Source: an uncultured Bacteroidota bacterium (GTDB lineage: Bacteria; Bacteroidota; Bacteroidia; 2-12-FULL-35-15). Taken from it: a stretch of DNA of 45,749 nucleotides. Positions 1 to 45,749 of the stretch are shown piece after piece. The translations under genes were made by a program, and so were the position numbers. Below the pieces are notes generated by a model. The model did not search any database. It was not told where the DNA came from and saw only the letters and a list, made by a program, of their open reading frames with translations. The stretch lies in NCBI GenBank assembly GCA_903870175.1, contig CAIQBY010000260.1, forward strand, positions 1-45,749, given 5' to 3'. Each line of letters opens with the position of its first letter. Position 1 is the stretch's first letter.

Positions 1-1
1 C

Positions 2-421
2 GGTTTTATCGGAATTAAAGCCCAAAGTGATACTATTAATAAGAAAGGGAATAATAAATTTATTATTTCAATTGCCGGTGGGAGGGCTAAGCCAGTTGGA
101 GTTTTTTCCAAATTTGAAACAATGAATACAACTGCTGATAAACTTAGGGAAATTAAAAAAGGAACTCCTGCAGGCGGTGTAGAAACAGTGATTCCGATAG
201 ATTACAGTGCCGGAAAACGTACTCATATACATAACAAAGGTGCGACCACACTCGTTATCGGCATGATGCTGAAAGGCGATAAAGTAGGCGTATCCATTAC
301 GCTTGCACCTAATGAAGAGGCAAAACAACCATTTGATTTCTATTTTTTCAATGGAGATGCTTTATATGTTACCAACGAAGGAACAACAATTGGTATTTAT
401 CAGATTGATATTATTTCGTAA
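2..421 (+). CDS. Hypothetical protein, 5' truncated by the window edge; possibly chimeric
   Basis: Frame is open from base 2 (GFIGIKAQSDTINKKGNNKFIISIAGGRAKPVGVFSKFET) into the 122..421 ORF. The C-terminal beta-rich module resembles the end of the 40502..41440 protein. Confidence 0.6.
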   Translation, partial: GFIGIKAQSDTINKKGNNKFIISIAGGRAKPVGVFSKFETMNTTADKLREIKKGTPAGGVETVIPIDYSAGKRTHIHNKGATTLVIGMMLKGDKVGVSITLAPNEEAKQPFDFYFFNGDALYVTNEGTTIGIYQIDIIS

Positions 422-457
422 ATCAATAAACGCTAAACATTAATCAATAAAAAATAG

Positions 458-1417
458 TTATTCAAATCCAAGATGCATCAGCGCATCTCCCTGATTAATT
501 ACTGGGTGAGTATTAATGGCAATAATAAATCCATTTTGCGGAGCAACAATTTTCTCTTTATGTTCGCCAAACGGGTCGGTAATTTCACCAATCACTTCTC
601 CTTTGGTAATAGGCACACCATTGGTTTTGGTACAATGAAACATCCCTGAAGAACGTGCCCTAATCCAGGTAGATTTATTTATAAATGCAGTAGTGTTTTC
701 GCGCACTTCAACATCTACCATTTTTAGATATTTCATTAATCTCAAGGTGCCATTCACAGCTTCATTTATATACTGATAATGAAAACGGGACGATTCACCA
801 CCTTCAAAAACCAATATCGGTTTTTTGCTTTTGAAAGCTTCTTTTCTATATGAGCCTTCTCTGAAAGAAGAATTAATAATATATGTCGGCTGAAATTTTT
901 TGGCAAGATTCAAAGAATTGGCATCATCAAACGTACAGCGCAGTTGCGGATAATTATTTATTTGTTTTCCGCCTGTATGAAAATCCAATCCTAAATCAAT
1001 TTGAGGAATAATTTCATGTGTCATATCATAAGCTATTCTGCTGCCAAGCGAGCCATTTTTACTGCCTGGGAAACAACGATTCAAATCTTTTCCGTCCGGC
1101 AAATCTCTTGTTCCATATAAAAAAGCAAAAGTATTAATTACCGGAATAGCAATGATACTGCCGCATAATGGCTTACGAACTTCATCCTTTGTAATTAATC
1201 GCCGAACAATTTCAATCCCGTTTGTTTCGTCACCATGCATTCCCGCCTGTAATAATAATGTAGGTCCGGGCTTTTTCGAGCGAAAGACATATACAGGAAT
1301 TTCTATTACAGTTTTAGTTGGCAACTGATACCAGTTCAAACTCATTTGTGCTGAAGTACCAGGTTTTACATCAACTTCGTTGATAGTAATATTTTTATTC
1401 TTTGCAGTCATCTTCAA
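458..1417 (-). CDS. Succinylglutamate desuccinylase/aspartoacylase family (M14-like) protein
   Basis: GMHGDETNG, DLNRCFPG and DFHTGG motifs; C-terminal biotinyl/lipoyl-like segment; directly downstream of rimK. Confidence 0.9.
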   Translation of the reverse strand: MKMTAKNKNITINEVDVKPGTSAQMSLNWYQLPTKTVIEIPVYVFRSKKPGPTLLLQAGMHGDETNGIEIVRRLITKDEVRKPLCGSIIAIPVINTFAFLYGTRDLPDGKDLNRCFPGSKNGSLGSRIAYDMTHEIIPQIDLGLDFHTGGKQINNYPQLRCTFDDANSLNLAKKFQPTYIINSSFREGSYRKEAFKSKKPILVFEGGESSRFHYQYINEAVNGTLRLMKYLKMVDVEVRENTTAFINKSTWIRARSSGMFHCTKTNGVPITKGEVIGEITDPFGEHKEKIVAPQNGFIIAINTHPVINQGDALMHLGFE

Positions 1418-1420
1418 GTA

Positions 1421-2308
1421 TTATGGTTCATGATTAAATTCATTTCTTTCAACATACTCTATAATTTTTCCGGCAATATCAACTCCTGTTGCGCCTTCAA
1501 TGCCTTCAAGTCCTGGAGAAGAATTTACTTCCATCACTAAGGGTCCTCTTGCAGATTGTAGCATATCCACACCAGCAATAGCAAGCCCCAGTTTTTTTGC
1601 CGATTTAATTGCTGTTTCCCTTTCTTCCTTAGTCAATTCAAGCACTGTAGCATTACCGCCACGATGCAGATTACTACGGAATTCACCAGGTAATCCCTGG
1701 CGTTTCATCGCACCCACAATTTTTCCATCTACTACAAACGCACGAATATCAGCACCTCCAGCTTCCTTTATAAATTCCTGAACGAGAATATTTGCTTTCA
1801 ATGCAAGGAAGGATTCTATCACTGATTTCGCAGATTTATGTGTCTCTGCCAATATGACACCTATGCCTTGTGTACCTTCCAAAAGCTTTATTACTACAGG
1901 TGCTCCGCCTACCTGTTCAAGTACACTGTCAATATTTTTAGGTGCTGAAGCAAATGCAGTCTTAGGCATTCCAATGCCAGCTTTTGCCAGCAATTGCAGG
2001 CTTCTTAGCTTATCACGCGAACGAACTAATGCCTGGGACTCAACAGAAGAAAACACTTTCATCTGTTCAAACTGACGAACAACGGCAGCTCCATAAAATG
2101 TTACAGACGTTCCAATGCGAGGGATTATTGCATCAATATCTTTTACTTCTTTGCCGCCAAAAAATATATGTGGATTACTTTTTTCAATTACCAATACACA
2201 TTTTAAATGATCAAGAACAAGCACTTCATGTCCTCTTTGTTCAGCTGCTTCCACCAATCTGCGGGTAGAATAAAGCTTTGGTCCTCGTGATAAAATTGCT
2301 ATTCTCAT
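1421..2308 (-). CDS. rimK: 30S ribosomal protein S6--L-glutamate ligase RimK (ATP-grasp)
   Basis: [15 protein letters not shown] start, [30 protein letters not shown]. Confidence 0.96.
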
Positions 2309-2335
2309 GTTGTTTATTTATTTTAAAATATGATA

Positions 2336-2836
2336 TTATGATTTGGTTTTTGGGTTTTTCTTTGCGGAATTATGAGGTGTAATACAATTCAATTGTGAAA
2401 CATCAACAATAAATTTATTCTTTAAAAATCGTCGTCCAATCAACACAGGATAACGCATAGTGCCTCTGTCAGTAAGCGATATCAATGCTTTTATTCTCCT
2501 GTGTCCAATTCTAATGGTTGTTTTTATAATGTATCTATTCTCTACTTCACCAAAAGAATTTTTAATTTCCTTTTGGTAATACCCTGATGATTGTTGTTCT
2601 TTCTCATTATATTCTGGATGAGAAGGGTCTAAAAGTTTAAAATACAATACTCCGTTTTCTTCTCTGATGTCATGACAATGAAGCACAGAAGTCAATGCAC
2701 CAGTGTCAATTTTTGCTTCTATTGAAAACAAGTCCAAATCAGGAAAATCAATTATTTCCCTGCGACCAATTGTCATTTTTGTTCCCGATTCATTCATTCC
2801 ATTAAATTCAATCGCAAGATATAAACTTTTAATCAA
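2336..2836 (-). CDS. RimK-associated retropepsin-like protease (RimB/DUF785-like); true start probably further downstream
   Basis: IGRRE, AKIDTGA, SLTDRGTMRYPVLIGRRFL motifs; upstream of rimK. Confidence 0.88.
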   Translation of the reverse strand: MIKSLYLAIEFNGMNESGTKMTIGRREIIDFPDLDLFSIEAKIDTGALTSVLHCHDIREENGVLYFKLLDPSHPEYNEKEQQSSGYYQKEIKNSFGEVENRYIIKTTIRIGHRRIKALISLTDRGTMRYPVLIGRRFLKNKFIVDVSQLNCITPHNSAKKNPKTKS

Positions 2837-2871
2837 TGATTTTATGTATTTTTATACAATAACTTAAAAAA

Positions 2872-3930
2872 GTGGACAAATACTGTAATTATATAATCGT
2901 TGGGCAGGGCATCGCAGGAACCGTACTTGGGCAAACTCTATTAGATCAAAATAAATCGGTTTTAATAATTGATGATTTGTCTTTATCTAACGCATCAAGA
3001 ATTGCGGCAGGATTATACAATCCAATTGTATTTAAAAGATTGGTAAAAAGCTGGATGATTGATGATTTACTTCCGGTGATGAATAAGTTTTACACTGATG
3101 CTGAACAATTATTAAACTATAAATTTTATTTTGAAAGAAAAATTGTTAAACCTTTTGCCGAAGCACATGAAAGAGCATTGTGGCAGAAAAAAGTAAATGA
3201 AGAAGTTGGTAAATATTTAAGTAATGATATTCATTATGACTTTCTTAAAGATATTATTTATAATCCGCTTGGTGTATCCGAAGTTTTAAGCGGAGGTAAT
3301 TTGAAAATTGAAATCTTCTTAGATTTATTCAGAGAGTATTTTAAAAGGGAAAATATACTTCTTGAGGAAAAAATTAATTACAATGAACTTATGGTAAATG
3401 AAAATAATGTTGTTTATAAAAACATTTCCGCTGATAAAGTAATTTTCTGTGAGGGATTTAAAACCATTGATAATCCTTACTTCTCTTGGCTTCCATTTAA
3501 ACTTACAAAAGGAGAAGTTATAACGATTAAAATTCCAAATGCAATCATACCTGACCAATTTGTAATAAATAAAGGAGTATTTATTCTTCCTTTAGGAAAT
3601 GGAATGTATAAAGCAGGGGCTACTTACGAGTGGAATGATTTATCGGAACATCCAACCGAAAAAGGCAAGGAGGAATTGATGGATAAGCTAAATAAGGTAA
3701 TCAAATTACCTTTTGAAATAATAGATCATCAGGCGGGAATAAGGCCTACGGTAATTGATAGACGACCTTTACTAGGAATACATCCAAAGCATAAATCTTT
3801 GGCTGTATTTAATGGTTTGGGAACAAAAGGTGTAATGCTTGCTCCTTATTTTGCAAAGCATTTTGCAGATTATTTAGACAAAAAAAATGTATTGAATAAA
3901 GAAGTGGATATAAATAGATTTATAAAGTAA
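2872..3930 (+). CDS. FAD-dependent oxidoreductase (DAO/glycine oxidase-like)
   Basis: IIVGQGIAG Rossmann motif, ASRIAAGL, AGIRP, NGLGTKGV. Confidence 0.9.
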   Translation: MDKYCNYIIVGQGIAGTVLGQTLLDQNKSVLIIDDLSLSNASRIAAGLYNPIVFKRLVKSWMIDDLLPVMNKFYTDAEQLLNYKFYFERKIVKPFAEAHERALWQKKVNEEVGKYLSNDIHYDFLKDIIYNPLGVSEVLSGGNLKIEIFLDLFREYFKRENILLEEKINYNELMVNENNVVYKNISADKVIFCEGFKTIDNPYFSWLPFKLTKGEVITIKIPNAIIPDQFVINKGVFILPLGNGMYKAGATYEWNDLSEHPTEKGKEELMDKLNKVIKLPFEIIDHQAGIRPTVIDRRPLLGIHPKHKSLAVFNGLGTKGVMLAPYFAKHFADYLDKKNVLNKEVDINRFIK

Positions 3931-3933
3931 CTG

Positions 3934-4503
3934 TTATTTACTCAGTTCAATATCCACAGAAAAATTGTGATTGTTTTTGCCTTTCATGTTTTTATAAAAA
4001 TCCATTATCTCTTTCATATCATTTTTATAATCACCTGTTGGATAAATAATTTTATCAATACCGCATGATTTGGTTTCATAATTAATGAATGCCAACGCTA
4101 TTGGTACCTTCGCTTTCAGCGCAACATAATAAAAACCGGTTTTCCACTTTTCAACTCTCGAACGAGTTCCTTCAGGTGTTATAACAAGGCGCAGTACATC
4201 TCTTGTTGAAAATAAATCCACCATTGCATCTACAGTGCTGACTTTTTCTCCATCCTTTTTATTTTTATTTCTGTCAATTGGTAATGCACCGAGTGAAAGA
4301 AATAATCGCTTGAAAGGAAAACGAACCCATTCCTTTTTAATGACAAAGTTTTGATTCAGTTTCATAATTTTAACTGTTCCCATCCCAAAAGGGAAATCCC
4401 AGTTGCTTGTATGCGGCGCAACAATGATAACACATTTCTTAATGTCGTCAGACATAAAATGCGTAACCTTCCATCCACACAATTTATAAAACAGTTTAAA
4501 CAT
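3934..4503 (-). CDS. 1-acyl-sn-glycerol-3-phosphate acyltransferase family protein
   Basis: PHTSNWD (HxxxxD), TPEGTR, WKTGF. Confidence 0.92.
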   Translation of the reverse strand: MFKLFYKLCGWKVTHFMSDDIKKCVIIVAPHTSNWDFPFGMGTVKIMKLNQNFVIKKEWVRFPFKRLFLSLGALPIDRNKNKKDGEKVSTVDAMVDLFSTRDVLRLVITPEGTRSRVEKWKTGFYYVALKAKVPIALAFINYETKSCGIDKIIYPTGDYKNDMKEIMDFYKNMKGKNNHNFSVDIELSK

Positions 4504-4661
4504 AGGTTAAAATAAACGCGAAAGTATTGTTTTTAGAATTAGAAACAAACGAAATGTTAAATGAAGAAAAGAAACAAAACATTCTATTTAAATGTTTCTT
4601 AAAGGAAATTCCTAGCAAGAATCGCTATTTCAGACAAGTTAAATGAGAAAAAAATTTGAAA

Positions 4662-5081
4662 TTAATTGACAATAGTAACGTTAAAATCTAATATTACAGT
4701 GCTTCCATTATCTTCAAATGAAACCTTGTCGGCAAGATTACGCATGAGAAATACTCCTCTTCCATTAGGTTTGTCAATATTGTCTGGGTTAGTCGGGTCA
4801 GGCAAGTTTCCGAAATTGAAACCAGTTCCTTCATCTTTTACAATAAATGAAACGTGATCCTTAAAAGATTTGAAGAAAATATCAATGCTTTTAGTCGGAT
4901 TCGCAGCATTCCCATGATATATGGCATTGTTGACTGCTTCTGTAATTGCTATCAAAATATTGCCATAATAATCTTCACCAATATTGTATAAATCACAAAC
5001 ATCTTCAACCATGCGTTCAACAAGAATAATGTTCTCCGCTCTGGAAGGAATTCTTAACTTCTGATTTTCTGAGAGTACCAT
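4662..5081 (-). CDS. RsbW-like ATP-binding protein / anti-sigma factor (HATPase_c)
   Basis: EAVNNAIYHGN (N box), DEGTGF, GRGVFLM. Confidence 0.9.
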   Translation of the reverse strand: MVLSENQKLRIPSRAENIILVERMVEDVCDLYNIGEDYYGNILIAITEAVNNAIYHGNAANPTKSIDIFFKSFKDHVSFIVKDEGTGFNFGNLPDPTNPDNIDKPNGRGVFLMRNLADKVSFEDNGSTVILDFNVTIVN

Positions 5082-5087
5082 AAATAC

Positions 5088-8000
5088 CTAATTTTCTATG
5101 TTATTAAAATACAAATTAACTTTTTCTTTATAAAAAGGGTTCAATGATGCAGGAACAGTTTTTAAAAGTTCAGTTTCTTTTTGTTTCAACCTATTATACT
5201 CCAAAAATTGATTTTGGTTGCGTTTATTTTCACTTTTTGCTTCATTCGACTGTCTTTTTTCGTCCAATTCACGTTCTTTGTCGGCTTTCTCGCTTTCCAA
5301 TAGACGAGTTAATATTTCTTCCTGACGTCTTATTGTCTCCTGGCTTATTACTTTGTTCACTAAATCGGTCTCAGTTTCTTCCATTTTATCTGCAAGTTTG
5401 CTCATTCCTCCTGCTCCTTTGCCGTCTTTATTGATTTGATCCCCCATTTTTTGTATCTCCTGACGGATAGCAGCTTGTTGTGCTGCCAGTTTTGCTAATT
5501 CCTGACTCATGCCATTTCCTGGCGCCATACCAGGTTTATCACCAGGTTTATTCCCATTCTTTTGCATTCCTTCTTTAAGCTTTTTAATCTGTTCATTTAA
5601 TTGTTGCTGCATTTTACGTAAGCTGGATGCCGAAGGTTTGCTTCCTTTCCCACCGGGTTTTTTACAACTTCCGCTTCCTGGAGGACCATTTTTCTGCTTT
5701 GCCTCTTCCTGCATTTGGTTCAATGATTCATTCAGCATTAATGCAAGATTATTAACAGATGTCATCGCAAATTGCTGACGACTCCGGCCTTCTTCCTTAT
5801 GATTTCTTCCATCCATTGATGGAGCAGCTGCTAATTCTATTTTATTTACGGCTTTCTCCATATTCATATTAATAGCTGAAATTTCCTTATTGACTGTTTC
5901 TTTAATCTTTGGATTTCTCTTACTCAATGCCAGCAAACTATCTTCAATCATTTTCGAATCATCCTGCAATTTTTTCTGTTGTTTATCAATCTTTGCTATC
6001 TGAGGGTCGCAAGGTTTTGTCTTCTCAAAATCTCCCATCAATGATTCCTGACTAAAAGAAACACGAATTAGATTTTCTAAAATTTGACGAAGTTTATCTG
6101 CATCTTCACCAGCCTGTTCCTGCTCTTCTTTTTCCTTTGCTTTAGCCATTTCTGCCGCCATTTTTTCCATTTTATCAGCAGCACTTTTTTGTGATTTTGA
6201 TGCCCCTTTCTTTTGTCCACTTTTCAATTGTTCGCTCCCACTTTCCATATCTTTCTTAATATCTTCCTGCTTTTGTTCACTATTTTCAAGTTTTTTAGGC
6301 TGTTCAAGTTCGCTATTTTTTTTCTCCAAATCTTTCATGTCTTTCTTCAAATCGTCAAACTGCTTATTCAACTCATCCTGTTTTTCTTTTTGTTCTTTGG
6401 CATCCGATTTTTTATCTTCTGTTTTCTTCGCTTCTTCATTTTCCTTCTTCGCCAATTCATTTAATTTATCAATGTTTTGCTGAAGCTTTTGTTCCACTTC
6501 CATTTGCTTGAATATCTCCAAATTTCTGTCAAGTTCCTTCATAATATCTTTATTATCCAGCTTTATTTTATCCAACGCATCCTGCACTTTATCCTTATCT
6601 AATTTTTCGAGCAACTTTTGCAATTCATCATATTTCTCTTTCAGTTCAGGAGTCATTACCTTATCAAATAATTCTTCCAGCTGCTTTTGTTTTTCAAGAA
6701 TATTTTCATCCTGTTGCTTGTATTCATTCTGTTTCTGGTTGTTTTCCTGATTTTCATTTTTAATATTCTCCACTTTTTTCTGCAACTCTTTTTGTTTGTC
6801 GAGCAAATCCTGAAGCTTCTTTTTCTCTTCCCAATTAAGTTCTTTTTTCTCTGCCACTTTACGCTGCAAATCCGTCAATTCCTTTTGTACATCCTTTGCC
6901 TGCTTGATACTTTCAATCAAATCATCCTTTATTTTAGCATTGTTTTTGTCGGTATTTTCGGCAAGTTCTTTTAATGAAGGTGCTTTAAAAATCATCTTTT
7001 GAGACCGTGTAGCTTTGCTTCCAGTTACTCCGTCATTATCCCATATCTCGAAATAATATTCTATCTGATCGCCTGCATTCACACCTAATTCAGCCATATC
7101 CCAATAATGATAAAACTGGTCTTGAATGGCTGCTTTATTAATTGTAATCGGAGTAATATGCATTTCCGCCTTTTTATTTTTTTCGCTTGCTGTGGCCGCT
7201 GTATCATTATTAGTGATATATCTATAATTAAAAGTAAGCCGGTTAAAACCATAGTCATCTTTTACTTCCCCTCTAAAAGAAATCCGCTTGGTAGAATTAG
7301 AATCTTTCTTTTCCTCCACAACTATTTGCGGATAGGCATCCGGAATTACATTGATATTATAAGTAACAGAATCCTTGCTTTTCAAATACTGATTTGCAGT
7401 AGTTATCGAATACGTTTTGTCTCTGAAATAACGACTGGAATAGTTGAACGCATTTTCCGAACTTGGTGAAATGGCAAAAGAAGTATCATTAAAATTCAAA
7501 CGAATATTTTTTGTGTTTTGTGTATTGAAATTCCAGCTCACCTTGGTTCCTGCGGGTATCACCAGGTCGCCTGTATTTTTTATTGTTTCATTTCTTTTGT
7601 TGAGATATGCAGGATAATCCAGCGCAATATCAAAGTTCAACAGGATAGGATTGGGCAATGCGACCAGCTCAAATTCCTTTGATTTAAAGCCATCCGCAAG
7701 CAACTGGAAATTTATATTCTTCTGTACATTCTTGAATACATAATTAAAATTGATACTATTTTCCTTGTCCAATTTAAATTCATTTCCTTCAATCTCAACA
7801 TATACATTATCCGGAACCTCATTGCCTGTAAGCTTTACCTTGAGTTCGAAATCCTGCTGTGCCACTGTTTTTAATTCAGGATTGGTAATCACAAATTGAA
7901 ATGGTGCTTGTTTCTCGAAGTATTCGCTGTGTTTCACCAATCGTTTTGTTCCGTCAGTAATTATACTTGGCGCTGCAAATAATAGTATTGTAATCAGCAA

Positions 8001-8507
8001 AACAGGCACCAGCGCATACTTCAGATACTTTTTATTTTCCTTGAAATCAACGGCAGAAGTGAAAGGAATAGGTTTTAATTCTTTTGTTTTCTGATTGATG
8101 CTTGCCTCAATTAAGTTGAGAGTTGACAGTTGATAGTTGATAGTTGATTGCTGTTCCTGCAATTGAAGCACATTTAATAATTTATCCTGAACATTGCTGA
8201 AGTGCTTGCCTATTATGTTTGCGGCATCGGTATAAGAAATAATCCGACCCATTTTATAAAGATGTGAAACAGGAATTGCAATGTATTTTACAAATACAAA
8301 ACCAGTAGCGGCGACAAAGGAATAGAACAGCACAGTGCGCACGGCAATATTAAAATGAGCAAAATATTCGAGTGCTGTCACCGTCACGAAAAACAATAAT
8401 ATCAAGCCTACACTGTAAATCAAGCCGCGAAGCAGTTGATTTTTATAATACTTCCGGATAAACTCATCCAGCTTTTCCTTTAATGTCTGATAATTCGAAT
8501 TCGTCAT
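5088..8507 (-). CDS. DUF4175-family membrane-anchored coiled-coil protein
   Basis: KLDEFIRKYYKNQLLRG start, N-terminal TM helices, DDYG and YFEIWDND motifs, long K/E/Q-rich coiled coil, ILTRLL. Confidence 0.85.
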   Translation of the reverse strand: MTNSNYQTLKEKLDEFIRKYYKNQLLRGLIYSVGLILLFFVTVTALEYFAHFNIAVRTVLFYSFVAATGFVFVKYIAIPVSHLYKMGRIISYTDAANIIGKHFSNVQDKLLNVLQLQEQQSTINYQLSTLNLIEASINQKTKELKPIPFTSAVDFKENKKYLKYALVPVLLITILLFAAPSIITDGTKRLVKHSEYFEKQAPFQFVITNPELKTVAQQDFELKVKLTGNEVPDNVYVEIEGNEFKLDKENSINFNYVFKNVQKNINFQLLADGFKSKEFELVALPNPILLNFDIALDYPAYLNKRNETIKNTGDLVIPAGTKVSWNFNTQNTKNIRLNFNDTSFAISPSSENAFNYSSRYFRDKTYSITTANQYLKSKDSVTYNINVIPDAYPQIVVEEKKDSNSTKRISFRGEVKDDYGFNRLTFNYRYITNNDTAATASEKNKKAEMHITPITINKAAIQDQFYHYWDMAELGVNAGDQIEYYFEIWDNDGVTGSKATRSQKMIFKAPSLKELAENTDKNNAKIKDDLIESIKQAKDVQKELTDLQRKVAEKKELNWEEKKKLQDLLDKQKELQKKVENIKNENQENNQKQNEYKQQDENILEKQKQLEELFDKVMTPELKEKYDELQKLLEKLDKDKVQDALDKIKLDNKDIMKELDRNLEIFKQMEVEQKLQQNIDKLNELAKKENEEAKKTEDKKSDAKEQKEKQDELNKQFDDLKKDMKDLEKKNSELEQPKKLENSEQKQEDIKKDMESGSEQLKSGQKKGASKSQKSAADKMEKMAAEMAKAKEKEEQEQAGEDADKLRQILENLIRVSFSQESLMGDFEKTKPCDPQIAKIDKQQKKLQDDSKMIEDSLLALSKRNPKIKETVNKEISAINMNMEKAVNKIELAAAPSMDGRNHKEEGRSRQQFAMTSVNNLALMLNESLNQMQEEAKQKNGPPGSGSCKKPGGKGSKPSASSLRKMQQQLNEQIKKLKEGMQKNGNKPGDKPGMAPGNGMSQELAKLAAQQAAIRQEIQKMGDQINKDGKGAGGMSKLADKMEETETDLVNKVISQETIRRQEEILTRLLESEKADKERELDEKRQSNEAKSENKRNQNQFLEYNRLKQKETELLKTVPASLNPFYKEKVNLYFNNIEN
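8114..8148. repeat. 5 x 7-bp AGTTGAN tandem repeat inside the DUF4175 CDS
   Basis: agttgag agttgac agttgat agttgat agttgat; translated as ..QSTINYQLSTLN.. Confidence 0.9.
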
Positions 8508-8550
8508 TTATTTATATCCTCTCAAAAACCATTCCTTTGTTACTGAACAT

Positions 8551-8558
8551 CAAAGGTA
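8551..8558 (-). promoter_or_regulatory. Bacteroidota -7 promoter element (TACCTTTG) for the DUF4175 operon
   Basis: Matches TAnnTTTG about 45 bp upstream of the start codon. Confidence 0.65.
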
Positions 8559-8599
8559 CATATTCTTATTCGCTTTTTAAAAAATACCTTTTTTTAGGT

Positions 8600-8670
8600 A
8601 TTGTTTTGTGTCCTTAACACCAATACTTTTGTGTCGTTATTTATAATTAATCTAAGTTTAATCTAAGTAT
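8600..8670 (+). promoter_or_regulatory. -7 promoter (TACTTTTG, 8624-8631) followed by a possible iron/metal-regulator box
   Basis: TAnnTTTG match; downstream ttatttataattaatctaagt with duplicated taatctaagt precedes a FecA-like receptor gene. The regulator link is inference. Confidence 0.5.
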
Positions 8671-8705
8671 GTAAATATGTATAATTAAATAAAATATACA
8701 GTTTA

Positions 8706-11115
8706 ATGAAAACAATTATTAAAATATTCCTGATTTGTCTTATAACATTTATGACAAATAAGACTATTGCACAAACCGGCTCTTTACATGGTATCATTTC
8801 GGATACAACCAACTCTCCAATTCCATTTGTCAATATAATCTTCTCTGGCAGTTACAACTAATGATAAAGGGGAGTTTCAATTGAAAAATATCCCCATTGG
8901 AAATCAAACTTTAATAATCCATTCTATTGGTTTCAAAACATTGACTTATGAAACTGATATTAAAGAAAACCAATCAATAGAAATTAATATTCCTCTGCAT
9001 GTTGATATAAAAAACTTAAAGGAGATTACTGTAAATGGTATTTCAACTATCAGCGGAATGGGGCATTTGGATGAAGTTCATGACGGTGTTATTTATTCAG
9101 GAATGAAAAATGAAGTAGTTATTTTGGATAGTCTTGATGCAAATACGGCTCAGAATAATCCTCGCCAGTCTGTCGGCAGAATTCCCGGGGCTAATTATTC
9201 CGAAACCGAAGGTGGCGGCTTTCCTTCCAACGGTATTGGTTTCAGAGGGCTTAATCCTGCTCAATCAGTTGAATTGGATACCCGTCAAAATGGATATAAC
9301 ATTGCAGGTGATATTTATGGTTATCCTGAATCCTATTATCTGCCGCCATTAGCAGCTATTGAGCGTATTGAAGTTACTCGCGGCGCATCCTCCCTTCAAT
9401 TCGGTCCCCAGTTTGGCGGAGTAATAAATTATATTGTGAAAAGCGCACCCGAAAATAAACCTTTTGAATTTAATACTGAACAGACAGGCGGCAGTTTTGG
9501 TCTCTTGAATTCATTTAATTCTATTGGCGGAACATATAAAAAATGGAGTTATTATACTTTTATTCAGTATGAAGGCATAACAGGCTGGCGGCCTAATTCA
9601 CAGGTACAACAGGCAATCGGATTTGCGCGAATACAATATAATGTTACAAACAAATTCAAAATCGGGTTTGAATATTCTTTATTAAGAAATAAAATTCACA
9701 TGCCTGGCGGATTGGATGATGCCGAATTTAATCAGGACCCTCAGCAATCATTCCGTTCGCGCAACTGGCTTACTACTCCATGGAATATACTGGCACTTAC
9801 AGCAGATTATAAAATAACAAATAAAGTGATGCTGTCTTTCAAATCAGCATTAAATCTTAGTCAGCGTAATATTGTATGGAGGAATGAAGATGGAGGAGCA
9901 GGTGCCATTGACAGCATAAGTACCGCTACAAACAGTTACTTACCTCGCGAAGTAGAACATGAAGGATTTAAAAGTTCTACTTCCGAACTCCGTTTGATTG
10001 CCAGTTATAATATTGCCGGCATCGAACAAACTCTTGCTGCAGGTGTTCGATTTTTCAGTGGCTTTATGAACCGTGAAGAAGGCGGCATCGGCTCATCAGG
10101 CAGTAATTTTGATTTAGGACTTTATGAAGGAACTTATGCCAACAACCTTGATTTTACTACTCTTAACGTAGCCCCGTTTATTGAAAACACTTTTCATATT
10201 GGGCAACACCTTTCTGTAACGCCCGGTATCAGGTATGAGTATATTAAATCGACAGCTAAAGGATATGTTACTACTGATGATGATTCTATAATAAATGTAA
10301 ACGAAAGCAAAGCCAGATATATTCCCCTTGCAGGTATCGGAATTCAGTTCAAAACGTCTTTAACTACTAATATCTATGGCAATATTTCACAGGCTTATCG
10401 CCCTATCGAATATTCTTTTCAATATCCGTTAGGCTTGGATATTGATGCAAAAATAGACCCGAACCTTAAAGATATAAGTGGCTACAATGCTGATTTGGGA
10501 TGGAGAGGCTCTGTAAAAAACTTTCTTAATTTCGGCTTAGGCGTTTTTTATATGGTAAAAAACAATGAAATAGCCATTGAAAATCTTACCGATGCAAGCG
10601 GTAACGCATATACTTATGAAACCAATGTGGCTAATTCAGTTCATCAGGGTGCCGAAACGTATGTGGAATTAAACATTACAAAGCTATTTACTCATAAATC
10701 ACGATTCGGAACTGTAAGTTTTTTTAATTCGTTTGCTTATGACGATGCAAGATATGTAAGCGGAATTTATAAGGGCAACATAGCTGAATTTGCACCAAAA
10801 ACAATAGAAAGAATAGGACTTACTTATTCTATTAAAAAAATTTCTACTACTTTACTATACAGCAGCACATCCAAATCTTTTTCAGATGCCAACAATACTG
10901 TATATAGCAGTGATGCCGAAATTGGTATTATTCCTGCATATCAGGTGATAGACTGGTCGGCAACTTTAAAGATAAAAAATTATCAGATAAAACTTGGTGT
11001 TAATAATCTTGCGGACGCAAAATACTTTACCATGCGTACTAATGAATATCCCGGTCCGGGAATCATTCCTTCTCTCGGCAGAAGTTTTTATGTAGGATTT
11101 GCAGCTAAGTTTTAA
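8706..11115 (+). pseudogene. FecA-like TonB-dependent receptor, frameshifted near 8841
   Basis: ATG 8706 gives a signal peptide and PIPFVNII, stopping at 8859-8861. The +1 frame from 8842 continues SLAVTTNDKGEFQLKNIP into the 8881..11115 ORF (plug IERIEVTRG, barrel, C-terminal F). Confidence 0.8.
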
Positions 11116-11116
11116 T

Positions 11117-11156
11117 AAAAAAGTCTCGTTCCAGTAATTCCGGAACGGGAATTTTG
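11117..11156. terminator. Probable bidirectional intrinsic terminator
   Basis: A run, stem tctcgttcc/ggaacggga, then T-rich tail. Confidence 0.65.
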
Positions 11157-11267
11157 CTTTAATGATTATTTATTTGGGAGATTAGATAAAGATTATTGTT
11201 TATGATTTTTTACAAAGCAGTTTGCCAATTCAATTATTACTTAATACCTTATTTCACTTTTACCTCG

Positions 11268-11625
11268 ACTCATTTCTTTTTGATAAAAACTCATTAGTTG
11301 GTTATCAAAACTAATTGGTTTTTATGCTCGCCTCGTTGCTTTTTATTCTTTACTCAACCCTTTTTTTGCTCAGCTCAAACCTTATTACCCTCAGCTCATT
11401 GGTTTTTGTGCTTTACTCGGTAGTTTTTGCCCAAAACTCCCGAGTAAATGGCATTTACTCCCGAGCTTTTCGTCATTTACTCCTGAGTAAACCCGTTTTA
11501 CTCCCGAGTAAAGTGCTTTTACTCCTGAGTTTTGGCTCCAAACCAATGAGTAAAGCATCAAAACTACCGAGTTGCGGTCAAACACCTGTAAACATTGAAG
11601 AAAATGATTTGAGTTTTGACCCAAA
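11268..11625. repeat. Degenerate 21-bp-period array (15-17 units) with central ACTC-nn-GAGT cores
   Basis: Anchors at 11268, 11289, 11310, 11331, 11352, 11373, 11394, 11415, 11436, 11457, 11479, 11500, 11521, 11542, 11563 (one 22-bp step); a GAG is still in phase at 11611. Confidence 0.85.
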
Positions 11626-11739
11626 ACCTTAAATAGTCCTTTAAAAAGGTAAAAATGCTGGCGAAAAGAAAATAATCAAAGAGCTTTTTTTACCGATTTA
11701 TTAGAGTCAAAAACATTTTATTTCATTGCCGACAAATGA

Positions 11740-11747
11740 CAAAATTA
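11740..11747 (-). promoter_or_regulatory. Possible -7 promoter (TAATTTTG) pointing into the 21-bp array
   Basis: Exact TAnnTTTG on the minus strand; no convincing CDS downstream. Confidence 0.4.
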
Positions 11748-11795
11748 TTCGATATTAACTAAGTTGAAATTTAGGGTTGAACTTATCTTATACAA

Positions 11796-11940
11796 TAGAC
11801 CTCTTTCATAATTCAAGCAGGAGATTCTTCGCTTCGCTCTGAATGACAGGTATTTTTCTCCCCCTCTCCAAAACAAGCGAAACTTGTCATTCAGAGCGAA
11901 GCGAAGAATCTAAAATCAATTGAATTATGAAAGAAGTCTA
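11796..11940. mobile_element. Non-autonomous palindromic element (MITE/REP-like), about 145 bp
   Basis: Outer inverted repeat 20/21 bp (11796-11816 / 11920-11940) with TA at both ends; inner perfect 27-bp inverted repeat agattcttcgcttcgctctgaatgaca (11822-11848 / 11885-11911). Confidence 0.8.
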
Positions 11941-12040
11941 ATTAAATATAAATTTTACCTGCCACTTCTAAAACGCAATTCATTTATCTTATAAATATTA
12001 CATCTTACCTTCTTTTAAAAATTAAAACCTTATTTATTTA

Positions 12041-12048
12041 TACATTTG
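12041..12048 (+). promoter_or_regulatory. -7 promoter element (TACATTTG)
   Basis: TAnnTTTG about 20 bp before the start at 12070. Confidence 0.65.
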
Positions 12049-12069
12049 TAGTTCACTAAATTTAGTACA

Positions 12070-14268
12070 ATGAAAAAATATTACTTAATCCTGTTCTGTT
12101 TTATATCAGTTTATTCATCAGCTCAAAACCTTACAAGGCAGCAAAACAGAACCGTTAACAGATTATTCAAGCATAAAACTGAAATATATTTTACGTTTCA
12201 AATAACCGACAGAAGTGAGATTAATACACTCACCCGAATCATTTCCATTGATAACGTAAAAGACCTGCAGGTATGGGCTGTGGCTAATAAGGAAGAATTC
12301 AAGAAGTTCATCACTCTTAATTATAATTATACCATATTGCCCAATGCCAACAGTAACGTGCATAATCCAATGGGCAGTTTAAGAAGCCCACAATCACATA
12401 CTCCCCTAACCGCATACCCTACTTATCAGCAATATGAAACGATGATGGCAAATTATGCAGTTACTTATCCTTCCATTTGTAAGCTGGTATTAATCGGTAC
12501 ATTGCCCAGCGGACACCGGTTGCTGGCACTTAAAATTTCTTCCAATGTAAATGTTCATCAGGATAAACCTCAGTTTTTATATACCTCAACAATGCACGCC
12601 GACGAGACTGCAGGATACATTGGGATGCTCGATTATGCTGATTATTTATTATCCAATTACGGAACAAATACACGAGTTACCAACCTTATTAATTCTATTG
12701 AGATATGGATAAACCCTCTTGCAAACCCTGATGGAACATATAAAGGCGGAGACAACACAGTAAATGGAGCAATAAGATACAATGCAAATAATGTTGATTT
12801 GAACAGAAATTATCCCGACCCTCAGGCAGGTCAGCATCCTGATGGAAATGCGTGGCAACCCGAAACAGTAGCTTTCATGCACTTTGCCGATTCACTTAAC
12901 TTGACTATGTCGGCTAATTTTCATGGCGGTTCCGAAGTAGTTAATTATCCCTGGGATACCTGGACAAGACTTCATGCAGATAATAACTGGTATGTTAGAG
13001 AATCTGCCAAATATGCGGATACTGCTCAGGCAAATGCTGCAGCTGGTTATTTTACAAGTGTAAATGCAAACGGAATTACTGACGGGTATGCTTGGTATCA
13101 GGTAACAGGCGGTCGTCAGGATTATATGAATTACTATAAACATTGCAGAGAAGTTACCATCGAATTATCAAATACCAAACTTATTCCTACCACAGATTTT
13201 ACAAATAAATGGAATGCAAATAGCAAATCCTATTTGAATTATATGCAGGAATGTCTGCATGGTTTTCGTGGCATAGTTACTGATTCCTGCAGCGGCTTGC
13301 CTCTAAAAGCAAAAGTATTTATTACAGGTCATGATGTAGATAGTTCGCATGTTTACTCCACGTCTTCTGTCGGCGATTATCATCGCCCAATCTATCAGGG
13401 AACATACAGTGTTACATTTTCTGCACCGGGATATGTTTCCAAAACCATAAATAATGTTGTAGTAACAGATATGAATAGTACAAGAGTTGATGTTGCTTTG
13501 CGCCCTTCGGTGATGCCTCTTGTAAGTGCATCCATTACTTCAATTGATACAGTAATTTGTCAGGGAACTGCTGCTGTTTTTAATGCTAATGCAGTTAACG
13601 GAGGAGGCAGTCCTGTATATCAATGGCAAGTAAATGGCAGCAATGCGGGCACCAATAGCAGTACCTTTTCATCTTCCACTTTAGCAAATGGTTCAACAAT
13701 CACATGTCATATCACTTCTTCAAATTCTTGTGTAACAAACAATCCTGCTTCATCAAATACAATTCATTTAATTGTCAATCCGCTTCCTGCAACACCCGTT
13801 ATTTCACAGGCGGGAACAGTATTAAACTCAAATTCAGCTACTGGAAATCAATGGTACAATAGTTCTTCAGGAGGTATAAGCGGCGCAACTGCTGTATCTT
13901 ATTCGCCTTCTGCAAGCGGAGACTACTTCGTAATTGTAACTGATGCCAATAGCTGCAGCTCGGATTCATCAAACATTATTCATTTTGTAAGTAGCGGCAT
14001 CACAGCGTTAAATGATAACAGCAATATTCAGGTATATCCAAATCCATGTAACGAGGAATTGTTTATTTATGTAATCAATAAAAATGCGAGTCAGAATATT
14101 ACTGTTGAAATTTATAATACACTCGGAGAGCAACTCTATAGTGAGAAGTCAGCAGAAAATAAATTAAGAATTAACTGCGGAGTTTTCTCATCAGGAATTT
14201 ACTTTTTGAATATTACAGACGGAAACATTATTCACAAGGAAAAGATAGTTGTAAATAATAAAAACTAA
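12070..14268 (+). CDS. Secreted M14 zinc carboxypeptidase with Ig-like domains and T9SS type A CTD
   Basis: Signal peptide; MHADE (HxxE), DLNRNYP, ANFHGG, TIELS; CTD with VYPNP..GIYF..KIVV. Confidence 0.92.
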   Translation: MKKYYLILFCFISVYSSAQNLTRQQNRTVNRLFKHKTEIYFTFQITDRSEINTLTRIISIDNVKDLQVWAVANKEEFKKFITLNYNYTILPNANSNVHNPMGSLRSPQSHTPLTAYPTYQQYETMMANYAVTYPSICKLVLIGTLPSGHRLLALKISSNVNVHQDKPQFLYTSTMHADETAGYIGMLDYADYLLSNYGTNTRVTNLINSIEIWINPLANPDGTYKGGDNTVNGAIRYNANNVDLNRNYPDPQAGQHPDGNAWQPETVAFMHFADSLNLTMSANFHGGSEVVNYPWDTWTRLHADNNWYVRESAKYADTAQANAAAGYFTSVNANGITDGYAWYQVTGGRQDYMNYYKHCREVTIELSNTKLIPTTDFTNKWNANSKSYLNYMQECLHGFRGIVTDSCSGLPLKAKVFITGHDVDSSHVYSTSSVGDYHRPIYQGTYSVTFSAPGYVSKTINNVVVTDMNSTRVDVALRPSVMPLVSASITSIDTVICQGTAAVFNANAVNGGGSPVYQWQVNGSNAGTNSSTFSSSTLANGSTITCHITSSNSCVTNNPASSNTIHLIVNPLPATPVISQAGTVLNSNSATGNQWYNSSSGGISGATAVSYSPSASGDYFVIVTDANSCSSDSSNIIHFVSSGITALNDNSNIQVYPNPCNEELFIYVINKNASQNITVEIYNTLGEQLYSEKSAENKLRINCGVFSSGIYFLNITDGNIIHKEKIVVNNKN

Positions 14269-14273
14269 AGAAA

Positions 14274-15491
14274 TTATTTTCTTGCAGGTCTTCTGTCCTT
14301 ATTAAAACCTTTCTTTTTCAGGAAAGGTTTTTTTATTTTCACCAAAGGAGTATAAGCAGGTCCTGCACCAATTTCAGGTGGCAAAGGAAGTTTTTTCACT
14401 TCACTTCCAATTAAAGTTTCTATCTGCAAAAACTTTTGCTGATCCCACTCATTAATAAAAGTCAAGGCAACACCGGTTGCAGAAGCACGTGCAGTTCGTC
14501 CGATTCGGTGAATATAATCCGCAGCATCACCTGGTACATCATAATTTATGACCAGTCCGATATCTTCAATATCTATTCCTCTCGAAAGAATATCCGTAGC
14601 CACTAATATTTGTAACTGTTTGCTTCTGAAATTACGAAGCACTTCTTCGCGTTCGTTTTGTTCCAAATCAGAATGTATCGCTTTGGCTTTCAGGTGCGCT
14701 TTCTGTAAATCACGCTCCAGTTCTTTTACTTTTATTTTTGTTGAAACAAAAATGATAACACTTGTCAATTCTTTTCCTGCAAGCAGCGATTTTATCAATG
14801 CATTCTTCTGTCCATCATATACAAGGTACGCTCCCTGTATTACTCCTTCCGCAGGTTTTGCAAGCGAAATACTAATGTGCTCTGGGTTATGCAAAAGCTT
14901 GGTAGCAAGCGCACGAATAGTTGGTGCCATCGTTGCCGAAAACATTAATGTCTGTTTTACTTTAGGCAGGTAGGTGGTAATTTTTAATATGTCATCTACA
15001 AAGCCCATATCCAGCATCCTGTCAGCTTCGTCAAGTATTAAGGTTTCCAGTTTATCAAACTTTACATAGCCCATATTTAAGTGAGCCATCAATCTGCCTG
15101 GAGTTGCGATAATAATATTTGCACCTTCGGTCAATGCTTTTCTTTCCCGTTCAAATACACTGCCATCGCTGCCGCCATATATGGCAAGAGAACTGACAGA
15201 AGTAAAATATGAAAACCCCTGTAATGCCTGATCTATCTGCAATGCAAGTTCACGGGTAGGAACCACAATTAAAGTATTGGTAGAATCGGTAGGGTTAATT
15301 GTAAGTTTATTTAATATCGGCAAAAGGAAAGCCGCAGTTTTCCCGGTACCTGTTTGTGCGCAGCCTATTAAATCCTTGTTGTTTTGTATTATTGGAATTG
15401 CCTGTTCCTGAATTGGTGTTGGGGTTTCAAACCCCATTGAATCTAGCCCTTCCTGAAGGTTTGTCTCAAAATTAAAATCTTTAAATATCAA
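14274..15491 (-). CDS. DEAD-box RNA helicase (RhlE-like)
   Basis: Q motif, AQTGTGKT, PTRELA, DEAD, SAT, HRIGRTAR. Confidence 0.96.
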   Translation of the reverse strand: MIFKDFNFETNLQEGLDSMGFETPTPIQEQAIPIIQNNKDLIGCAQTGTGKTAAFLLPILNKLTINPTDSTNTLIVVPTRELALQIDQALQGFSYFTSVSSLAIYGGSDGSVFERERKALTEGANIIIATPGRLMAHLNMGYVKFDKLETLILDEADRMLDMGFVDDILKITTYLPKVKQTLMFSATMAPTIRALATKLLHNPEHISISLAKPAEGVIQGAYLVYDGQKNALIKSLLAGKELTSVIIFVSTKIKVKELERDLQKAHLKAKAIHSDLEQNEREEVLRNFRSKQLQILVATDILSRGIDIEDIGLVINYDVPGDAADYIHRIGRTARASATGVALTFINEWDQQKFLQIETLIGSEVKKLPLPPEIGAGPAYTPLVKIKKPFLKKKGFNKDRRPARK

Positions 15492-15534
15492 ATTATATTG
15501 TTTATTGTTTTTACAAAGGTAGGCTTTTTATTTG

Positions 15535-16539
15535 TCATACAAGTTTTGACAAGTCTGCAATCCATGCATTTAACAAGGTAATCTCGTCTTTTCCTACCAC
15601 ATTAATCTCAATTAATTTTTGATAACAGGCAATTAAATTTTCATAAATATGTTCCTTCCCTGCCTTTAAAGAAAGGCTTTGAAGCTCTTTGCAAATATTC
15701 AAATTATTAGTATAGCCCGGTATTTCATCTTCAAAATCTTTCATCAGATTATGTTCATTGCGCTCCTGCCATACAGTTGATTCGTGGTACAAAACACTCC
15801 AGTTGCATTCCCAAGCAATACGCTGCGCAACATAACTTCTCCAGATATCAGTCATTCGGAAACTGCAATAGGAAGGAAGATACATCAATGCAAATGCTTC
15901 TTTAAACCAATGGGTGTTTTGCGAATTAAATGGACTCCAGGCATTTCTTCCCAAAGCAATTTTATTTTTTATTTCGAATGAAAGAGGCAATGGATACGTC
16001 AATCTATAAACCGCATCCACATCAGGATTCTCATCTGCCAATCCCTGTTGAATAGGACAATCAATTGACTCCAATTTTAAAGTAGAGAGTTCTGTTTGTT
16101 TCTTCTGCAATTCTTCTAATGGATAACCGCGAGGCCATATAAATTGTTTTGTGAAATAGTGGTAAACATTTACCCATCCTGTATTTTCAAAAGCATAACT
16201 TTTAACTTTGCGTTGTGTTTCATTCCAGAATTCTTCACGTGGAATATTATCATCGTCTGTTTCAACCAACTCTGTAACACCATTTTTTATGGCAAGTAAA
16301 TAACCTAAATTTTTACGTGAATAATGACGGGTAGGGGTAATCTTTGCCAAAGAAAAAGGTAATGTTTGCTGACGTTCGACACTCCAGTAATCACAACCTT
16401 CTAATTTGAAATCAGCAGGAGATTTAGTATCACCTATAACTATAAAGTTAAGATTACGTTTTTTACATTCCTCTGCAAACTGAATTAAAATAGGATGTTT
16501 GTCGTTGGCAATGGAAGTTATTATTAATGATTTTGACAT
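15535..16539 (-). CDS. STELLO/DUF288-family glycosyltransferase-like protein
   Basis: IGDTKSP, YSRKNLGYL, ETDDDN, QQGLADENPDVDAVYRL, PFNSQNT, FRMTDIWRSY. Confidence 0.85.
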   Translation of the reverse strand: MSKSLIITSIANDKHPILIQFAEECKKRNLNFIVIGDTKSPADFKLEGCDYWSVERQQTLPFSLAKITPTRHYSRKNLGYLLAIKNGVTELVETDDDNIPREEFWNETQRKVKSYAFENTGWVNVYHYFTKQFIWPRGYPLEELQKKQTELSTLKLESIDCPIQQGLADENPDVDAVYRLTYPLPLSFEIKNKIALGRNAWSPFNSQNTHWFKEAFALMYLPSYCSFRMTDIWRSYVAQRIAWECNWSVLYHESTVWQERNEHNLMKDFEDEIPGYTNNLNICKELQSLSLKAGKEHIYENLIACYQKLIEINVVGKDEITLLNAWIADLSKLV

Positions 16540-16578
16540 AGATTTAATTTATAATTTGTAATCTGAAATTTGACAATT

Positions 16579-17313
16579 CTATAGAGTAGGTTTATTTCCT
16601 ATCAATCGTTGAATAAAATAATAGAATAAAGTTTGATAGGCATTTTTAATTGCGTTTGGAGAAACACGCGGAGAAGGTGCCTGATAATGTATCGGCACTT
16701 CAAAGTTTCTACGTTTGCGAAGTAAATATCTTAATTCGGTTTGATAAAAATGTGCTTTGGATTTAAAATCATGATTAATAATCTTAGCTACCACATCCCT
16801 GTGAAATCCTTGATAACCTGATGTCATGTCTCTTAATTTTGTACCTAATAAAACATTTGCCAATACAGTTCCTGTTTTGGATAACATTCTCCGTTTAAAT
16901 GGAGAGTCGCCCATCGAACCGCCATTTATAAAACGGCTGCCAAATGCACATTCGTTTCCTTCATTCAAAACACGAAGGAACATTGGAATGGCTCTTGGGT
17001 CGTGGGAAAGACCGGCATCCATCTCAATAATTAAATCATGGCCTGCTTCGTACGCTTCTCTTAATCCGCGAACATAAGCATCTACCACATTTTTATTTTC
17101 GGGAGCCCACACGGTTACATATCGGTTGTCTTTTGCACTAAGTTCCTGACAAAGTTCGAGAGTACGGTCTTTAGATGCTTTATCAATTACAAAATAAATA
17201 TTGCCTGGATTTAATTCATTAATAACAAAATTCAACATATCGATGAAGGGCTTAAAATCCTGCTCTTCATTAGCCATTGGAATAACTATCGCCCACTTTT
17301 TATAATAAAACAT
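16579..17313 (-). CDS. GT2 glycosyltransferase (polyprenol-phosphate glycosyltransferase, Dpm1-like)
   Basis: IVIPMANE, EMDAGLSHDP, GSRF, DMTSGY. Confidence 0.88.
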   Translation of the reverse strand: MFYYKKWAIVIPMANEEQDFKPFIDMLNFVINELNPGNIYFVIDKASKDRTLELCQELSAKDNRYVTVWAPENKNVVDAYVRGLREAYEAGHDLIIEMDAGLSHDPRAIPMFLRVLNEGNECAFGSRFINGGSMGDSPFKRRMLSKTGTVLANVLLGTKLRDMTSGYQGFHRDVVAKIINHDFKSKAHFYQTELRYLLRKRRNFEVPIHYQAPSPRVSPNAIKNAYQTLFYYFIQRLIGNKPTL

Positions 17314-17450
17314 TTTAGAGAATCAGATATTAATAATTTGGAGGGTAAAATTAGACTTTTTTATGGTATTTGCCCATAATTAATCCATTTTAACTCAATT
17401 AATAAATTCAGAAATAAACTTAAAAGAAAGTCCTATATTGCTTTTAATAA

Positions 17451-20069
17451 TTACTTCTTATGAAGTATTGTGAAAAATCCAGGTATAGTTGTGTTTTTAC
17501 CATCATTCTGGAATAGGATAAAATAATAAGTACCGTCTGATTTACCAATACCCTGCCAATCATTTTTATAATCCGGATTTTCATATATTTTATTTCCCCA
17601 GCGATTATAAATTTCAATTTTACTTCCAGGATAATATTCCAGATTTTTAAATGATAAGGCATCGTTATCCCCATTTCCATCAGGTGTAATAACATTTGGA
17701 ATGGTAATGTTATAAGGAATTATTTCTACGGATTTACAGACAGTATCTACGCACCCTGAAGCTATTAAATCTACGTGGCAGACATTATATGTACCCGGTA
17801 AAGGATAAGAATGAGTAGGATTTTGAGACGAAGAACTGCTGTTTTCTCCGAACGTCCAGGTATATCCGTTTATATTAGTCACTGAAGTATCGGTAAAACT
17901 AATTGGAGTATTAACATAAACAGGTGAAGAAGGATAATAATTAAATTGCGAAATATGTGCAATTGGATTGACCGTAATAGTAACTGTGCCAGTTTTAGTA
18001 CACCCGTGAGTATCTGTAATTGTTACCGTATAAGTAGTTGTGGAAGATGGCGTAGCAACCGGATTGGCGATATTCGGATTATTTAAACCCGATGAAGGAC
18101 TCCATAAATAAGTAGTGCCACCCGTACTTGTAAGATTTACACTTTGACCCGCACAAATTGTTTGATTGGGAGAAACACTAACTGCGGGCGGTGCAAAAAC
18201 AACTATTGTATCAGGAATACTGCAATTATTATTTGAGATATTTACAATATAAGTTGTATTCACTGTTGGGTTAGCAGTAGGGTTTGCTATATTCGGATTA
18301 CTTAATCCTGTTGCAGGGCTCCAGCTATAAGTAGTTCCGCCGGTCGCATTTAATTGTACAGGTCCATTACATGCTGAAACATCAGGCTCAGGTGTAAAAA
18401 CAGGATATTGTGTCACGGTAATAGTAACAGTACCTGTCCCGGTACAGCCTGCGGCATCCACATCTGTAACAGTATAGGTAGTCGTAGTTGCTGGAGTGGC
18501 AACAGGGGTGGCAATATTAGTAAAATTTAATCCTGCCGCCGGACTCCATGAATAAGTAACGCCACCTGAAGCACTAAGGTTTACGCTTTGTCCGGCACAT
18601 ATACTTTGATTAGGCGATACATTAATTACTGAACCTGCGAAGATTACAATTGTATCATTGGCACTGCAAGTACCATTCGAAACATTTACAATGTATGTAG
18701 TAGTGACTGTAGGATTTGCAGTAGGGTTAGGAATATTAGGATTACTCAATCCTGCCGCCGGACTCCATGTATAAATTGTGCCGCCAGTTGCATTTAATTG
18801 TACTGCACCGGCGCAGTCCGAAGCATCAGGTTCGGAATTTACAACAGGAGAATTTAAAATATGAATAACTAAATTTACAGTTGTTGTCTGTGCAGGAGTC
18901 CCGTTATCAGTAGCGGTAAATGTTATTGTATTATAACCTACATCGGATGCTGAAGCAATTAACTGTGCATTAAACTGGACATTATTTGCAGGTGTATTAC
19001 TTGTAACAGTAAAACCGTTCAACGTAGCAGTGGCAGTAACGGTAGTAGTTTGACCGGCTTCGGGAGACATAAACAATATATTGAAATTTTGAGCAGTTCC
19101 AACACATAAAGTCATTGTGTCGCAATATCCCATTCCATTTGCAATTGGCGGTATATTGCCTGCAAAACAAGTATTAAAATAAAATGATTTATAATCAAGC
19201 CAGTCAATTCCACTTGCTGCTCCTGTCGGTCCGTTGTAAACTGAACCTGCCGTATCAAATGTTCCGAACTGAATATAATTTACACCATCACCTTTGTTAG
19301 CACCTACTGTTGCAGGAGTTCCACCAAAACCATTTACTCCGTTTGAAGCATCTCCCGTAGTCCATTGCATATCCTGATAACAAAATGAAACATTATTCCC
19401 ATTTGGAATTATTGAATTAGTCCCATCAGTAATTATTAATTGAAATGTGTTTTTTTTATCTACATAAGAATCATAATAACCAACGGAATCCCATTGCACT
19501 AGTAGCGCAGTTGGAGTTACTTTATAATATACAACGCCACTTCCTGTACCTCGAGTATCTACATCTCCCCAGAAAGGTGCAACCATAACAAAAGTAGGGT
19601 CAGGGAAAGGATTGGCAGTAAATGTTGAATATGGCGCACCGAAAGAAACATTCCCATTATTATTTATATATAATGAATTGTAATTAGTCCCATAAAAACA
19701 AAAAGTAAAAGGTAAATTAATTAATGGAGTTGTCCAATCATCATTTTGGTAAAGTGGTGCAGTTCCTGGTCCACCATTTCCTCCACTTCCATCAAAAGGA
19801 CAAACAGACCAGGTATTGTCCACAGTTTGCCAACAGTCACAGGCATTGGTTCTTGAAGATTTATTACTTGTATTTGTTCTAACTACAGGGGTTAGCGGTT
19901 TTGTATTAAATACAATTTGTTCGTGCCCATTTAATTTCCCGGCTTTTTTCAAAACGCTCATTGAATCGTTTACTGCTTTTCTTGAACGTTTTTGTGAATA
20001 GCTGGCAGTAGTAGAAAACAGTAGCAGTATAACTGCAACTAATCCGATAATAAGTTTACTTTTTAACAT
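17451..20069 (-). CDS. Secreted adhesin-like protein: NIDO-like domain, four Ig-like repeats, PKD domain, T9SS type B CTD
   Basis: LPFTFCFYG, APFWGDVDTR, NTFQLII; repeated YxWSPxxGLxxxNIxxPxAxP units; IPNVITPDGNGDND..IYNRWG..GTYYF. Confidence 0.9.
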   Translation of the reverse strand: MLKSKLIIGLVAVILLLFSTTASYSQKRSRKAVNDSMSVLKKAGKLNGHEQIVFNTKPLTPVVRTNTSNKSSRTNACDCWQTVDNTWSVCPFDGSGGNGGPGTAPLYQNDDWTTPLINLPFTFCFYGTNYNSLYINNNGNVSFGAPYSTFTANPFPDPTFVMVAPFWGDVDTRGTGSGVVYYKVTPTALLVQWDSVGYYDSYVDKKNTFQLIITDGTNSIIPNGNNVSFCYQDMQWTTGDASNGVNGFGGTPATVGANKGDGVNYIQFGTFDTAGSVYNGPTGAASGIDWLDYKSFYFNTCFAGNIPPIANGMGYCDTMTLCVGTAQNFNILFMSPEAGQTTTVTATATLNGFTVTSNTPANNVQFNAQLIASASDVGYNTITFTATDNGTPAQTTTVNLVIHILNSPVVNSEPDASDCAGAVQLNATGGTIYTWSPAAGLSNPNIPNPTANPTVTTTYIVNVSNGTCSANDTIVIFAGSVINVSPNQSICAGQSVNLSASGGVTYSWSPAAGLNFTNIATPVATPATTTTYTVTDVDAAGCTGTGTVTITVTQYPVFTPEPDVSACNGPVQLNATGGTTYSWSPATGLSNPNIANPTANPTVNTTYIVNISNNNCSIPDTIVVFAPPAVSVSPNQTICAGQSVNLTSTGGTTYLWSPSSGLNNPNIANPVATPSSTTTYTVTITDTHGCTKTGTVTITVNPIAHISQFNYYPSSPVYVNTPISFTDTSVTNINGYTWTFGENSSSSSQNPTHSYPLPGTYNVCHVDLIASGCVDTVCKSVEIIPYNITIPNVITPDGNGDNDALSFKNLEYYPGSKIEIYNRWGNKIYENPDYKNDWQGIGKSDGTYYFILFQNDGKNTTIPGFFTILHKK

Positions 20070-20165
20070 GATTATTTTTTGTTAAGTGAATAATAAATCA
20101 AGTACAACTATTTATTTATAGAGCGAATAAAAACATATACAGGATGGAGAATTCCTACGCCAAAA

Positions 20166-21986
20166 TTAACCTTTTTTATTGGCTAATGCAATGACAAACT
20201 TATTTTCCCGCTCTTTATCTTCATTATGTTTGAAATAATAAAGTGAGAAATTATCATAATCCGCTTTTAATTTTTCGTAAGAAAAACCGGGTAATTTATT
20301 GGCAATGTAATAATCCAGATACGCCGGAAAGTCGGTGTACTGGAAGTTATCGCCGAGCTTTGCTTTTAACTGTGCAATTAATTTACTGTTGTAAGTTATA
20401 ATCTCTGTCTTGAACTGATATGGAGAAAAGTTAATGTTCGCGTAGCGGAACGTATCTTTTGTAATTGGCCGTGCATGGATAGGGAACACGAAATTAATGT
20501 CTTTGCTTTCGAAATGTTCAATACTGCCGTGCTTTTCATGACCAATACGTTCGCGATGTTCTATTTTTGAATGTGCTATTAATGTATCTGTCAAGCCGTG
20601 AAACTCCTGTATATAACTGAAGTTTGCAAAATATCCCATACAAGCCTGCCCGCCTTTTATAAGCATTCGCGCATCTATGCCTTCAAAAGCAGCATGCAAA
20701 GCCTTGCCCATTTTTATCTCCGCTTCCATTGGATAATAACTCGTGTAAACGTAACGTTCATCTGACACATCGCCGTTCCATGTTGTTATTTCTTTTCCGT
20801 TTGCATCTGTTTTTTTAAAGATATCCATCCTTAAAGTTGTTTCTATAAAACTTGCCAGAATTAATAGACCGAGATATAGATTTACATTTTTAGGTTTTAC
20901 AAGTTTCAGTATTGAATACAGAATTATAAAATAAATAAATGGTGCAATTGGGATGATAAAACGCGCATACATAAAATCGCCGCCTACTTTGGCAACAAAG
21001 AATATTAAATAAAGAATAACAATCTTTACACTTACCAGAAACGCTGCATTCCAGTTGTCTTTTAAAAATTCTTTGAGGTTGTTTTTAAACTTGTTTTTTA
21101 ATAACGGGAAGATGATAAACAGTGGAAGAATTATTGCCAGCAACGAAACAAAATGTGGTTTGAAATAAAGCCAGATGTAATCAAATCCTTTGCTGAAATT
21201 ACTTTCGTCGCCTAATTTATCGTAGTAAGTATTCGGAAAAATAAAACCATAATAATTATATCTCCAGAGGAAATAAGGAATATAAATAACGATAATGGCG
21301 AGGTTGAAAAACAACAGCGTTTTAATGATTTTTACAATCTCCGTTTTCTGAAAAAATAAATTGCAGACAAAAAGCAGATTCGCCAGAAAGACTATCAATA
21401 GTGTGTCAGGGCGGGTGAGCAATGCCAGACATAAAAATAAACCGGATAACATATATCGTTTTGTTTCTTTTATTTCTGTAAAGAAAAAAACATAAAATGC
21501 AGAGCATAATAAAAAACTGAACAGCGACGTTTCGAGCCCCGAAGTTGCCCATGTATTATAATCATAATTCAGCGCGAGCATCAATGTAATAAAGGGAAGT
21601 ATAAATGTTTTGCTCCGTTTTGATATTTTATAAGTGATGATGGAAACTAATGTTAATGTACCTACGGAAGCCAAAATACCCAGTACCTGCACAGTTACCA
21701 GCGGGTCGCGCTTAAGCCATGTAAAAAAACTGATGAGCATTATCCAGAAAAAATCAGTGAATCCTTCTACTCTTTCGCCTTTATTATAAACGAGTCCGTT
21801 GCCCGAAACAAAATTTTGAACGTATCGCAAAGCAATGAAAATATCATCGCCAAGCCATTTTAATTTGTATGAATAAACAATGCTGACGATGATGGCAAGT
21901 ACTGAAATAGCAATAAAAAGAGTGGTATTATTTTGTTTTGCTGCAGGTAAAGGATGTTGAACTTTTGCTTTCGCTTTTGTAGCCAT
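20166..21986 (-). CDS. Polytopic GT-C-fold glycosyltransferase-like membrane protein
   Basis: DDIFIALRY..GLVYNKGERVEGFT loop, SGLET, TRPD, PNTYY, GGDFM..RF; many TM helices. Confidence 0.8.
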   Translation of the reverse strand: MATKAKAKVQHPLPAAKQNNTTLFIAISVLAIIVSIVYSYKLKWLGDDIFIALRYVQNFVSGNGLVYNKGERVEGFTDFFWIMLISFFTWLKRDPLVTVQVLGILASVGTLTLVSIITYKISKRSKTFILPFITLMLALNYDYNTWATSGLETSLFSFLLCSAFYVFFFTEIKETKRYMLSGLFLCLALLTRPDTLLIVFLANLLFVCNLFFQKTEIVKIIKTLLFFNLAIIVIYIPYFLWRYNYYGFIFPNTYYDKLGDESNFSKGFDYIWLYFKPHFVSLLAIILPLFIIFPLLKNKFKNNLKEFLKDNWNAAFLVSVKIVILYLIFFVAKVGGDFMYARFIIPIAPFIYFIILYSILKLVKPKNVNLYLGLLILASFIETTLRMDIFKKTDANGKEITTWNGDVSDERYVYTSYYPMEAEIKMGKALHAAFEGIDARMLIKGGQACMGYFANFSYIQEFHGLTDTLIAHSKIEHRERIGHEKHGSIEHFESKDINFVFPIHARPITKDTFRYANINFSPYQFKTEIITYNSKLIAQLKAKLGDNFQYTDFPAYLDYYIANKLPGFSYEKLKADYDNFSLYYFKHNEDKERENKFVIALANKKG

Positions 21987-22055
21987 TTATTATTTTATTT
22001 GGTTTTCAAATGTAAGGAAAAAAGGAGATTAAATGAGAAGTGTTATAAAACCTCA

Positions 22056-22724
22056 TTAATAGTTTAGTGTATATGTATTGTATGAAGCGGCATAACACAA
22101 TACGGAATCGGAGAAGCTATTAGTAATATTGTTTTTTCTGACAGTCCAATTAAATTTAACTAACTGTGGATCGCAATAACTGAATGGAACATTCAATTTT
22201 AGGTTAAAATTTATATTTTGCCCCGTAATATTCCAGGGATTATAAAGGTTATTACTGGTATAAAAAGCAGGATTTTGAAAGACGATGGAAAGAAGATCAT
22301 TATTGTCAAATGGTGAATTGTTTTTAACAGTCAAATATAATTGAGGCTCATAATAAATTTTAACTGGGATATTTATTTCCTGCTCTTTCCCTTTATGTAT
22401 ATTAGTAACCTGCCATTCAAAAGTTTCCCTAGAGTCATCCAAGAGGAATGAGTATTCCTGCTTAGGTATCGCCGAAAATTTTATTTCATAAAATCCATTC
22501 GCATCAGTGTAACAACTTTTTAAATATTGATAATCAGTACCTGTTTTTACTCCTTTACTTCCTCTAAACAACTGAATTGTTACATTTGGAATTGGCTGCC
22601 CATTACAATAATCAGTTACCTTACCCACAATCCTAGTATTCTCAAACCACCAGTCTTCTCTTTTACATGAAGAAACTAAAATTGTAACAAAAAATACAAT
22701 TAGGATATATTTACTTCTTTTCAT
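22056..22724 (-). CDS. Lipoprotein with carboxypeptidase-regulatory-like beta-sandwich
   Basis: Lipobox VSSC; GKVTD..GQPIPNVTIQL..TDANGFY. Confidence 0.75.
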   Translation of the reverse strand: MKRSKYILIVFFVTILVSSCKREDWWFENTRIVGKVTDYCNGQPIPNVTIQLFRGSKGVKTGTDYQYLKSCYTDANGFYEIKFSAIPKQEYSFLLDDSRETFEWQVTNIHKGKEQEINIPVKIYYEPQLYLTVKNNSPFDNNDLLSIVFQNPAFYTSNNLYNPWNITGQNINFNLKLNVPFSYCDPQLVKFNWTVRKNNITNSFSDSVLCYAASYNTYTLNY

Positions 22725-22759
22725 TATTCAAAACTAATCATTCTTTCTTTGCAACTAAC

Positions 22760-22795
22760 AAAAAATCCCATTATGTATTTTCATAATGGGATTTT
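22760..22795 (-). terminator. Intrinsic terminator of the 22848..23567 gene
   Basis: aaaatcccattatg / cataatgggatttt stem with a T run on the minus strand. Confidence 0.8.
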
Positions 22796-22847
22796 AATAT
22801 CCTGTCAAACATCAATTCGCAAATTCGTATCCATTCGTTATCCGTAC

Positions 22848-23567
22848 CTACGGAATTCGGAAACTTTGCGGTGCGCTCCAGTCGCCTTTAATACCGGTAG
22901 CGGTAACCCATCGGGAACAGGAATAAAACAGGAGACCTGAATATTTTGAGTTGAAAACAAGAATCATCGGTGTACGTGTTCCGTCTTCTATCCGTCCATA
23001 ATCATCAGCACTATCGGGTGGCACAGCAAAAGCAATCACTCCTTGAGCATCAGGCGGCAGCGGCGTACAAATAAAAATAGCTGTTTCCACACGTGCTGCA
23101 CCTTCCGGTTTTCCTCTTTTTTTCACACCTTTAGCATCCGGCTGCTGGCGATAAAATGATTTTACATTTGGAGGATTGCCTGCCTGCATCGCCATCAAAG
23201 GCACAGTTGCAGGTTTGCCTATCTTGGTTTTAGTAGTTTTATGTGGTTTTAATCCGCAATCCGACACATCTCCGTCATCCATCGAATCGTTTGCATAAAT
23301 CCATACTTTCACAAATTTACGCATCCATTTACTAAGATTAGCGCGTGCTATGTCTTTTTTATCCCTTTGAGTAGTGTTGGACTTAGTTTTCTTTTTAGTA
23401 ATCGCATATATTTTGCTCCACGCAATAAGCAAAGTCGCGCCTGCTGCTATTACGGTGGTATCAATATCCCAGTCGGCAGCATTATCCGTTACTTCTTCCA
23501 TTATTTGATTTACAAGCGTATCATACGTTTCGTCGGGTCCGCCAAATTGGTCTGTACTGTCTGACAT
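22848..23567 (-). CDS. Cytoplasmic hypothetical protein: predicted helical domain plus FN3-like C-terminal domain
   Basis: Intact 239-aa ORF with no signal peptide; C-terminal KPEG..T.TP..F..RWVTATGIKGDWS..IP pattern; has its own terminator. Confidence 0.8.
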   Translation of the reverse strand: MSDSTDQFGGPDETYDTLVNQIMEEVTDNAADWDIDTTVIAAGATLLIAWSKIYAITKKKTKSNTTQRDKKDIARANLSKWMRKFVKVWIYANDSMDDGDVSDCGLKPHKTTKTKIGKPATVPLMAMQAGNPPNVKSFYRQQPDAKGVKKRGKPEGAARVETAIFICTPLPPDAQGVIAFAVPPDSADDYGRIEDGTRTPMILVFNSKYSGLLFYSCSRWVTATGIKGDWSAPQSFRIP

Positions 23568-23642
23568 TTTATTATTTATTTAATTGTTATTACTATTATT
23601 ATTAACTCTTTTTCCGTTTTATTAAATTACTTTATTTTATTC

Positions 23643-23831
23643 GGGAGTTCCCTGTTTTTATTTGGGAGCTCCTGTTTTTAAAAAGGGACTTCCCGTTTTT
23701 TATTCAGGAGTTCCTGTTTTTTAAAAGGGAGTTCCCTGTTTTTATTTAGGAGCTCAAGTTTTTAAAAAGGGAGTTCCCGTTTTTTATTTGGGAGCTCCTT
23801 TATTTTATTTGGGAGTTCCTGTTTTTTAAAA
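23643..23831. repeat. Nine tandem 21-bp units, consensus GGGAG(T/C)TCCY plus T/A tract
   Basis: Units start at 23643, 23664, 23685, 23706, 23727, 23748, 23769, 23790, 23811; unit 1 equals unit 5. Confidence 0.95.
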
Positions 23832-23880
23832 TTGCCTCCGATTATTTTTACTTTCAAAACCTTCAATGACCTTAACACGA

Positions 23881-23924
23881 CAAAAGTATTTGGTAAAAAG
23901 AAGAGAAACGTAGGGAAGTCCCTA
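23881..23924 (-). promoter_or_regulatory. -7 promoter (TACTTTTG, 23881-23888) with upstream palindrome TAGGGAAGTCCCTA (23911-23924)
   Basis: Exact TAnnTTTG; 6-2-6 inverted repeat in an activator-like position. Confidence 0.65.
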
Positions 23925-23933
23925 TTTCTTTTT

Positions 23934-24374
23934 TTATTTTTCCTGAGAAGATTTATAAAGCGAAGTAATGGATTGTTTGGAAGTACCGCATCCGGTAGAT
24001 TCATTGAGATTAGTAATAATTATTTCCAGCACTTTTTTTCCAATACCTAAATTATCAGCCGCCAGTTGCACTGTTTTCCCATCACTCAATTCAATAAAAG
24101 CTTTTATATCAAGGTCTTTATATCCTTTCTTTTTACAAAAAACAATAAACACGGTATCAATCTCCGAAAGTTCTATAGGCAGCGTCTTTTCAGATATTTC
24201 CGTGATAACAACAGCAAGCGGCAGGTTATGTTCATCATCATATATTACATTGGATAATATAGTTTGATGAACATACAAATAACATTCTCTCATATTATTT
24301 GCTGAATAAATAAATGTACTTGTAGATTGTTTTTTATTATCATAAAAAATAATTAAATATTCTTTTGTTTTCAT
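23934..24374 (-). CDS. Putative regulator with divergent C-terminal LuxR/GerE-type HTH
   Basis: DIKAFIELSDGKTVQLAADNLGIGKKVLEIIITNLNESTG fits the LuxR pattern L..G.T...A..L.I.......... Confidence 0.65.
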   Translation of the reverse strand: MKTKEYLIIFYDNKKQSTSTFIYSANNMRECYLYVHQTILSNVIYDDEHNLPLAVVITEISEKTLPIELSEIDTVFIVFCKKKGYKDLDIKAFIELSDGKTVQLAADNLGIGKKVLEIIITNLNESTGCGTSKQSITSLYKSSQEK

Positions 24375-24448
24375 AGAAGTAGATTTTAATATTTTCTAAA
24401 AGTAGATATAAAGAACTATCTTTGTTAGATAAATAAAATTTAATAAAA

Positions 24449-25096
24449 ATGAAAAAACTAATTATTGGATTGCTTTTTTTGTCTGTGAACCTATTTGGAC
24501 AAACGCATTGGTATCAGATTAAAGAGAATAAAAATTCAGATGTTCTTCATAAGAAATATAAATGTTATATAGAGATTGACACGGAAATAATTAAAGATCC
24601 TAAAAATGCAATTGTTCATTACAATAATGAATTGCTAAAACCAGAGGGAAACAAGTTTTATATACTTTCAATGGCAGCTAACTTAGAAATTAAACTAACA
24701 GAAAAAGGGAATGCTGAATTTGAACAATATGAAAAAGGGCATAACAAAAAGCATCTTAGTACCAATGACTTTAATCGAATTCACTTAGCGGATTTTTATA
24801 AAATTTATGCAAAACACGATTCTGTTTATATTGGGGATGATTATAAAGAAGGCTATATAGCTTACATAGTCATTGACACTAATAAAATAAAATATTTTAA
24901 GAAAATAAGCGTATTGCTTAATGGAGGGGCAACCTCGCGAATTAAAAATACTTTTGATATTTCATTTAGACCTGCATTCCCTGGTTATATGGACTATAAT
25001 ATTGCAATAATAAATAATGAAAAAATACCAGCCGACACTATTAAATTTACTCACTCTGTTTATGGAATGTGGCCACCTAAAAAGAAAAAACCTTAA
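24449..25096 (+). CDS. Exported hypothetical protein
   Basis: Signal peptide MKKLIIGLLFLSVNLFG-Q; intact 215-aa ORF. Confidence 0.7.
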   Translation: MKKLIIGLLFLSVNLFGQTHWYQIKENKNSDVLHKKYKCYIEIDTEIIKDPKNAIVHYNNELLKPEGNKFYILSMAANLEIKLTEKGNAEFEQYEKGHNKKHLSTNDFNRIHLADFYKIYAKHDSVYIGDDYKEGYIAYIVIDTNKIKYFKKISVLLNGGATSRIKNTFDISFRPAFPGYMDYNIAIINNEKIPADTIKFTHSVYGMWPPKKKKP

Positions 25097-25128
25097 GAGA
25101 TATTAAAAGTTTTAAAGCGGGTAAAAAA

Positions 25129-25797
25129 ATGGTTGTGATAAAAAAATTGGTGAATTACTTCCTATCTATATTAATAGTACTTTTTTCTTTCAGAGGATTT
25201 GCGCAGGATTCAACCAAAACAAAGAAATTAGGTTTGATTGTGAAAGCGGATGTGCCGTTGCCCGTTGCAGATTTAGTTTTTTCAAAAGTAGAAAGAGATA
25301 TGTCGCTAACCGTTGAAAAAATAATAAATAGAAGAAATAGTGTACAAGTGACAGGAACGTATCATTTTATTAAAGCCAATGCCAATTCTCCAGATAGTGC
25401 ATTAGCCAATAGAAGAAATATATTTCAAATTATTCCTGAATATAAATTCTTTATTTTGAAACGGAAAGTTTGTTCGGGTCCTTATGTGGGAGCCTATTTA
25501 AAATATATAAGAGATGAAGAAATTTGGGATGAATGGACTGAAACCATTAATTACAATGCTTATCCTAATACTAAAAACACACACTTTTTTGCTGATTATT
25601 ATTATTTCAAATATGCAATTGGAGCAATTACAGGCTGCCAATTTTATATTAGAAACAGAGTAACATTTGATTTTTTATTTGGTGTTGGAGCCAGTAAAAC
25701 ATTTTTGGTGCAAAAGGTTTCAGGAGAAAATATCGGTACTGTTTTGGGTTCGGATTTGGATGGAAGACTTGCTTTTAATGTAGGATATAAGTTTTAA
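25129..25797 (+). CDS. Outer-membrane beta-barrel protein (DUF3575-like)
   Basis: Signal peptide, IIPEYKFF, GPYVGAY, C-terminal FNVGYKF. Confidence 0.75.
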   Translation: MVVIKKLVNYFLSILIVLFSFRGFAQDSTKTKKLGLIVKADVPLPVADLVFSKVERDMSLTVEKIINRRNSVQVTGTYHFIKANANSPDSALANRRNIFQIIPEYKFFILKRKVCSGPYVGAYLKYIRDEEIWDEWTETINYNAYPNTKNTHFFADYYYFKYAIGAITGCQFYIRNRVTFDFLFGVGASKTFLVQKVSGENIGTVLGSDLDGRLAFNVGYKF

Positions 25798-25852
25798 GCG
25801 AGGATAAATAAATGGAACACCAATAAATTAAGTACTTTTGTAAAAAAATAAA

Positions 25853-26230
25853 ATGTCAATAATAAAATTACCCTTATTGTTTGAAGGCTCCAAAGGAGAA
25901 AAAACATTAGTAGCACTTTTTGATTCGGGCGCTACATTTTCCTGCATGAGTTTGCAATCGGCAGAAGGGTTGGCAACCTTGGAAAAAATGCGCCACCCGT
26001 TAGAAGTAGCAACTGCTTCAATGGGTATTTATCTAAAAATAGAATATGCAATTCGGTTGGATTTTTATTATAACGACATCCGTCTTTCTGATGAATTTAT
26101 GGTAATTCCCAATCTTTCGGAAGATGTAATATTAGGAGTAAACACCTTTCAAAAATGGAGAATCAAATTGGATTTTGAACACGATACCGTAATCATCGAC
26201 CCCAAAGTAGCAAAAGCAATCCTTAAATAA
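25853..26230 (+). CDS. Retropepsin-like aspartic protease
   Basis: ALFDSGATFS catalytic motif, VILGV; -7 element TACTTTTG at 25833-25840. Confidence 0.85.
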   Translation: MSIIKLPLLFEGSKGEKTLVALFDSGATFSCMSLQSAEGLATLEKMRHPLEVATASMGIYLKIEYAIRLDFYYNDIRLSDEFMVIPNLSEDVILGVNTFQKWRIKLDFEHDTVIIDPKVAKAILK

Positions 26231-26236
26231 AACGGA

Positions 26237-28906
26237 TTAATTCAATCCTGTCAATTGTTCTTCAATAGCTTTTATCTTCGCTTCCGCATCAGCTTCTTTC
26301 TTTCGTTCATTGGCAATCAATTCAGGCTTAGCATTGGCAATAAACTTTTCGTTGGATAATTTTATCTGTACAGATTTCAGGAAACCTTTATTGTATTCCA
26401 AATCTTTTGTGAGGCGTTCTTTTTCTTCTCCTTTATTAAGAGCATTACCCAATGGTATAAAAAATTCTCCAAAAGAATTATCATTTCTTTTAACAAAAGT
26501 AATAGCTCCATCAATTACATCATCGGTATATTCAAATGATTCTAAGTTTGCAAGTTTCATAATAATCTTATCGAAATTCCCGCCTCCCTTTGTTTCTACA
26601 CGAACATATAACTTTAGTTGCACTTTAGGAGAGATTTTATACTGCTGACGAATATTTCTTATTGTTGAGATAACATCTTTACACTCTTCAAAAACCTGAA
26701 CCTTATCCCATCTATAATCAACGTTCAATTGTGGCCATTCAGAAATAATTATGCAATCTTTTTCTTCTCTCTTCTTGAGCAAACTCCATATTTCTTCCGT
26801 AATAAAAGGCATAAAAGGATGTAATATTTTTAAAATCCTTTCTAAGAATTCAATAGTAGCATCATAAGTTTTTCTATCAATAGGGAGTGATTTTCCGTCC
26901 ATATATTCAGGCTTAACTATTTCTAAATACCACGCACAGAAATCATCCCAAATTAATTTATATGTTAACATCAATGTTTCACTAATTCGATATTTATCAT
27001 AACAATCATTTATTTTATTTAATTCATTATGAAATTTATTATCGAACCAATCAATGGCAGCTCTATTAATTTCATTAATTTCTAAAGAATCACTTATTTC
27101 CCACCCGTTTACTAAACGAAAGGCATTCCATATTTTATTCGAGAAATTTCTTCCTTGCTCGCAATAACTTTCATCAAAAGGCAAATCATTACCTGCCGGC
27201 GAACACAACAGCATTCCTACACGCACACCGTCGGCACCGTATTTCTCAATCAATTCAATAGGGTCAGGACTATTACCAAGAGATTTACTCATCTTCCTGC
27301 CTTGTTTATCACGCACAATACCCGTTAAATATACATTGGTAAAAGGCTTTGCTCCGCGATATTCATACCCTGCAATAATCATACGCGCCACCCAGAAAAA
27401 TAATATTTCGGGAGCAGTTACTAAATCATTCGTAGGATAATAGTATTTAATATCGGCACCATCAGGGTTTTTGAAACCATCGAAAACAGAAATAGGCCAT
27501 AGCCAAGAGGAAAACCAAGTGTCAAGGACATCTTCATCCTGTTTCAGATTTAGGATTTCAGATTTAGGATTTTGTATTTTGTATTTCTCTATTGCTTCCT
27601 TATGAGTTTTTGCAACAACACAATTGCCTTTATCATCATACCAGGCAGGAATTTGTTGTCCCCACCACAATTGTCGGGAAATACACCAGTCGTGAACATT
27701 TTCCATCCAGTGTTTGTAAGTGTTTACAAATTTTTCAGGAATAAGTTTTATTTCACCATTCAATACATTTTCCAAAGCCGGTTTCGAAATGGTATCCATC
27801 TTCAAAAACCATTGCATCGAAAGCTTTGGCTCTATTACAGCATCCGTTCTTTCTGAATAACCAACTTTGTTTTTGATGTCTTCAACCTTTACTAACTGAC
27901 CCATTTCATCAAGGTCTTTCGCTATTTTTTTACGAACCGCAAATCTATCTTCGCCAATATAGAATTGTGCCGCAGCACTCATCTTTCCATCCGGAGCAAT
28001 GGTATCAACCACTTCAAGATTATGCTTTACCCCAAGATTATAGTCATTAATATCGTGTGCCGGAGTTACTTTCAAAGCTCCGGTACCAAATTCCAAATCA
28101 ATGTATGTGTCAAATATTACTGGCACCGAGCGGTTAACCATTGGAATAATCACACGTTTTCCTCTCAAATGTTTGTAGCGTTCATCATCAGGATGCACAC
28201 AAACAGCAGTATCTCCAAGGATAGTTTCAGGTCGGGTAGTAGCAATAGTTATCCACTCTCCCTCTCCTTTGGAGAGGGCTGGGGTGAGGCTTTCAACTTT
28301 ATATTTTACATAATATAACTTCGAATTTACTTCCTTATGAATCACTTCTTCATCCGAAACAGCTGTCAATCCTAGCGGATCCCAGTTCACCATTCTCACA
28401 CCGCGGTATATCTGGCCTTTATTATATAGGTCAATAAAAACATCAATTACAGCTTCGCTCAAATCATCTTCCATAGTAAATCGGGTACGGTCCCAATCAC
28501 AGGAAGCCCCTAATTTTTCAAGTTGTTTAAGAATAATTCCGCCGTATTTATGTTTCCATTCCCAAGCGTGTTTCAGGAAATCTTCACGAGACAAATCTGT
28601 TTTCTTAATTCCTTTTTCCTTCAGCAAAGCCACCACTTTTGCTTCAGTAGCAATAGAAGCATGGTCGGTACCGGGTACCCAGCAGGCATTTTTGCCCTGC
28701 ATCCGCGCTCTCCTTATCAATACATCCTGAATTGTATTGTTAAGCATATGCCCCATGTGCAGCACCCCTGTTACGTTTGGAGGTGGTATTACTATTGTAT
28801 ATGGTTCACGTTCGTCCGGCGTGGATTTAAAAAATTTATGAGTCAACCAATGGGCATACCATTTGTCTTCTGTAAGTTTTGGGTCGTATGTTTTTGGAAT
28901 ATCCAT
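26237..28906 (-). CDS. valS: Valine--tRNA ligase
   Basis: PPPNVTGVLHMGH, DWCISRQLWWG, DVLDTWFSS, KMSKSLGN, C-terminal coiled coil. Confidence 0.98.
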   Translation of the reverse strand: MDIPKTYDPKLTEDKWYAHWLTHKFFKSTPDEREPYTIVIPPPNVTGVLHMGHMLNNTIQDVLIRRARMQGKNACWVPGTDHASIATEAKVVALLKEKGIKKTDLSREDFLKHAWEWKHKYGGIILKQLEKLGASCDWDRTRFTMEDDLSEAVIDVFIDLYNKGQIYRGVRMVNWDPLGLTAVSDEEVIHKEVNSKLYYVKYKVESLTPALSKGEGEWITIATTRPETILGDTAVCVHPDDERYKHLRGKRVIIPMVNRSVPVIFDTYIDLEFGTGALKVTPAHDINDYNLGVKHNLEVVDTIAPDGKMSAAAQFYIGEDRFAVRKKIAKDLDEMGQLVKVEDIKNKVGYSERTDAVIEPKLSMQWFLKMDTISKPALENVLNGEIKLIPEKFVNTYKHWMENVHDWCISRQLWWGQQIPAWYDDKGNCVVAKTHKEAIEKYKIQNPKSEILNLKQDEDVLDTWFSSWLWPISVFDGFKNPDGADIKYYYPTNDLVTAPEILFFWVARMIIAGYEYRGAKPFTNVYLTGIVRDKQGRKMSKSLGNSPDPIELIEKYGADGVRVGMLLCSPAGNDLPFDESYCEQGRNFSNKIWNAFRLVNGWEISDSLEINEINRAAIDWFDNKFHNELNKINDCYDKYRISETLMLTYKLIWDDFCAWYLEIVKPEYMDGKSLPIDRKTYDATIEFLERILKILHPFMPFITEEIWSLLKKREEKDCIIISEWPQLNVDYRWDKVQVFEECKDVISTIRNIRQQYKISPKVQLKLYVRVETKGGGNFDKIIMKLANLESFEYTDDVIDGAITFVKRNDNSFGEFFIPLGNALNKGEEKERLTKDLEYNKGFLKSVQIKLSNEKFIANAKPELIANERKKEADAEAKIKAIEEQLTGLN
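27542..27583. repeat. 6 x 7-bp repeat (42 bp, frame-preserving) inside valS
   Basis: tttcaga tttagga tttcaga tttagga ttttgta ttttgta; peptide YKIQNPKSEILNLK. Confidence 0.85.
28258..28290. repeat. REP-like GC-rich hairpin inside valS
   Basis: ccctctcc-ttt-ggagaggg (28260-28278) followed by ctggggtgaggc; peptide SLTPALSKGEGE. Confidence 0.8.
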
Positions 28907-29049
28907 AATTTATTACTTTCTTTGCATTTCGAAAAAGAACGGCAAAACTACAAAAAATAAATTTTCTTTTGGATTTTAGATTTTGGCACGGTTTTGGCAA
29001 ATAATTTTTTCGTAAAATTTAATCTTATTAAAACGTTTAGATTTACATC

Positions 29050-29532
29050 ATGAAAAAGGCAATATTTACAATTAGTTCGGTACTTCTGTTAGCTGTGTTT
29101 GCAAAAGCTCAGGAAACAGGAAAAGCTTCAACCCCTGCGTCAACAAGTTTGGCAGAGATAACTTTTGAAACAGATGCTCACGACTTTGGCACTATTGAGT
29201 ATGCAGGTAACGGAACGTATGAATTCAAATTTAAGAATACAGGAAAAGAGCCGTTGATAATCTCGAATGCGAAAGGTTCCTGCGGATGTACCGTACCTAC
29301 ATATCCAAAAGATGTGCCTATTAAACCGGGCGAATCAAATGTTATCAAGGTAACGTATGATACCAAACGTGCAGGGAATTTTACTAAAACAGTTACTATA
29401 ACTTCGAATGCAAAAACACCTGAAAAGGTAATTTCAATTAAAGGAGTAGTTCAGCCTGCAGTTGTAGAGGAAGCATTTCCGGCAAACGGGAAAAAGGATG
29501 ATGGCGCAACTCCATTGGAAAGACATTATTAA
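29050..29532 (+). CDS. DUF1573 domain exported protein
   Basis: Signal peptide; FKNTGKEPLII..GSCGCTVP..IKPGES. Confidence 0.92.
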   Translation: MKKAIFTISSVLLLAVFAKAQETGKASTPASTSLAEITFETDAHDFGTIEYAGNGTYEFKFKNTGKEPLIISNAKGSCGCTVPTYPKDVPIKPGESNVIKVTYDTKRAGNFTKTVTITSNAKTPEKVISIKGVVQPAVVEEAFPANGKKDDGATPLERHY

Positions 29533-29587
29533 AAAGTAATCTCAATAAACAATAACAATAAATAAACAATTAATAAAAAACAGAAAA

Positions 29588-30058
29588 ATGAAAAAAACAA
29601 TTATTTTAGGATTAATCTTGTGCGCTGCTATAGGCGTTAATGCACAAGAAACAACAACACCAAACCCGGTTAACCCAAATGCTCCAAAGTTTAAATTTGT
29701 GACAGAAGAAATTGATTATGGTACAATAGAACATAATGCAGACGGTAACCGTGAATTCAAATTTACAAACGTAGGTAAAGAACCGTTAATTATTTCCAAC
29801 GCAGCTGGTTCTTGCGGATGTACAGTGCCAACAGCTCCAAAAGAGCCGATTAAACCAGGTGAATCAGCAGTTATTAAAGTACACTATGCAACTGATAGAG
29901 TAGGTGCTTTTGAAAAAACAGTTACATTAACTTCAAATGCTGATGTGCCTTCAAAAGTCATCAAAATTAAAGGAGTTGTTAAACCAGATCCAACACCAGC
30001 ACCAGGGACTACACCTGCTGCTCCCGGAGCACCAGTTCCTACAGAACAAAAACACTAA
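29588..30058 (+). CDS. DUF1573 domain exported protein (tandem paralog)
   Basis: Signal peptide; FTNVGKEPLII..GSCGCTVP..IKPGES; Pro/Ala-rich tail. Confidence 0.92.
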   Translation: MKKTIILGLILCAAIGVNAQETTTPNPVNPNAPKFKFVTEEIDYGTIEHNADGNREFKFTNVGKEPLIISNAAGSCGCTVPTAPKEPIKPGESAVIKVHYATDRVGAFEKTVTLTSNADVPSKVIKIKGVVKPDPTPAPGTTPAAPGAPVPTEQKH

Positions 30059-30080
30059 TTAGTAATAGTTAGTAGTATTT

Positions 30081-30123
30081 CAAATCCTTCTTTGATTAAT
30101 TTCAAAGAAGGATTTGTTGTTTT
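30081..30123 (+). terminator. Intrinsic terminator
   Basis: caaatccttctttga / tcaaagaaggatttg perfect stem followed by a T-rich tail. Confidence 0.85.
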
Positions 30124-30221
30124 ATTAACGGCTGATTAGACCTGCCAATAAAATATTATTTTAATCATTTCTTCTTTCAGCACTAAATACTACCTTTGGC
30201 AACTTTTTAAAAACAAATAGA

Positions 30222-31421
30222 ATGCCAAAAGTATCCATAAAAGGCAATAACATGCCTTCATCACCAATTCGTAAATTGGTTCCTTATGCTGAAGCTGCAA
30301 AGAAAGCAGGAAAAAAGATATACCACTTGAATATTGGTCAGCCTGATATAGAAACGCCTGAAACAATGTTGAATGCAATAAAAAATTCCAATATAAAAGT
30401 GTTGGAGTATTCTCATTCCGCAGGTTTCGAATCGTATAGAAAAAAATTAGCTGTTTATTATAACAATTTTAAAATGCCTGTCGACTGGCACGATATTATT
30501 ATTACTACAGGCGGCTCCGAAGCTATTGAAATAGCGATGATGACTTGTTTCAATGCCGGCGATGAGATAATAATCCCGGAACCATTTTATGCTAATTACA
30601 ATGGTTTTTCCTGTGCAGCTGATGTAATTATTAAACCTGTAAAATCAACTATTGAAAATGGTTTTGCATTACCTCCTGTTTCTGAATTTGAAAAACTAAT
30701 TACTCCGAAAACTAAAGGGATAATGATATGTAATCCCGGAAACCCTACCGGTTATTTATATACTCGTGCAGAACTGGAGTCATTAAAACAATTGATATTG
30801 AAATACGATTTGTTCTTATTAAGTGACGAAGTGTATCGTGAGTTTTGTTATGATGGAAAGGAATATGTATCAGTGATGCATTTGGAAGGAATTGAAAATA
30901 ATGTTGTTCTTTTAGATTCAATTTCTAAACGCTATAGTGCTTGTGGCGCACGAATAGGAGCAATGATTTCTAAAAATAAAGAAGTCATGATTACAGCTAT
31001 GAAATTTGCTCAGGCCAGATTAAGTCCTCCAACATTTGGGCAAATAGGCGCAGAAGCCGCTTTGGAAACACCAAAGGAATATTTTGATAAAGTACAGAAG
31101 GAATACGTGGAACGCAGAAACTACATTATTGAAGCATTGAATAAAATGGAAGGAGTTTTTTGTCCTAAGCCAAGTGGAGCATTTTATTGCATCGCTCGTC
31201 TTCCCATTGATAATGCTGATAAATTTTGCCAGTGGTTATTAGAATCTTTTGAATATGAAGGCCAGACTGTTATGTTGGCGCCTGCTACAGGTTTCTATTC
31301 TACACCAGGCTCAGGAATTGATGAAGTACGATTGGCTTATGTATTAAATATTGATGCTTTGAAAAAGGCAATGGTCTGCCTGGAGCAAGCATTAAAAGTA
31401 TATCCGGGAAGAACTAAGTAA
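30222..31421 (+). CDS. PLP-dependent class I/II aminotransferase (aspartate aminotransferase-like)
   Basis: HLNIGQPD, NPGNPTG, SDEVYREF, DSISKRYSACGARIG; -7 element TACCTTTG at 30191-30198. Confidence 0.93.
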   Translation: MPKVSIKGNNMPSSPIRKLVPYAEAAKKAGKKIYHLNIGQPDIETPETMLNAIKNSNIKVLEYSHSAGFESYRKKLAVYYNNFKMPVDWHDIIITTGGSEAIEIAMMTCFNAGDEIIIPEPFYANYNGFSCAADVIIKPVKSTIENGFALPPVSEFEKLITPKTKGIMICNPGNPTGYLYTRAELESLKQLILKYDLFLLSDEVYREFCYDGKEYVSVMHLEGIENNVVLLDSISKRYSACGARIGAMISKNKEVMITAMKFAQARLSPPTFGQIGAEAALETPKEYFDKVQKEYVERRNYIIEALNKMEGVFCPKPSGAFYCIARLPIDNADKFCQWLLESFEYEGQTVMLAPATGFYSTPGSGIDEVRLAYVLNIDALKKAMVCLEQALKVYPGRTK

Positions 31422-31435
31422 ATTTATAGAAGAGT

Positions 31436-32224
31436 TTATTTTCTCTTTTTAAAATCAATAACTATATTGTCATAACAAATATAGTAGACTCCTTTTTTGA
31501 GGTTGGAGACATCTAAATTTTTACCAAAACCTTGTTTGGTAATGATTCCATAAGCATCGTATATTTGGTACATTGTTTCATCTGAGAACGAAATAGTTTT
31601 TGAATCTCTTGAGATGACATAAGTAGGTGTTGCTACACTGGAAACATAACTTATGGAAGTTGATTTTTTTGAAACATCTCCAAAACCTACTTGTTTAACA
31701 CGAAATTTATTCTCACCTGAATGTGGCGAAATTTTAAATGAATAGGTGTTTTTAGACATTTTTCCTGTTCCAAGTACTTCCCCTACTTTTATCCATTTAT
31801 GCCAACGAAATTGCTCAATGGTATAAGGCAAAGGACCCATTTCGTTTTTTGTTGTCCAGTTCAATATTTCATTTTTATCAATATTAATGTCTAATACTTC
31901 GAAAGTTGCATGAGGCTGCAAAACTTGAGGATTTATTACTCTTGGACTACAATCATCTTTATGATCAATTTTAACAATTACAGGGGTACCAGGTAATATA
32001 TTAAACTGGGTAAAATCAATTTCAAAAGAACTTGAATTTACCTCATCTGTAGAAATTCTACCATTTATTGACACTTGATAAGTACAGAAACCAACACCAT
32101 TTTCTGTTTGTCCATTAATAACATATAAGTTTTCATTTTGATACTTACCTTCCAGAACAAGCGTCCCTGCATTGATTGAACAATATGAAGTTGTTAATAA
32201 TATTAGAAAAAGAATATTTTTCAT
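31436..32224 (-). CDS. Exported hypothetical protein with CTD-like C-terminus
   Basis: Signal peptide; ends IYDAYG..LDVSNLKKGVYYI. Confidence 0.75.
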   Translation of the reverse strand: MKNILFLILLTTSYCSINAGTLVLEGKYQNENLYVINGQTENGVGFCTYQVSINGRISTDEVNSSSFEIDFTQFNILPGTPVIVKIDHKDDCSPRVINPQVLQPHATFEVLDINIDKNEILNWTTKNEMGPLPYTIEQFRWHKWIKVGEVLGTGKMSKNTYSFKISPHSGENKFRVKQVGFGDVSKKSTSISYVSSVATPTYVISRDSKTISFSDETMYQIYDAYGIITKQGFGKNLDVSNLKKGVYYICYDNIVIDFKKRK

Positions 32225-32389
32225 TGAGAGGCGGTAAACTATTCAACGTCAAAATTAATAAATTAATATATCAATACTGCTATTTTGTCAAATTAATTTT
32301 CAACAAAATCAAGACATTTAAGACAGCAGTTTTTGTTCGCGGATGTAATATGTATTTCTTAACGGAGAAAAAGCCGGAATATTATAAAC

Positions 32390-32587
32390 CTAAGGGAAAA
32401 ATAAATGCTTTAATTTCACTATTCCGAATAGTGCGAAAAATACAAATAATGAGAACAACAGAATCTTATAGCTTCCTTTAAAAAATTTCTTATTATCTAC
32501 CTTGTCTTTGCTATACGCCCATATTATCGCAATAATAAATGTTATTGCGAAAACCAATGCGAAAATTAACTGCCCTCTTGAAAACAT
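32390..32587 (-). CDS. Small two-TM membrane protein
   Basis: MFSRGQLIFA start, two hydrophobic helices separated by a charged loop. Confidence 0.75.
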   Translation of the reverse strand: MFSRGQLIFALVFAITFIIAIIWAYSKDKVDNKKFFKGSYKILLFSLFVFFALFGIVKLKHLFFP

Positions 32588-32703
32588 TTGCTTCTCCTTA
32601 TTTGTTTAATAATTCCGAATGTAAAATTACAATAAATACTTTCTGCAAATAAAAAAACTTAAACATTAGCTGTAATTGTTAATTTTACTGCAAAATTTTA
32701 TTA

Positions 32704-34812
32704 TTGTATGCAAAAATCGAAAGTTATCTTTCTATTGTGTTTTTTTTTTTTAATAGTATCGGTCATGCAAATAAAATTTCCAAAGCATTCGATGCCCTCA
32801 AAATCTATAATTATTTTGAAGCAAAGCAATTGTTTGAAAAATCTTTAAGCAAGGAGCCTGCTTGCGCTTCATTTGGATTAAGTATTATTTATTATCGAAA
32901 TGACAATCCTTTTTTTAATATTGACAGCGCTTATAAATTCATAATTAAGTCTGAAAATGCTTTTCAAAAAGCAGACATAAAAACAATTGCAAATTATAAA
33001 CAGTTTAATGTAACTGCCAATTCCATTGACTCTCTGAAAGAGTTAATCCATAATAAGGCATTTGATATATATAAAAGCAAAAAGAAAATTGATGTTCTAA
33101 ATTCCTTTATCGAAAAATATGTAACGGCACCTCAATGTTTTAAGGCTATCGAATTAAGGGATAGCATGGTTTTCGATCAAGTTAAAAAAGAAGATACTTA
33201 TACAGTGTATAAAAACTTCATTGAAAAATATCCTTATGCAAAAGAAATTAAAGAGACCAAAGAGCGATACGAAGCAACATTGTTTCAAGCTTCGACAAAA
33301 AATAATACTATCGAAGAATTTGTAAGATTTATTACCAATTACCCTTCTTCGCCTTATTTAGATGAGGCCCAGAATTCTATTTACGCTCTATCAACTTCTC
33401 ATGGAACTATCGAGGAATACCACAATTTCATTTTGAAATATCCAACTAATATTAATGTAGAAACTGCCTGGCATAATATATATAGCATTTACACAGCCGA
33501 TTATAAAACAACATCTTTGCTTCAATTCAAAAAGGAGTTTCCTGATTATCCTTTTTCTGATATTATTAATCAGGATATTGAACTGTCTCAAAAGAAATTA
33601 TTTGTTGCACGCGAAAATGGGAAGTGGGGTTTTATCGATTCTACAGGGCATTCAGCTATTCCTTATATTTATGAATGGGTAGAGGATTTTTCTGAAGGAG
33701 TTGCTGAGTGCGGCTTGAATGGTAAAGCTGGTTTCATTAATAAAGCCGGCAAATTAGTTATTCCTTTTATTTATGAAGAGGTAGAACCTTTTAAACATGG
33801 GGTTTCCATCGTAAAGCAGAATACTAAATATGGTATAATAAACAAATCAGGAAAGTTGGTTGTCCCTTTTCAATATGATGAAATAGGAGAATTTTCGGAA
33901 GGAATGGCTGTAGTTTCAAAAGCAGAAAAATGCGGTTACATGGACGAATCGCTTAATTTAGTAATACCTGTCACTTATTCAAAAGCAGGTGATTTTTCTG
34001 AAGGACTTGCATCAGTTGAGATTGGCGGCCAAAAAGGTTTTATTAATAAATCAGGAGTAGTTTTTATTCCTTGTAAATATGATTGGGTGGATAATTTTAA
34101 ACACGGTTTTGCAATCGTAAAATCAGCCAAGAAACTCGGCATTATTAATTCAAAAGGCGAAACTTTTCTTCCATGTGAATACGATTTTCTTGGCGAATTC
34201 TCCGAAGGATTAATGATGGTTGTTAAAGACAATAAATATGGATTTGTAAATAATGACGGTCTGGTGGTTATACCTATCGAATATGATTATAGCGGTACGG
34301 AAATAAAGTTTAAAAATGATTGTGCTGTTGCCGAAAAAAATAAGAAGCAAGGGCTGATTGATAAGAAAGGTAAATATATTACTACTAAAGATTTTGATAA
34401 AATAGAACCTTTCAGTGAAGGCCTTGCAGCTGCTCTGCGCAAAGAAAAGTGGGGATATATTGATACTAAACTGAAATTACAGATTCATTATACATTCCAG
34501 GCGGCAGGCGAATTCAATAACGGTTTGGCTAAAGTAAAAAAGAACGATAAGGTTGGATTTATTGATAAGGCAGGCAAATCTGTTATTGGTTTCAATTATG
34601 ATGAAGCCGAGGATTTTAAAAACAGATTAAGCATCGTTACCATTGATGATAAATTAGGTTTTATTGATAATAGCGGAAACACTATTATTCCTTGCGAATG
34701 GGACACCATCACAAATCTAACAGGTTCAATAATTAAAGTTGAAAAGAATAAAAAGATAGCCTACTATAATATTAAAGACTTGGAATATATCTGGAAAGAA
34801 GAAGGATTTTAA
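32704..34812 (+). CDS. WG-repeat (KWG-like) exported protein; start ambiguous because of a T12 tract
   Basis: Many K(W/Y)GFID.G..VIP..Y....FSEGLA repeats; helical YP-type repeats in the N-terminal half. Confidence 0.88.
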   Translation: MYAKIESYLSIVFFFFNSIGHANKISKAFDALKIYNYFEAKQLFEKSLSKEPACASFGLSIIYYRNDNPFFNIDSAYKFIIKSENAFQKADIKTIANYKQFNVTANSIDSLKELIHNKAFDIYKSKKKIDVLNSFIEKYVTAPQCFKAIELRDSMVFDQVKKEDTYTVYKNFIEKYPYAKEIKETKERYEATLFQASTKNNTIEEFVRFITNYPSSPYLDEAQNSIYALSTSHGTIEEYHNFILKYPTNINVETAWHNIYSIYTADYKTTSLLQFKKEFPDYPFSDIINQDIELSQKKLFVARENGKWGFIDSTGHSAIPYIYEWVEDFSEGVAECGLNGKAGFINKAGKLVIPFIYEEVEPFKHGVSIVKQNTKYGIINKSGKLVVPFQYDEIGEFSEGMAVVSKAEKCGYMDESLNLVIPVTYSKAGDFSEGLASVEIGGQKGFINKSGVVFIPCKYDWVDNFKHGFAIVKSAKKLGIINSKGETFLPCEYDFLGEFSEGLMMVVKDNKYGFVNNDGLVVIPIEYDYSGTEIKFKNDCAVAEKNKKQGLIDKKGKYITTKDFDKIEPFSEGLAAALRKEKWGYIDTKLKLQIHYTFQAAGEFNNGLAKVKKNDKVGFIDKAGKSVIGFNYDEAEDFKNRLSIVTIDDKLGFIDNSGNTIIPCEWDTITNLTGSIIKVEKNKKIAYYNIKDLEYIWKEEGF

Positions 34813-34827
34813 AAGTTAGATATTAAT

Positions 34828-35766
34828 CTAAATCTTTAATTTCTGCCCAAGATGTAAAACGGAATTGGTACTTAATCCATTCTTTTGGCAAAGAACACTA
34901 ACTGAAGTACCATATTTACGGGCAATAATATATAACGAATCCCCTTGTTTCACCACATATACATTACCGGTTAATTTCCCTGCATTTTGGTTAACAACAT
35001 TTGTTTTTGAATTATAGTTTTTAGCCAATCCTTTGTTATAATTTTTAGCAGCATAGCTAAATGTTTTTTTACTCAGCATAAGAGTATCCGAAACTAATTT
35101 ATGCTCGTCAAAAGAAATAATGTCTGCAGGATTTATAGGTTGACCAAGATAACGAACTTCAAAATGCAAATGACTTCCATGCGACCATCCTGTATTGCCA
35201 CCCAATCCTATAATATCGCCTGCCGAAACTTCCTGGCCAACCTGTACATTCAATTTCGAAAGGTGGGCATAATAAGTTTCCAATCCATTGCTATGACGTA
35301 TTACTACTACATTGCCATAACTTTTACTTTTTTTAGCAATTCTTACTTTGCCATCAAAAGCAGCACCTACAGCATCTCCTGTTTGCAAATGAAGATCCAT
35401 CCCATAATGAAAATACCTGCGACAGCGCCCAAAAGGACAATTTATTTTTCCTAAAACCGGTGGAACATACCCGCAACTGTTTTTATCATTCAATACAATT
35501 GTTTTTATACTGTCCTTTAACGATTCAACTTTGAATTTAGTATAATGTATATTCTCAGTATCAAATTCGCCATAAATATCCGAAGCCGAATATTCACTAG
35601 CTGCCGAATCACTGAAAGTCAGTAAAACTTCTTTATTAAAATTATCGGGAACGGTATCTGTAGGATCTGGATTGGGAGATGTGTATACGAAAGTACTAAA
35701 TCCTGTTGTGGCAAATGCCACTTGCAGAAATGAAAAAAGAAGAAGTAAAGAAAAGGTCTTTTTCAT
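34828..35766 (-). CDS. M23 peptidase with C-terminal LysM domain
   Basis: HYGMD (HxxxD), YAHL, HLHFE; YVVKQGDSLYIIARKYG..LHLGQKLKI. Confidence 0.93.
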   Translation of the reverse strand: MKKTFSLLLLFSFLQVAFATTGFSTFVYTSPNPDPTDTVPDNFNKEVLLTFSDSAASEYSASDIYGEFDTENIHYTKFKVESLKDSIKTIVLNDKNSCGYVPPVLGKINCPFGRCRRYFHYGMDLHLQTGDAVGAAFDGKVRIAKKSKSYGNVVVIRHSNGLETYYAHLSKLNVQVGQEVSAGDIIGLGGNTGWSHGSHLHFEVRYLGQPINPADIISFDEHKLVSDTLMLSKKTFSYAAKNYNKGLAKNYNSKTNVVNQNAGKLTGNVYVVKQGDSLYIIARKYGTSVSVLCQKNGLSTNSVLHLGQKLKI

Positions 35767-36010
35767 TATTTAATTTAATACAACTATTACTATCTGAGTC
35801 CATCTTGTTTTTAAAGATGTGCAAATATGTAAAAATTATTTTAATATCCAACAGTTAATTTATGTTAACCCTTATTATTTTTATTTCTCAGAAAATTATC
35901 CTCCCTCAAAATTTAATTTCACCAAAATCTTCAGATATATCAAATTAATTACTCAATATTCAGAAAAACCTTATATTTGTCGAACTATTAATTAATAAAT
36001 TCATAATATA

Positions 36011-36199
36011 ATGAAAACAGGTACAGTAAAGTTTTTTAACAATGCAAAAGGTTTTGGTTTTATCGCAAGTGATGATGGACAGGAATTGTTCGTTCATGTA
36101 ACTGGTATTGTTGACCAGATTCGCGATGGAGACAAAGTAACTTTTGATATTGCTGAAGGTAAAAAAGGATTAAACGCAGTGAATGTAAAAAAAGCATAA
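36011..36199 (+). CDS. csp: Cold-shock protein
   Basis: GTVKFFN..KGFGFI (RNP1), LFVH (RNP2); -7 element TATATTTG at 35972-35979. Confidence 0.96.
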   Translation: MKTGTVKFFNNAKGFGFIASDDGQELFVHVTGIVDQIRDGDKVTFDIAEGKKGLNAVNVKKA

Positions 36200-36217
36200 T
36201 TGTTATAGCTTATCCTT

Positions 36218-36255
36218 AAAAAAAATCCCGTCTTTGAAAAAAGACGGGATTTTTT
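36218..36255. terminator. Bidirectional intrinsic terminator between csp and rng
   Basis: aaaaaatcccgtcttt / aaagacgggatttttt. Confidence 0.9.
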
Positions 36256-36270
36256 ATTTAATACCTGATG

Positions 36271-36298
36271 TTTAGAATTTAGATATTAGAATTTAGAA
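36271..36298. repeat. 4 x 7-bp TTTAGAA-type repeat
   Basis: tttagaa tttagat attagaa tttagaa. Confidence 0.75.
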
Positions 36299-36306
36299 TT
36301 TAAAAC

Positions 36307-37860
36307 CTATACCTTTATTTCATCATCATTTTTATTTAAGAAATGATATTCCAAAAAGTTGTATGACGAAACAGCTTTCACCTTCAAGGTTTTGCCGTAT
36401 TTTTTACTCCACTGTCTGCGTAGCGAATTAAATATTCCTCTTGTTATAAATGCCTCCAGATATGGATGAACACAAAGAGTTACACCCGATTCATTTTGTT
36501 CTTTTAATATATATCTAACATTGTTTTCTATTTCATCCATCAACAATATACTTGCCTGTATCTCACCGCTGCCGCCGCATGTAGGACATTTCTCTACAGT
36601 CACAATATTCATTTCAGGGCGCACACGCTGACGCGTAATCTGTATCAACCCGAATTTACTTGGTGGCAGAATATTATGCTTTGCCCTGTCCTTCGCCATT
36701 TCATCACGCATCCTTTCGTAAAGCATTTTACGATTATCAGCATTATGCAAGTCGATAAAATCAACAACTATAATACCGCCCATATCGCGCAATCGCAATT
36801 GGCGTGCTATTTCTACAGCTGCTTCCAGGTTTATTTCCAGCGCATTTGTTTCCTGATTGTTATCCGATTTTGCACGATTGCCGCTGTTCACGTCAATCAC
36901 GTGCATCGCCTCAGTATGCTCCACTATCAGGTAACCGCCACTTTTCATGGTTACAGTTTTTCCAAACAGCGCTTTTATTTGTCTGTCAATCCCGAAATTA
37001 TCAAAGATGGGAACAGTCCCTTTATATAGTTTTAGTATTTTCTCTTTATCAGGCGCAATAGTTTGCAAATACGTTTTTGTTTCTTCATACAATTCAGCAT
37101 CATTTATATGAATACTGTTAAAGCTCGCATTCAATAAATCACGAAGTATGGCAGATGTTCTGTCAATTTCACCAAGTACTTTTTGCGGAGGTTGTGCAGT
37201 TTTTAATGCCTGATAACATTTTTCCCATTTCGCCACCAAATCATTCAAGTCAGCATCAAGGTCAGCTACCGATTTTCCTTCAGCAACAGTTCTTATAATA
37301 ACTCCGAAATTTTTTGGCTTTATGCTCGCAAGCAATCTTTTTAATCGCGTTTTCTCTTCGTTGGTTTTTATTTTTTGCGATACAGAAATCTTGTCCGAAA
37401 AAGGAATCAGAACAATATATCTTCCTGCCAGCGAAATTTCTGTTGTAATTCTCGGACCCTTTGTAGAAATCGGTTCCTTCGCTATCTGAATAAGAAGCTG
37501 TTGATTTGCATTTATTACAGTTCCTATTTTCCCGTCTTTCGGTATATCATTTTCCAGTTTAAAATACATCAGGTTCGATGTAGTTTGTTTTTCTGTCTGA
37601 ACAAGTTTTGTGTACTTGCTAAACGAGTTGGCTTGCGGACCTAAGTCCAGATAATGCAAGAATGCGTCTTTTTCGTATCCCACATCCACAAAGGCGGCAT
37701 TCAATCCGGGCATCACTTTTTTTACCCGTCCAAGATATATGTCGCCAACCGAAAAATTATTGTTGCTCTTCTCACGATTAAGTTCTACTAATCGTTTATC
37801 ATTCAATAAAGCAATAACAACTTCGGAGGGAGTGGAATCAATGATTAATTCGTTGTTCAC
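36307..37860 (-). CDS. rng: Rne/Rng family ribonuclease (RNase G/E)
   Basis: S1 domain GDIYLGRV..AAFVDVG, KEPISTKGPR, IDVNSG, RQLRLRDMGGIIVVDFID, CPTC Zn link. Confidence 0.95.
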   Translation of the reverse strand: MNNELIIDSTPSEVVIALLNDKRLVELNREKSNNNFSVGDIYLGRVKKVMPGLNAAFVDVGYEKDAFLHYLDLGPQANSFSKYTKLVQTEKQTTSNLMYFKLENDIPKDGKIGTVINANQQLLIQIAKEPISTKGPRITTEISLAGRYIVLIPFSDKISVSQKIKTNEEKTRLKRLLASIKPKNFGVIIRTVAEGKSVADLDADLNDLVAKWEKCYQALKTAQPPQKVLGEIDRTSAILRDLLNASFNSIHINDAELYEETKTYLQTIAPDKEKILKLYKGTVPIFDNFGIDRQIKALFGKTVTMKSGGYLIVEHTEAMHVIDVNSGNRAKSDNNQETNALEINLEAAVEIARQLRLRDMGGIIVVDFIDLHNADNRKMLYERMRDEMAKDRAKHNILPPSKFGLIQITRQRVRPEMNIVTVEKCPTCGGSGEIQASILLMDEIENNVRYILKEQNESGVTLCVHPYLEAFITRGIFNSLRRQWSKKYGKTLKVKAVSSYNFLEYHFLNKNDDEIKV

Positions 37861-38064
37861 TCTAAAATGTTTTAAATAAATACAATTATCCCATCTCTCG
37901 CTTTCGGAGCAGCAGGATAAATTCTAATGTTTTTTTAACAGGGCTAATTCCGGAAATGTACCGGAACGAAGATAAACTTAAGTGCGTAAATAAACAGAAT
38001 GGGAAATCCCATCCTGTTATAATAATGCTACAAACGCAATTAAAACTAACAGCTTATTCAGCTA

Positions 38065-38154
38065 TTATTTTTTCTTATGTCTATTTTTCCTCAAACGTTT
38101 TTTACGTTTGTGAGTAGCCATTTTATGTCTTTTTCTTTTTTTACCGCTTGGCAT
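38065..38154 (-). CDS. 30S ribosomal protein bS22 (mS38/AURKAIP1-COX24-like), not in the ORF track
   Basis: Hand translation MPSGKKRKRHKMATHKRKKRLRKNRHKKK* (29 aa). Confidence 0.9.
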   Translation of the reverse strand: MPSGKKRKRHKMATHKRKKRLRKNRHKKK

Positions 38155-38166
38155 AACTAATGGTTT

Positions 38167-38997
38167 TTAATTTGTTTTTAATTTATTTATATAATCTCTC
38201 GTTTCTTTCTTTACCGATTCATCGTCCACCAACGAATAATATTTCTCAAGGCTCTCAATCGCTTTCGCTTTATCACCTTTTTGCTGATACGCATCCGATA
38301 GATGCAGATAAGCATCAATAAAATCAGGCTTCAGCACCAACACCTTTTCAAATCTTCTTATTGCCCTGTCCCATTGCCCTGATTTCTCACTGAAAAAAGC
38401 GAAGTTCAATTGCAGATTCACATTGTTCGAATCCGTTTTTTCCGCCTCTCTCAACAGCCCGATTCCTTTCATCGGTTCCGGACTACCTTCCACATAGCAA
38501 GCACCTAAATTAATTTTAGCCTCCATGTTTTTCGGATTCAGTTCCAGTGTTTTTTCATAACACTCAATCGCCTTCCCGTATATCAGCCCCTTGTCACCTT
38601 CAGCAGCCAGTCGTGCAGCACCAAAAAACCGGTTGCCCGCCTCATACCAGTTCTGCTCATTTGGCGAAGCCATCGCAGCCTGCTCAAAATAATAAGCAGC
38701 CACAGCAGGCTGTCGCAAAGTATCCCATTGATTAATGATATTCTCAAAAGCAGTCTTTTTATCCGGCGAACTTTTCACAGCTTCCTCCATCATCTCCACT
38801 TCTTTTTTCTGAGAAGCAGACAGCTTAGCTTTCGCATTTTCAATCAACGTCAATATCCCTGCACTATTCGGTGTCGAATGTTCCGACATTTTCGCCTCCT
38901 CCTTTTTAGGAATCGTAGTGTTGGTAAATAATAAAAGAACGATTAATACTATCGAGCCTGCAATTACCCCTATTTGTGTTTTAGTCACAGCGCCCAT
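38167..38997 (-). CDS. Membrane-anchored tetratricopeptide repeat protein
   Basis: N-terminal TM helix; AIECYEKTLELNP, AIRRFEKVL, AYLHLSDAY repeats. Confidence 0.88.
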   Translation of the reverse strand: MGAVTKTQIGVIAGSIVLIVLLLFTNTTIPKKEEAKMSEHSTPNSAGILTLIENAKAKLSASQKKEVEMMEEAVKSSPDKKTAFENIINQWDTLRQPAVAAYYFEQAAMASPNEQNWYEAGNRFFGAARLAAEGDKGLIYGKAIECYEKTLELNPKNMEAKINLGACYVEGSPEPMKGIGLLREAEKTDSNNVNLQLNFAFFSEKSGQWDRAIRRFEKVLVLKPDFIDAYLHLSDAYQQKGDKAKAIESLEKYYSLVDDESVKKETRDYINKLKTN

Positions 38998-39001
38998 TCA
39001 A

Positions 39002-39029
39002 TTTAGAATTTAGAAATTAGTATTTAGAA
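39002..39029. repeat. 4 x 7-bp TTTAGAA-type repeat
   Basis: tttagaa tttagaa attagta tttagaa. Confidence 0.75.
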
Positions 39030-39048
39030 TTTCCATTCTAAAACTTAA

Positions 39049-39366
39049 TTACTTTGTTTTAGCTTTTCTTTCTTTCTTAACCTTCTTAACCGATTTCTTC
39101 ATGTTATTCGAAAACGTTTTAGCAGCCTTAAAAGCAGCAATATTATGAGCCGGAATAAGAACAGTAGTTTTCGCTGTTATATTTCTACCCAATTTCTCAG
39201 CACGTCTTTTAACCACAAATGTTCCAAAACCTCTCAAATATACGCTTTCACCGTTTATCATCGATTCCTTCACTGTTTTCATAAATGCTTCAACAGTTGC
39301 CATTACCACTACTTTTTCTACTCCTGTGTTTTTTGCAATTTCGTTTACAATTCCTGCTTTTGTCAT
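39049..39366 (-). CDS. hup: HU/IHF family DNA-binding protein with Lys-rich tail
   Basis: MTKA.IV..IA, VYLRGFGTF..RAEKLGRNI; -7 element TATATTTG at 39424-39431. Confidence 0.93.
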   Translation of the reverse strand: MTKAGIVNEIAKNTGVEKVVVMATVEAFMKTVKESMINGESVYLRGFGTFVVKRRAEKLGRNITAKTTVLIPAHNIAAFKAAKTFSNNMKKSVKKVKKERKAKTK

Positions 39367-39505
39367 ACTCTATTAATTATTTTAAAATCAACTATTTATT
39401 TACTTTATTTTTATTTTGGGGTGCAAATATAGTATTTTATTGCATTCAGAAAACTTTTATTTTACTTTTCCCCGTGATAATCGATTAATAATTAATATTT
39501 TCTTA

Positions 39506-39619
39506 TCACTCCTTCACAAGTTTCATCACCCTCGTCTCTCTCTGCTTATCGTAGGAATCCGTTATTACAGAAACAAAATAAATGCCCGGCGCATTATCAA
39601 GAGTAATATTTATTTCCCT
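39506..39619 (-). pseudogene. Orphan 3' remnant of a T9SS type A CTD gene
   Basis: Hand translation REINITLDNAPGIYFVSVITDSYDKQRETRVMKLVKE*; no start codon; begins right after the 39622 stop in a different frame. Confidence 0.7.
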
Positions 39620-39621
39620 GG

Positions 39622-40290
39622 TTAAAATTTATATCCAATATTTATTGCAAACCTGCCGTCTAAATTCCATGATGGGATAAAATCTCCATTGTTAATATAA
39701 GTGCTGTTGGATTTTGTTGTTAAGATTTTCAACTCTCTCTCTCCGCCTAAACCAATTAGGAAATCAAGTACAAACCTATTTTTTATACAATATTGAAAGC
39801 CTGTAATAGCACCTAAAGAGAATGAATAAAAATAATAATAATCAGTATTTGTTGGATAGAAAACACCATCATGCCAAACATTCCCTTTCGCTGCTTCATA
39901 CATAAAAGTAATATAAGATCCTACATATGGGCCTGAACAAACTTTCCTTTTCAAAATAAAAAATTTGTATTCAGGAATAATAAGTGTTCTTTTACTTTCG
40001 AGAGAAGCACTAGAAAAGTAAATATTCGGTTCTTCATATTTATAATATAGATAAATACCAGTTAATTGAATACTCTGCCTTTTTCCAATTGTTTTTTCTA
40101 TGGTTAAAGATGCTTGTTTTTCAGTATATTTTGATGTCAAAGCAAGTACAGGCAATAGTATATCCGTTTTCACAATCAACCCAATTGGTTTTCTTTTGAT
40201 GGAATCCTGTCCTTCCATTTTTCCAAAGAAACAAAAACAAAACAATACAATAAACAAATGCCTTTTCATTCCTTCAATTTTAAATTCCAA
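39622..40290 (-). CDS. Outer-membrane beta-barrel protein (DUF3575-like), paralog of 25129..25797; likely start is MKRHLF
   Basis: Shares IIPEYKFFILKRKVCSGPYVG and LDGR..N.GYKF; -7 element TAACTTTG at 40292-40299. Confidence 0.78.
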   Translation of the reverse strand: MEFKIEGMKRHLFIVLFCFCFFGKMEGQDSIKRKPIGLIVKTDILLPVLALTSKYTEKQASLTIEKTIGKRQSIQLTGIYLYYKYEEPNIYFSSASLESKRTLIIPEYKFFILKRKVCSGPYVGSYITFMYEAAKGNVWHDGVFYPTNTDYYYFYSFSLGAITGFQYCIKNRFVLDFLIGLGGERELKILTTKSNSTYINNGDFIPSWNLDGRFAINIGYKF

Positions 40291-40328
40291 ACAAAGTTAA
40301 TATTTAATCCATCTATTCTTCCAAAAAC

Positions 40329-40364
40329 AAAGAATCCCGTTCTTTTTCAATAACGGGATTCTTT
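40329..40364 (-). terminator. Intrinsic terminator downstream of the 312-aa gene and its array
   Basis: aaagaatcccgtt / aacgggattcttt stem with a T-rich tail on the minus strand. Confidence 0.8.
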
Positions 40365-40490
40365 AAGGTAATGTCGAAGATTTTTGTGGTAAAAACTTAA
40401 ATTTCTGTGGTAATCTTCAAAAATTCCGTGGTAAAAACTTCATTTTTTGTGGTAGAATTTTAAAATTCTTTGGTAAAAACATAGTTTTTC
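40365..40490. repeat. Six 21-bp-period units with GTGGTA core
   Basis: Cores at 40365 (aaggta), 40386, 40407, 40428, 40449 and 40470 (ttggta). Confidence 0.88.
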
Positions 40491-40501
40491 TTCATCAAAA
40501 C

Positions 40502-41440
40502 TTAGTTATTCATATAACTCATTTGGCAAGTTACTGTTAAACTTGGGTTATTAATTGTCATTGTCGTATAACCTTTTTCAACTTGCCAGTGGTCGCCTGC
40601 AACAATAACGATAGGTGTTCCGGTTCCTTTTGCACCTTTGGTAATTGTAAGCGGCACGGTTCCTGTATTTTGAATAATGCTTCCGGCAACTACAGAATAT
40701 AATATTTTGGTGCCGCCCATTTTAAATTTGGCAATAGTTAATTTAGCACCTTTTGGAGTACTGTCAATCACAAATCCCCAATCGCCACCACTTTTTGGTG
40801 TAAGCGGAAACTGTGAAACAATAAATCCGCCTGTGCCACGCAAATCTTCAAATACAGGTGCTATTGCTGCATCGCGTTTTTCGCAAAGCGATTTACTCTG
40901 TTTTTCGGCAGCCAAAAAGTCAGTATTGTTTTGCTTAATATCAGTCAATGCATCAAGGTTAGCTGCCAAATCAATTTTGTTTTGAGATAAAAAAGTAGCG
41001 GTAATAGCCCTTGTGCCTGCCGGTAACGAATTATTGTAATTAATCAATTCAGCAATTGCTGCGCAAATTTCAGCTCTGTCGGTAGGGTACACAATTTTAT
41101 TGCCTTCCACCTTTATGCCATAGTCGCCAAGCGTTTTCACTGTTTTGGCATAAAACTTTTTAAGCATCTGCACCATTAATTTATGATCTTTAAATACAGG
41201 ATTTAACCCTACTTCGCACAGTTCGAGCAGCTTTTTAGAGTTTTTGGTAGATGCATCAAACTGAGTGTTTAATTTAACTGCCTCAATTACTGCTGTTGCA
41301 TTTATACCCATATCAATCTTTTGCTGAGCGAAGTAAGGAATAAGGATGCTGCCGGCGCCGTCTTTCGTGTTTTTGTCATTCGTGTTTGTGAACAAAGTTA
41401 CTTTGCCCTCAAATGTAATCGGTAATACAATTCTTGCCAT
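40502..41440 (-). CDS. Cytoplasmic hypothetical protein: two tandem ~112-aa helical repeats plus a beta-rich C-terminal domain
   Basis: Internal matches RIVLP/KIVYP, QQKIDM/QNKIDL, SKKLLE/SKSLCE, PVFKD/PVFED, LGDYGI/GGDWGF; no signal peptide. Confidence 0.82.
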   Translation of the reverse strand: MARIVLPITFEGKVTLFTNTNDKNTKDGAGSILIPYFAQQKIDMGINATAVIEAVKLNTQFDASTKNSKKLLELCEVGLNPVFKDHKLMVQMLKKFYAKTVKTLGDYGIKVEGNKIVYPTDRAEICAAIAELINYNNSLPAGTRAITATFLSQNKIDLAANLDALTDIKQNNTDFLAAEKQSKSLCEKRDAAIAPVFEDLRGTGGFIVSQFPLTPKSGGDWGFVIDSTPKGAKLTIAKFKMGGTKILYSVVAGSIIQNTGTVPLTITKGAKGTGTPIVIVAGDHWQVEKGYTTMTINNPSLTVTCQMSYMNN

Positions 41441-41502
41441 GATTTTTTTGATTTAGTGTTTAATTATTAGAATTTAAAATTTATTTTATTAAAGTTTGGG
41501 CA

Positions 41503-41604
41503 ATAAAAAAGCCACCTAACCTTCGGGTACAGGCGGCTTACAGCTACTTATGTTTTCTTTTGATTACTCCATTCAACTATTTAGTACGCCGAAATTACTA
41601 AATA
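41503..41604 (-). promoter_or_regulatory. Leader with terminator-like hairpin and an inverted repeat overlapping a candidate -7 element
   Basis: Minus strand aagccgcct-gtacccgaaggtt-aggtggctt plus T run; tatttagta-N9-tactaaata (41578-41604) around TAATTTCG (41590-41597). Confidence 0.55.
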
Positions 41605-41660
41605 ATGGCCGCATTTACTAATTTATAAAATATTAGAATTTAAAAACTGATATTTGCCCG

Positions 41661-42716
41661 ATGAATTCTTTTTCCGATAAAATAATAAGTTGGTACAAAA
41701 TCAATAAGCGCGATTTGCCGTGGCGAAATACCAAAGACGCCTACCTTATCTGGCTTTCCGAAATCATCATGCAGCAAACCCGTGTGGAACAGGGGATGAA
41801 TTATTATATAAGTTTCGCAACCAGTTACCCAACCGTAAAACATCTTGCAAAAGCCGATAACGATGATATAATGAAGCTTTGGCAAGGTCTCGGATATTAT
41901 TCCAGAGCCAGAAACCTGCATGCCACAGCACGTATAATTGCTGATAAATACAAAGGAAAATTTCCGGATGATTACACACAAATCCTTTCTTTAAAGGGCA
42001 TCGGCGAATATACAGCAGCCGCAATAGCATCTTTTGCATTTGATAAGCCACACGCAGTAGTTGATGGCAACGTGTTTCGGGTACTCGCCCGTGTATTCGG
42101 AATCGAAACTCCGATTGATACGTCGCAAGGCAAAAAAGAATTTTATGCTCTCGCCAATCAGCTGTTAAATCCAAAACATGCAGCCATGCACAATCAAGCT
42201 ATCATGGAGTTTGGAGCCATTCAATGCAAACCCGTCTCGCCCGATTGTTCCGTTTGCCCTTTAAATACAATGTGTTTCGCTTTCGCGAACAGGCGTGTTG
42301 CTCAATTACCGATAAAGGCAAAAACAACAAAAGTGCGAAACCGTTATTTTAATTATATCGTACTTCATCATTCAGGAACCACTGCCATCAACAAACGCAA
42401 AGCAAAAGACATCTGGACAAATCTCTATGATTTCCCGTTAATAGAAACCGAAAAAGAACTATCCGAACAGGAATTTTTAGCTTCGCCGCAATGGAAAAAA
42501 TTTATCGGCAAACATAAATATTCAATAACATCCATTTCCGGAATTTACAAACACATTTTAAGTCATCAGAAAATTTATGCACGATTTTTGGAGGTGAATT
42601 GCAATGTTTCTCTGGAAAAAATAATTCCTTCGTCAGCAATAATTATAAAAGAAACCGAAATTGAAAAATATGCCGTGCCAAGGTTGATTGAAAATTATCT
42701 GACGAAAAAGAATTAA
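41661..42716 (+). CDS. mutY: A/G-specific adenine glycosylase MutY
   Basis: RDLPWR, SEIIMQQTRV, WQGLGYYSRARNLH, HhH LKGIGEYTA, VDGNV, C-x6-C-x2-C-x5-C cluster. Confidence 0.97.
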   Translation: MNSFSDKIISWYKINKRDLPWRNTKDAYLIWLSEIIMQQTRVEQGMNYYISFATSYPTVKHLAKADNDDIMKLWQGLGYYSRARNLHATARIIADKYKGKFPDDYTQILSLKGIGEYTAAAIASFAFDKPHAVVDGNVFRVLARVFGIETPIDTSQGKKEFYALANQLLNPKHAAMHNQAIMEFGAIQCKPVSPDCSVCPLNTMCFAFANRRVAQLPIKAKTTKVRNRYFNYIVLHHSGTTAINKRKAKDIWTNLYDFPLIETEKELSEQEFLASPQWKKFIGKHKYSITSISGIYKHILSHQKIYARFLEVNCNVSLEKIIPSSAIIIKETEIEKYAVPRLIENYLTKKN

Positions 42717-42788
42717 CATAGAAATTAAAAAAGTAGTACCTTATATTGGATAATTATCGTTTAATTTGCATTAACATAAATATCGAAA

Positions 42789-43340
42789 ATGAATAAAGCA
42801 GATTTTTTCACTCAGTTTATCAAACGAGGTATTCGTGTTGGCGCGGTAGCACCAAGTTCCAAACATCTGGTAAAAAAAATGATTGACCCAATCGATTTCA
42901 GTCAGGTAAAATGTATTGTCGAATTTGGTCCCGGTACCGGAAATATTACTTTCGAATTGCTCAATAAAATGCCTCAGGATGCAATATTGATTGTTTTTGA
43001 AATCAACAAAGAGTTCTGCGAACAACTAAGAAAAATAAACGACCCAAGAATAAAAATAATAAGCGATAGTGCCGAAAACCTTGACACGTACCTTCTGAAA
43101 AATAATATCACCAAAGTAGATTATATAGTTTCTTCGCTTCCGTTCACGCTAATTCCAAATTTAATAGTGCGCAAAATTTTGAAGATTGTAAGACGATCTT
43201 TAAAACCAAAAGGAGCATTTATTCAATATCAATATTCCCTGAATTCGTATGGCAGACTTCGGAAAACATTCAAGAACGTCGATTTGAATTTTACGCCTAT
43301 TAATCTTCCTCCGGCATTTATTTTTACCTGTACCAATTAG
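42789..43340 (+). CDS. Class I SAM-dependent methyltransferase (phospholipid N-methyltransferase-like)
   Basis: GAVAPSS, VEFGPGTG, SSLPF, QYQYS, NLPPA. Confidence 0.88.
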   Translation: MNKADFFTQFIKRGIRVGAVAPSSKHLVKKMIDPIDFSQVKCIVEFGPGTGNITFELLNKMPQDAILIVFEINKEFCEQLRKINDPRIKIISDSAENLDTYLLKNNITKVDYIVSSLPFTLIPNLIVRKILKIVRRSLKPKGAFIQYQYSLNSYGRLRKTFKNVDLNFTPINLPPAFIFTCTN

Positions 43341-43376
43341 TACTTTTTTATTTATTGAACAGAAAATAGTTTAAAA

Positions 43377-44219
43377 ATGAAAAAACAATTCCTTCTTTTT
43401 ACACTTGTTTTAATCACAGCAAATATTTTTGCACAGTTGCCCAATACGGATATTTGGTTATTGGATATGAAATTAACTAATGACACCATACTTCTGAATA
43501 ACCCTGTAAATATTACTCATCGCGAAGGGTATGATAATCAACCCGCATTTTCTCCTGATGGAAAATATCTTTTATATTCTTCTATCAGAGAAGATAAAAA
43601 GGCGCATATTTATAAATACAAACTGAGAAGCAGAAGAACAAAACAATTTACACATACCGCCACAAGTGAGTATTCGCCCACCTTTATGCCCGATGGAAAA
43701 AATATTTCAGTAGTAATGGTTGAGAAAGACAGCGTGCAGCGTTTATGGAAATTCCCATTGAAAGGCGGGCATCCATCTGTAATTATGAAAGATATTGATT
43801 CAATTGGTTATTACTGCTGGATAACAAAAGACAGTTTGGCTATGGTAAAGACTTCCAATCCGCCGGTGCTGGAACTTATAAATGTAAATACAGAAAAACA
43901 TAAAGTGTTTGCGCATAATGTTGGAAGGTGCATGGCTGTGGAACAAATACGGCTTTATCATGTTCAAAAACCAATGGAAAACTTTTGTTATTTATACTGG
44001 AACGGAGATTATCTTTTGCAAATACCAAGTGAAGATTTTGCTTATTACAGAGCAACTCTGCCTGTGGTTTTTACAGGTGTTAAATCTAAAATAATAGTAA
44101 CTGTTCTTCCCACAAAAAGAAATGCAACTCTTCTTGATTTATCTTCTTACGGAATAAAAAATATTACCAGAATAGCTGTAAATAAAGCAGGAACTAAAAT
44201 GGCAATTGTTACTGAATAA
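43377..44219 (+). CDS. TolB-like / PD40 beta-propeller exported protein
   Basis: Signal peptide; YDNQPAFSPDG, SEYSPTFMPDG. Confidence 0.82.
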   Translation: MKKQFLLFTLVLITANIFAQLPNTDIWLLDMKLTNDTILLNNPVNITHREGYDNQPAFSPDGKYLLYSSIREDKKAHIYKYKLRSRRTKQFTHTATSEYSPTFMPDGKNISVVMVEKDSVQRLWKFPLKGGHPSVIMKDIDSIGYYCWITKDSLAMVKTSNPPVLELINVNTEKHKVFAHNVGRCMAVEQIRLYHVQKPMENFCYLYWNGDYLLQIPSEDFAYYRATLPVVFTGVKSKIIVTVLPTKRNATLLDLSSYGIKNITRIAVNKAGTKMAIVTE

Positions 44220-44236
44220 TTAAATTCTCCGTTTAT

Positions 44237-45748
44237 TTATTTATCAAATTGAATTATCCCCTGTTTTTCAAGTTCGGTTAAATATATTCGTTTGCCTTGA
44301 TAAGTAGCTGTTACAAACGCATCAGGGAATCCACTTTCTCTTACTTTCTTCTTTAAATCAATTGCTTCATTTAAAGTTTTAAACGAACCAATTGTTATAC
44401 GGGTAAGTCCGTCATCCATCAAATTTTTATCGATTTTTCCTAACCCTTTTAATTTTCCGGAATTAAAATTTTCCGGAGATTTTAAAGCACCAAGCTGAAT
44501 TTTATATACAAGTCCTTCTTTCGAAACATCACCAAACTTACTTGCAACTTTAGTTTCAATAATAGAAACTTTATCAATTTTTGCCGGTGCAGTCGCAGGT
44601 TCATCATCCGGTGATATTTTTTCAATAGGTATTTTAGAATCTGATTTTATTGCGAAATTTTTACCCACATAATTAGTTTTAGTAGAAGCGGAAGTTTTAC
44701 TGTTTTCAGCCTTTGCAGATTCTCCAACTGCTTTCTTATCTTTTTTATCCGTATGATTATTTTCTGCAGATGCAGATGATTGAATATTGGCAACCGTATC
44801 TACTTTCGTAATAAATTTAATATCCAAAACATTTTCAGTAAATGTTCTTAACGAACTTGCATCTATAGTTTTTTCAATGTCCGGAAATCCTTTCAGTTTA
44901 AAAGTGAATTTATAATTATTCCCCGGCAATATATTTACAAGATATTTTCCTGTAGAAGAATTGGAATGAAAACTCCCATAATTTTTATTTGAACTAATAA
45001 TATCTACCAGTACCTGCGCTTGTTTCGGTTTGTCATCAAGTGTTACATTTCCTTTTACAGTTTCAACAACTGGCTTAGGAAAGTTAGCCGGCATCTCAAC
45101 GGTATAAATATCCTGTTGCCCGTAACCACCTGATTTTGCTGAAGAATAATATCCATGTGTGCCGCTCGCATTAAGTACAAAATATCTGTCATCATCTGTT
45201 GTATTAATAGGATATCCTATGTTTTCAGGCTTCGACCACGATGAATCGGCTTTATTAAATCGCGTTACAAAAATATCATTGTACCCCATACTTTTTAATC
45301 CTTGAGTACTATAAAATAAAGTTTTCCCATCCGGATGAATAAACGGTGCATCATCATCATAAATTGAATTTATTTCGATGCCCATATTTCGTACGTTTCC
45401 CCAGGAACCGTCGGGTAATAATGAAGCCTGATATAAATCTCTGCCACCAAAACCGCCCGGTCTGTCACTTGCAAAAAACAATGTTTTTTCATCTGCAGAT
45501 ATAGTAACGCTTCCTTCCCAATAAGGAGAATTTACATCTCCTTTTAATTTTTCAGGTACCGACCATACATTACCTTCCAGTATGCTCATATAAATATCGC
45601 CGCCATCTGTCCCATCATCTTTATAAATAAATAATTTTTGTTCGTCATTAGAAATAGCCAATGGCGCATCATTTGAATTAGTATTAATATTCTCTCCGAT
45701 ACTTTTAGGCTTGCCCCATTTACCGTTTTCCTTATGTGTAACAAACAC
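44237..45748 (-). CDS. PD40-repeat protein with C-terminal SPOR-like domain, 5' truncated by the window edge
   Basis: FASDRPGGFGGRDLY, APFIHPDG, NIGYPINT; YKIQLGA..GFPDAFV. Confidence 0.85.
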   Translation of the reverse strand: MFVTHKENGKWGKPKSIGENINTNSNDAPLAISNDEQKLFIYKDDGTDGGDIYMSILEGNVWSVPEKLKGDVNSPYWEGSVTISADEKTLFFASDRPGGFGGRDLYQASLLPDGSWGNVRNMGIEINSIYDDDAPFIHPDGKTLFYSTQGLKSMGYNDIFVTRFNKADSSWSKPENIGYPINTTDDDRYFVLNASGTHGYYSSAKSGGYGQQDIYTVEMPANFPKPVVETVKGNVTLDDKPKQAQVLVDIISSNKNYGSFHSNSSTGKYLVNILPGNNYKFTFKLKGFPDIEKTIDASSLRTFTENVLDIKFITKVDTVANIQSSASAENNHTDKKDKKAVGESAKAENSKTSASTKTNYVGKNFAIKSDSKIPIEKISPDDEPATAPAKIDKVSIIETKVASKFGDVSKEGLVYKIQLGALKSPENFNSGKLKGLGKIDKNLMDDGLTRITIGSFKTLNEAIDLKKKVRESGFPDAFVTATYQGKRIYLTELEKQGIIQFDK

Positions 45749-45749
45749 A

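Follow-up and report, generated by a model that had tools for sequence, protein, structure and literature searches.

The three arrays of 21-bp period found in the window (the whole 45,749-nt stretch of DNA that was analysed) are members of a genome-wide noncoding population in which the period is locked at 21 bp, while the sequence of the unit is private to each locus. Arrays of this kind are kept across genera next to particular genes, above all genes for small proteins with a predicted helix bundle and an FN3-like domain, and they belong to the catalogued class of tandem repeats with constant size (20-21 nt) and variable sequence. The window arrays and their neighbours are as follows.

8881..11115, plus strand: TonB-dependent receptor gene, upstream of array 1 (Pfam PF00593, PF07715)
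11127..11150, no strand: terminator-like hairpin directly behind the TonB receptor gene (hairpin scan)
11257..11625, no strand: array 1, a degenerate 21-bp-period array with ACTC/GAGT words, partly dyad TTTACTC-nn-GAGTAAA (TRF and lag-21 match)
12070..14268, plus strand: gene for an M14 carboxypeptidase with a T9SS sorting domain (Pfam PF00246, PF18962)
22848..23567, minus strand: gene for a 239-aa orphan protein, its start 63 bp from array 2 (no Pfam or PHROG match)
23630..23831, no strand: array 2, 9 units of 21 bp (TRF and a lag-21 match of 0.67)
23910..23925, no strand: small hairpin resembling a terminator, which follows the 146-aa gene beyond array 2 (hairpin scan)
23934-24374, minus strand: 146-aa gene beyond array 2
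39622..40290, minus strand: gene for a 222-aa DUF3575 protein, downstream of array 3 (Pfam PF12099)
40330..40363, minus strand: inverted repeat (arms 12 bp, loop 10 nt) with TGTTTTTGGA next on the minus strand (read from the sequence)
40363..40490, no strand: array 3, made up of about 5-6 21-bp units, with the word GTGGTA and a 42-bp higher order (TRF and lag-21 match)
40502..41440, minus strand: 312-aa gene without known family (ORF list; no Pfam match)

The first-pass annotation had described three arrays sharing a 21-bp period, and this description is borne out. When lags from 14 to 28 are compared, lag 21 scores highest in every interval, with self-match values of 0.55 (11268-11625), 0.67 (23643-23831) and 0.57 (40365-40490) against 0.20-0.47 at the other lags, and the best lag reached the observed value in 0 of 2000 mononucleotide shuffles of each of the three intervals; the signal drops towards the right end of array 1 (11531-11625; lag-21 match 0.43, P=0.0165). 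A lag-21 scan of the whole window (105-bp windows, match at least 0.55) returns exactly three regions, 11257-11571, 23605-23856 and 40363-40530, and all three arrays are intergenic judging from the ORF list and Pfam. TRF places the best-kept core of array 1 at 11436-11530 (period 21, 4.5 copies, 72% matches), array 2 at 23635-23828 (period 21, 9.2 copies, 70% matches; 81% at period 42 and 84% at period 84) and array 3 at 40380-40480 (period 21, 4.8 copies, 65% matches, 9% indels; 79% at period 42). The units of array 2 alternate between GGGAGTTCCC and GGAGCTCC dyads with T-rich linkers and a 42/84-bp higher order, and some of the diversity among units is higher-order structure of this kind (42/84-bp superunits), i.e. 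duplication history. The further claim that core words are kept while the bases between them vary stands by eye in the three arrays but fades to a weak tendency genome-wide, where the clustering of variable columns has a mean z of 0.45 and exceeds 1.64 in 14 of 93 arrays (t-test p=2.9e-5). Nor does the argument that plain VNTRs would have near-identical units speak for a function by itself: unit identities across the arrays of the genome span 55-98% and array 2 reaches 84% at the 84-bp level, as expected of ageing arrays with multi-unit duplications. A CRISPR array was considered as well and rejected, the units abutting head to tail at the 21-bp period with no room for spacers.

The window arrays are three of many. 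In the TRF output for the whole genome to which the window belongs (G000), period 21 accounts for 378 rows, period 20 for 32 and period 22 for 23, in addition to 145, 79 and 26 rows at the multiples 42, 63 and 84; a Markov-3 simulated genome that served as control gave 3 rows at period 21. Merging the period-21 rows leaves 342 loci with a total length of 55.4 kb, at a density of about 87 per Mb. Long intergenic arrays make up 221 of these loci and take up about 10% of the intergenic DNA of the genome. According to gene calls made for this analysis, and after removal of 69 small ORFs that the arrays themselves create, 221 long arrays are intergenic, 11 lie in real genes and 3 are mixed, so that the arrays are not decayed heptad-coding ORFs. 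Spacing rather than sequence is conserved, as had been supposed from the window: the 192 unit consensuses fall into 149 sequence families, the largest of which comprises 4 loci. Substitutions within arrays are ordinary (1086 transitions versus 1021 transversions), and dyad arms of at least 5 occur in 63 of the 192 units where about 22 are expected. Within units the 10.5-bp phasing of AA/TT or W is not enriched (harmonic 2 at 0.76-0.90 of shuffles), and intrinsic curvature was rejected on these values; harmonic 3 is raised 1.6-fold. The survey of arrays sampled 11 genomes. Random samples of four other genomes (400 kb) gave 13 TRF rows at period 21, with periods 19, 20, 22 and 23 all empty, and five sampled genomes of the same genus (G014, G018, G002, G004 and G012) have no long array, which makes dense arrays dispensable.

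Metagenome contigs offer a view of variation in natural populations. Array 1 has an allele that is 42 bp longer, consisting of a back-step of 37 plus 5 new letters at 11512/11476 and present in contigs of two of four lake metagenome runs; the difference of 42 bp amounts to two whole units. Contigs also span array 2, where three of four runs carry a variant with a 4-bp deletion at 23741. Close strains were found neither among genome contigs nor among metagenome contigs, the best ValRS identities being 85% (partial) and 81%. An array paralogous to array 2 and 76% identical to it is located elsewhere in the same genome (G000:C392:8633-8870), while a DNA search with array 2 and its flanks in 30 relatives returned short unrelated matches only, orthologous intergenic DNA being too diverged.

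The arrays keep company with particular genes. The AF2 model of the 239-aa protein next to array 2 (pLDDT 84.8) predicts three long N-terminal helices followed by a C-terminal FN3-like sandwich; models of this architecture match FN3 domains only in Foldseek, and no DNA-binding fold (winged helix, ribbon-helix-helix) was recognised in the AF2 models or by Foldseek. Relatives of the protein were found on none of the viral contigs. In iterative HMM searches with four protein families, the 239-aa protein proved to belong to a family of 12 members in G000, A1. Upstream sequence exists for 10 of the members, and every one of these is preceded by an array at a distance of 60-300 bp, with units that differ from member to member. 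Among A1 homologues in 15 other genomes, a 21/42-bp array lies within 800 bp upstream at 18 of 25 loci (in 12 cases at least 100 bp long); these loci have 21 arrays upstream versus 1 downstream, and the upstream enrichment is 24- to 34-fold over a baseline of 0.030 per 800 bp. The presence of arrays beside A1-family genes persists across genera at 13-23% protein identity, and 10 of 19 A1-adjacent arrays have dyad arms of at least 5, versus 11% of shuffles. A second family of helix-and-FN3 proteins, A2, has an array on either side in 6 of 10 members in G000 and at 16 of 25 loci elsewhere, where arrays are upstream in 7 cases and downstream in 9, at least two of them in convergent gaps. Comparison of A1 and A2 by hhalign shows no similarity, so the link between both families is one of architecture only. 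The first-pass annotation had named two outcomes that would speak against it, a random occurrence of arrays with respect to gene families and an origin from decayed heptad-coding ORFs; what was found is a non-random association in the one case and a noncoding population in the other. About 200 of the 221 long arrays are not beside recognised members of these families. Samples of 5 of 6 genomes with A1 (G000 included) contained long arrays, as did 0 of 5 where A1 was not found.

The other two window arrays have positional counterparts. Array 1 begins about 110 bp beyond the hairpin that follows the TonB receptor gene, and the M14 carboxypeptidase gene starts 445 bp downstream of the array; the orthologue of the carboxypeptidase in G006 (61% identical) has a 9-copy 21-bp array with a different unit 315 bp upstream, and the orthologues in G008, G015 and G017 have no 21-bp array. 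Likewise the DUF3575 homologue in G025 (32% identical) has a 12-copy 21-bp array with a different unit 175 bp upstream, and the homologue in G016 has none. Array 3 starts 12 bp past the stop codon of the 312-aa gene and may for this reason be part of a 3' untranslated region; the inverted repeat between array 3 and the DUF3575 gene, which the hairpin scan missed owing to its loop limit of 8, looks like a terminator. Where a gene follows an array, the array appears to lie upstream of the core promoter, judging from the consensus TANNTTTG, adopted here as a presumed -7 motif. This consensus reaches a density of 2.9/kb in the stretch that separates the array from the ATG, compared with 0.24/kb within arrays and 0.55/kb on their other side, and it is present in 54% of 212 array-gene pairs at a median of 38.5 bp from the ATG. 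Dyad centres show no phasing relative to the motif (n=17, Rayleigh p=0.6).

We tentatively favour the reading, to which we give somewhat less than an even chance, that the arrays act as DNA, namely as same-face docking lattices kept by selection. Slippage or unequal recombination by whole units would hand on the period while concerted evolution would overwrite the sequence, and the two processes together would lead to the same spacing with different words. Twenty-one is the smallest whole number of base pairs to give integral turns of B-DNA (2 x 10.5), and no other period would let some 10 successive units all face the same way. Such a lattice of sites, often dyad-symmetric, could dock a dimeric or oligomerising DNA-binding protein, which in turn would set the activity of the neighbouring gene with copy number as a tunable parameter. 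The period lock, the noncoding location, the private sequences, the whole-unit allele and the enrichment of dyads are all consistent with docking, as are the promoter geometry, the retention upstream of A1 genes, the same period in other genomes and the arrays of different unit sequence at the corresponding positions in G006 (for array 1) and G025 (for array 3). However, 149 unit families would call for many specificities or for a read-out of shape, the units lack 10.5-bp AA/TT or W phasing, their dyad centres are unphased to the -7 motif and the conservation of columns within units is weakly clustered. The distribution of arrays poses difficulties too: of the 168 long arrays that could be classified, 32 are flanked by convergent genes, array counts roughly follow intergenic bp, A2 arrays elsewhere occur on both sides of the gene (7 upstream and 9 downstream of 25 loci), array 3 sits between a stop codon and a terminator-like hairpin, and the five sampled same-genus genomes do without long arrays.

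Another explanation, which we regard as unlikely, is that the arrays are near-neutral or selfish minisatellites. A lineage-specific mutational 'ruler' would make and expand 21-bp duplications; these would have no host function, travel within composite dispersed elements and survive wherever intergenic DNA is long enough to accommodate them. Array counts per context do track intergenic bp (84 codirectional, 52 divergent and 32 convergent versus 254, 121 and 66 kb), unit families recur at 2-4 loci, the substitution spectrum is ordinary, array density differs greatly among genomes of the same genus, and of 419 array flanks, 195 group with the flank of some other array. A further point in its favour is an array-adjacent element (ACE) of about 100 bp, which adjoins arrays in 14 of its 17 copies in G000 (12 of 12 among the best matches) in a fixed orientation, next to arrays of unrelated units and beside unrelated genes; it was not found in 5 other genomes in a search that had no positive control. 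None of the three window arrays has the ACE; a likeness seen by eye beside array 2 was rejected as not significant, the best match near this array having an E of 0.22. What a selfish origin accounts for poorly is that arrays are enriched 24- to 34-fold ahead of the genes of one protein family in 15 other genomes, with 21 arrays upstream versus 1 downstream, and the persistence of arrays at 13-23% protein identity. We also know of no enzymatic process that measures 21 bp, which counts against a mutational ruler. The same period in distant phyla, as given in the searched text of PMC8161180, is a further point against it.

Alternatively, the 21-nt unit might matter in RNA, the arrays being transcribed into repeated-hairpin RNAs that serve as parts of UTRs, small RNAs or protein sponges; we consider this improbable. 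Dyad-symmetric units are enriched, array 3, between stop codon and terminator-like hairpin, probably lies in a 3' UTR, and Subirana and Messeguer report that arrays of a 52-nt repeat are transcribed in Bacillus coagulans (PMC8625621). On the other hand, the -7 motif separates array from gene and hardly occurs within or beyond the arrays, two thirds of the units have no notable dyad, the ACE alignment contains 0 consensus structure pairs, and Rfam has 0 matches in the window and none in 8 array flanks at E<=1. Flavo-1 was found beside one of six other array flanks tested.

By analogy with iteron/Rep and ParR/parC, each helix-bundle and FN3 protein could bind a private array beside its own gene, with the arrays elsewhere as further targets; we rate such cognate pairs as quite improbable. 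They would account for array adjacency in two families of the same architecture without detectable sequence similarity, which holds on either side of the gene for A1 (10 of 10 in G000, 19 of 25 elsewhere) and regardless of side for A2, for the units that differ between paralogues, half of them dyads, and for the presence of long arrays in samples of 5 of 6 genomes with A1, versus 0 of 5 where A1 was not found. But the fold matches FN3 only, with no DNA-binding fold recognised, about 200 of 221 arrays are not next to recognised members, and the comparison covers a small number of related genomes, some of them selected for carrying the A1 family. In a bolder form, on which we would stake equally little, these proteins would be a new kind of sequence-specific DNA-binding protein, each polymerising on the private array beside its own gene, and co-diversification of paralogues and arrays would have given many orthogonal protein-DNA filament modules; in a variant, the ACE would act like a leader that seeds arrays. 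If true, such modules would supply the long-missing binding partner of repeats with constant size and variable sequence. Finally, NarL/FixJ-type heptamer arrays and decayed coding heptad repeats (7 aa = 21 bp) have next to no probability, for although TACTCCT is present in array 1, 21 is a multiple of 3 and open frames in units are slightly above shuffles (4.20 versus 3.76 of 6), the heptamer TACYYMT to which the first-pass annotation had likened the cores occurs 59 times in the window with 3 instances in array 1 and none in the other two arrays, lag-7 self-match shows no excess (5.39 versus 5.60) and hence no 7-bp sub-period, ORFs that cover arrays score low and have about the length of the array, a codon pattern in variable columns is absent by eye, and the units are unrelated.

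The arrays can be compared with several known systems. Iteron and centromere arrays (Rep/iterons, ParR-parC, SopB-sopC) consist of direct repeats that measure about two helical turns, in many cases contain a dyad core and lie beside the gene of a cooperative binder, and the arrays of G000 resemble them in that tandem repeats of about 20 bp adjoin a gene, here that of a helix-bundle and FN3 protein as putative binder. They differ in that iteron and centromere systems number one or few per replicon and have RHH or winged-helix binders and partner ATPases, whereas here there are hundreds per chromosome and the neighbours are helix-bundle and FN3 proteins. Contingency-locus VNTRs ahead of promoters, such as the repeat tracts of Neisseria and Haemophilus, have units of 1-7 bp and change promoter spacing or reading frame. 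The likeness lies in copy-variable repeats upstream of multi-copy, fast-evolving genes, as illustrated by the +42-bp allele; in contrast, the arrays described here step by whole double turns, such that helical phase is preserved.

Within Bacteroidota a parallel is BrickBuilt, a minisatellite-bearing MITE of Porphyromonas gingivalis with reported promoter activity (Klein et al. 2015, PMC4596501). BrickBuilt is described as an intergenic array of units of about 20 nt, present in multiple copies with a conserved leader and tail, and as such resembles a G000 array with its ACE tail of about 100 bp; a conserved tail of this length adjoins 14 arrays in G000 and none of the three in the window. Unlike BrickBuilt, with one 23-nt unit in all 19 copies, the G000 arrays have period 21, 149 families and an ACE beside unrelated units.

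The closest match overall is the class of bacterial tandem repeats described by Subirana and Messeguer (PMC8161180), which the searched text characterises by a constant size (20-21 nt, or 52 nt), a variable sequence and an unknown function. A genome of this kind contains many noncoding arrays, whose families have no sequence in common. Its families are species-specific, and the class is found in Bacillus and also in Cyanobacteria, Actinobacteria and others; the authors note the length of two helical turns and propose protein polymerisation on DNA, or small RNAs. The G000 arrays share with this class, as portrayed there, a unit length of 20-21 nt that dominates the tandem repeats of the genome, several sequence families in one genome (149 from 192 units), a location outside coding amino-acid repeats (221 intergenic versus 11 in genes by our own calls) and species specificity, the search with array 2 and its flanks in 30 relatives having returned short unrelated matches only and the ACE not being found in 5 other genomes. 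'Bacteroidetes' is absent from the searched text of PMC8161180, whose supplementary tables may list Bacteroidota, and our literature searches found no description of 21-bp arrays in this phylum. The literature leaves open what bacterial repeats of fixed 20-21-nt length but free sequence do, and G000 is an extreme case: its 342 loci compare with 22-29 repeats in the '21-nt-rich' Bacillus genomes of Table 4 in PMC8161180. There are practical consequences as well, since arrays break short-read assemblies (53 of the 221 long arrays are at contig ends) and create spurious small ORFs (69 in G000) that affect the annotation of such MAGs. While the searched text of PMC8161180 reports no gene-family link, promoter geometry or array-adjacent element, the G000 arrays show all three: adjacency to helix-bundle and FN3 genes across genera, a candidate promoter motif between array and gene, and the ACE at 14 arrays. 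Gene-linked modules together with whole-unit alleles in natural populations make the question of function testable.

The 21-bp periodicity that the first-pass annotation described at three places in the window is real. Tandem Repeats Finder (TRF) assigns period 21 to all three arrays, and in each of the intervals originally named 21 is the top lag among 14–28 (0.55, 0.67 and 0.57), values matched by none of 2000 shuffles. A lag-21 scan across the whole window recovers these three regions and no other, and all three are intergenic:

11257-11625: array 1, 3' of a TonB-dependent receptor gene and its terminator-like hairpin, with an M14 peptidase/T9SS gene starting 445 bp downstream
23630-23831: array 2, upstream of a 239-aa orphan gene at a distance of 63 bp
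40363-40490: array 3, with the stop codon of a 312-aa gene on one side and, on the other, an inverted repeat (12-bp arms) preceding a DUF3575 gene

The window, one contig of a 423-contig, 3.95-Mb assembly, is chromosomal Bacteroidota DNA; it carries ValRS, RNase E/G, HU and T9SS cargo. It holds a DUF3575 paralogue pair (25129-25797 and 39622-40290, 48% identical) with an array beside the second only. A stretch of ~40 bp where the 239-aa gene ends (22807-22850) has matches of 83-97% identity at dozens of sites in this genome and in 15 related ones, and is a widespread short repeat.

Across the whole assembly TRF returns 1816 rows, among them 378 at period 21, 145 at 42, 79 at 63 and 26 at 84, against 32 at period 20 and 23 at 22 in the same run; a genome simulated by a third-order Markov model gave 206 rows, only three of them at period 21. 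Merging the rows at multiples of 21 yields 342 loci (55.4 kb in total; median copy number 8). Genes were called with a home-made caller, and 69 small ORFs made of array sequence, which would seed false gene calls, were removed before context was counted. Long arrays (at least 100 bp) are intergenic in 221 cases, within real genes in 11 and mixed in three, and the intergenic ones occupy 46 kb out of 441 kb of intergenic DNA. They fall in codirectional (84), divergent (52) and convergent (32) gaps, numbers that approximately follow the amount of intergenic sequence in each, or stand at contig ends (53 of the 221); the arrays fragment the short-read assembly.

Upstream arrays are over-represented at the genes of several families of orphan proteins 205-255 aa long; in one of them (fam12) six of ten members have one. 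A profile seeded on one such family collects 12 proteins of this genome, including the 239-aa product of the window, and a 21-bp array, with differing units, lies 60-300 bp upstream of all ten genes that have upstream sequence, the remaining two being at contig ends. The 239-aa protein has no match in Pfam or PHROG and only seven homologues in a collection of 5.8 billion proteins; its predicted structure (pLDDT 84.8) consists of three long helices and an FN3-like sandwich. A search of 201 class-level genomes detected this family (A1) in 18, mostly in multiple copies. From 30 surveyed loci, two from the present genome and three partial matches were set aside, leaving 25 loci in 15 genomes; a 21/42-bp array lies within 800 bp upstream in 18 of these, reaching at least 100 bp in 12, and random samples totalling 400 kb give a baseline of 0.030 per 800 bp. 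At these 25 loci 21 arrays lie upstream versus one downstream. The fam12 family (A2) shows no similarity to A1 in sequence and shares its helix-bundle and FN3 architecture in predicted structures; it was found in 11 of the 201 genomes, eight of which also have A1. Of 25 A2 loci elsewhere, seven have arrays upstream and nine have them downstream (of three downstream cases inspected, two occupy convergent gaps and one precedes the next gene); the adjacency of gene and array is therefore general and its side variable. Arrays 1 and 3 have positional counterparts with different units at an M14 orthologue (genome G006) and a DUF3575 homologue (G025) respectively; further homologues of these two genes have no array. 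Long arrays turned up in the samples from five of six genomes where A1 was found (the present one counted) and in none of five where it was not, a small comparison of related genomes, some picked as family carriers. Selection for the presence of an array beside helix-bundle and FN3 genes is well supported.

Contigs covering the window region in four lake-water metagenome runs of one study, which may be the source of the genome, reveal variation. Array 1 has a 42-bp insertion, exactly two units, in two of the four runs, and array 2, which is spanned by contigs, has a 4-bp deletion at 23741 in three, which would disrupt the 21-bp register at one unit. No close strain was found, the best ValRS identity being 81-85%. 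Metagenome loci around ValRS (1.13 Mb) gave 19 rows at period 21 versus three at 20 and two at 22, with long arrays in six loci (L133, L140, L152, L153, L174 and L203); in 80 loci from genome contigs period 21 was not in excess (eight rows versus four at 20 and nine at 22). Two relatives carry a long array directly 3' of ValRS (L133:3506-3745 and L017:12650-12952, ValRS identity 81% and 73%), a position at which the window has none. Random samples of same-genus genomes contained no long array in G014, G018, G002 and G004 (100 kb each), G007 (36 kb), G012 (61 kb), G001 (20 kb) and G011 (39 kb), and two in G006 (100 kb). Genomes of other families gave two (G021), one (G150) and two (G025) per 100 kb, and the four positive samples had no rows at periods 19, 20, 22 or 23.

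Of 419 array flanks, 195 are similar to those of other arrays, and one cluster is a dispersed element of ~100 bp whose consensus begins AAAAAACCTTCATTAACGCGATTT. A model search found 17 copies (for example, on contigs of the assembly, C38:560-664, C324:520-624 and C312:9687-9791). Fourteen of these, the 12 best hits among them, directly adjoin a 21/42-bp array, always by the same side and in one orientation. Among the adjoining arrays there are at least ten distinct units, and the neighbouring genes are unrelated and in either orientation; searches of five other genomes, and of the surroundings of the window's arrays, did not detect the element. Selfish spread of the arrays is conceivable in the light of such dispersal, and we regard it as unlikely overall. 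The other flank clusters comprise terminators, a GC-rich dispersed hairpin element and Flavo-1 (in one of six flanks tested). The GC-rich element (containing ACTTGCAACTGCGCCCGACCCGCGTGAGTATCCTTTTTTT), seen beside several arrays (C33:~3650-3798, C392:~21080-21233, C275:~13436-13590), fails the Rfam threshold as a Flavo-1 candidate. A dispersed word of ~19 nt, TTCGACAAGCTCAGTRACC, occurs at 34 places with up to three mismatches (for example C127:3931, C234:754 and C383:2884-2946), sometimes in tandem with a 22-bp step, and a 21-bp array lies within 500 bp of ten copies.

Units themselves are diverse (192 consensuses fall into 149 sequence families), with weak clustering of variable columns and 39% GC versus 30% in the remaining intergenic DNA. 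Inverted repeats with arms of at least 5 occur inside 63 of 192 units versus ~22 expected. The ~100-bp element has no consensus RNA structure or Rfam match. A role of the arrays at the RNA level appears improbable. The motif TANNTTTG, which we take to be the Bacteroidota -7 motif, peaks genome-wide 20-40 bp before start codons, and among 212 array-gene pairs its density is 2.9/kb in the spacer to the ATG, 0.24/kb within arrays and 0.55/kb beyond them. Arrays might act as DNA docking lattices, a mechanism that we infer tentatively and would put somewhat short of an even chance. Putative cognate binding of each array by the protein encoded next to it likewise seems improbable.

Heptanucleotide tandem repeats, too, greatly exceed expectation, with 175 period-7 rows versus one in the simulated genome, mostly apart from the 21-bp loci. 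In the window they lie at 36271-36302, 39000-39032, 27542-27586 and 8114-8148, and recurring heptamers include AAATTCT (=TTTAGAA; 35 loci), AATTACG (17) and AAGTATT (13). Heptamer STRR repeats are known in cyanobacteria, of which these are reminiscent.

The arrays of the window are members of a repeat class that is known but unexplained, and this Bacteroidota genome is unusually rich in it. Bacterial tandem repeats whose unit size is constant (20-21 or 52 nt) and whose sequence varies were described by Subirana and Messeguer, who remark on the two-turn unit length, suggest protein polymerisation or small RNAs and state that the function is unknown (PMC8161180, PMC8625621, PMC6749651). BrickBuilt is a minisatellite MITE with a 23-nt unit of a single sequence (PMC4596501).

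What the first reader, a model, noticed from the sequence alone, without database searches (positions are those of the whole stretch)
22760..24374. Candidate new cassette: LuxR-type HTH, operator palindrome, promoter, phased 9 x 21-bp array and a helical/FN3-like protein
Seen, on the minus strand and in this order: a 146-aa gene with a LuxR-like HTH; the palindrome TAGGGAAGTCCCTA (23911-23924); an exact TAnnTTTG -7 element (23881-23888); nine 21-bp units (23643-23831); a 239-aa cytoplasmic gene; a terminator. Each unit has a near-palindromic GGGA-nn-TCCC core, and the core of unit 3 (gggacttccc) is the exact reverse complement of the operator core. Established: 21 bp is two helical turns, and LuxR/NarL HTH dimers bind short inverted repeats. 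Inference: the array lies in a leader of about 310 nt and could be a same-face binding platform that titrates or loads the regulator (a threshold or sponge switch), or a repetitive RNA bound by the downstream protein. I know of no named system with this layout.
Basis: partly seen in the sequence, partly recalled or inferred. Interest (0 to 1): 0.85.

Follow-up and report, generated by a model that had tools for sequence, protein, structure and literature searches.

The report
Genome-wide 21-bp arrays with partner genes
The nine 21-base repeats are real and are one of about two hundred such arrays in this lake bacterium; the arrays sit in front of a large uncharacterised gene family, often just after a small DNA-binding regulator gene, and I found no described system with this layout.

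Summary
The 146-aa protein has a LuxR/GerE-type HTH by fold and by a paralog's Pfam match. The 239-aa protein is a three-helix bundle plus an FN3 domain.

The cassette is not unique. The 3.95-Mb genome holds 352 period-21 loci. Of these, 209 are at least 80 bp long and fall into 141 different unit families, with a typical size of 8-11 units.

Arrays lie upstream of 27 of 52 genes from several orphan families of 200-300 aa ("S" genes), against 6.4% of other genes. They lie downstream of 8 of 18 small LuxR-like ORFs, against 5.3%. All 7 p239 homologs found in relatives, and 11 of 16 second-family loci, carry their own, different 21-bp array upstream.

Long arrays were found in 5 of 5 sampled relatives that have S genes and in 0 of 6 that lack them.

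Best reading (confidence 0.4): the array is a phased multi-operator in the transcribed leader, read by the private regulator. Most arrays have neither neighbour, so mobile-satellite, RNA-level and curved-DNA readings remain open. My literature searches found no published match.

The parts
23934..24374 (-). Gene for the 146-aa small regulator (p146). It has an N-terminal alpha/beta domain of unknown type and a C-terminal four-helix LuxR/GerE-type HTH (residues about 78-143).
   Evidence: ORF. AF2 model with pLDDT 72. Foldseek top hits are RhlR, SdiA and QscR. VIA Z 9.9, rmsd 1.4-1.8 A over 62-64 residues to 3clo, ChrA and TraR. An iterative profile search merges it with NarL/FixJ-type regulators of this genome. 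It gets no Pfam hit itself. The paralog at C165 reaches GerE at 23.5 bits, which equals the cut-off.
23911..23924 (.). Palindrome TAGGGAAGTCCCTA, which carries the same 10-bp core as the array units. It is a candidate single operator, a weak terminator of p146, or both.
   Evidence: GGGANNTCCC occurs 17 times in 3.95 Mb against about 12 expected from composition; 5 of the 17 lie in this cassette.
23881..23888 (-). Exact Bacteroidota-type -7 promoter box, TAnnTTTG (TACTTTTG), 52 bp upstream of the array.
   Evidence: The consensus itself is recalled from my own knowledge of Bacteroidota promoters; no TSS data exist.
23635..23831 (-). Array of about 9 head-to-tail 21-bp units, each with a GGRASYTCCC dyad core and an A/T-rich spacer. 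Unit types alternate, giving 42- and 84-bp super-periods.
   Evidence: TRF; sequence. The array aligns unit by unit with a second copy at contig C392:8650-8880.
23568..23634 (-). A-rich remainder of the leader between the array and the start codon. It holds no -7 box.
22848..23567 (-). Gene for the 239-aa protein (p239, an 'S' protein). It has no signal peptide, an N-terminal three-helix bundle (12-91) and a C-terminal FN3 sandwich (117-239).
   Evidence: AF2 pLDDT 85.9. FN3 match at Z 11.0. No Pfam, NCBIfam or PHROG family above cut-off. A profile search finds 5,181 cluster representatives at E<=1e-3.
22762..22795 (-). Intrinsic-terminator-like hairpin (14 pairs) followed by a T-run, after the p239 gene.
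11260..11580 (+). Second 21-bp array of the same class in the window, with a different unit (ACTCCCGAGTAAA...). TRF calls 11436-11530. A same-unit partner lies on contig C369.
40380..40489 (+). Third 21-bp array of the same class in the window (unit with GTGGTAAAA), in an intergenic gap.

Best explanation
The cassette is one copy of a lineage-specific, multi-copy module. The module reads: promoter, then about 8-11 phased 21-bp repeats in the 5' leader, then a monocistronic gene for a cytoplasmic protein of about 200-300 aa (here a three-helix bundle plus FN3), then a terminator. A private small LuxR-type HTH gene often sits directly upstream.

Proposed mechanism: the array works as double-stranded DNA. 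One HTH dimer binds the dyad core of each unit (here GGRASYTCCC). The 21-bp period equals two helical turns, so all dimers sit on one face of the helix. They fill the array cooperatively and act downstream of the transcription start as a switch-like roadblock or counter-silencer of the S gene. Same-unit arrays elsewhere in the genome (here C392:8650-8880) would be further targets or decoys.

Shown: the anatomy, its recurrence, the statistical association with S genes and HTH genes, the turnover of the unit together with the regulator, and the co-occurrence of arrays and S genes across genomes. Inferred: the binding itself, the TSS, the direction of regulation, and the role of the S protein.
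For: - Anatomy confirmed.
- p146 has a LuxR/GerE-type HTH fold. A paralog and the G027 ORF match Pfam GerE at 23.5 and 40.4 bits.
- Small LuxR-like ORFs have an array within 700 bp downstream in 8 of 18 cases, against 174 of 3268 other ORFs (Fisher p 2e-6).
- S genes have an array of at least 80 bp within 800 bp upstream in 27 of 52 cases, against 208 of 3231 (p 3e-18). Nine of the 25 without an array start less than 100 bp from a contig end.
- All 7 other p239-like loci have an upstream array, each with its own unit. So do the metagenome loci L133-135 (one locus seen three times) and L136.
- Of 16 C141-type loci in G006, G007, G019, G022, G031 and G037, 11 have an upstream array of at least 4 units, and the 3 with none are cut by contig ends.
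- The order HTH, array, S recurs at C165, C152, C127, C390, C26 and C71 and in L082, L086, L160, L161 and L173.
- Between G000 and G022, p239 is 68% identical, p146 only 37%, and the unit is entirely different. This fits co-divergence of regulator and site.
- Units are enriched for short dyads with spacers of 0-1 nt, the kind of symmetry expected for DNA sites bound by protein dimers rather than RNA hairpins. Arms of at least 5 occur in 34% of units against 12% of shuffles.
- Exact -7 boxes lie 30-90 bp upstream of the array in 7 cassettes. Their density is 1.7 per kb upstream of arrays, 0.70 per kb in leaders and 0.76 per kb genome-wide.
- Arrays show no consistent strand skew relative to the gene.
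Against: - There are 141 unit families but only 18 small LuxR-like ORFs.
- Only 27 of 209 long arrays sit upstream of a recognised S gene.
- Arrays are not depleted between convergent genes: 28 of 154 resolved contexts against 144 of 900 background gaps.
- 70 of 185 units have no dyad longer than 3 bp.
- No extra single operator was found in 13 HTH cassettes.
- p146 itself is below every Pfam threshold.
- Arrays also lie 3' of some S genes and beside C-terminal S-gene fragments. A pure operator model does not predict this.
- No expression or binding data exist.
Confidence: 0.4

Rival explanations
1. The arrays are a lineage-specific selfish or mobile satellite. Whole arrays of about 200 bp, with or without the adjacent S gene, are copied to new intergenic sites by an unidentified recombination or templated-synthesis mechanism with a 21-bp ruler. 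S and HTH genes travel with them or encode part of the machinery. Any effect on transcription is incidental.
For: - The 209 arrays form 141 unit families, and 48 of these have 2-4 dispersed copies.
- The C260 and C392 copies align unit by unit, including about 20-bp flanks, but C392 has no S or HTH gene.
- Arrays occur in every intergenic orientation.
- Arrays lie next to C-terminal S-gene fragments at C189, C279, C70, C89, C125 and C172.
- The paralogous loci C179 and C340 share flanks but carry different units.
- Distribution is all-or-none among species of one genus. There were 16 arrays of at least 5 units in 442 kb from 5 genomes with S genes, against 0 in 489 kb from 6 genomes without.
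- The G022 cassette has none of the window's flanking genes within 1.5 kb.
Against: - No transposase, integrase or polymerase is consistently adjacent.
- The RAYT-type transposase does not track the S-positive genomes; it was not found in G019 or G022.
- No shared terminal motif appears across families.
- No homolog was found on plasmids, in phage records or in viral contigs.
- The constant position just upstream of S genes in several protein families and genomes suggests selection, as does the peaked size of 8-11 units.
Confidence: 0.25
2. The array acts as RNA. It is transcribed as a leader of about 310 nt. The repeats either fold into a long imperfect hairpin or provide about 9-10 equivalent binding sites for an oligomer, possibly the S protein itself (comparable to TRAP on the trp leader). 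This would control termination, stability or translation.
For: - The only exact -7 box lies upstream of the array, and the same holds in 6 other cassettes.
- The leader folds at -62.6 kcal/mol, z = -4.5 against shuffles.
- Unit number is narrowly distributed at 8-11, as expected if it matches an oligomer.
- There is a weak A-excess on the sense strand (21 of 35 cassettes, Wilcoxon p 0.015).
Against: - There is no GC skew and only a weak AT skew.
- Dyad spacers of 0-1 nt cannot form hairpin loops.
- Solo arrays lie between convergent genes with no obvious promoter.
- S proteins are not consistently basic; family median pI ranges from 5.5 to 9.7.
- No Rfam family matches.
Confidence: 0.15
3. The arrays are sequence-independent curved-DNA modules. 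Any unit repeated every 21 bp (two helical turns) adds its intrinsic bend in phase. The resulting curved segment of about 200 bp would recruit a nucleoid-associated silencer or shape local topology. The LuxR-type proteins would be ordinary neighbours or counter-silencers.
For: - The period is extremely sharp: 198 rows at period 21, against 6 at 20 and 0 at 22.
- Unit sequence is nearly unconstrained (141 families).
- Many units have no dyad.
- Many units show A/T tracts alternating with a G/C core.
- Arrays occur in all intergenic contexts.
Against: - This reading does not explain why same-unit arrays recur at 2-4 loci, or why arrays are confined to genomes with S genes.
- No candidate nucleoid-associated protein was identified.
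- Curvature was not computed.
Confidence: 0.15

Closest known systems
Iterons of theta-replicating plasmids (R6K, RK2, F, pPS10). This comparison is recalled from my own knowledge.
   Same: Both have 4-10 direct repeats of 17-22 bp phased at about two helical turns. In both, the gene of the DNA-binding protein that is thought to read them lies beside them. Same-sequence arrays at a second site could pair, as in iteron handcuffing.
   Different: There is no Rep initiator and no plasmid: tblastn against 72,556 plasmids gave no match. The arrays number in the hundreds on a chromosome, belong to 141 different unit families, lie in the leaders of non-replication genes, and the neighbouring protein is LuxR-type rather than winged-helix Rep.
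Plasmid partition centromeres made of tandem repeats (sopC of F, parC of R1). This comparison is recalled from my own knowledge.
   Same: Both are tandem arrays of about 10 units, each with a dyad, lying upstream of the operon whose small DNA-binding product coats them cooperatively.
   Different: No ParA/ParM-type ATPase lies in or next to the cassette (Pfam scan of neighbours). The arrays are many per genome, and there is no evidence of a segregation role.
LuxR/NarL/GerE-family regulators with dyad operators (lux box, NarL 7-2-7 sites)
   Same: The C-terminal domain of p146 has the same four-helix HTH fold. The unit core is a 10-bp dyad of suitable size.
   Different: p146 has no receiver or autoinducer-binding domain match and is below the Pfam GerE cut-off. 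I know of no LuxR-type regulator with 8-11 contiguous phased sites in a leader, and my searches found none.
Prokaryotic non-coding satellites, as surveyed in 'Satellites in the prokaryote world' (PMC6749651). I read passages only, through the find mode.
   Same: Both are intergenic tandem repeats with families of dispersed copies in a few species. That paper names Leptospira interrogans and Methanocella conradii as the only such cases in its set.
   Different: The passages say only 21 of the surveyed species have more than 4 satellites per Mb. This genome has about 49 arrays of at least 5 units per Mb, all with one fixed period and linked to particular gene families. The terms 'Bacteroidetes' and '21 bp' each occur 0 times in that paper's text.
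Abundant intergenic TAACTGA direct repeats of marine Beggiatoaceae (PMC4679880). I saw only the search listing and the start of the abstract.
   Same: Both are genome-wide sets of intergenic direct repeats, and those authors also propose a regulatory role.
   Different: In that case one shared 7-nt unit occurs everywhere, and the proposed role is post-transcriptional. Here the units are 21 bp, differ from array to array, and the arrays pair with S and HTH genes.

Membership tests
LuxR/GerE-type HTH regulators (p146) | Four-helix C-terminal HTH domain of the GerE fold | tested here: met
   In the VIA wide search, the top 16 rows are LuxR/NarL/FixJ-type domains at Z 8.0-9.9, rmsd 1.1-3.5 A, over 59-69 residues of model 72-144. 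Foldseek puts RhlR, SdiA and QscR first and aligns GerE, LiaR and VraR DNA-binding domains at rmsd 1.0-1.9 A. Model confidence is moderate (pLDDT 72).
LuxR/GerE-type HTH regulators (p146) | Match to Pfam GerE (PF00196) at or above the gathering score | tested here: not met
   p146 has 0 Pfam families at E<=1. The paralog at C165 scores 23.5 bits against a cut-off of 23.5. The G027 ORF in the same position scores 40.4 bits. The C127 ORF scores 15.3 bits. Membership of p146 therefore rests on fold and on a locally built profile.
LuxR/GerE-type HTH regulators (p146) | Sequence-specific binding to an inverted repeat as a dimer | not testable with these tools
   This needs EMSA, DAP-seq or a protein-DNA model.
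Fibronectin type III domain (p239 C-terminal half) | Seven-strand beta sandwich of FN3 topology | tested here: met
   Z 11.0, rmsd 2.1 A, 95 residues aligned to 4yfe_B, and all 50 listed rows are FN3 or cytokine-receptor domains. Foldseek hits are FN3 domains at E about 1e-3. Pfam fn3 itself is not matched.
Plasmid iterons | Adjacent Rep initiator gene and location in a plasmid or phage origin | tested here: not met
   No Rep-like Pfam family appears in the six neighbouring proteins. p239 has no match in plasmid or phage collections. The arrays lie on chromosomal contigs next to housekeeping genes.
CRISPR arrays | Repeats separated by unique spacers of similar length | tested here: not met
   The units are contiguous, head to tail, with no spacers.
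REP/BIME elements mobilised by RAYT transposases | Palindromic units whose presence tracks a RAYT gene | tested here: not met
   The RAYT homolog was found in 18 of 41 genomes, but not in the array-rich G019 and G022. 70 of 185 units lack a dyad longer than 3 bp. The units are direct tandem repeats, not the alternating orientations recalled for BIMEs.
Contingency-locus VNTRs (phase variation by unit number) | Unit-number polymorphism between cells or strains | tested here: inconclusive
   Contigs from 4 lake metagenome runs of one study show no 21-bp indel in the array, only a 4-nt gap at 23741 in 3 runs. Contigs drop rare variants.
Leader-RNA repeat attenuators (TRAP-like) | Repeats transcribed and bound as RNA by an oligomeric protein | not testable with these tools
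   No RNA run holds the region. The only evidence is the predicted fold, z = -4.5.

The most novel reading that the evidence does not exclude
The S genes and the 21-bp arrays are the two halves of a previously undescribed, horizontally spreading genetic system. Each array family would be a private DNA 'address' of fixed period and fixed size (about 200 bp). It would be written by a ruler-like templated or recombinational mechanism and read by a cognate small regulator or S protein. Dispersed same-address arrays would couple distant loci, through a shared regulon, through decoys, or through physical pairing. The p239 family alone has 5,181 unannotated cluster representatives in metagenomes, and structural look-alikes are reported from several phyla, so the system may be widespread and overlooked.
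Probability: 0.2. Interest if true: 0.92.

Novelty: categorically new. Interest (0 to 1): 0.82.

Why it matters
If the module is functional, it would add a new regulatory or genome-architectural principle in bacteria: fixed-period, sequence-private tandem arrays that occupy 1.2% of a genome (6.9% of its non-ORF DNA), tied to a large 'dark' protein family.

It would also assign a context, and a testable hypothesis, to thousands of unannotated proteins of about 220 aa.

In practice, the arrays break short-read assemblies: 37 of 209 lie within 300 bp of a contig end, against 6.4% expected. They are easy to mis-call as ORFs. The private regulator/array pairs might also serve as orthogonal, cooperative switch parts for Bacteroidota.

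Tried and rejected
**Database look-ups that gave nothing**
- Rfam at gathering threshold gave 0 matches in the window.
- p239 and p146 have no significant hit among PDB sequences.
- PHROGs gave only E 0.016.
- NCBIfam gave only a sub-threshold 'PQLLE family' hit (20.6 bits against a cut-off of 80), and nothing for 10 other S proteins. The word 'PQLLE' occurs in 0 papers.
- The word-indexed protein search found 7 relatives of p239 and only p146's own cluster.

**Ideas tested and dropped**
- *RAYT transposase as the spreader.* Its distribution does not follow the S-positive genomes.
- *Units copied from phage DNA.* Two 21-nt units gave 0 exact matches in viral contigs.
- *Units copied from single-copy sites in the same genome.* 50 of 209 units have a match of at least 18 nt outside arrays. 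My own estimate of chance is about 0.28 per unit, so this is no excess. Several of these hits are simply arrays that TRF missed.
- *Cassette on phages or plasmids.* None was found with the pattern used or by tblastn.
- *Arrays mark genes for secreted proteins.* 36% against 35% background by a crude signal-peptide rule.
- *Shared terminal motif around arrays.* Only a weak TTTTTGG enrichment, in 21 of 141 families.
- *Homology extent beyond arrays by blastn.* Confounded by neighbouring arrays on the same contig.
- *A separate single operator in other HTH cassettes.* 0 of 13 reached P<0.05.
- *All S families form one superfamily.* hhalign links C141, C217 and C152 (probability 80-99.9%), but not p239, C149 or C208.
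- *Empty-site comparison next to valS.* L002 is not syntenic.

**Runs with no usable answer**
- Complex prediction of p146 with p239 returned no verdict (score 0.00).
- No RNA holder is listed among the sequencing runs.
- Contig cover across 23880-24056 is missing in 2 of 4 runs.
- Supplements of the papers were not opened. Additional files of PMC6749651 list satellite families per species and might include a comparable case.
Full report
**What is in the window**

Read on the minus strand, the region holds the following, in order:
- a 146-aa ORF (23934-24374);
- the palindrome TAGGGAAGTCCCTA (23911-23924), 10 nt after that ORF's stop codon;
- an exact TAnnTTTG box (23881-23888);
- about nine 21-bp units (23635-23831);
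- a 67-nt A-rich stretch;
- a 239-aa ORF (22848-23567);
- a 14-pair hairpin with a T-run (22795-22762).

TRF reports period 21 with 9.2 copies and 70% matches. Periods 42 and 84 score better (81% and 84% matches), so two unit types alternate. The unit core is GGRASYTCCC. The exact form GGGANNTCCC occurs 17 times in the genome against about 12 expected, and 5 of the 17 are in this cassette, including the palindrome.

**The two proteins**

p239 has no Pfam, NCBIfam or PHROG family above threshold. A 17-sequence alignment (A1) gives a confident AF2 model (pLDDT 85.9). Residues 12-91 form a three-helix bundle. Residues 117-239 form an FN3 sandwich (VIA Z 11.0, rmsd 2.1 A). The ESM Atlas lists look-alike 'hypothetical protein' clusters of 218-257 aa in Bacteroidota, Spirochaetota, Planctomycetota and Verrucomicrobiota. 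A profile search of 1.84 billion representatives finds 5,181 at E<=1e-3 and 258 at E<=1e-30, nearly all of the 150 listed being full-length proteins of about 220 aa.

p146 has no Pfam hit. An iterative profile search within the genome merges it with NarL/FixJ-type regulators. Its paralog on C165 reaches Pfam GerE exactly at the cut-off. Its model (pLDDT 72) matches LuxR-type domains first, by Foldseek and by VIA (Z up to 9.9). The N-terminal domain of p146 remains unassigned.

**The array is one of hundreds**

The window itself has further 21-bp arrays at about 11260-11580 and at 40380-40489, each with a different unit.

In the whole assembly (3.95 Mb, 423 contigs, 35% GC), TRF gives 377 rows of period 21. 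Multiples follow (145 rows at 42, 79 at 63, 26 at 84). No other period has more than 55 rows. Among rows with at least 5 copies, the counts are 198 at period 21, 6 at period 20 and 0 at period 22.

Merging gives 352 loci, or 1.2% of the genome. Of these, 209 are at least 80 bp long and make up 6.9% of non-ORF DNA. Array length is not geometrically distributed. It has a mode at 8-11 units, although the upper limit may be set by short-read assembly. Long arrays that my crude ORF caller placed inside genes almost all sit in spurious ORFs of about 300 nt made of the array itself.

The 209 arrays fall into 141 unit families: 93 singletons, 31 pairs, 14 triples and 3 quadruples. Units are enriched for short dyads, mostly with spacers of 0-1 nt (arms of at least 5 in 34% against 12% of shuffles). 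Even so, 70 of 185 units have none longer than 3 bp.

**Link to genes**

A profile of the p239 family finds 12 members in this genome. Ten of them have a period-21 locus within 800 bp upstream. Other orphan families of similar size show the same pattern: C141/C217/C152-type, C149-type and C208-type.

Overall, 27 of 52 such 'S' genes have an array of at least 80 bp upstream, against 208 of 3231 other ORFs (odds ratio 15.7, p 3e-18). Nine of the 25 without an array start less than 100 bp from a contig end. hhalign links C141, C217 and C152 to one another, but not to p239, so I do not claim a single superfamily.

Small LuxR-like ORFs (190 aa or less) have an array within 700 bp downstream in 8 of 18 cases, against 5.3% of other ORFs. 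The order HTH, array, S recurs at C165, C152, C127, C390, C26 and C71.

**Other genomes**

The closest ValRS matches are uncultured Bacteroidia MAGs. The runs that hold the region are lake-water metagenomes from one study.

p239-like genes were found in 5 of 41 relatives searched, counting the window's own genome, and in 2 of 401 genomes drawn across the phylum. All 7 loci other than the window's have a period-21/42 array directly upstream, each with a different unit. Of the metagenome loci, L133-135 (one locus seen three times) and L136 also have one. L132 has only 372 bp of upstream sequence and L126 has no array.

The C141-type profile finds multi-copy sets in G006, G007, G019 and G022, and weak hits in G031 and G037. 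Of 16 external loci, 11 have an upstream array of at least 4 units, 2 have shorter arrays, and the 3 with none are cut by contig ends. LuxR-type ORFs precede the array in L082, L086, L160, L161 and L173, which is 5 of 24 external loci with short flanks.

In G022 the cassette keeps the same gene order. p239 is 68% identical and p146 only 37%, the unit is unrelated, and none of the window's flanking genes is present.

**Co-occurrence across genomes**

I sampled regions away from known S genes in relatives.
- Genomes with S genes: 16 arrays of at least 5 units in 442 kb. By genome: G006 had 7, G027 had 2, G022 had 2, G007 had 2 and G019 had 3.
- Genomes with no match to either S profile: 0 such arrays in 489 kb (G003, G014, G018, G020, G002, G004).
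- In 1.37 Mb around valS from 80 Bacteroidota, only L005 has a long array.

Related genomes are not independent samples, and S status was defined by two profiles only. Even so, the dichotomy held in every genome sampled, and it was predicted before G019, G007, G002 and G004 were sampled.

**What does not fit a private operator**

- Only 27 of 209 long arrays precede a recognised S gene.
- The rest lie in all kinds of gaps: 55 divergent, 71 tandem and 28 convergent, against a background of 245, 511 and 144. Some lie between housekeeping genes.
- There is no bias toward genes for secreted proteins.
- Some arrays lie 3' of S genes or beside C-terminal S-gene fragments.
- Arrays are often adjacent in pairs.
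- The window's array has a partner at C392:8650-8880 that aligns unit by unit, including about 20-bp flanks. It lies between two large genes and has no S or HTH gene nearby.
- Thirteen HTH cassettes show no extra isolated unit copy.

**Position relative to the promoter**

Exact TAnnTTTG boxes lie 30-90 bp upstream of the array in 7 cassettes. Only 1 occurs inside 7.1 kb of arrays, and in leaders they occur at background density. The box consensus is recalled from my own knowledge, and no TSS data exist. The leader would fold strongly as RNA (z = -4.5). Arrays show no GC skew and only a weak A-excess relative to the gene.

**Reading**

I am confident (about 0.85) that the cassette is a member of a recurrent, lineage-specific module that ties 21-bp arrays to S genes and often to a private LuxR-type regulator.

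The mechanism is inferred. The best-supported model, at 0.4, is a phased multi-operator in the leader, read by the regulator. The rivals are a mobile satellite (0.25), an RNA-level leader (0.15) and sequence-independent curved DNA (0.15).

My literature searches found no description of such arrays. A survey of prokaryotic satellites, of which I read passages only, reports far lower densities and no comparable case.

Noticed in passing
window 11260-11580 and contig C369:200-560: A 21-bp phased array of about 320 bp (unit ACTCCCGAGTAAA...), much longer than TRF's call of 11436-11530. Degenerate units extend to the left. A reverse-oriented partner of the same unit family lies upstream of a 604-aa membrane-protein gene on C369.
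   Followed up: partly
window 40380-40489 and 36256-36308: Two more period-21 arrays with 4.8 and 2.5 copies. The first has a GTGGTAAAA core and lies between two minus-strand genes.
   Followed up: no
window 22815-22852: A stretch of about 35 nt spanning the p239 stop codon is matched, with 1-3 mismatches, by several unrelated contigs in all four lake metagenome runs (tables 7 and 8). TRF also flags a 10-nt repeat at 22823-22843. It may be a small dispersed element.
   Followed up: no
window 22900-23499: The p239 coding region has 43.5% GC, against about 30% in its neighbours and 35% genome-wide. This may reflect recent acquisition or unusual codon usage.
   Followed up: no
genome contigs C189:15601-16131, C33:42809-43339, C198:760-1290: Three copies, 90-100% identical, of an IS200/RAYT-like HUH transposase, plus fragments. 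Two copies lie 290-580 bp downstream of a 21-bp array. One of those arrays has a unit that is a 10-bp-arm palindrome. The transposase's distribution across genomes does not follow the arrays.
   Followed up: yes
whole assembly: 37 of 209 long arrays lie within 300 bp of a contig end, against 6.4% expected. Nine S genes start less than 100 bp from a contig end. The arrays appear to fragment the short-read assembly, so the true array number and length are probably underestimated.
   Followed up: partly
contigs C66:2828-3859, C189:3778-4329, C279:1605-2250, C70:2-394: One array family recurs four times. Each copy sits directly 3' of the same S gene or of an 88%-identical C-terminal fragment of it. 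This suggests that gene-end-plus-array segments are duplicated, or that partial silent copies exist.
   Followed up: partly
contigs C179:3690-6188 and C340:8946-11231: Two paralogous loci share a nearly identical 142-aa upstream ORF, the flanks and the S gene, but carry arrays with unrelated units. The array has turned over within a conserved frame.
   Followed up: partly
window 25853-26230: A 125-aa ORF matches retroviral-type aspartyl protease domains (Pfam RVP_2, 28.2 bits, above the cut-off). It lies next to valS.
   Followed up: no
L005:12695-12936 (a palsa-soil Bacteroidetes MAG): An array of 11.3 copies of a 21-bp unit lies directly after valS in a genome whose ValRS is 73% identical to the window's. 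This is the only long array in 1.37 Mb of valS neighbourhoods. I did not check whether that genome has S genes.
   Followed up: no
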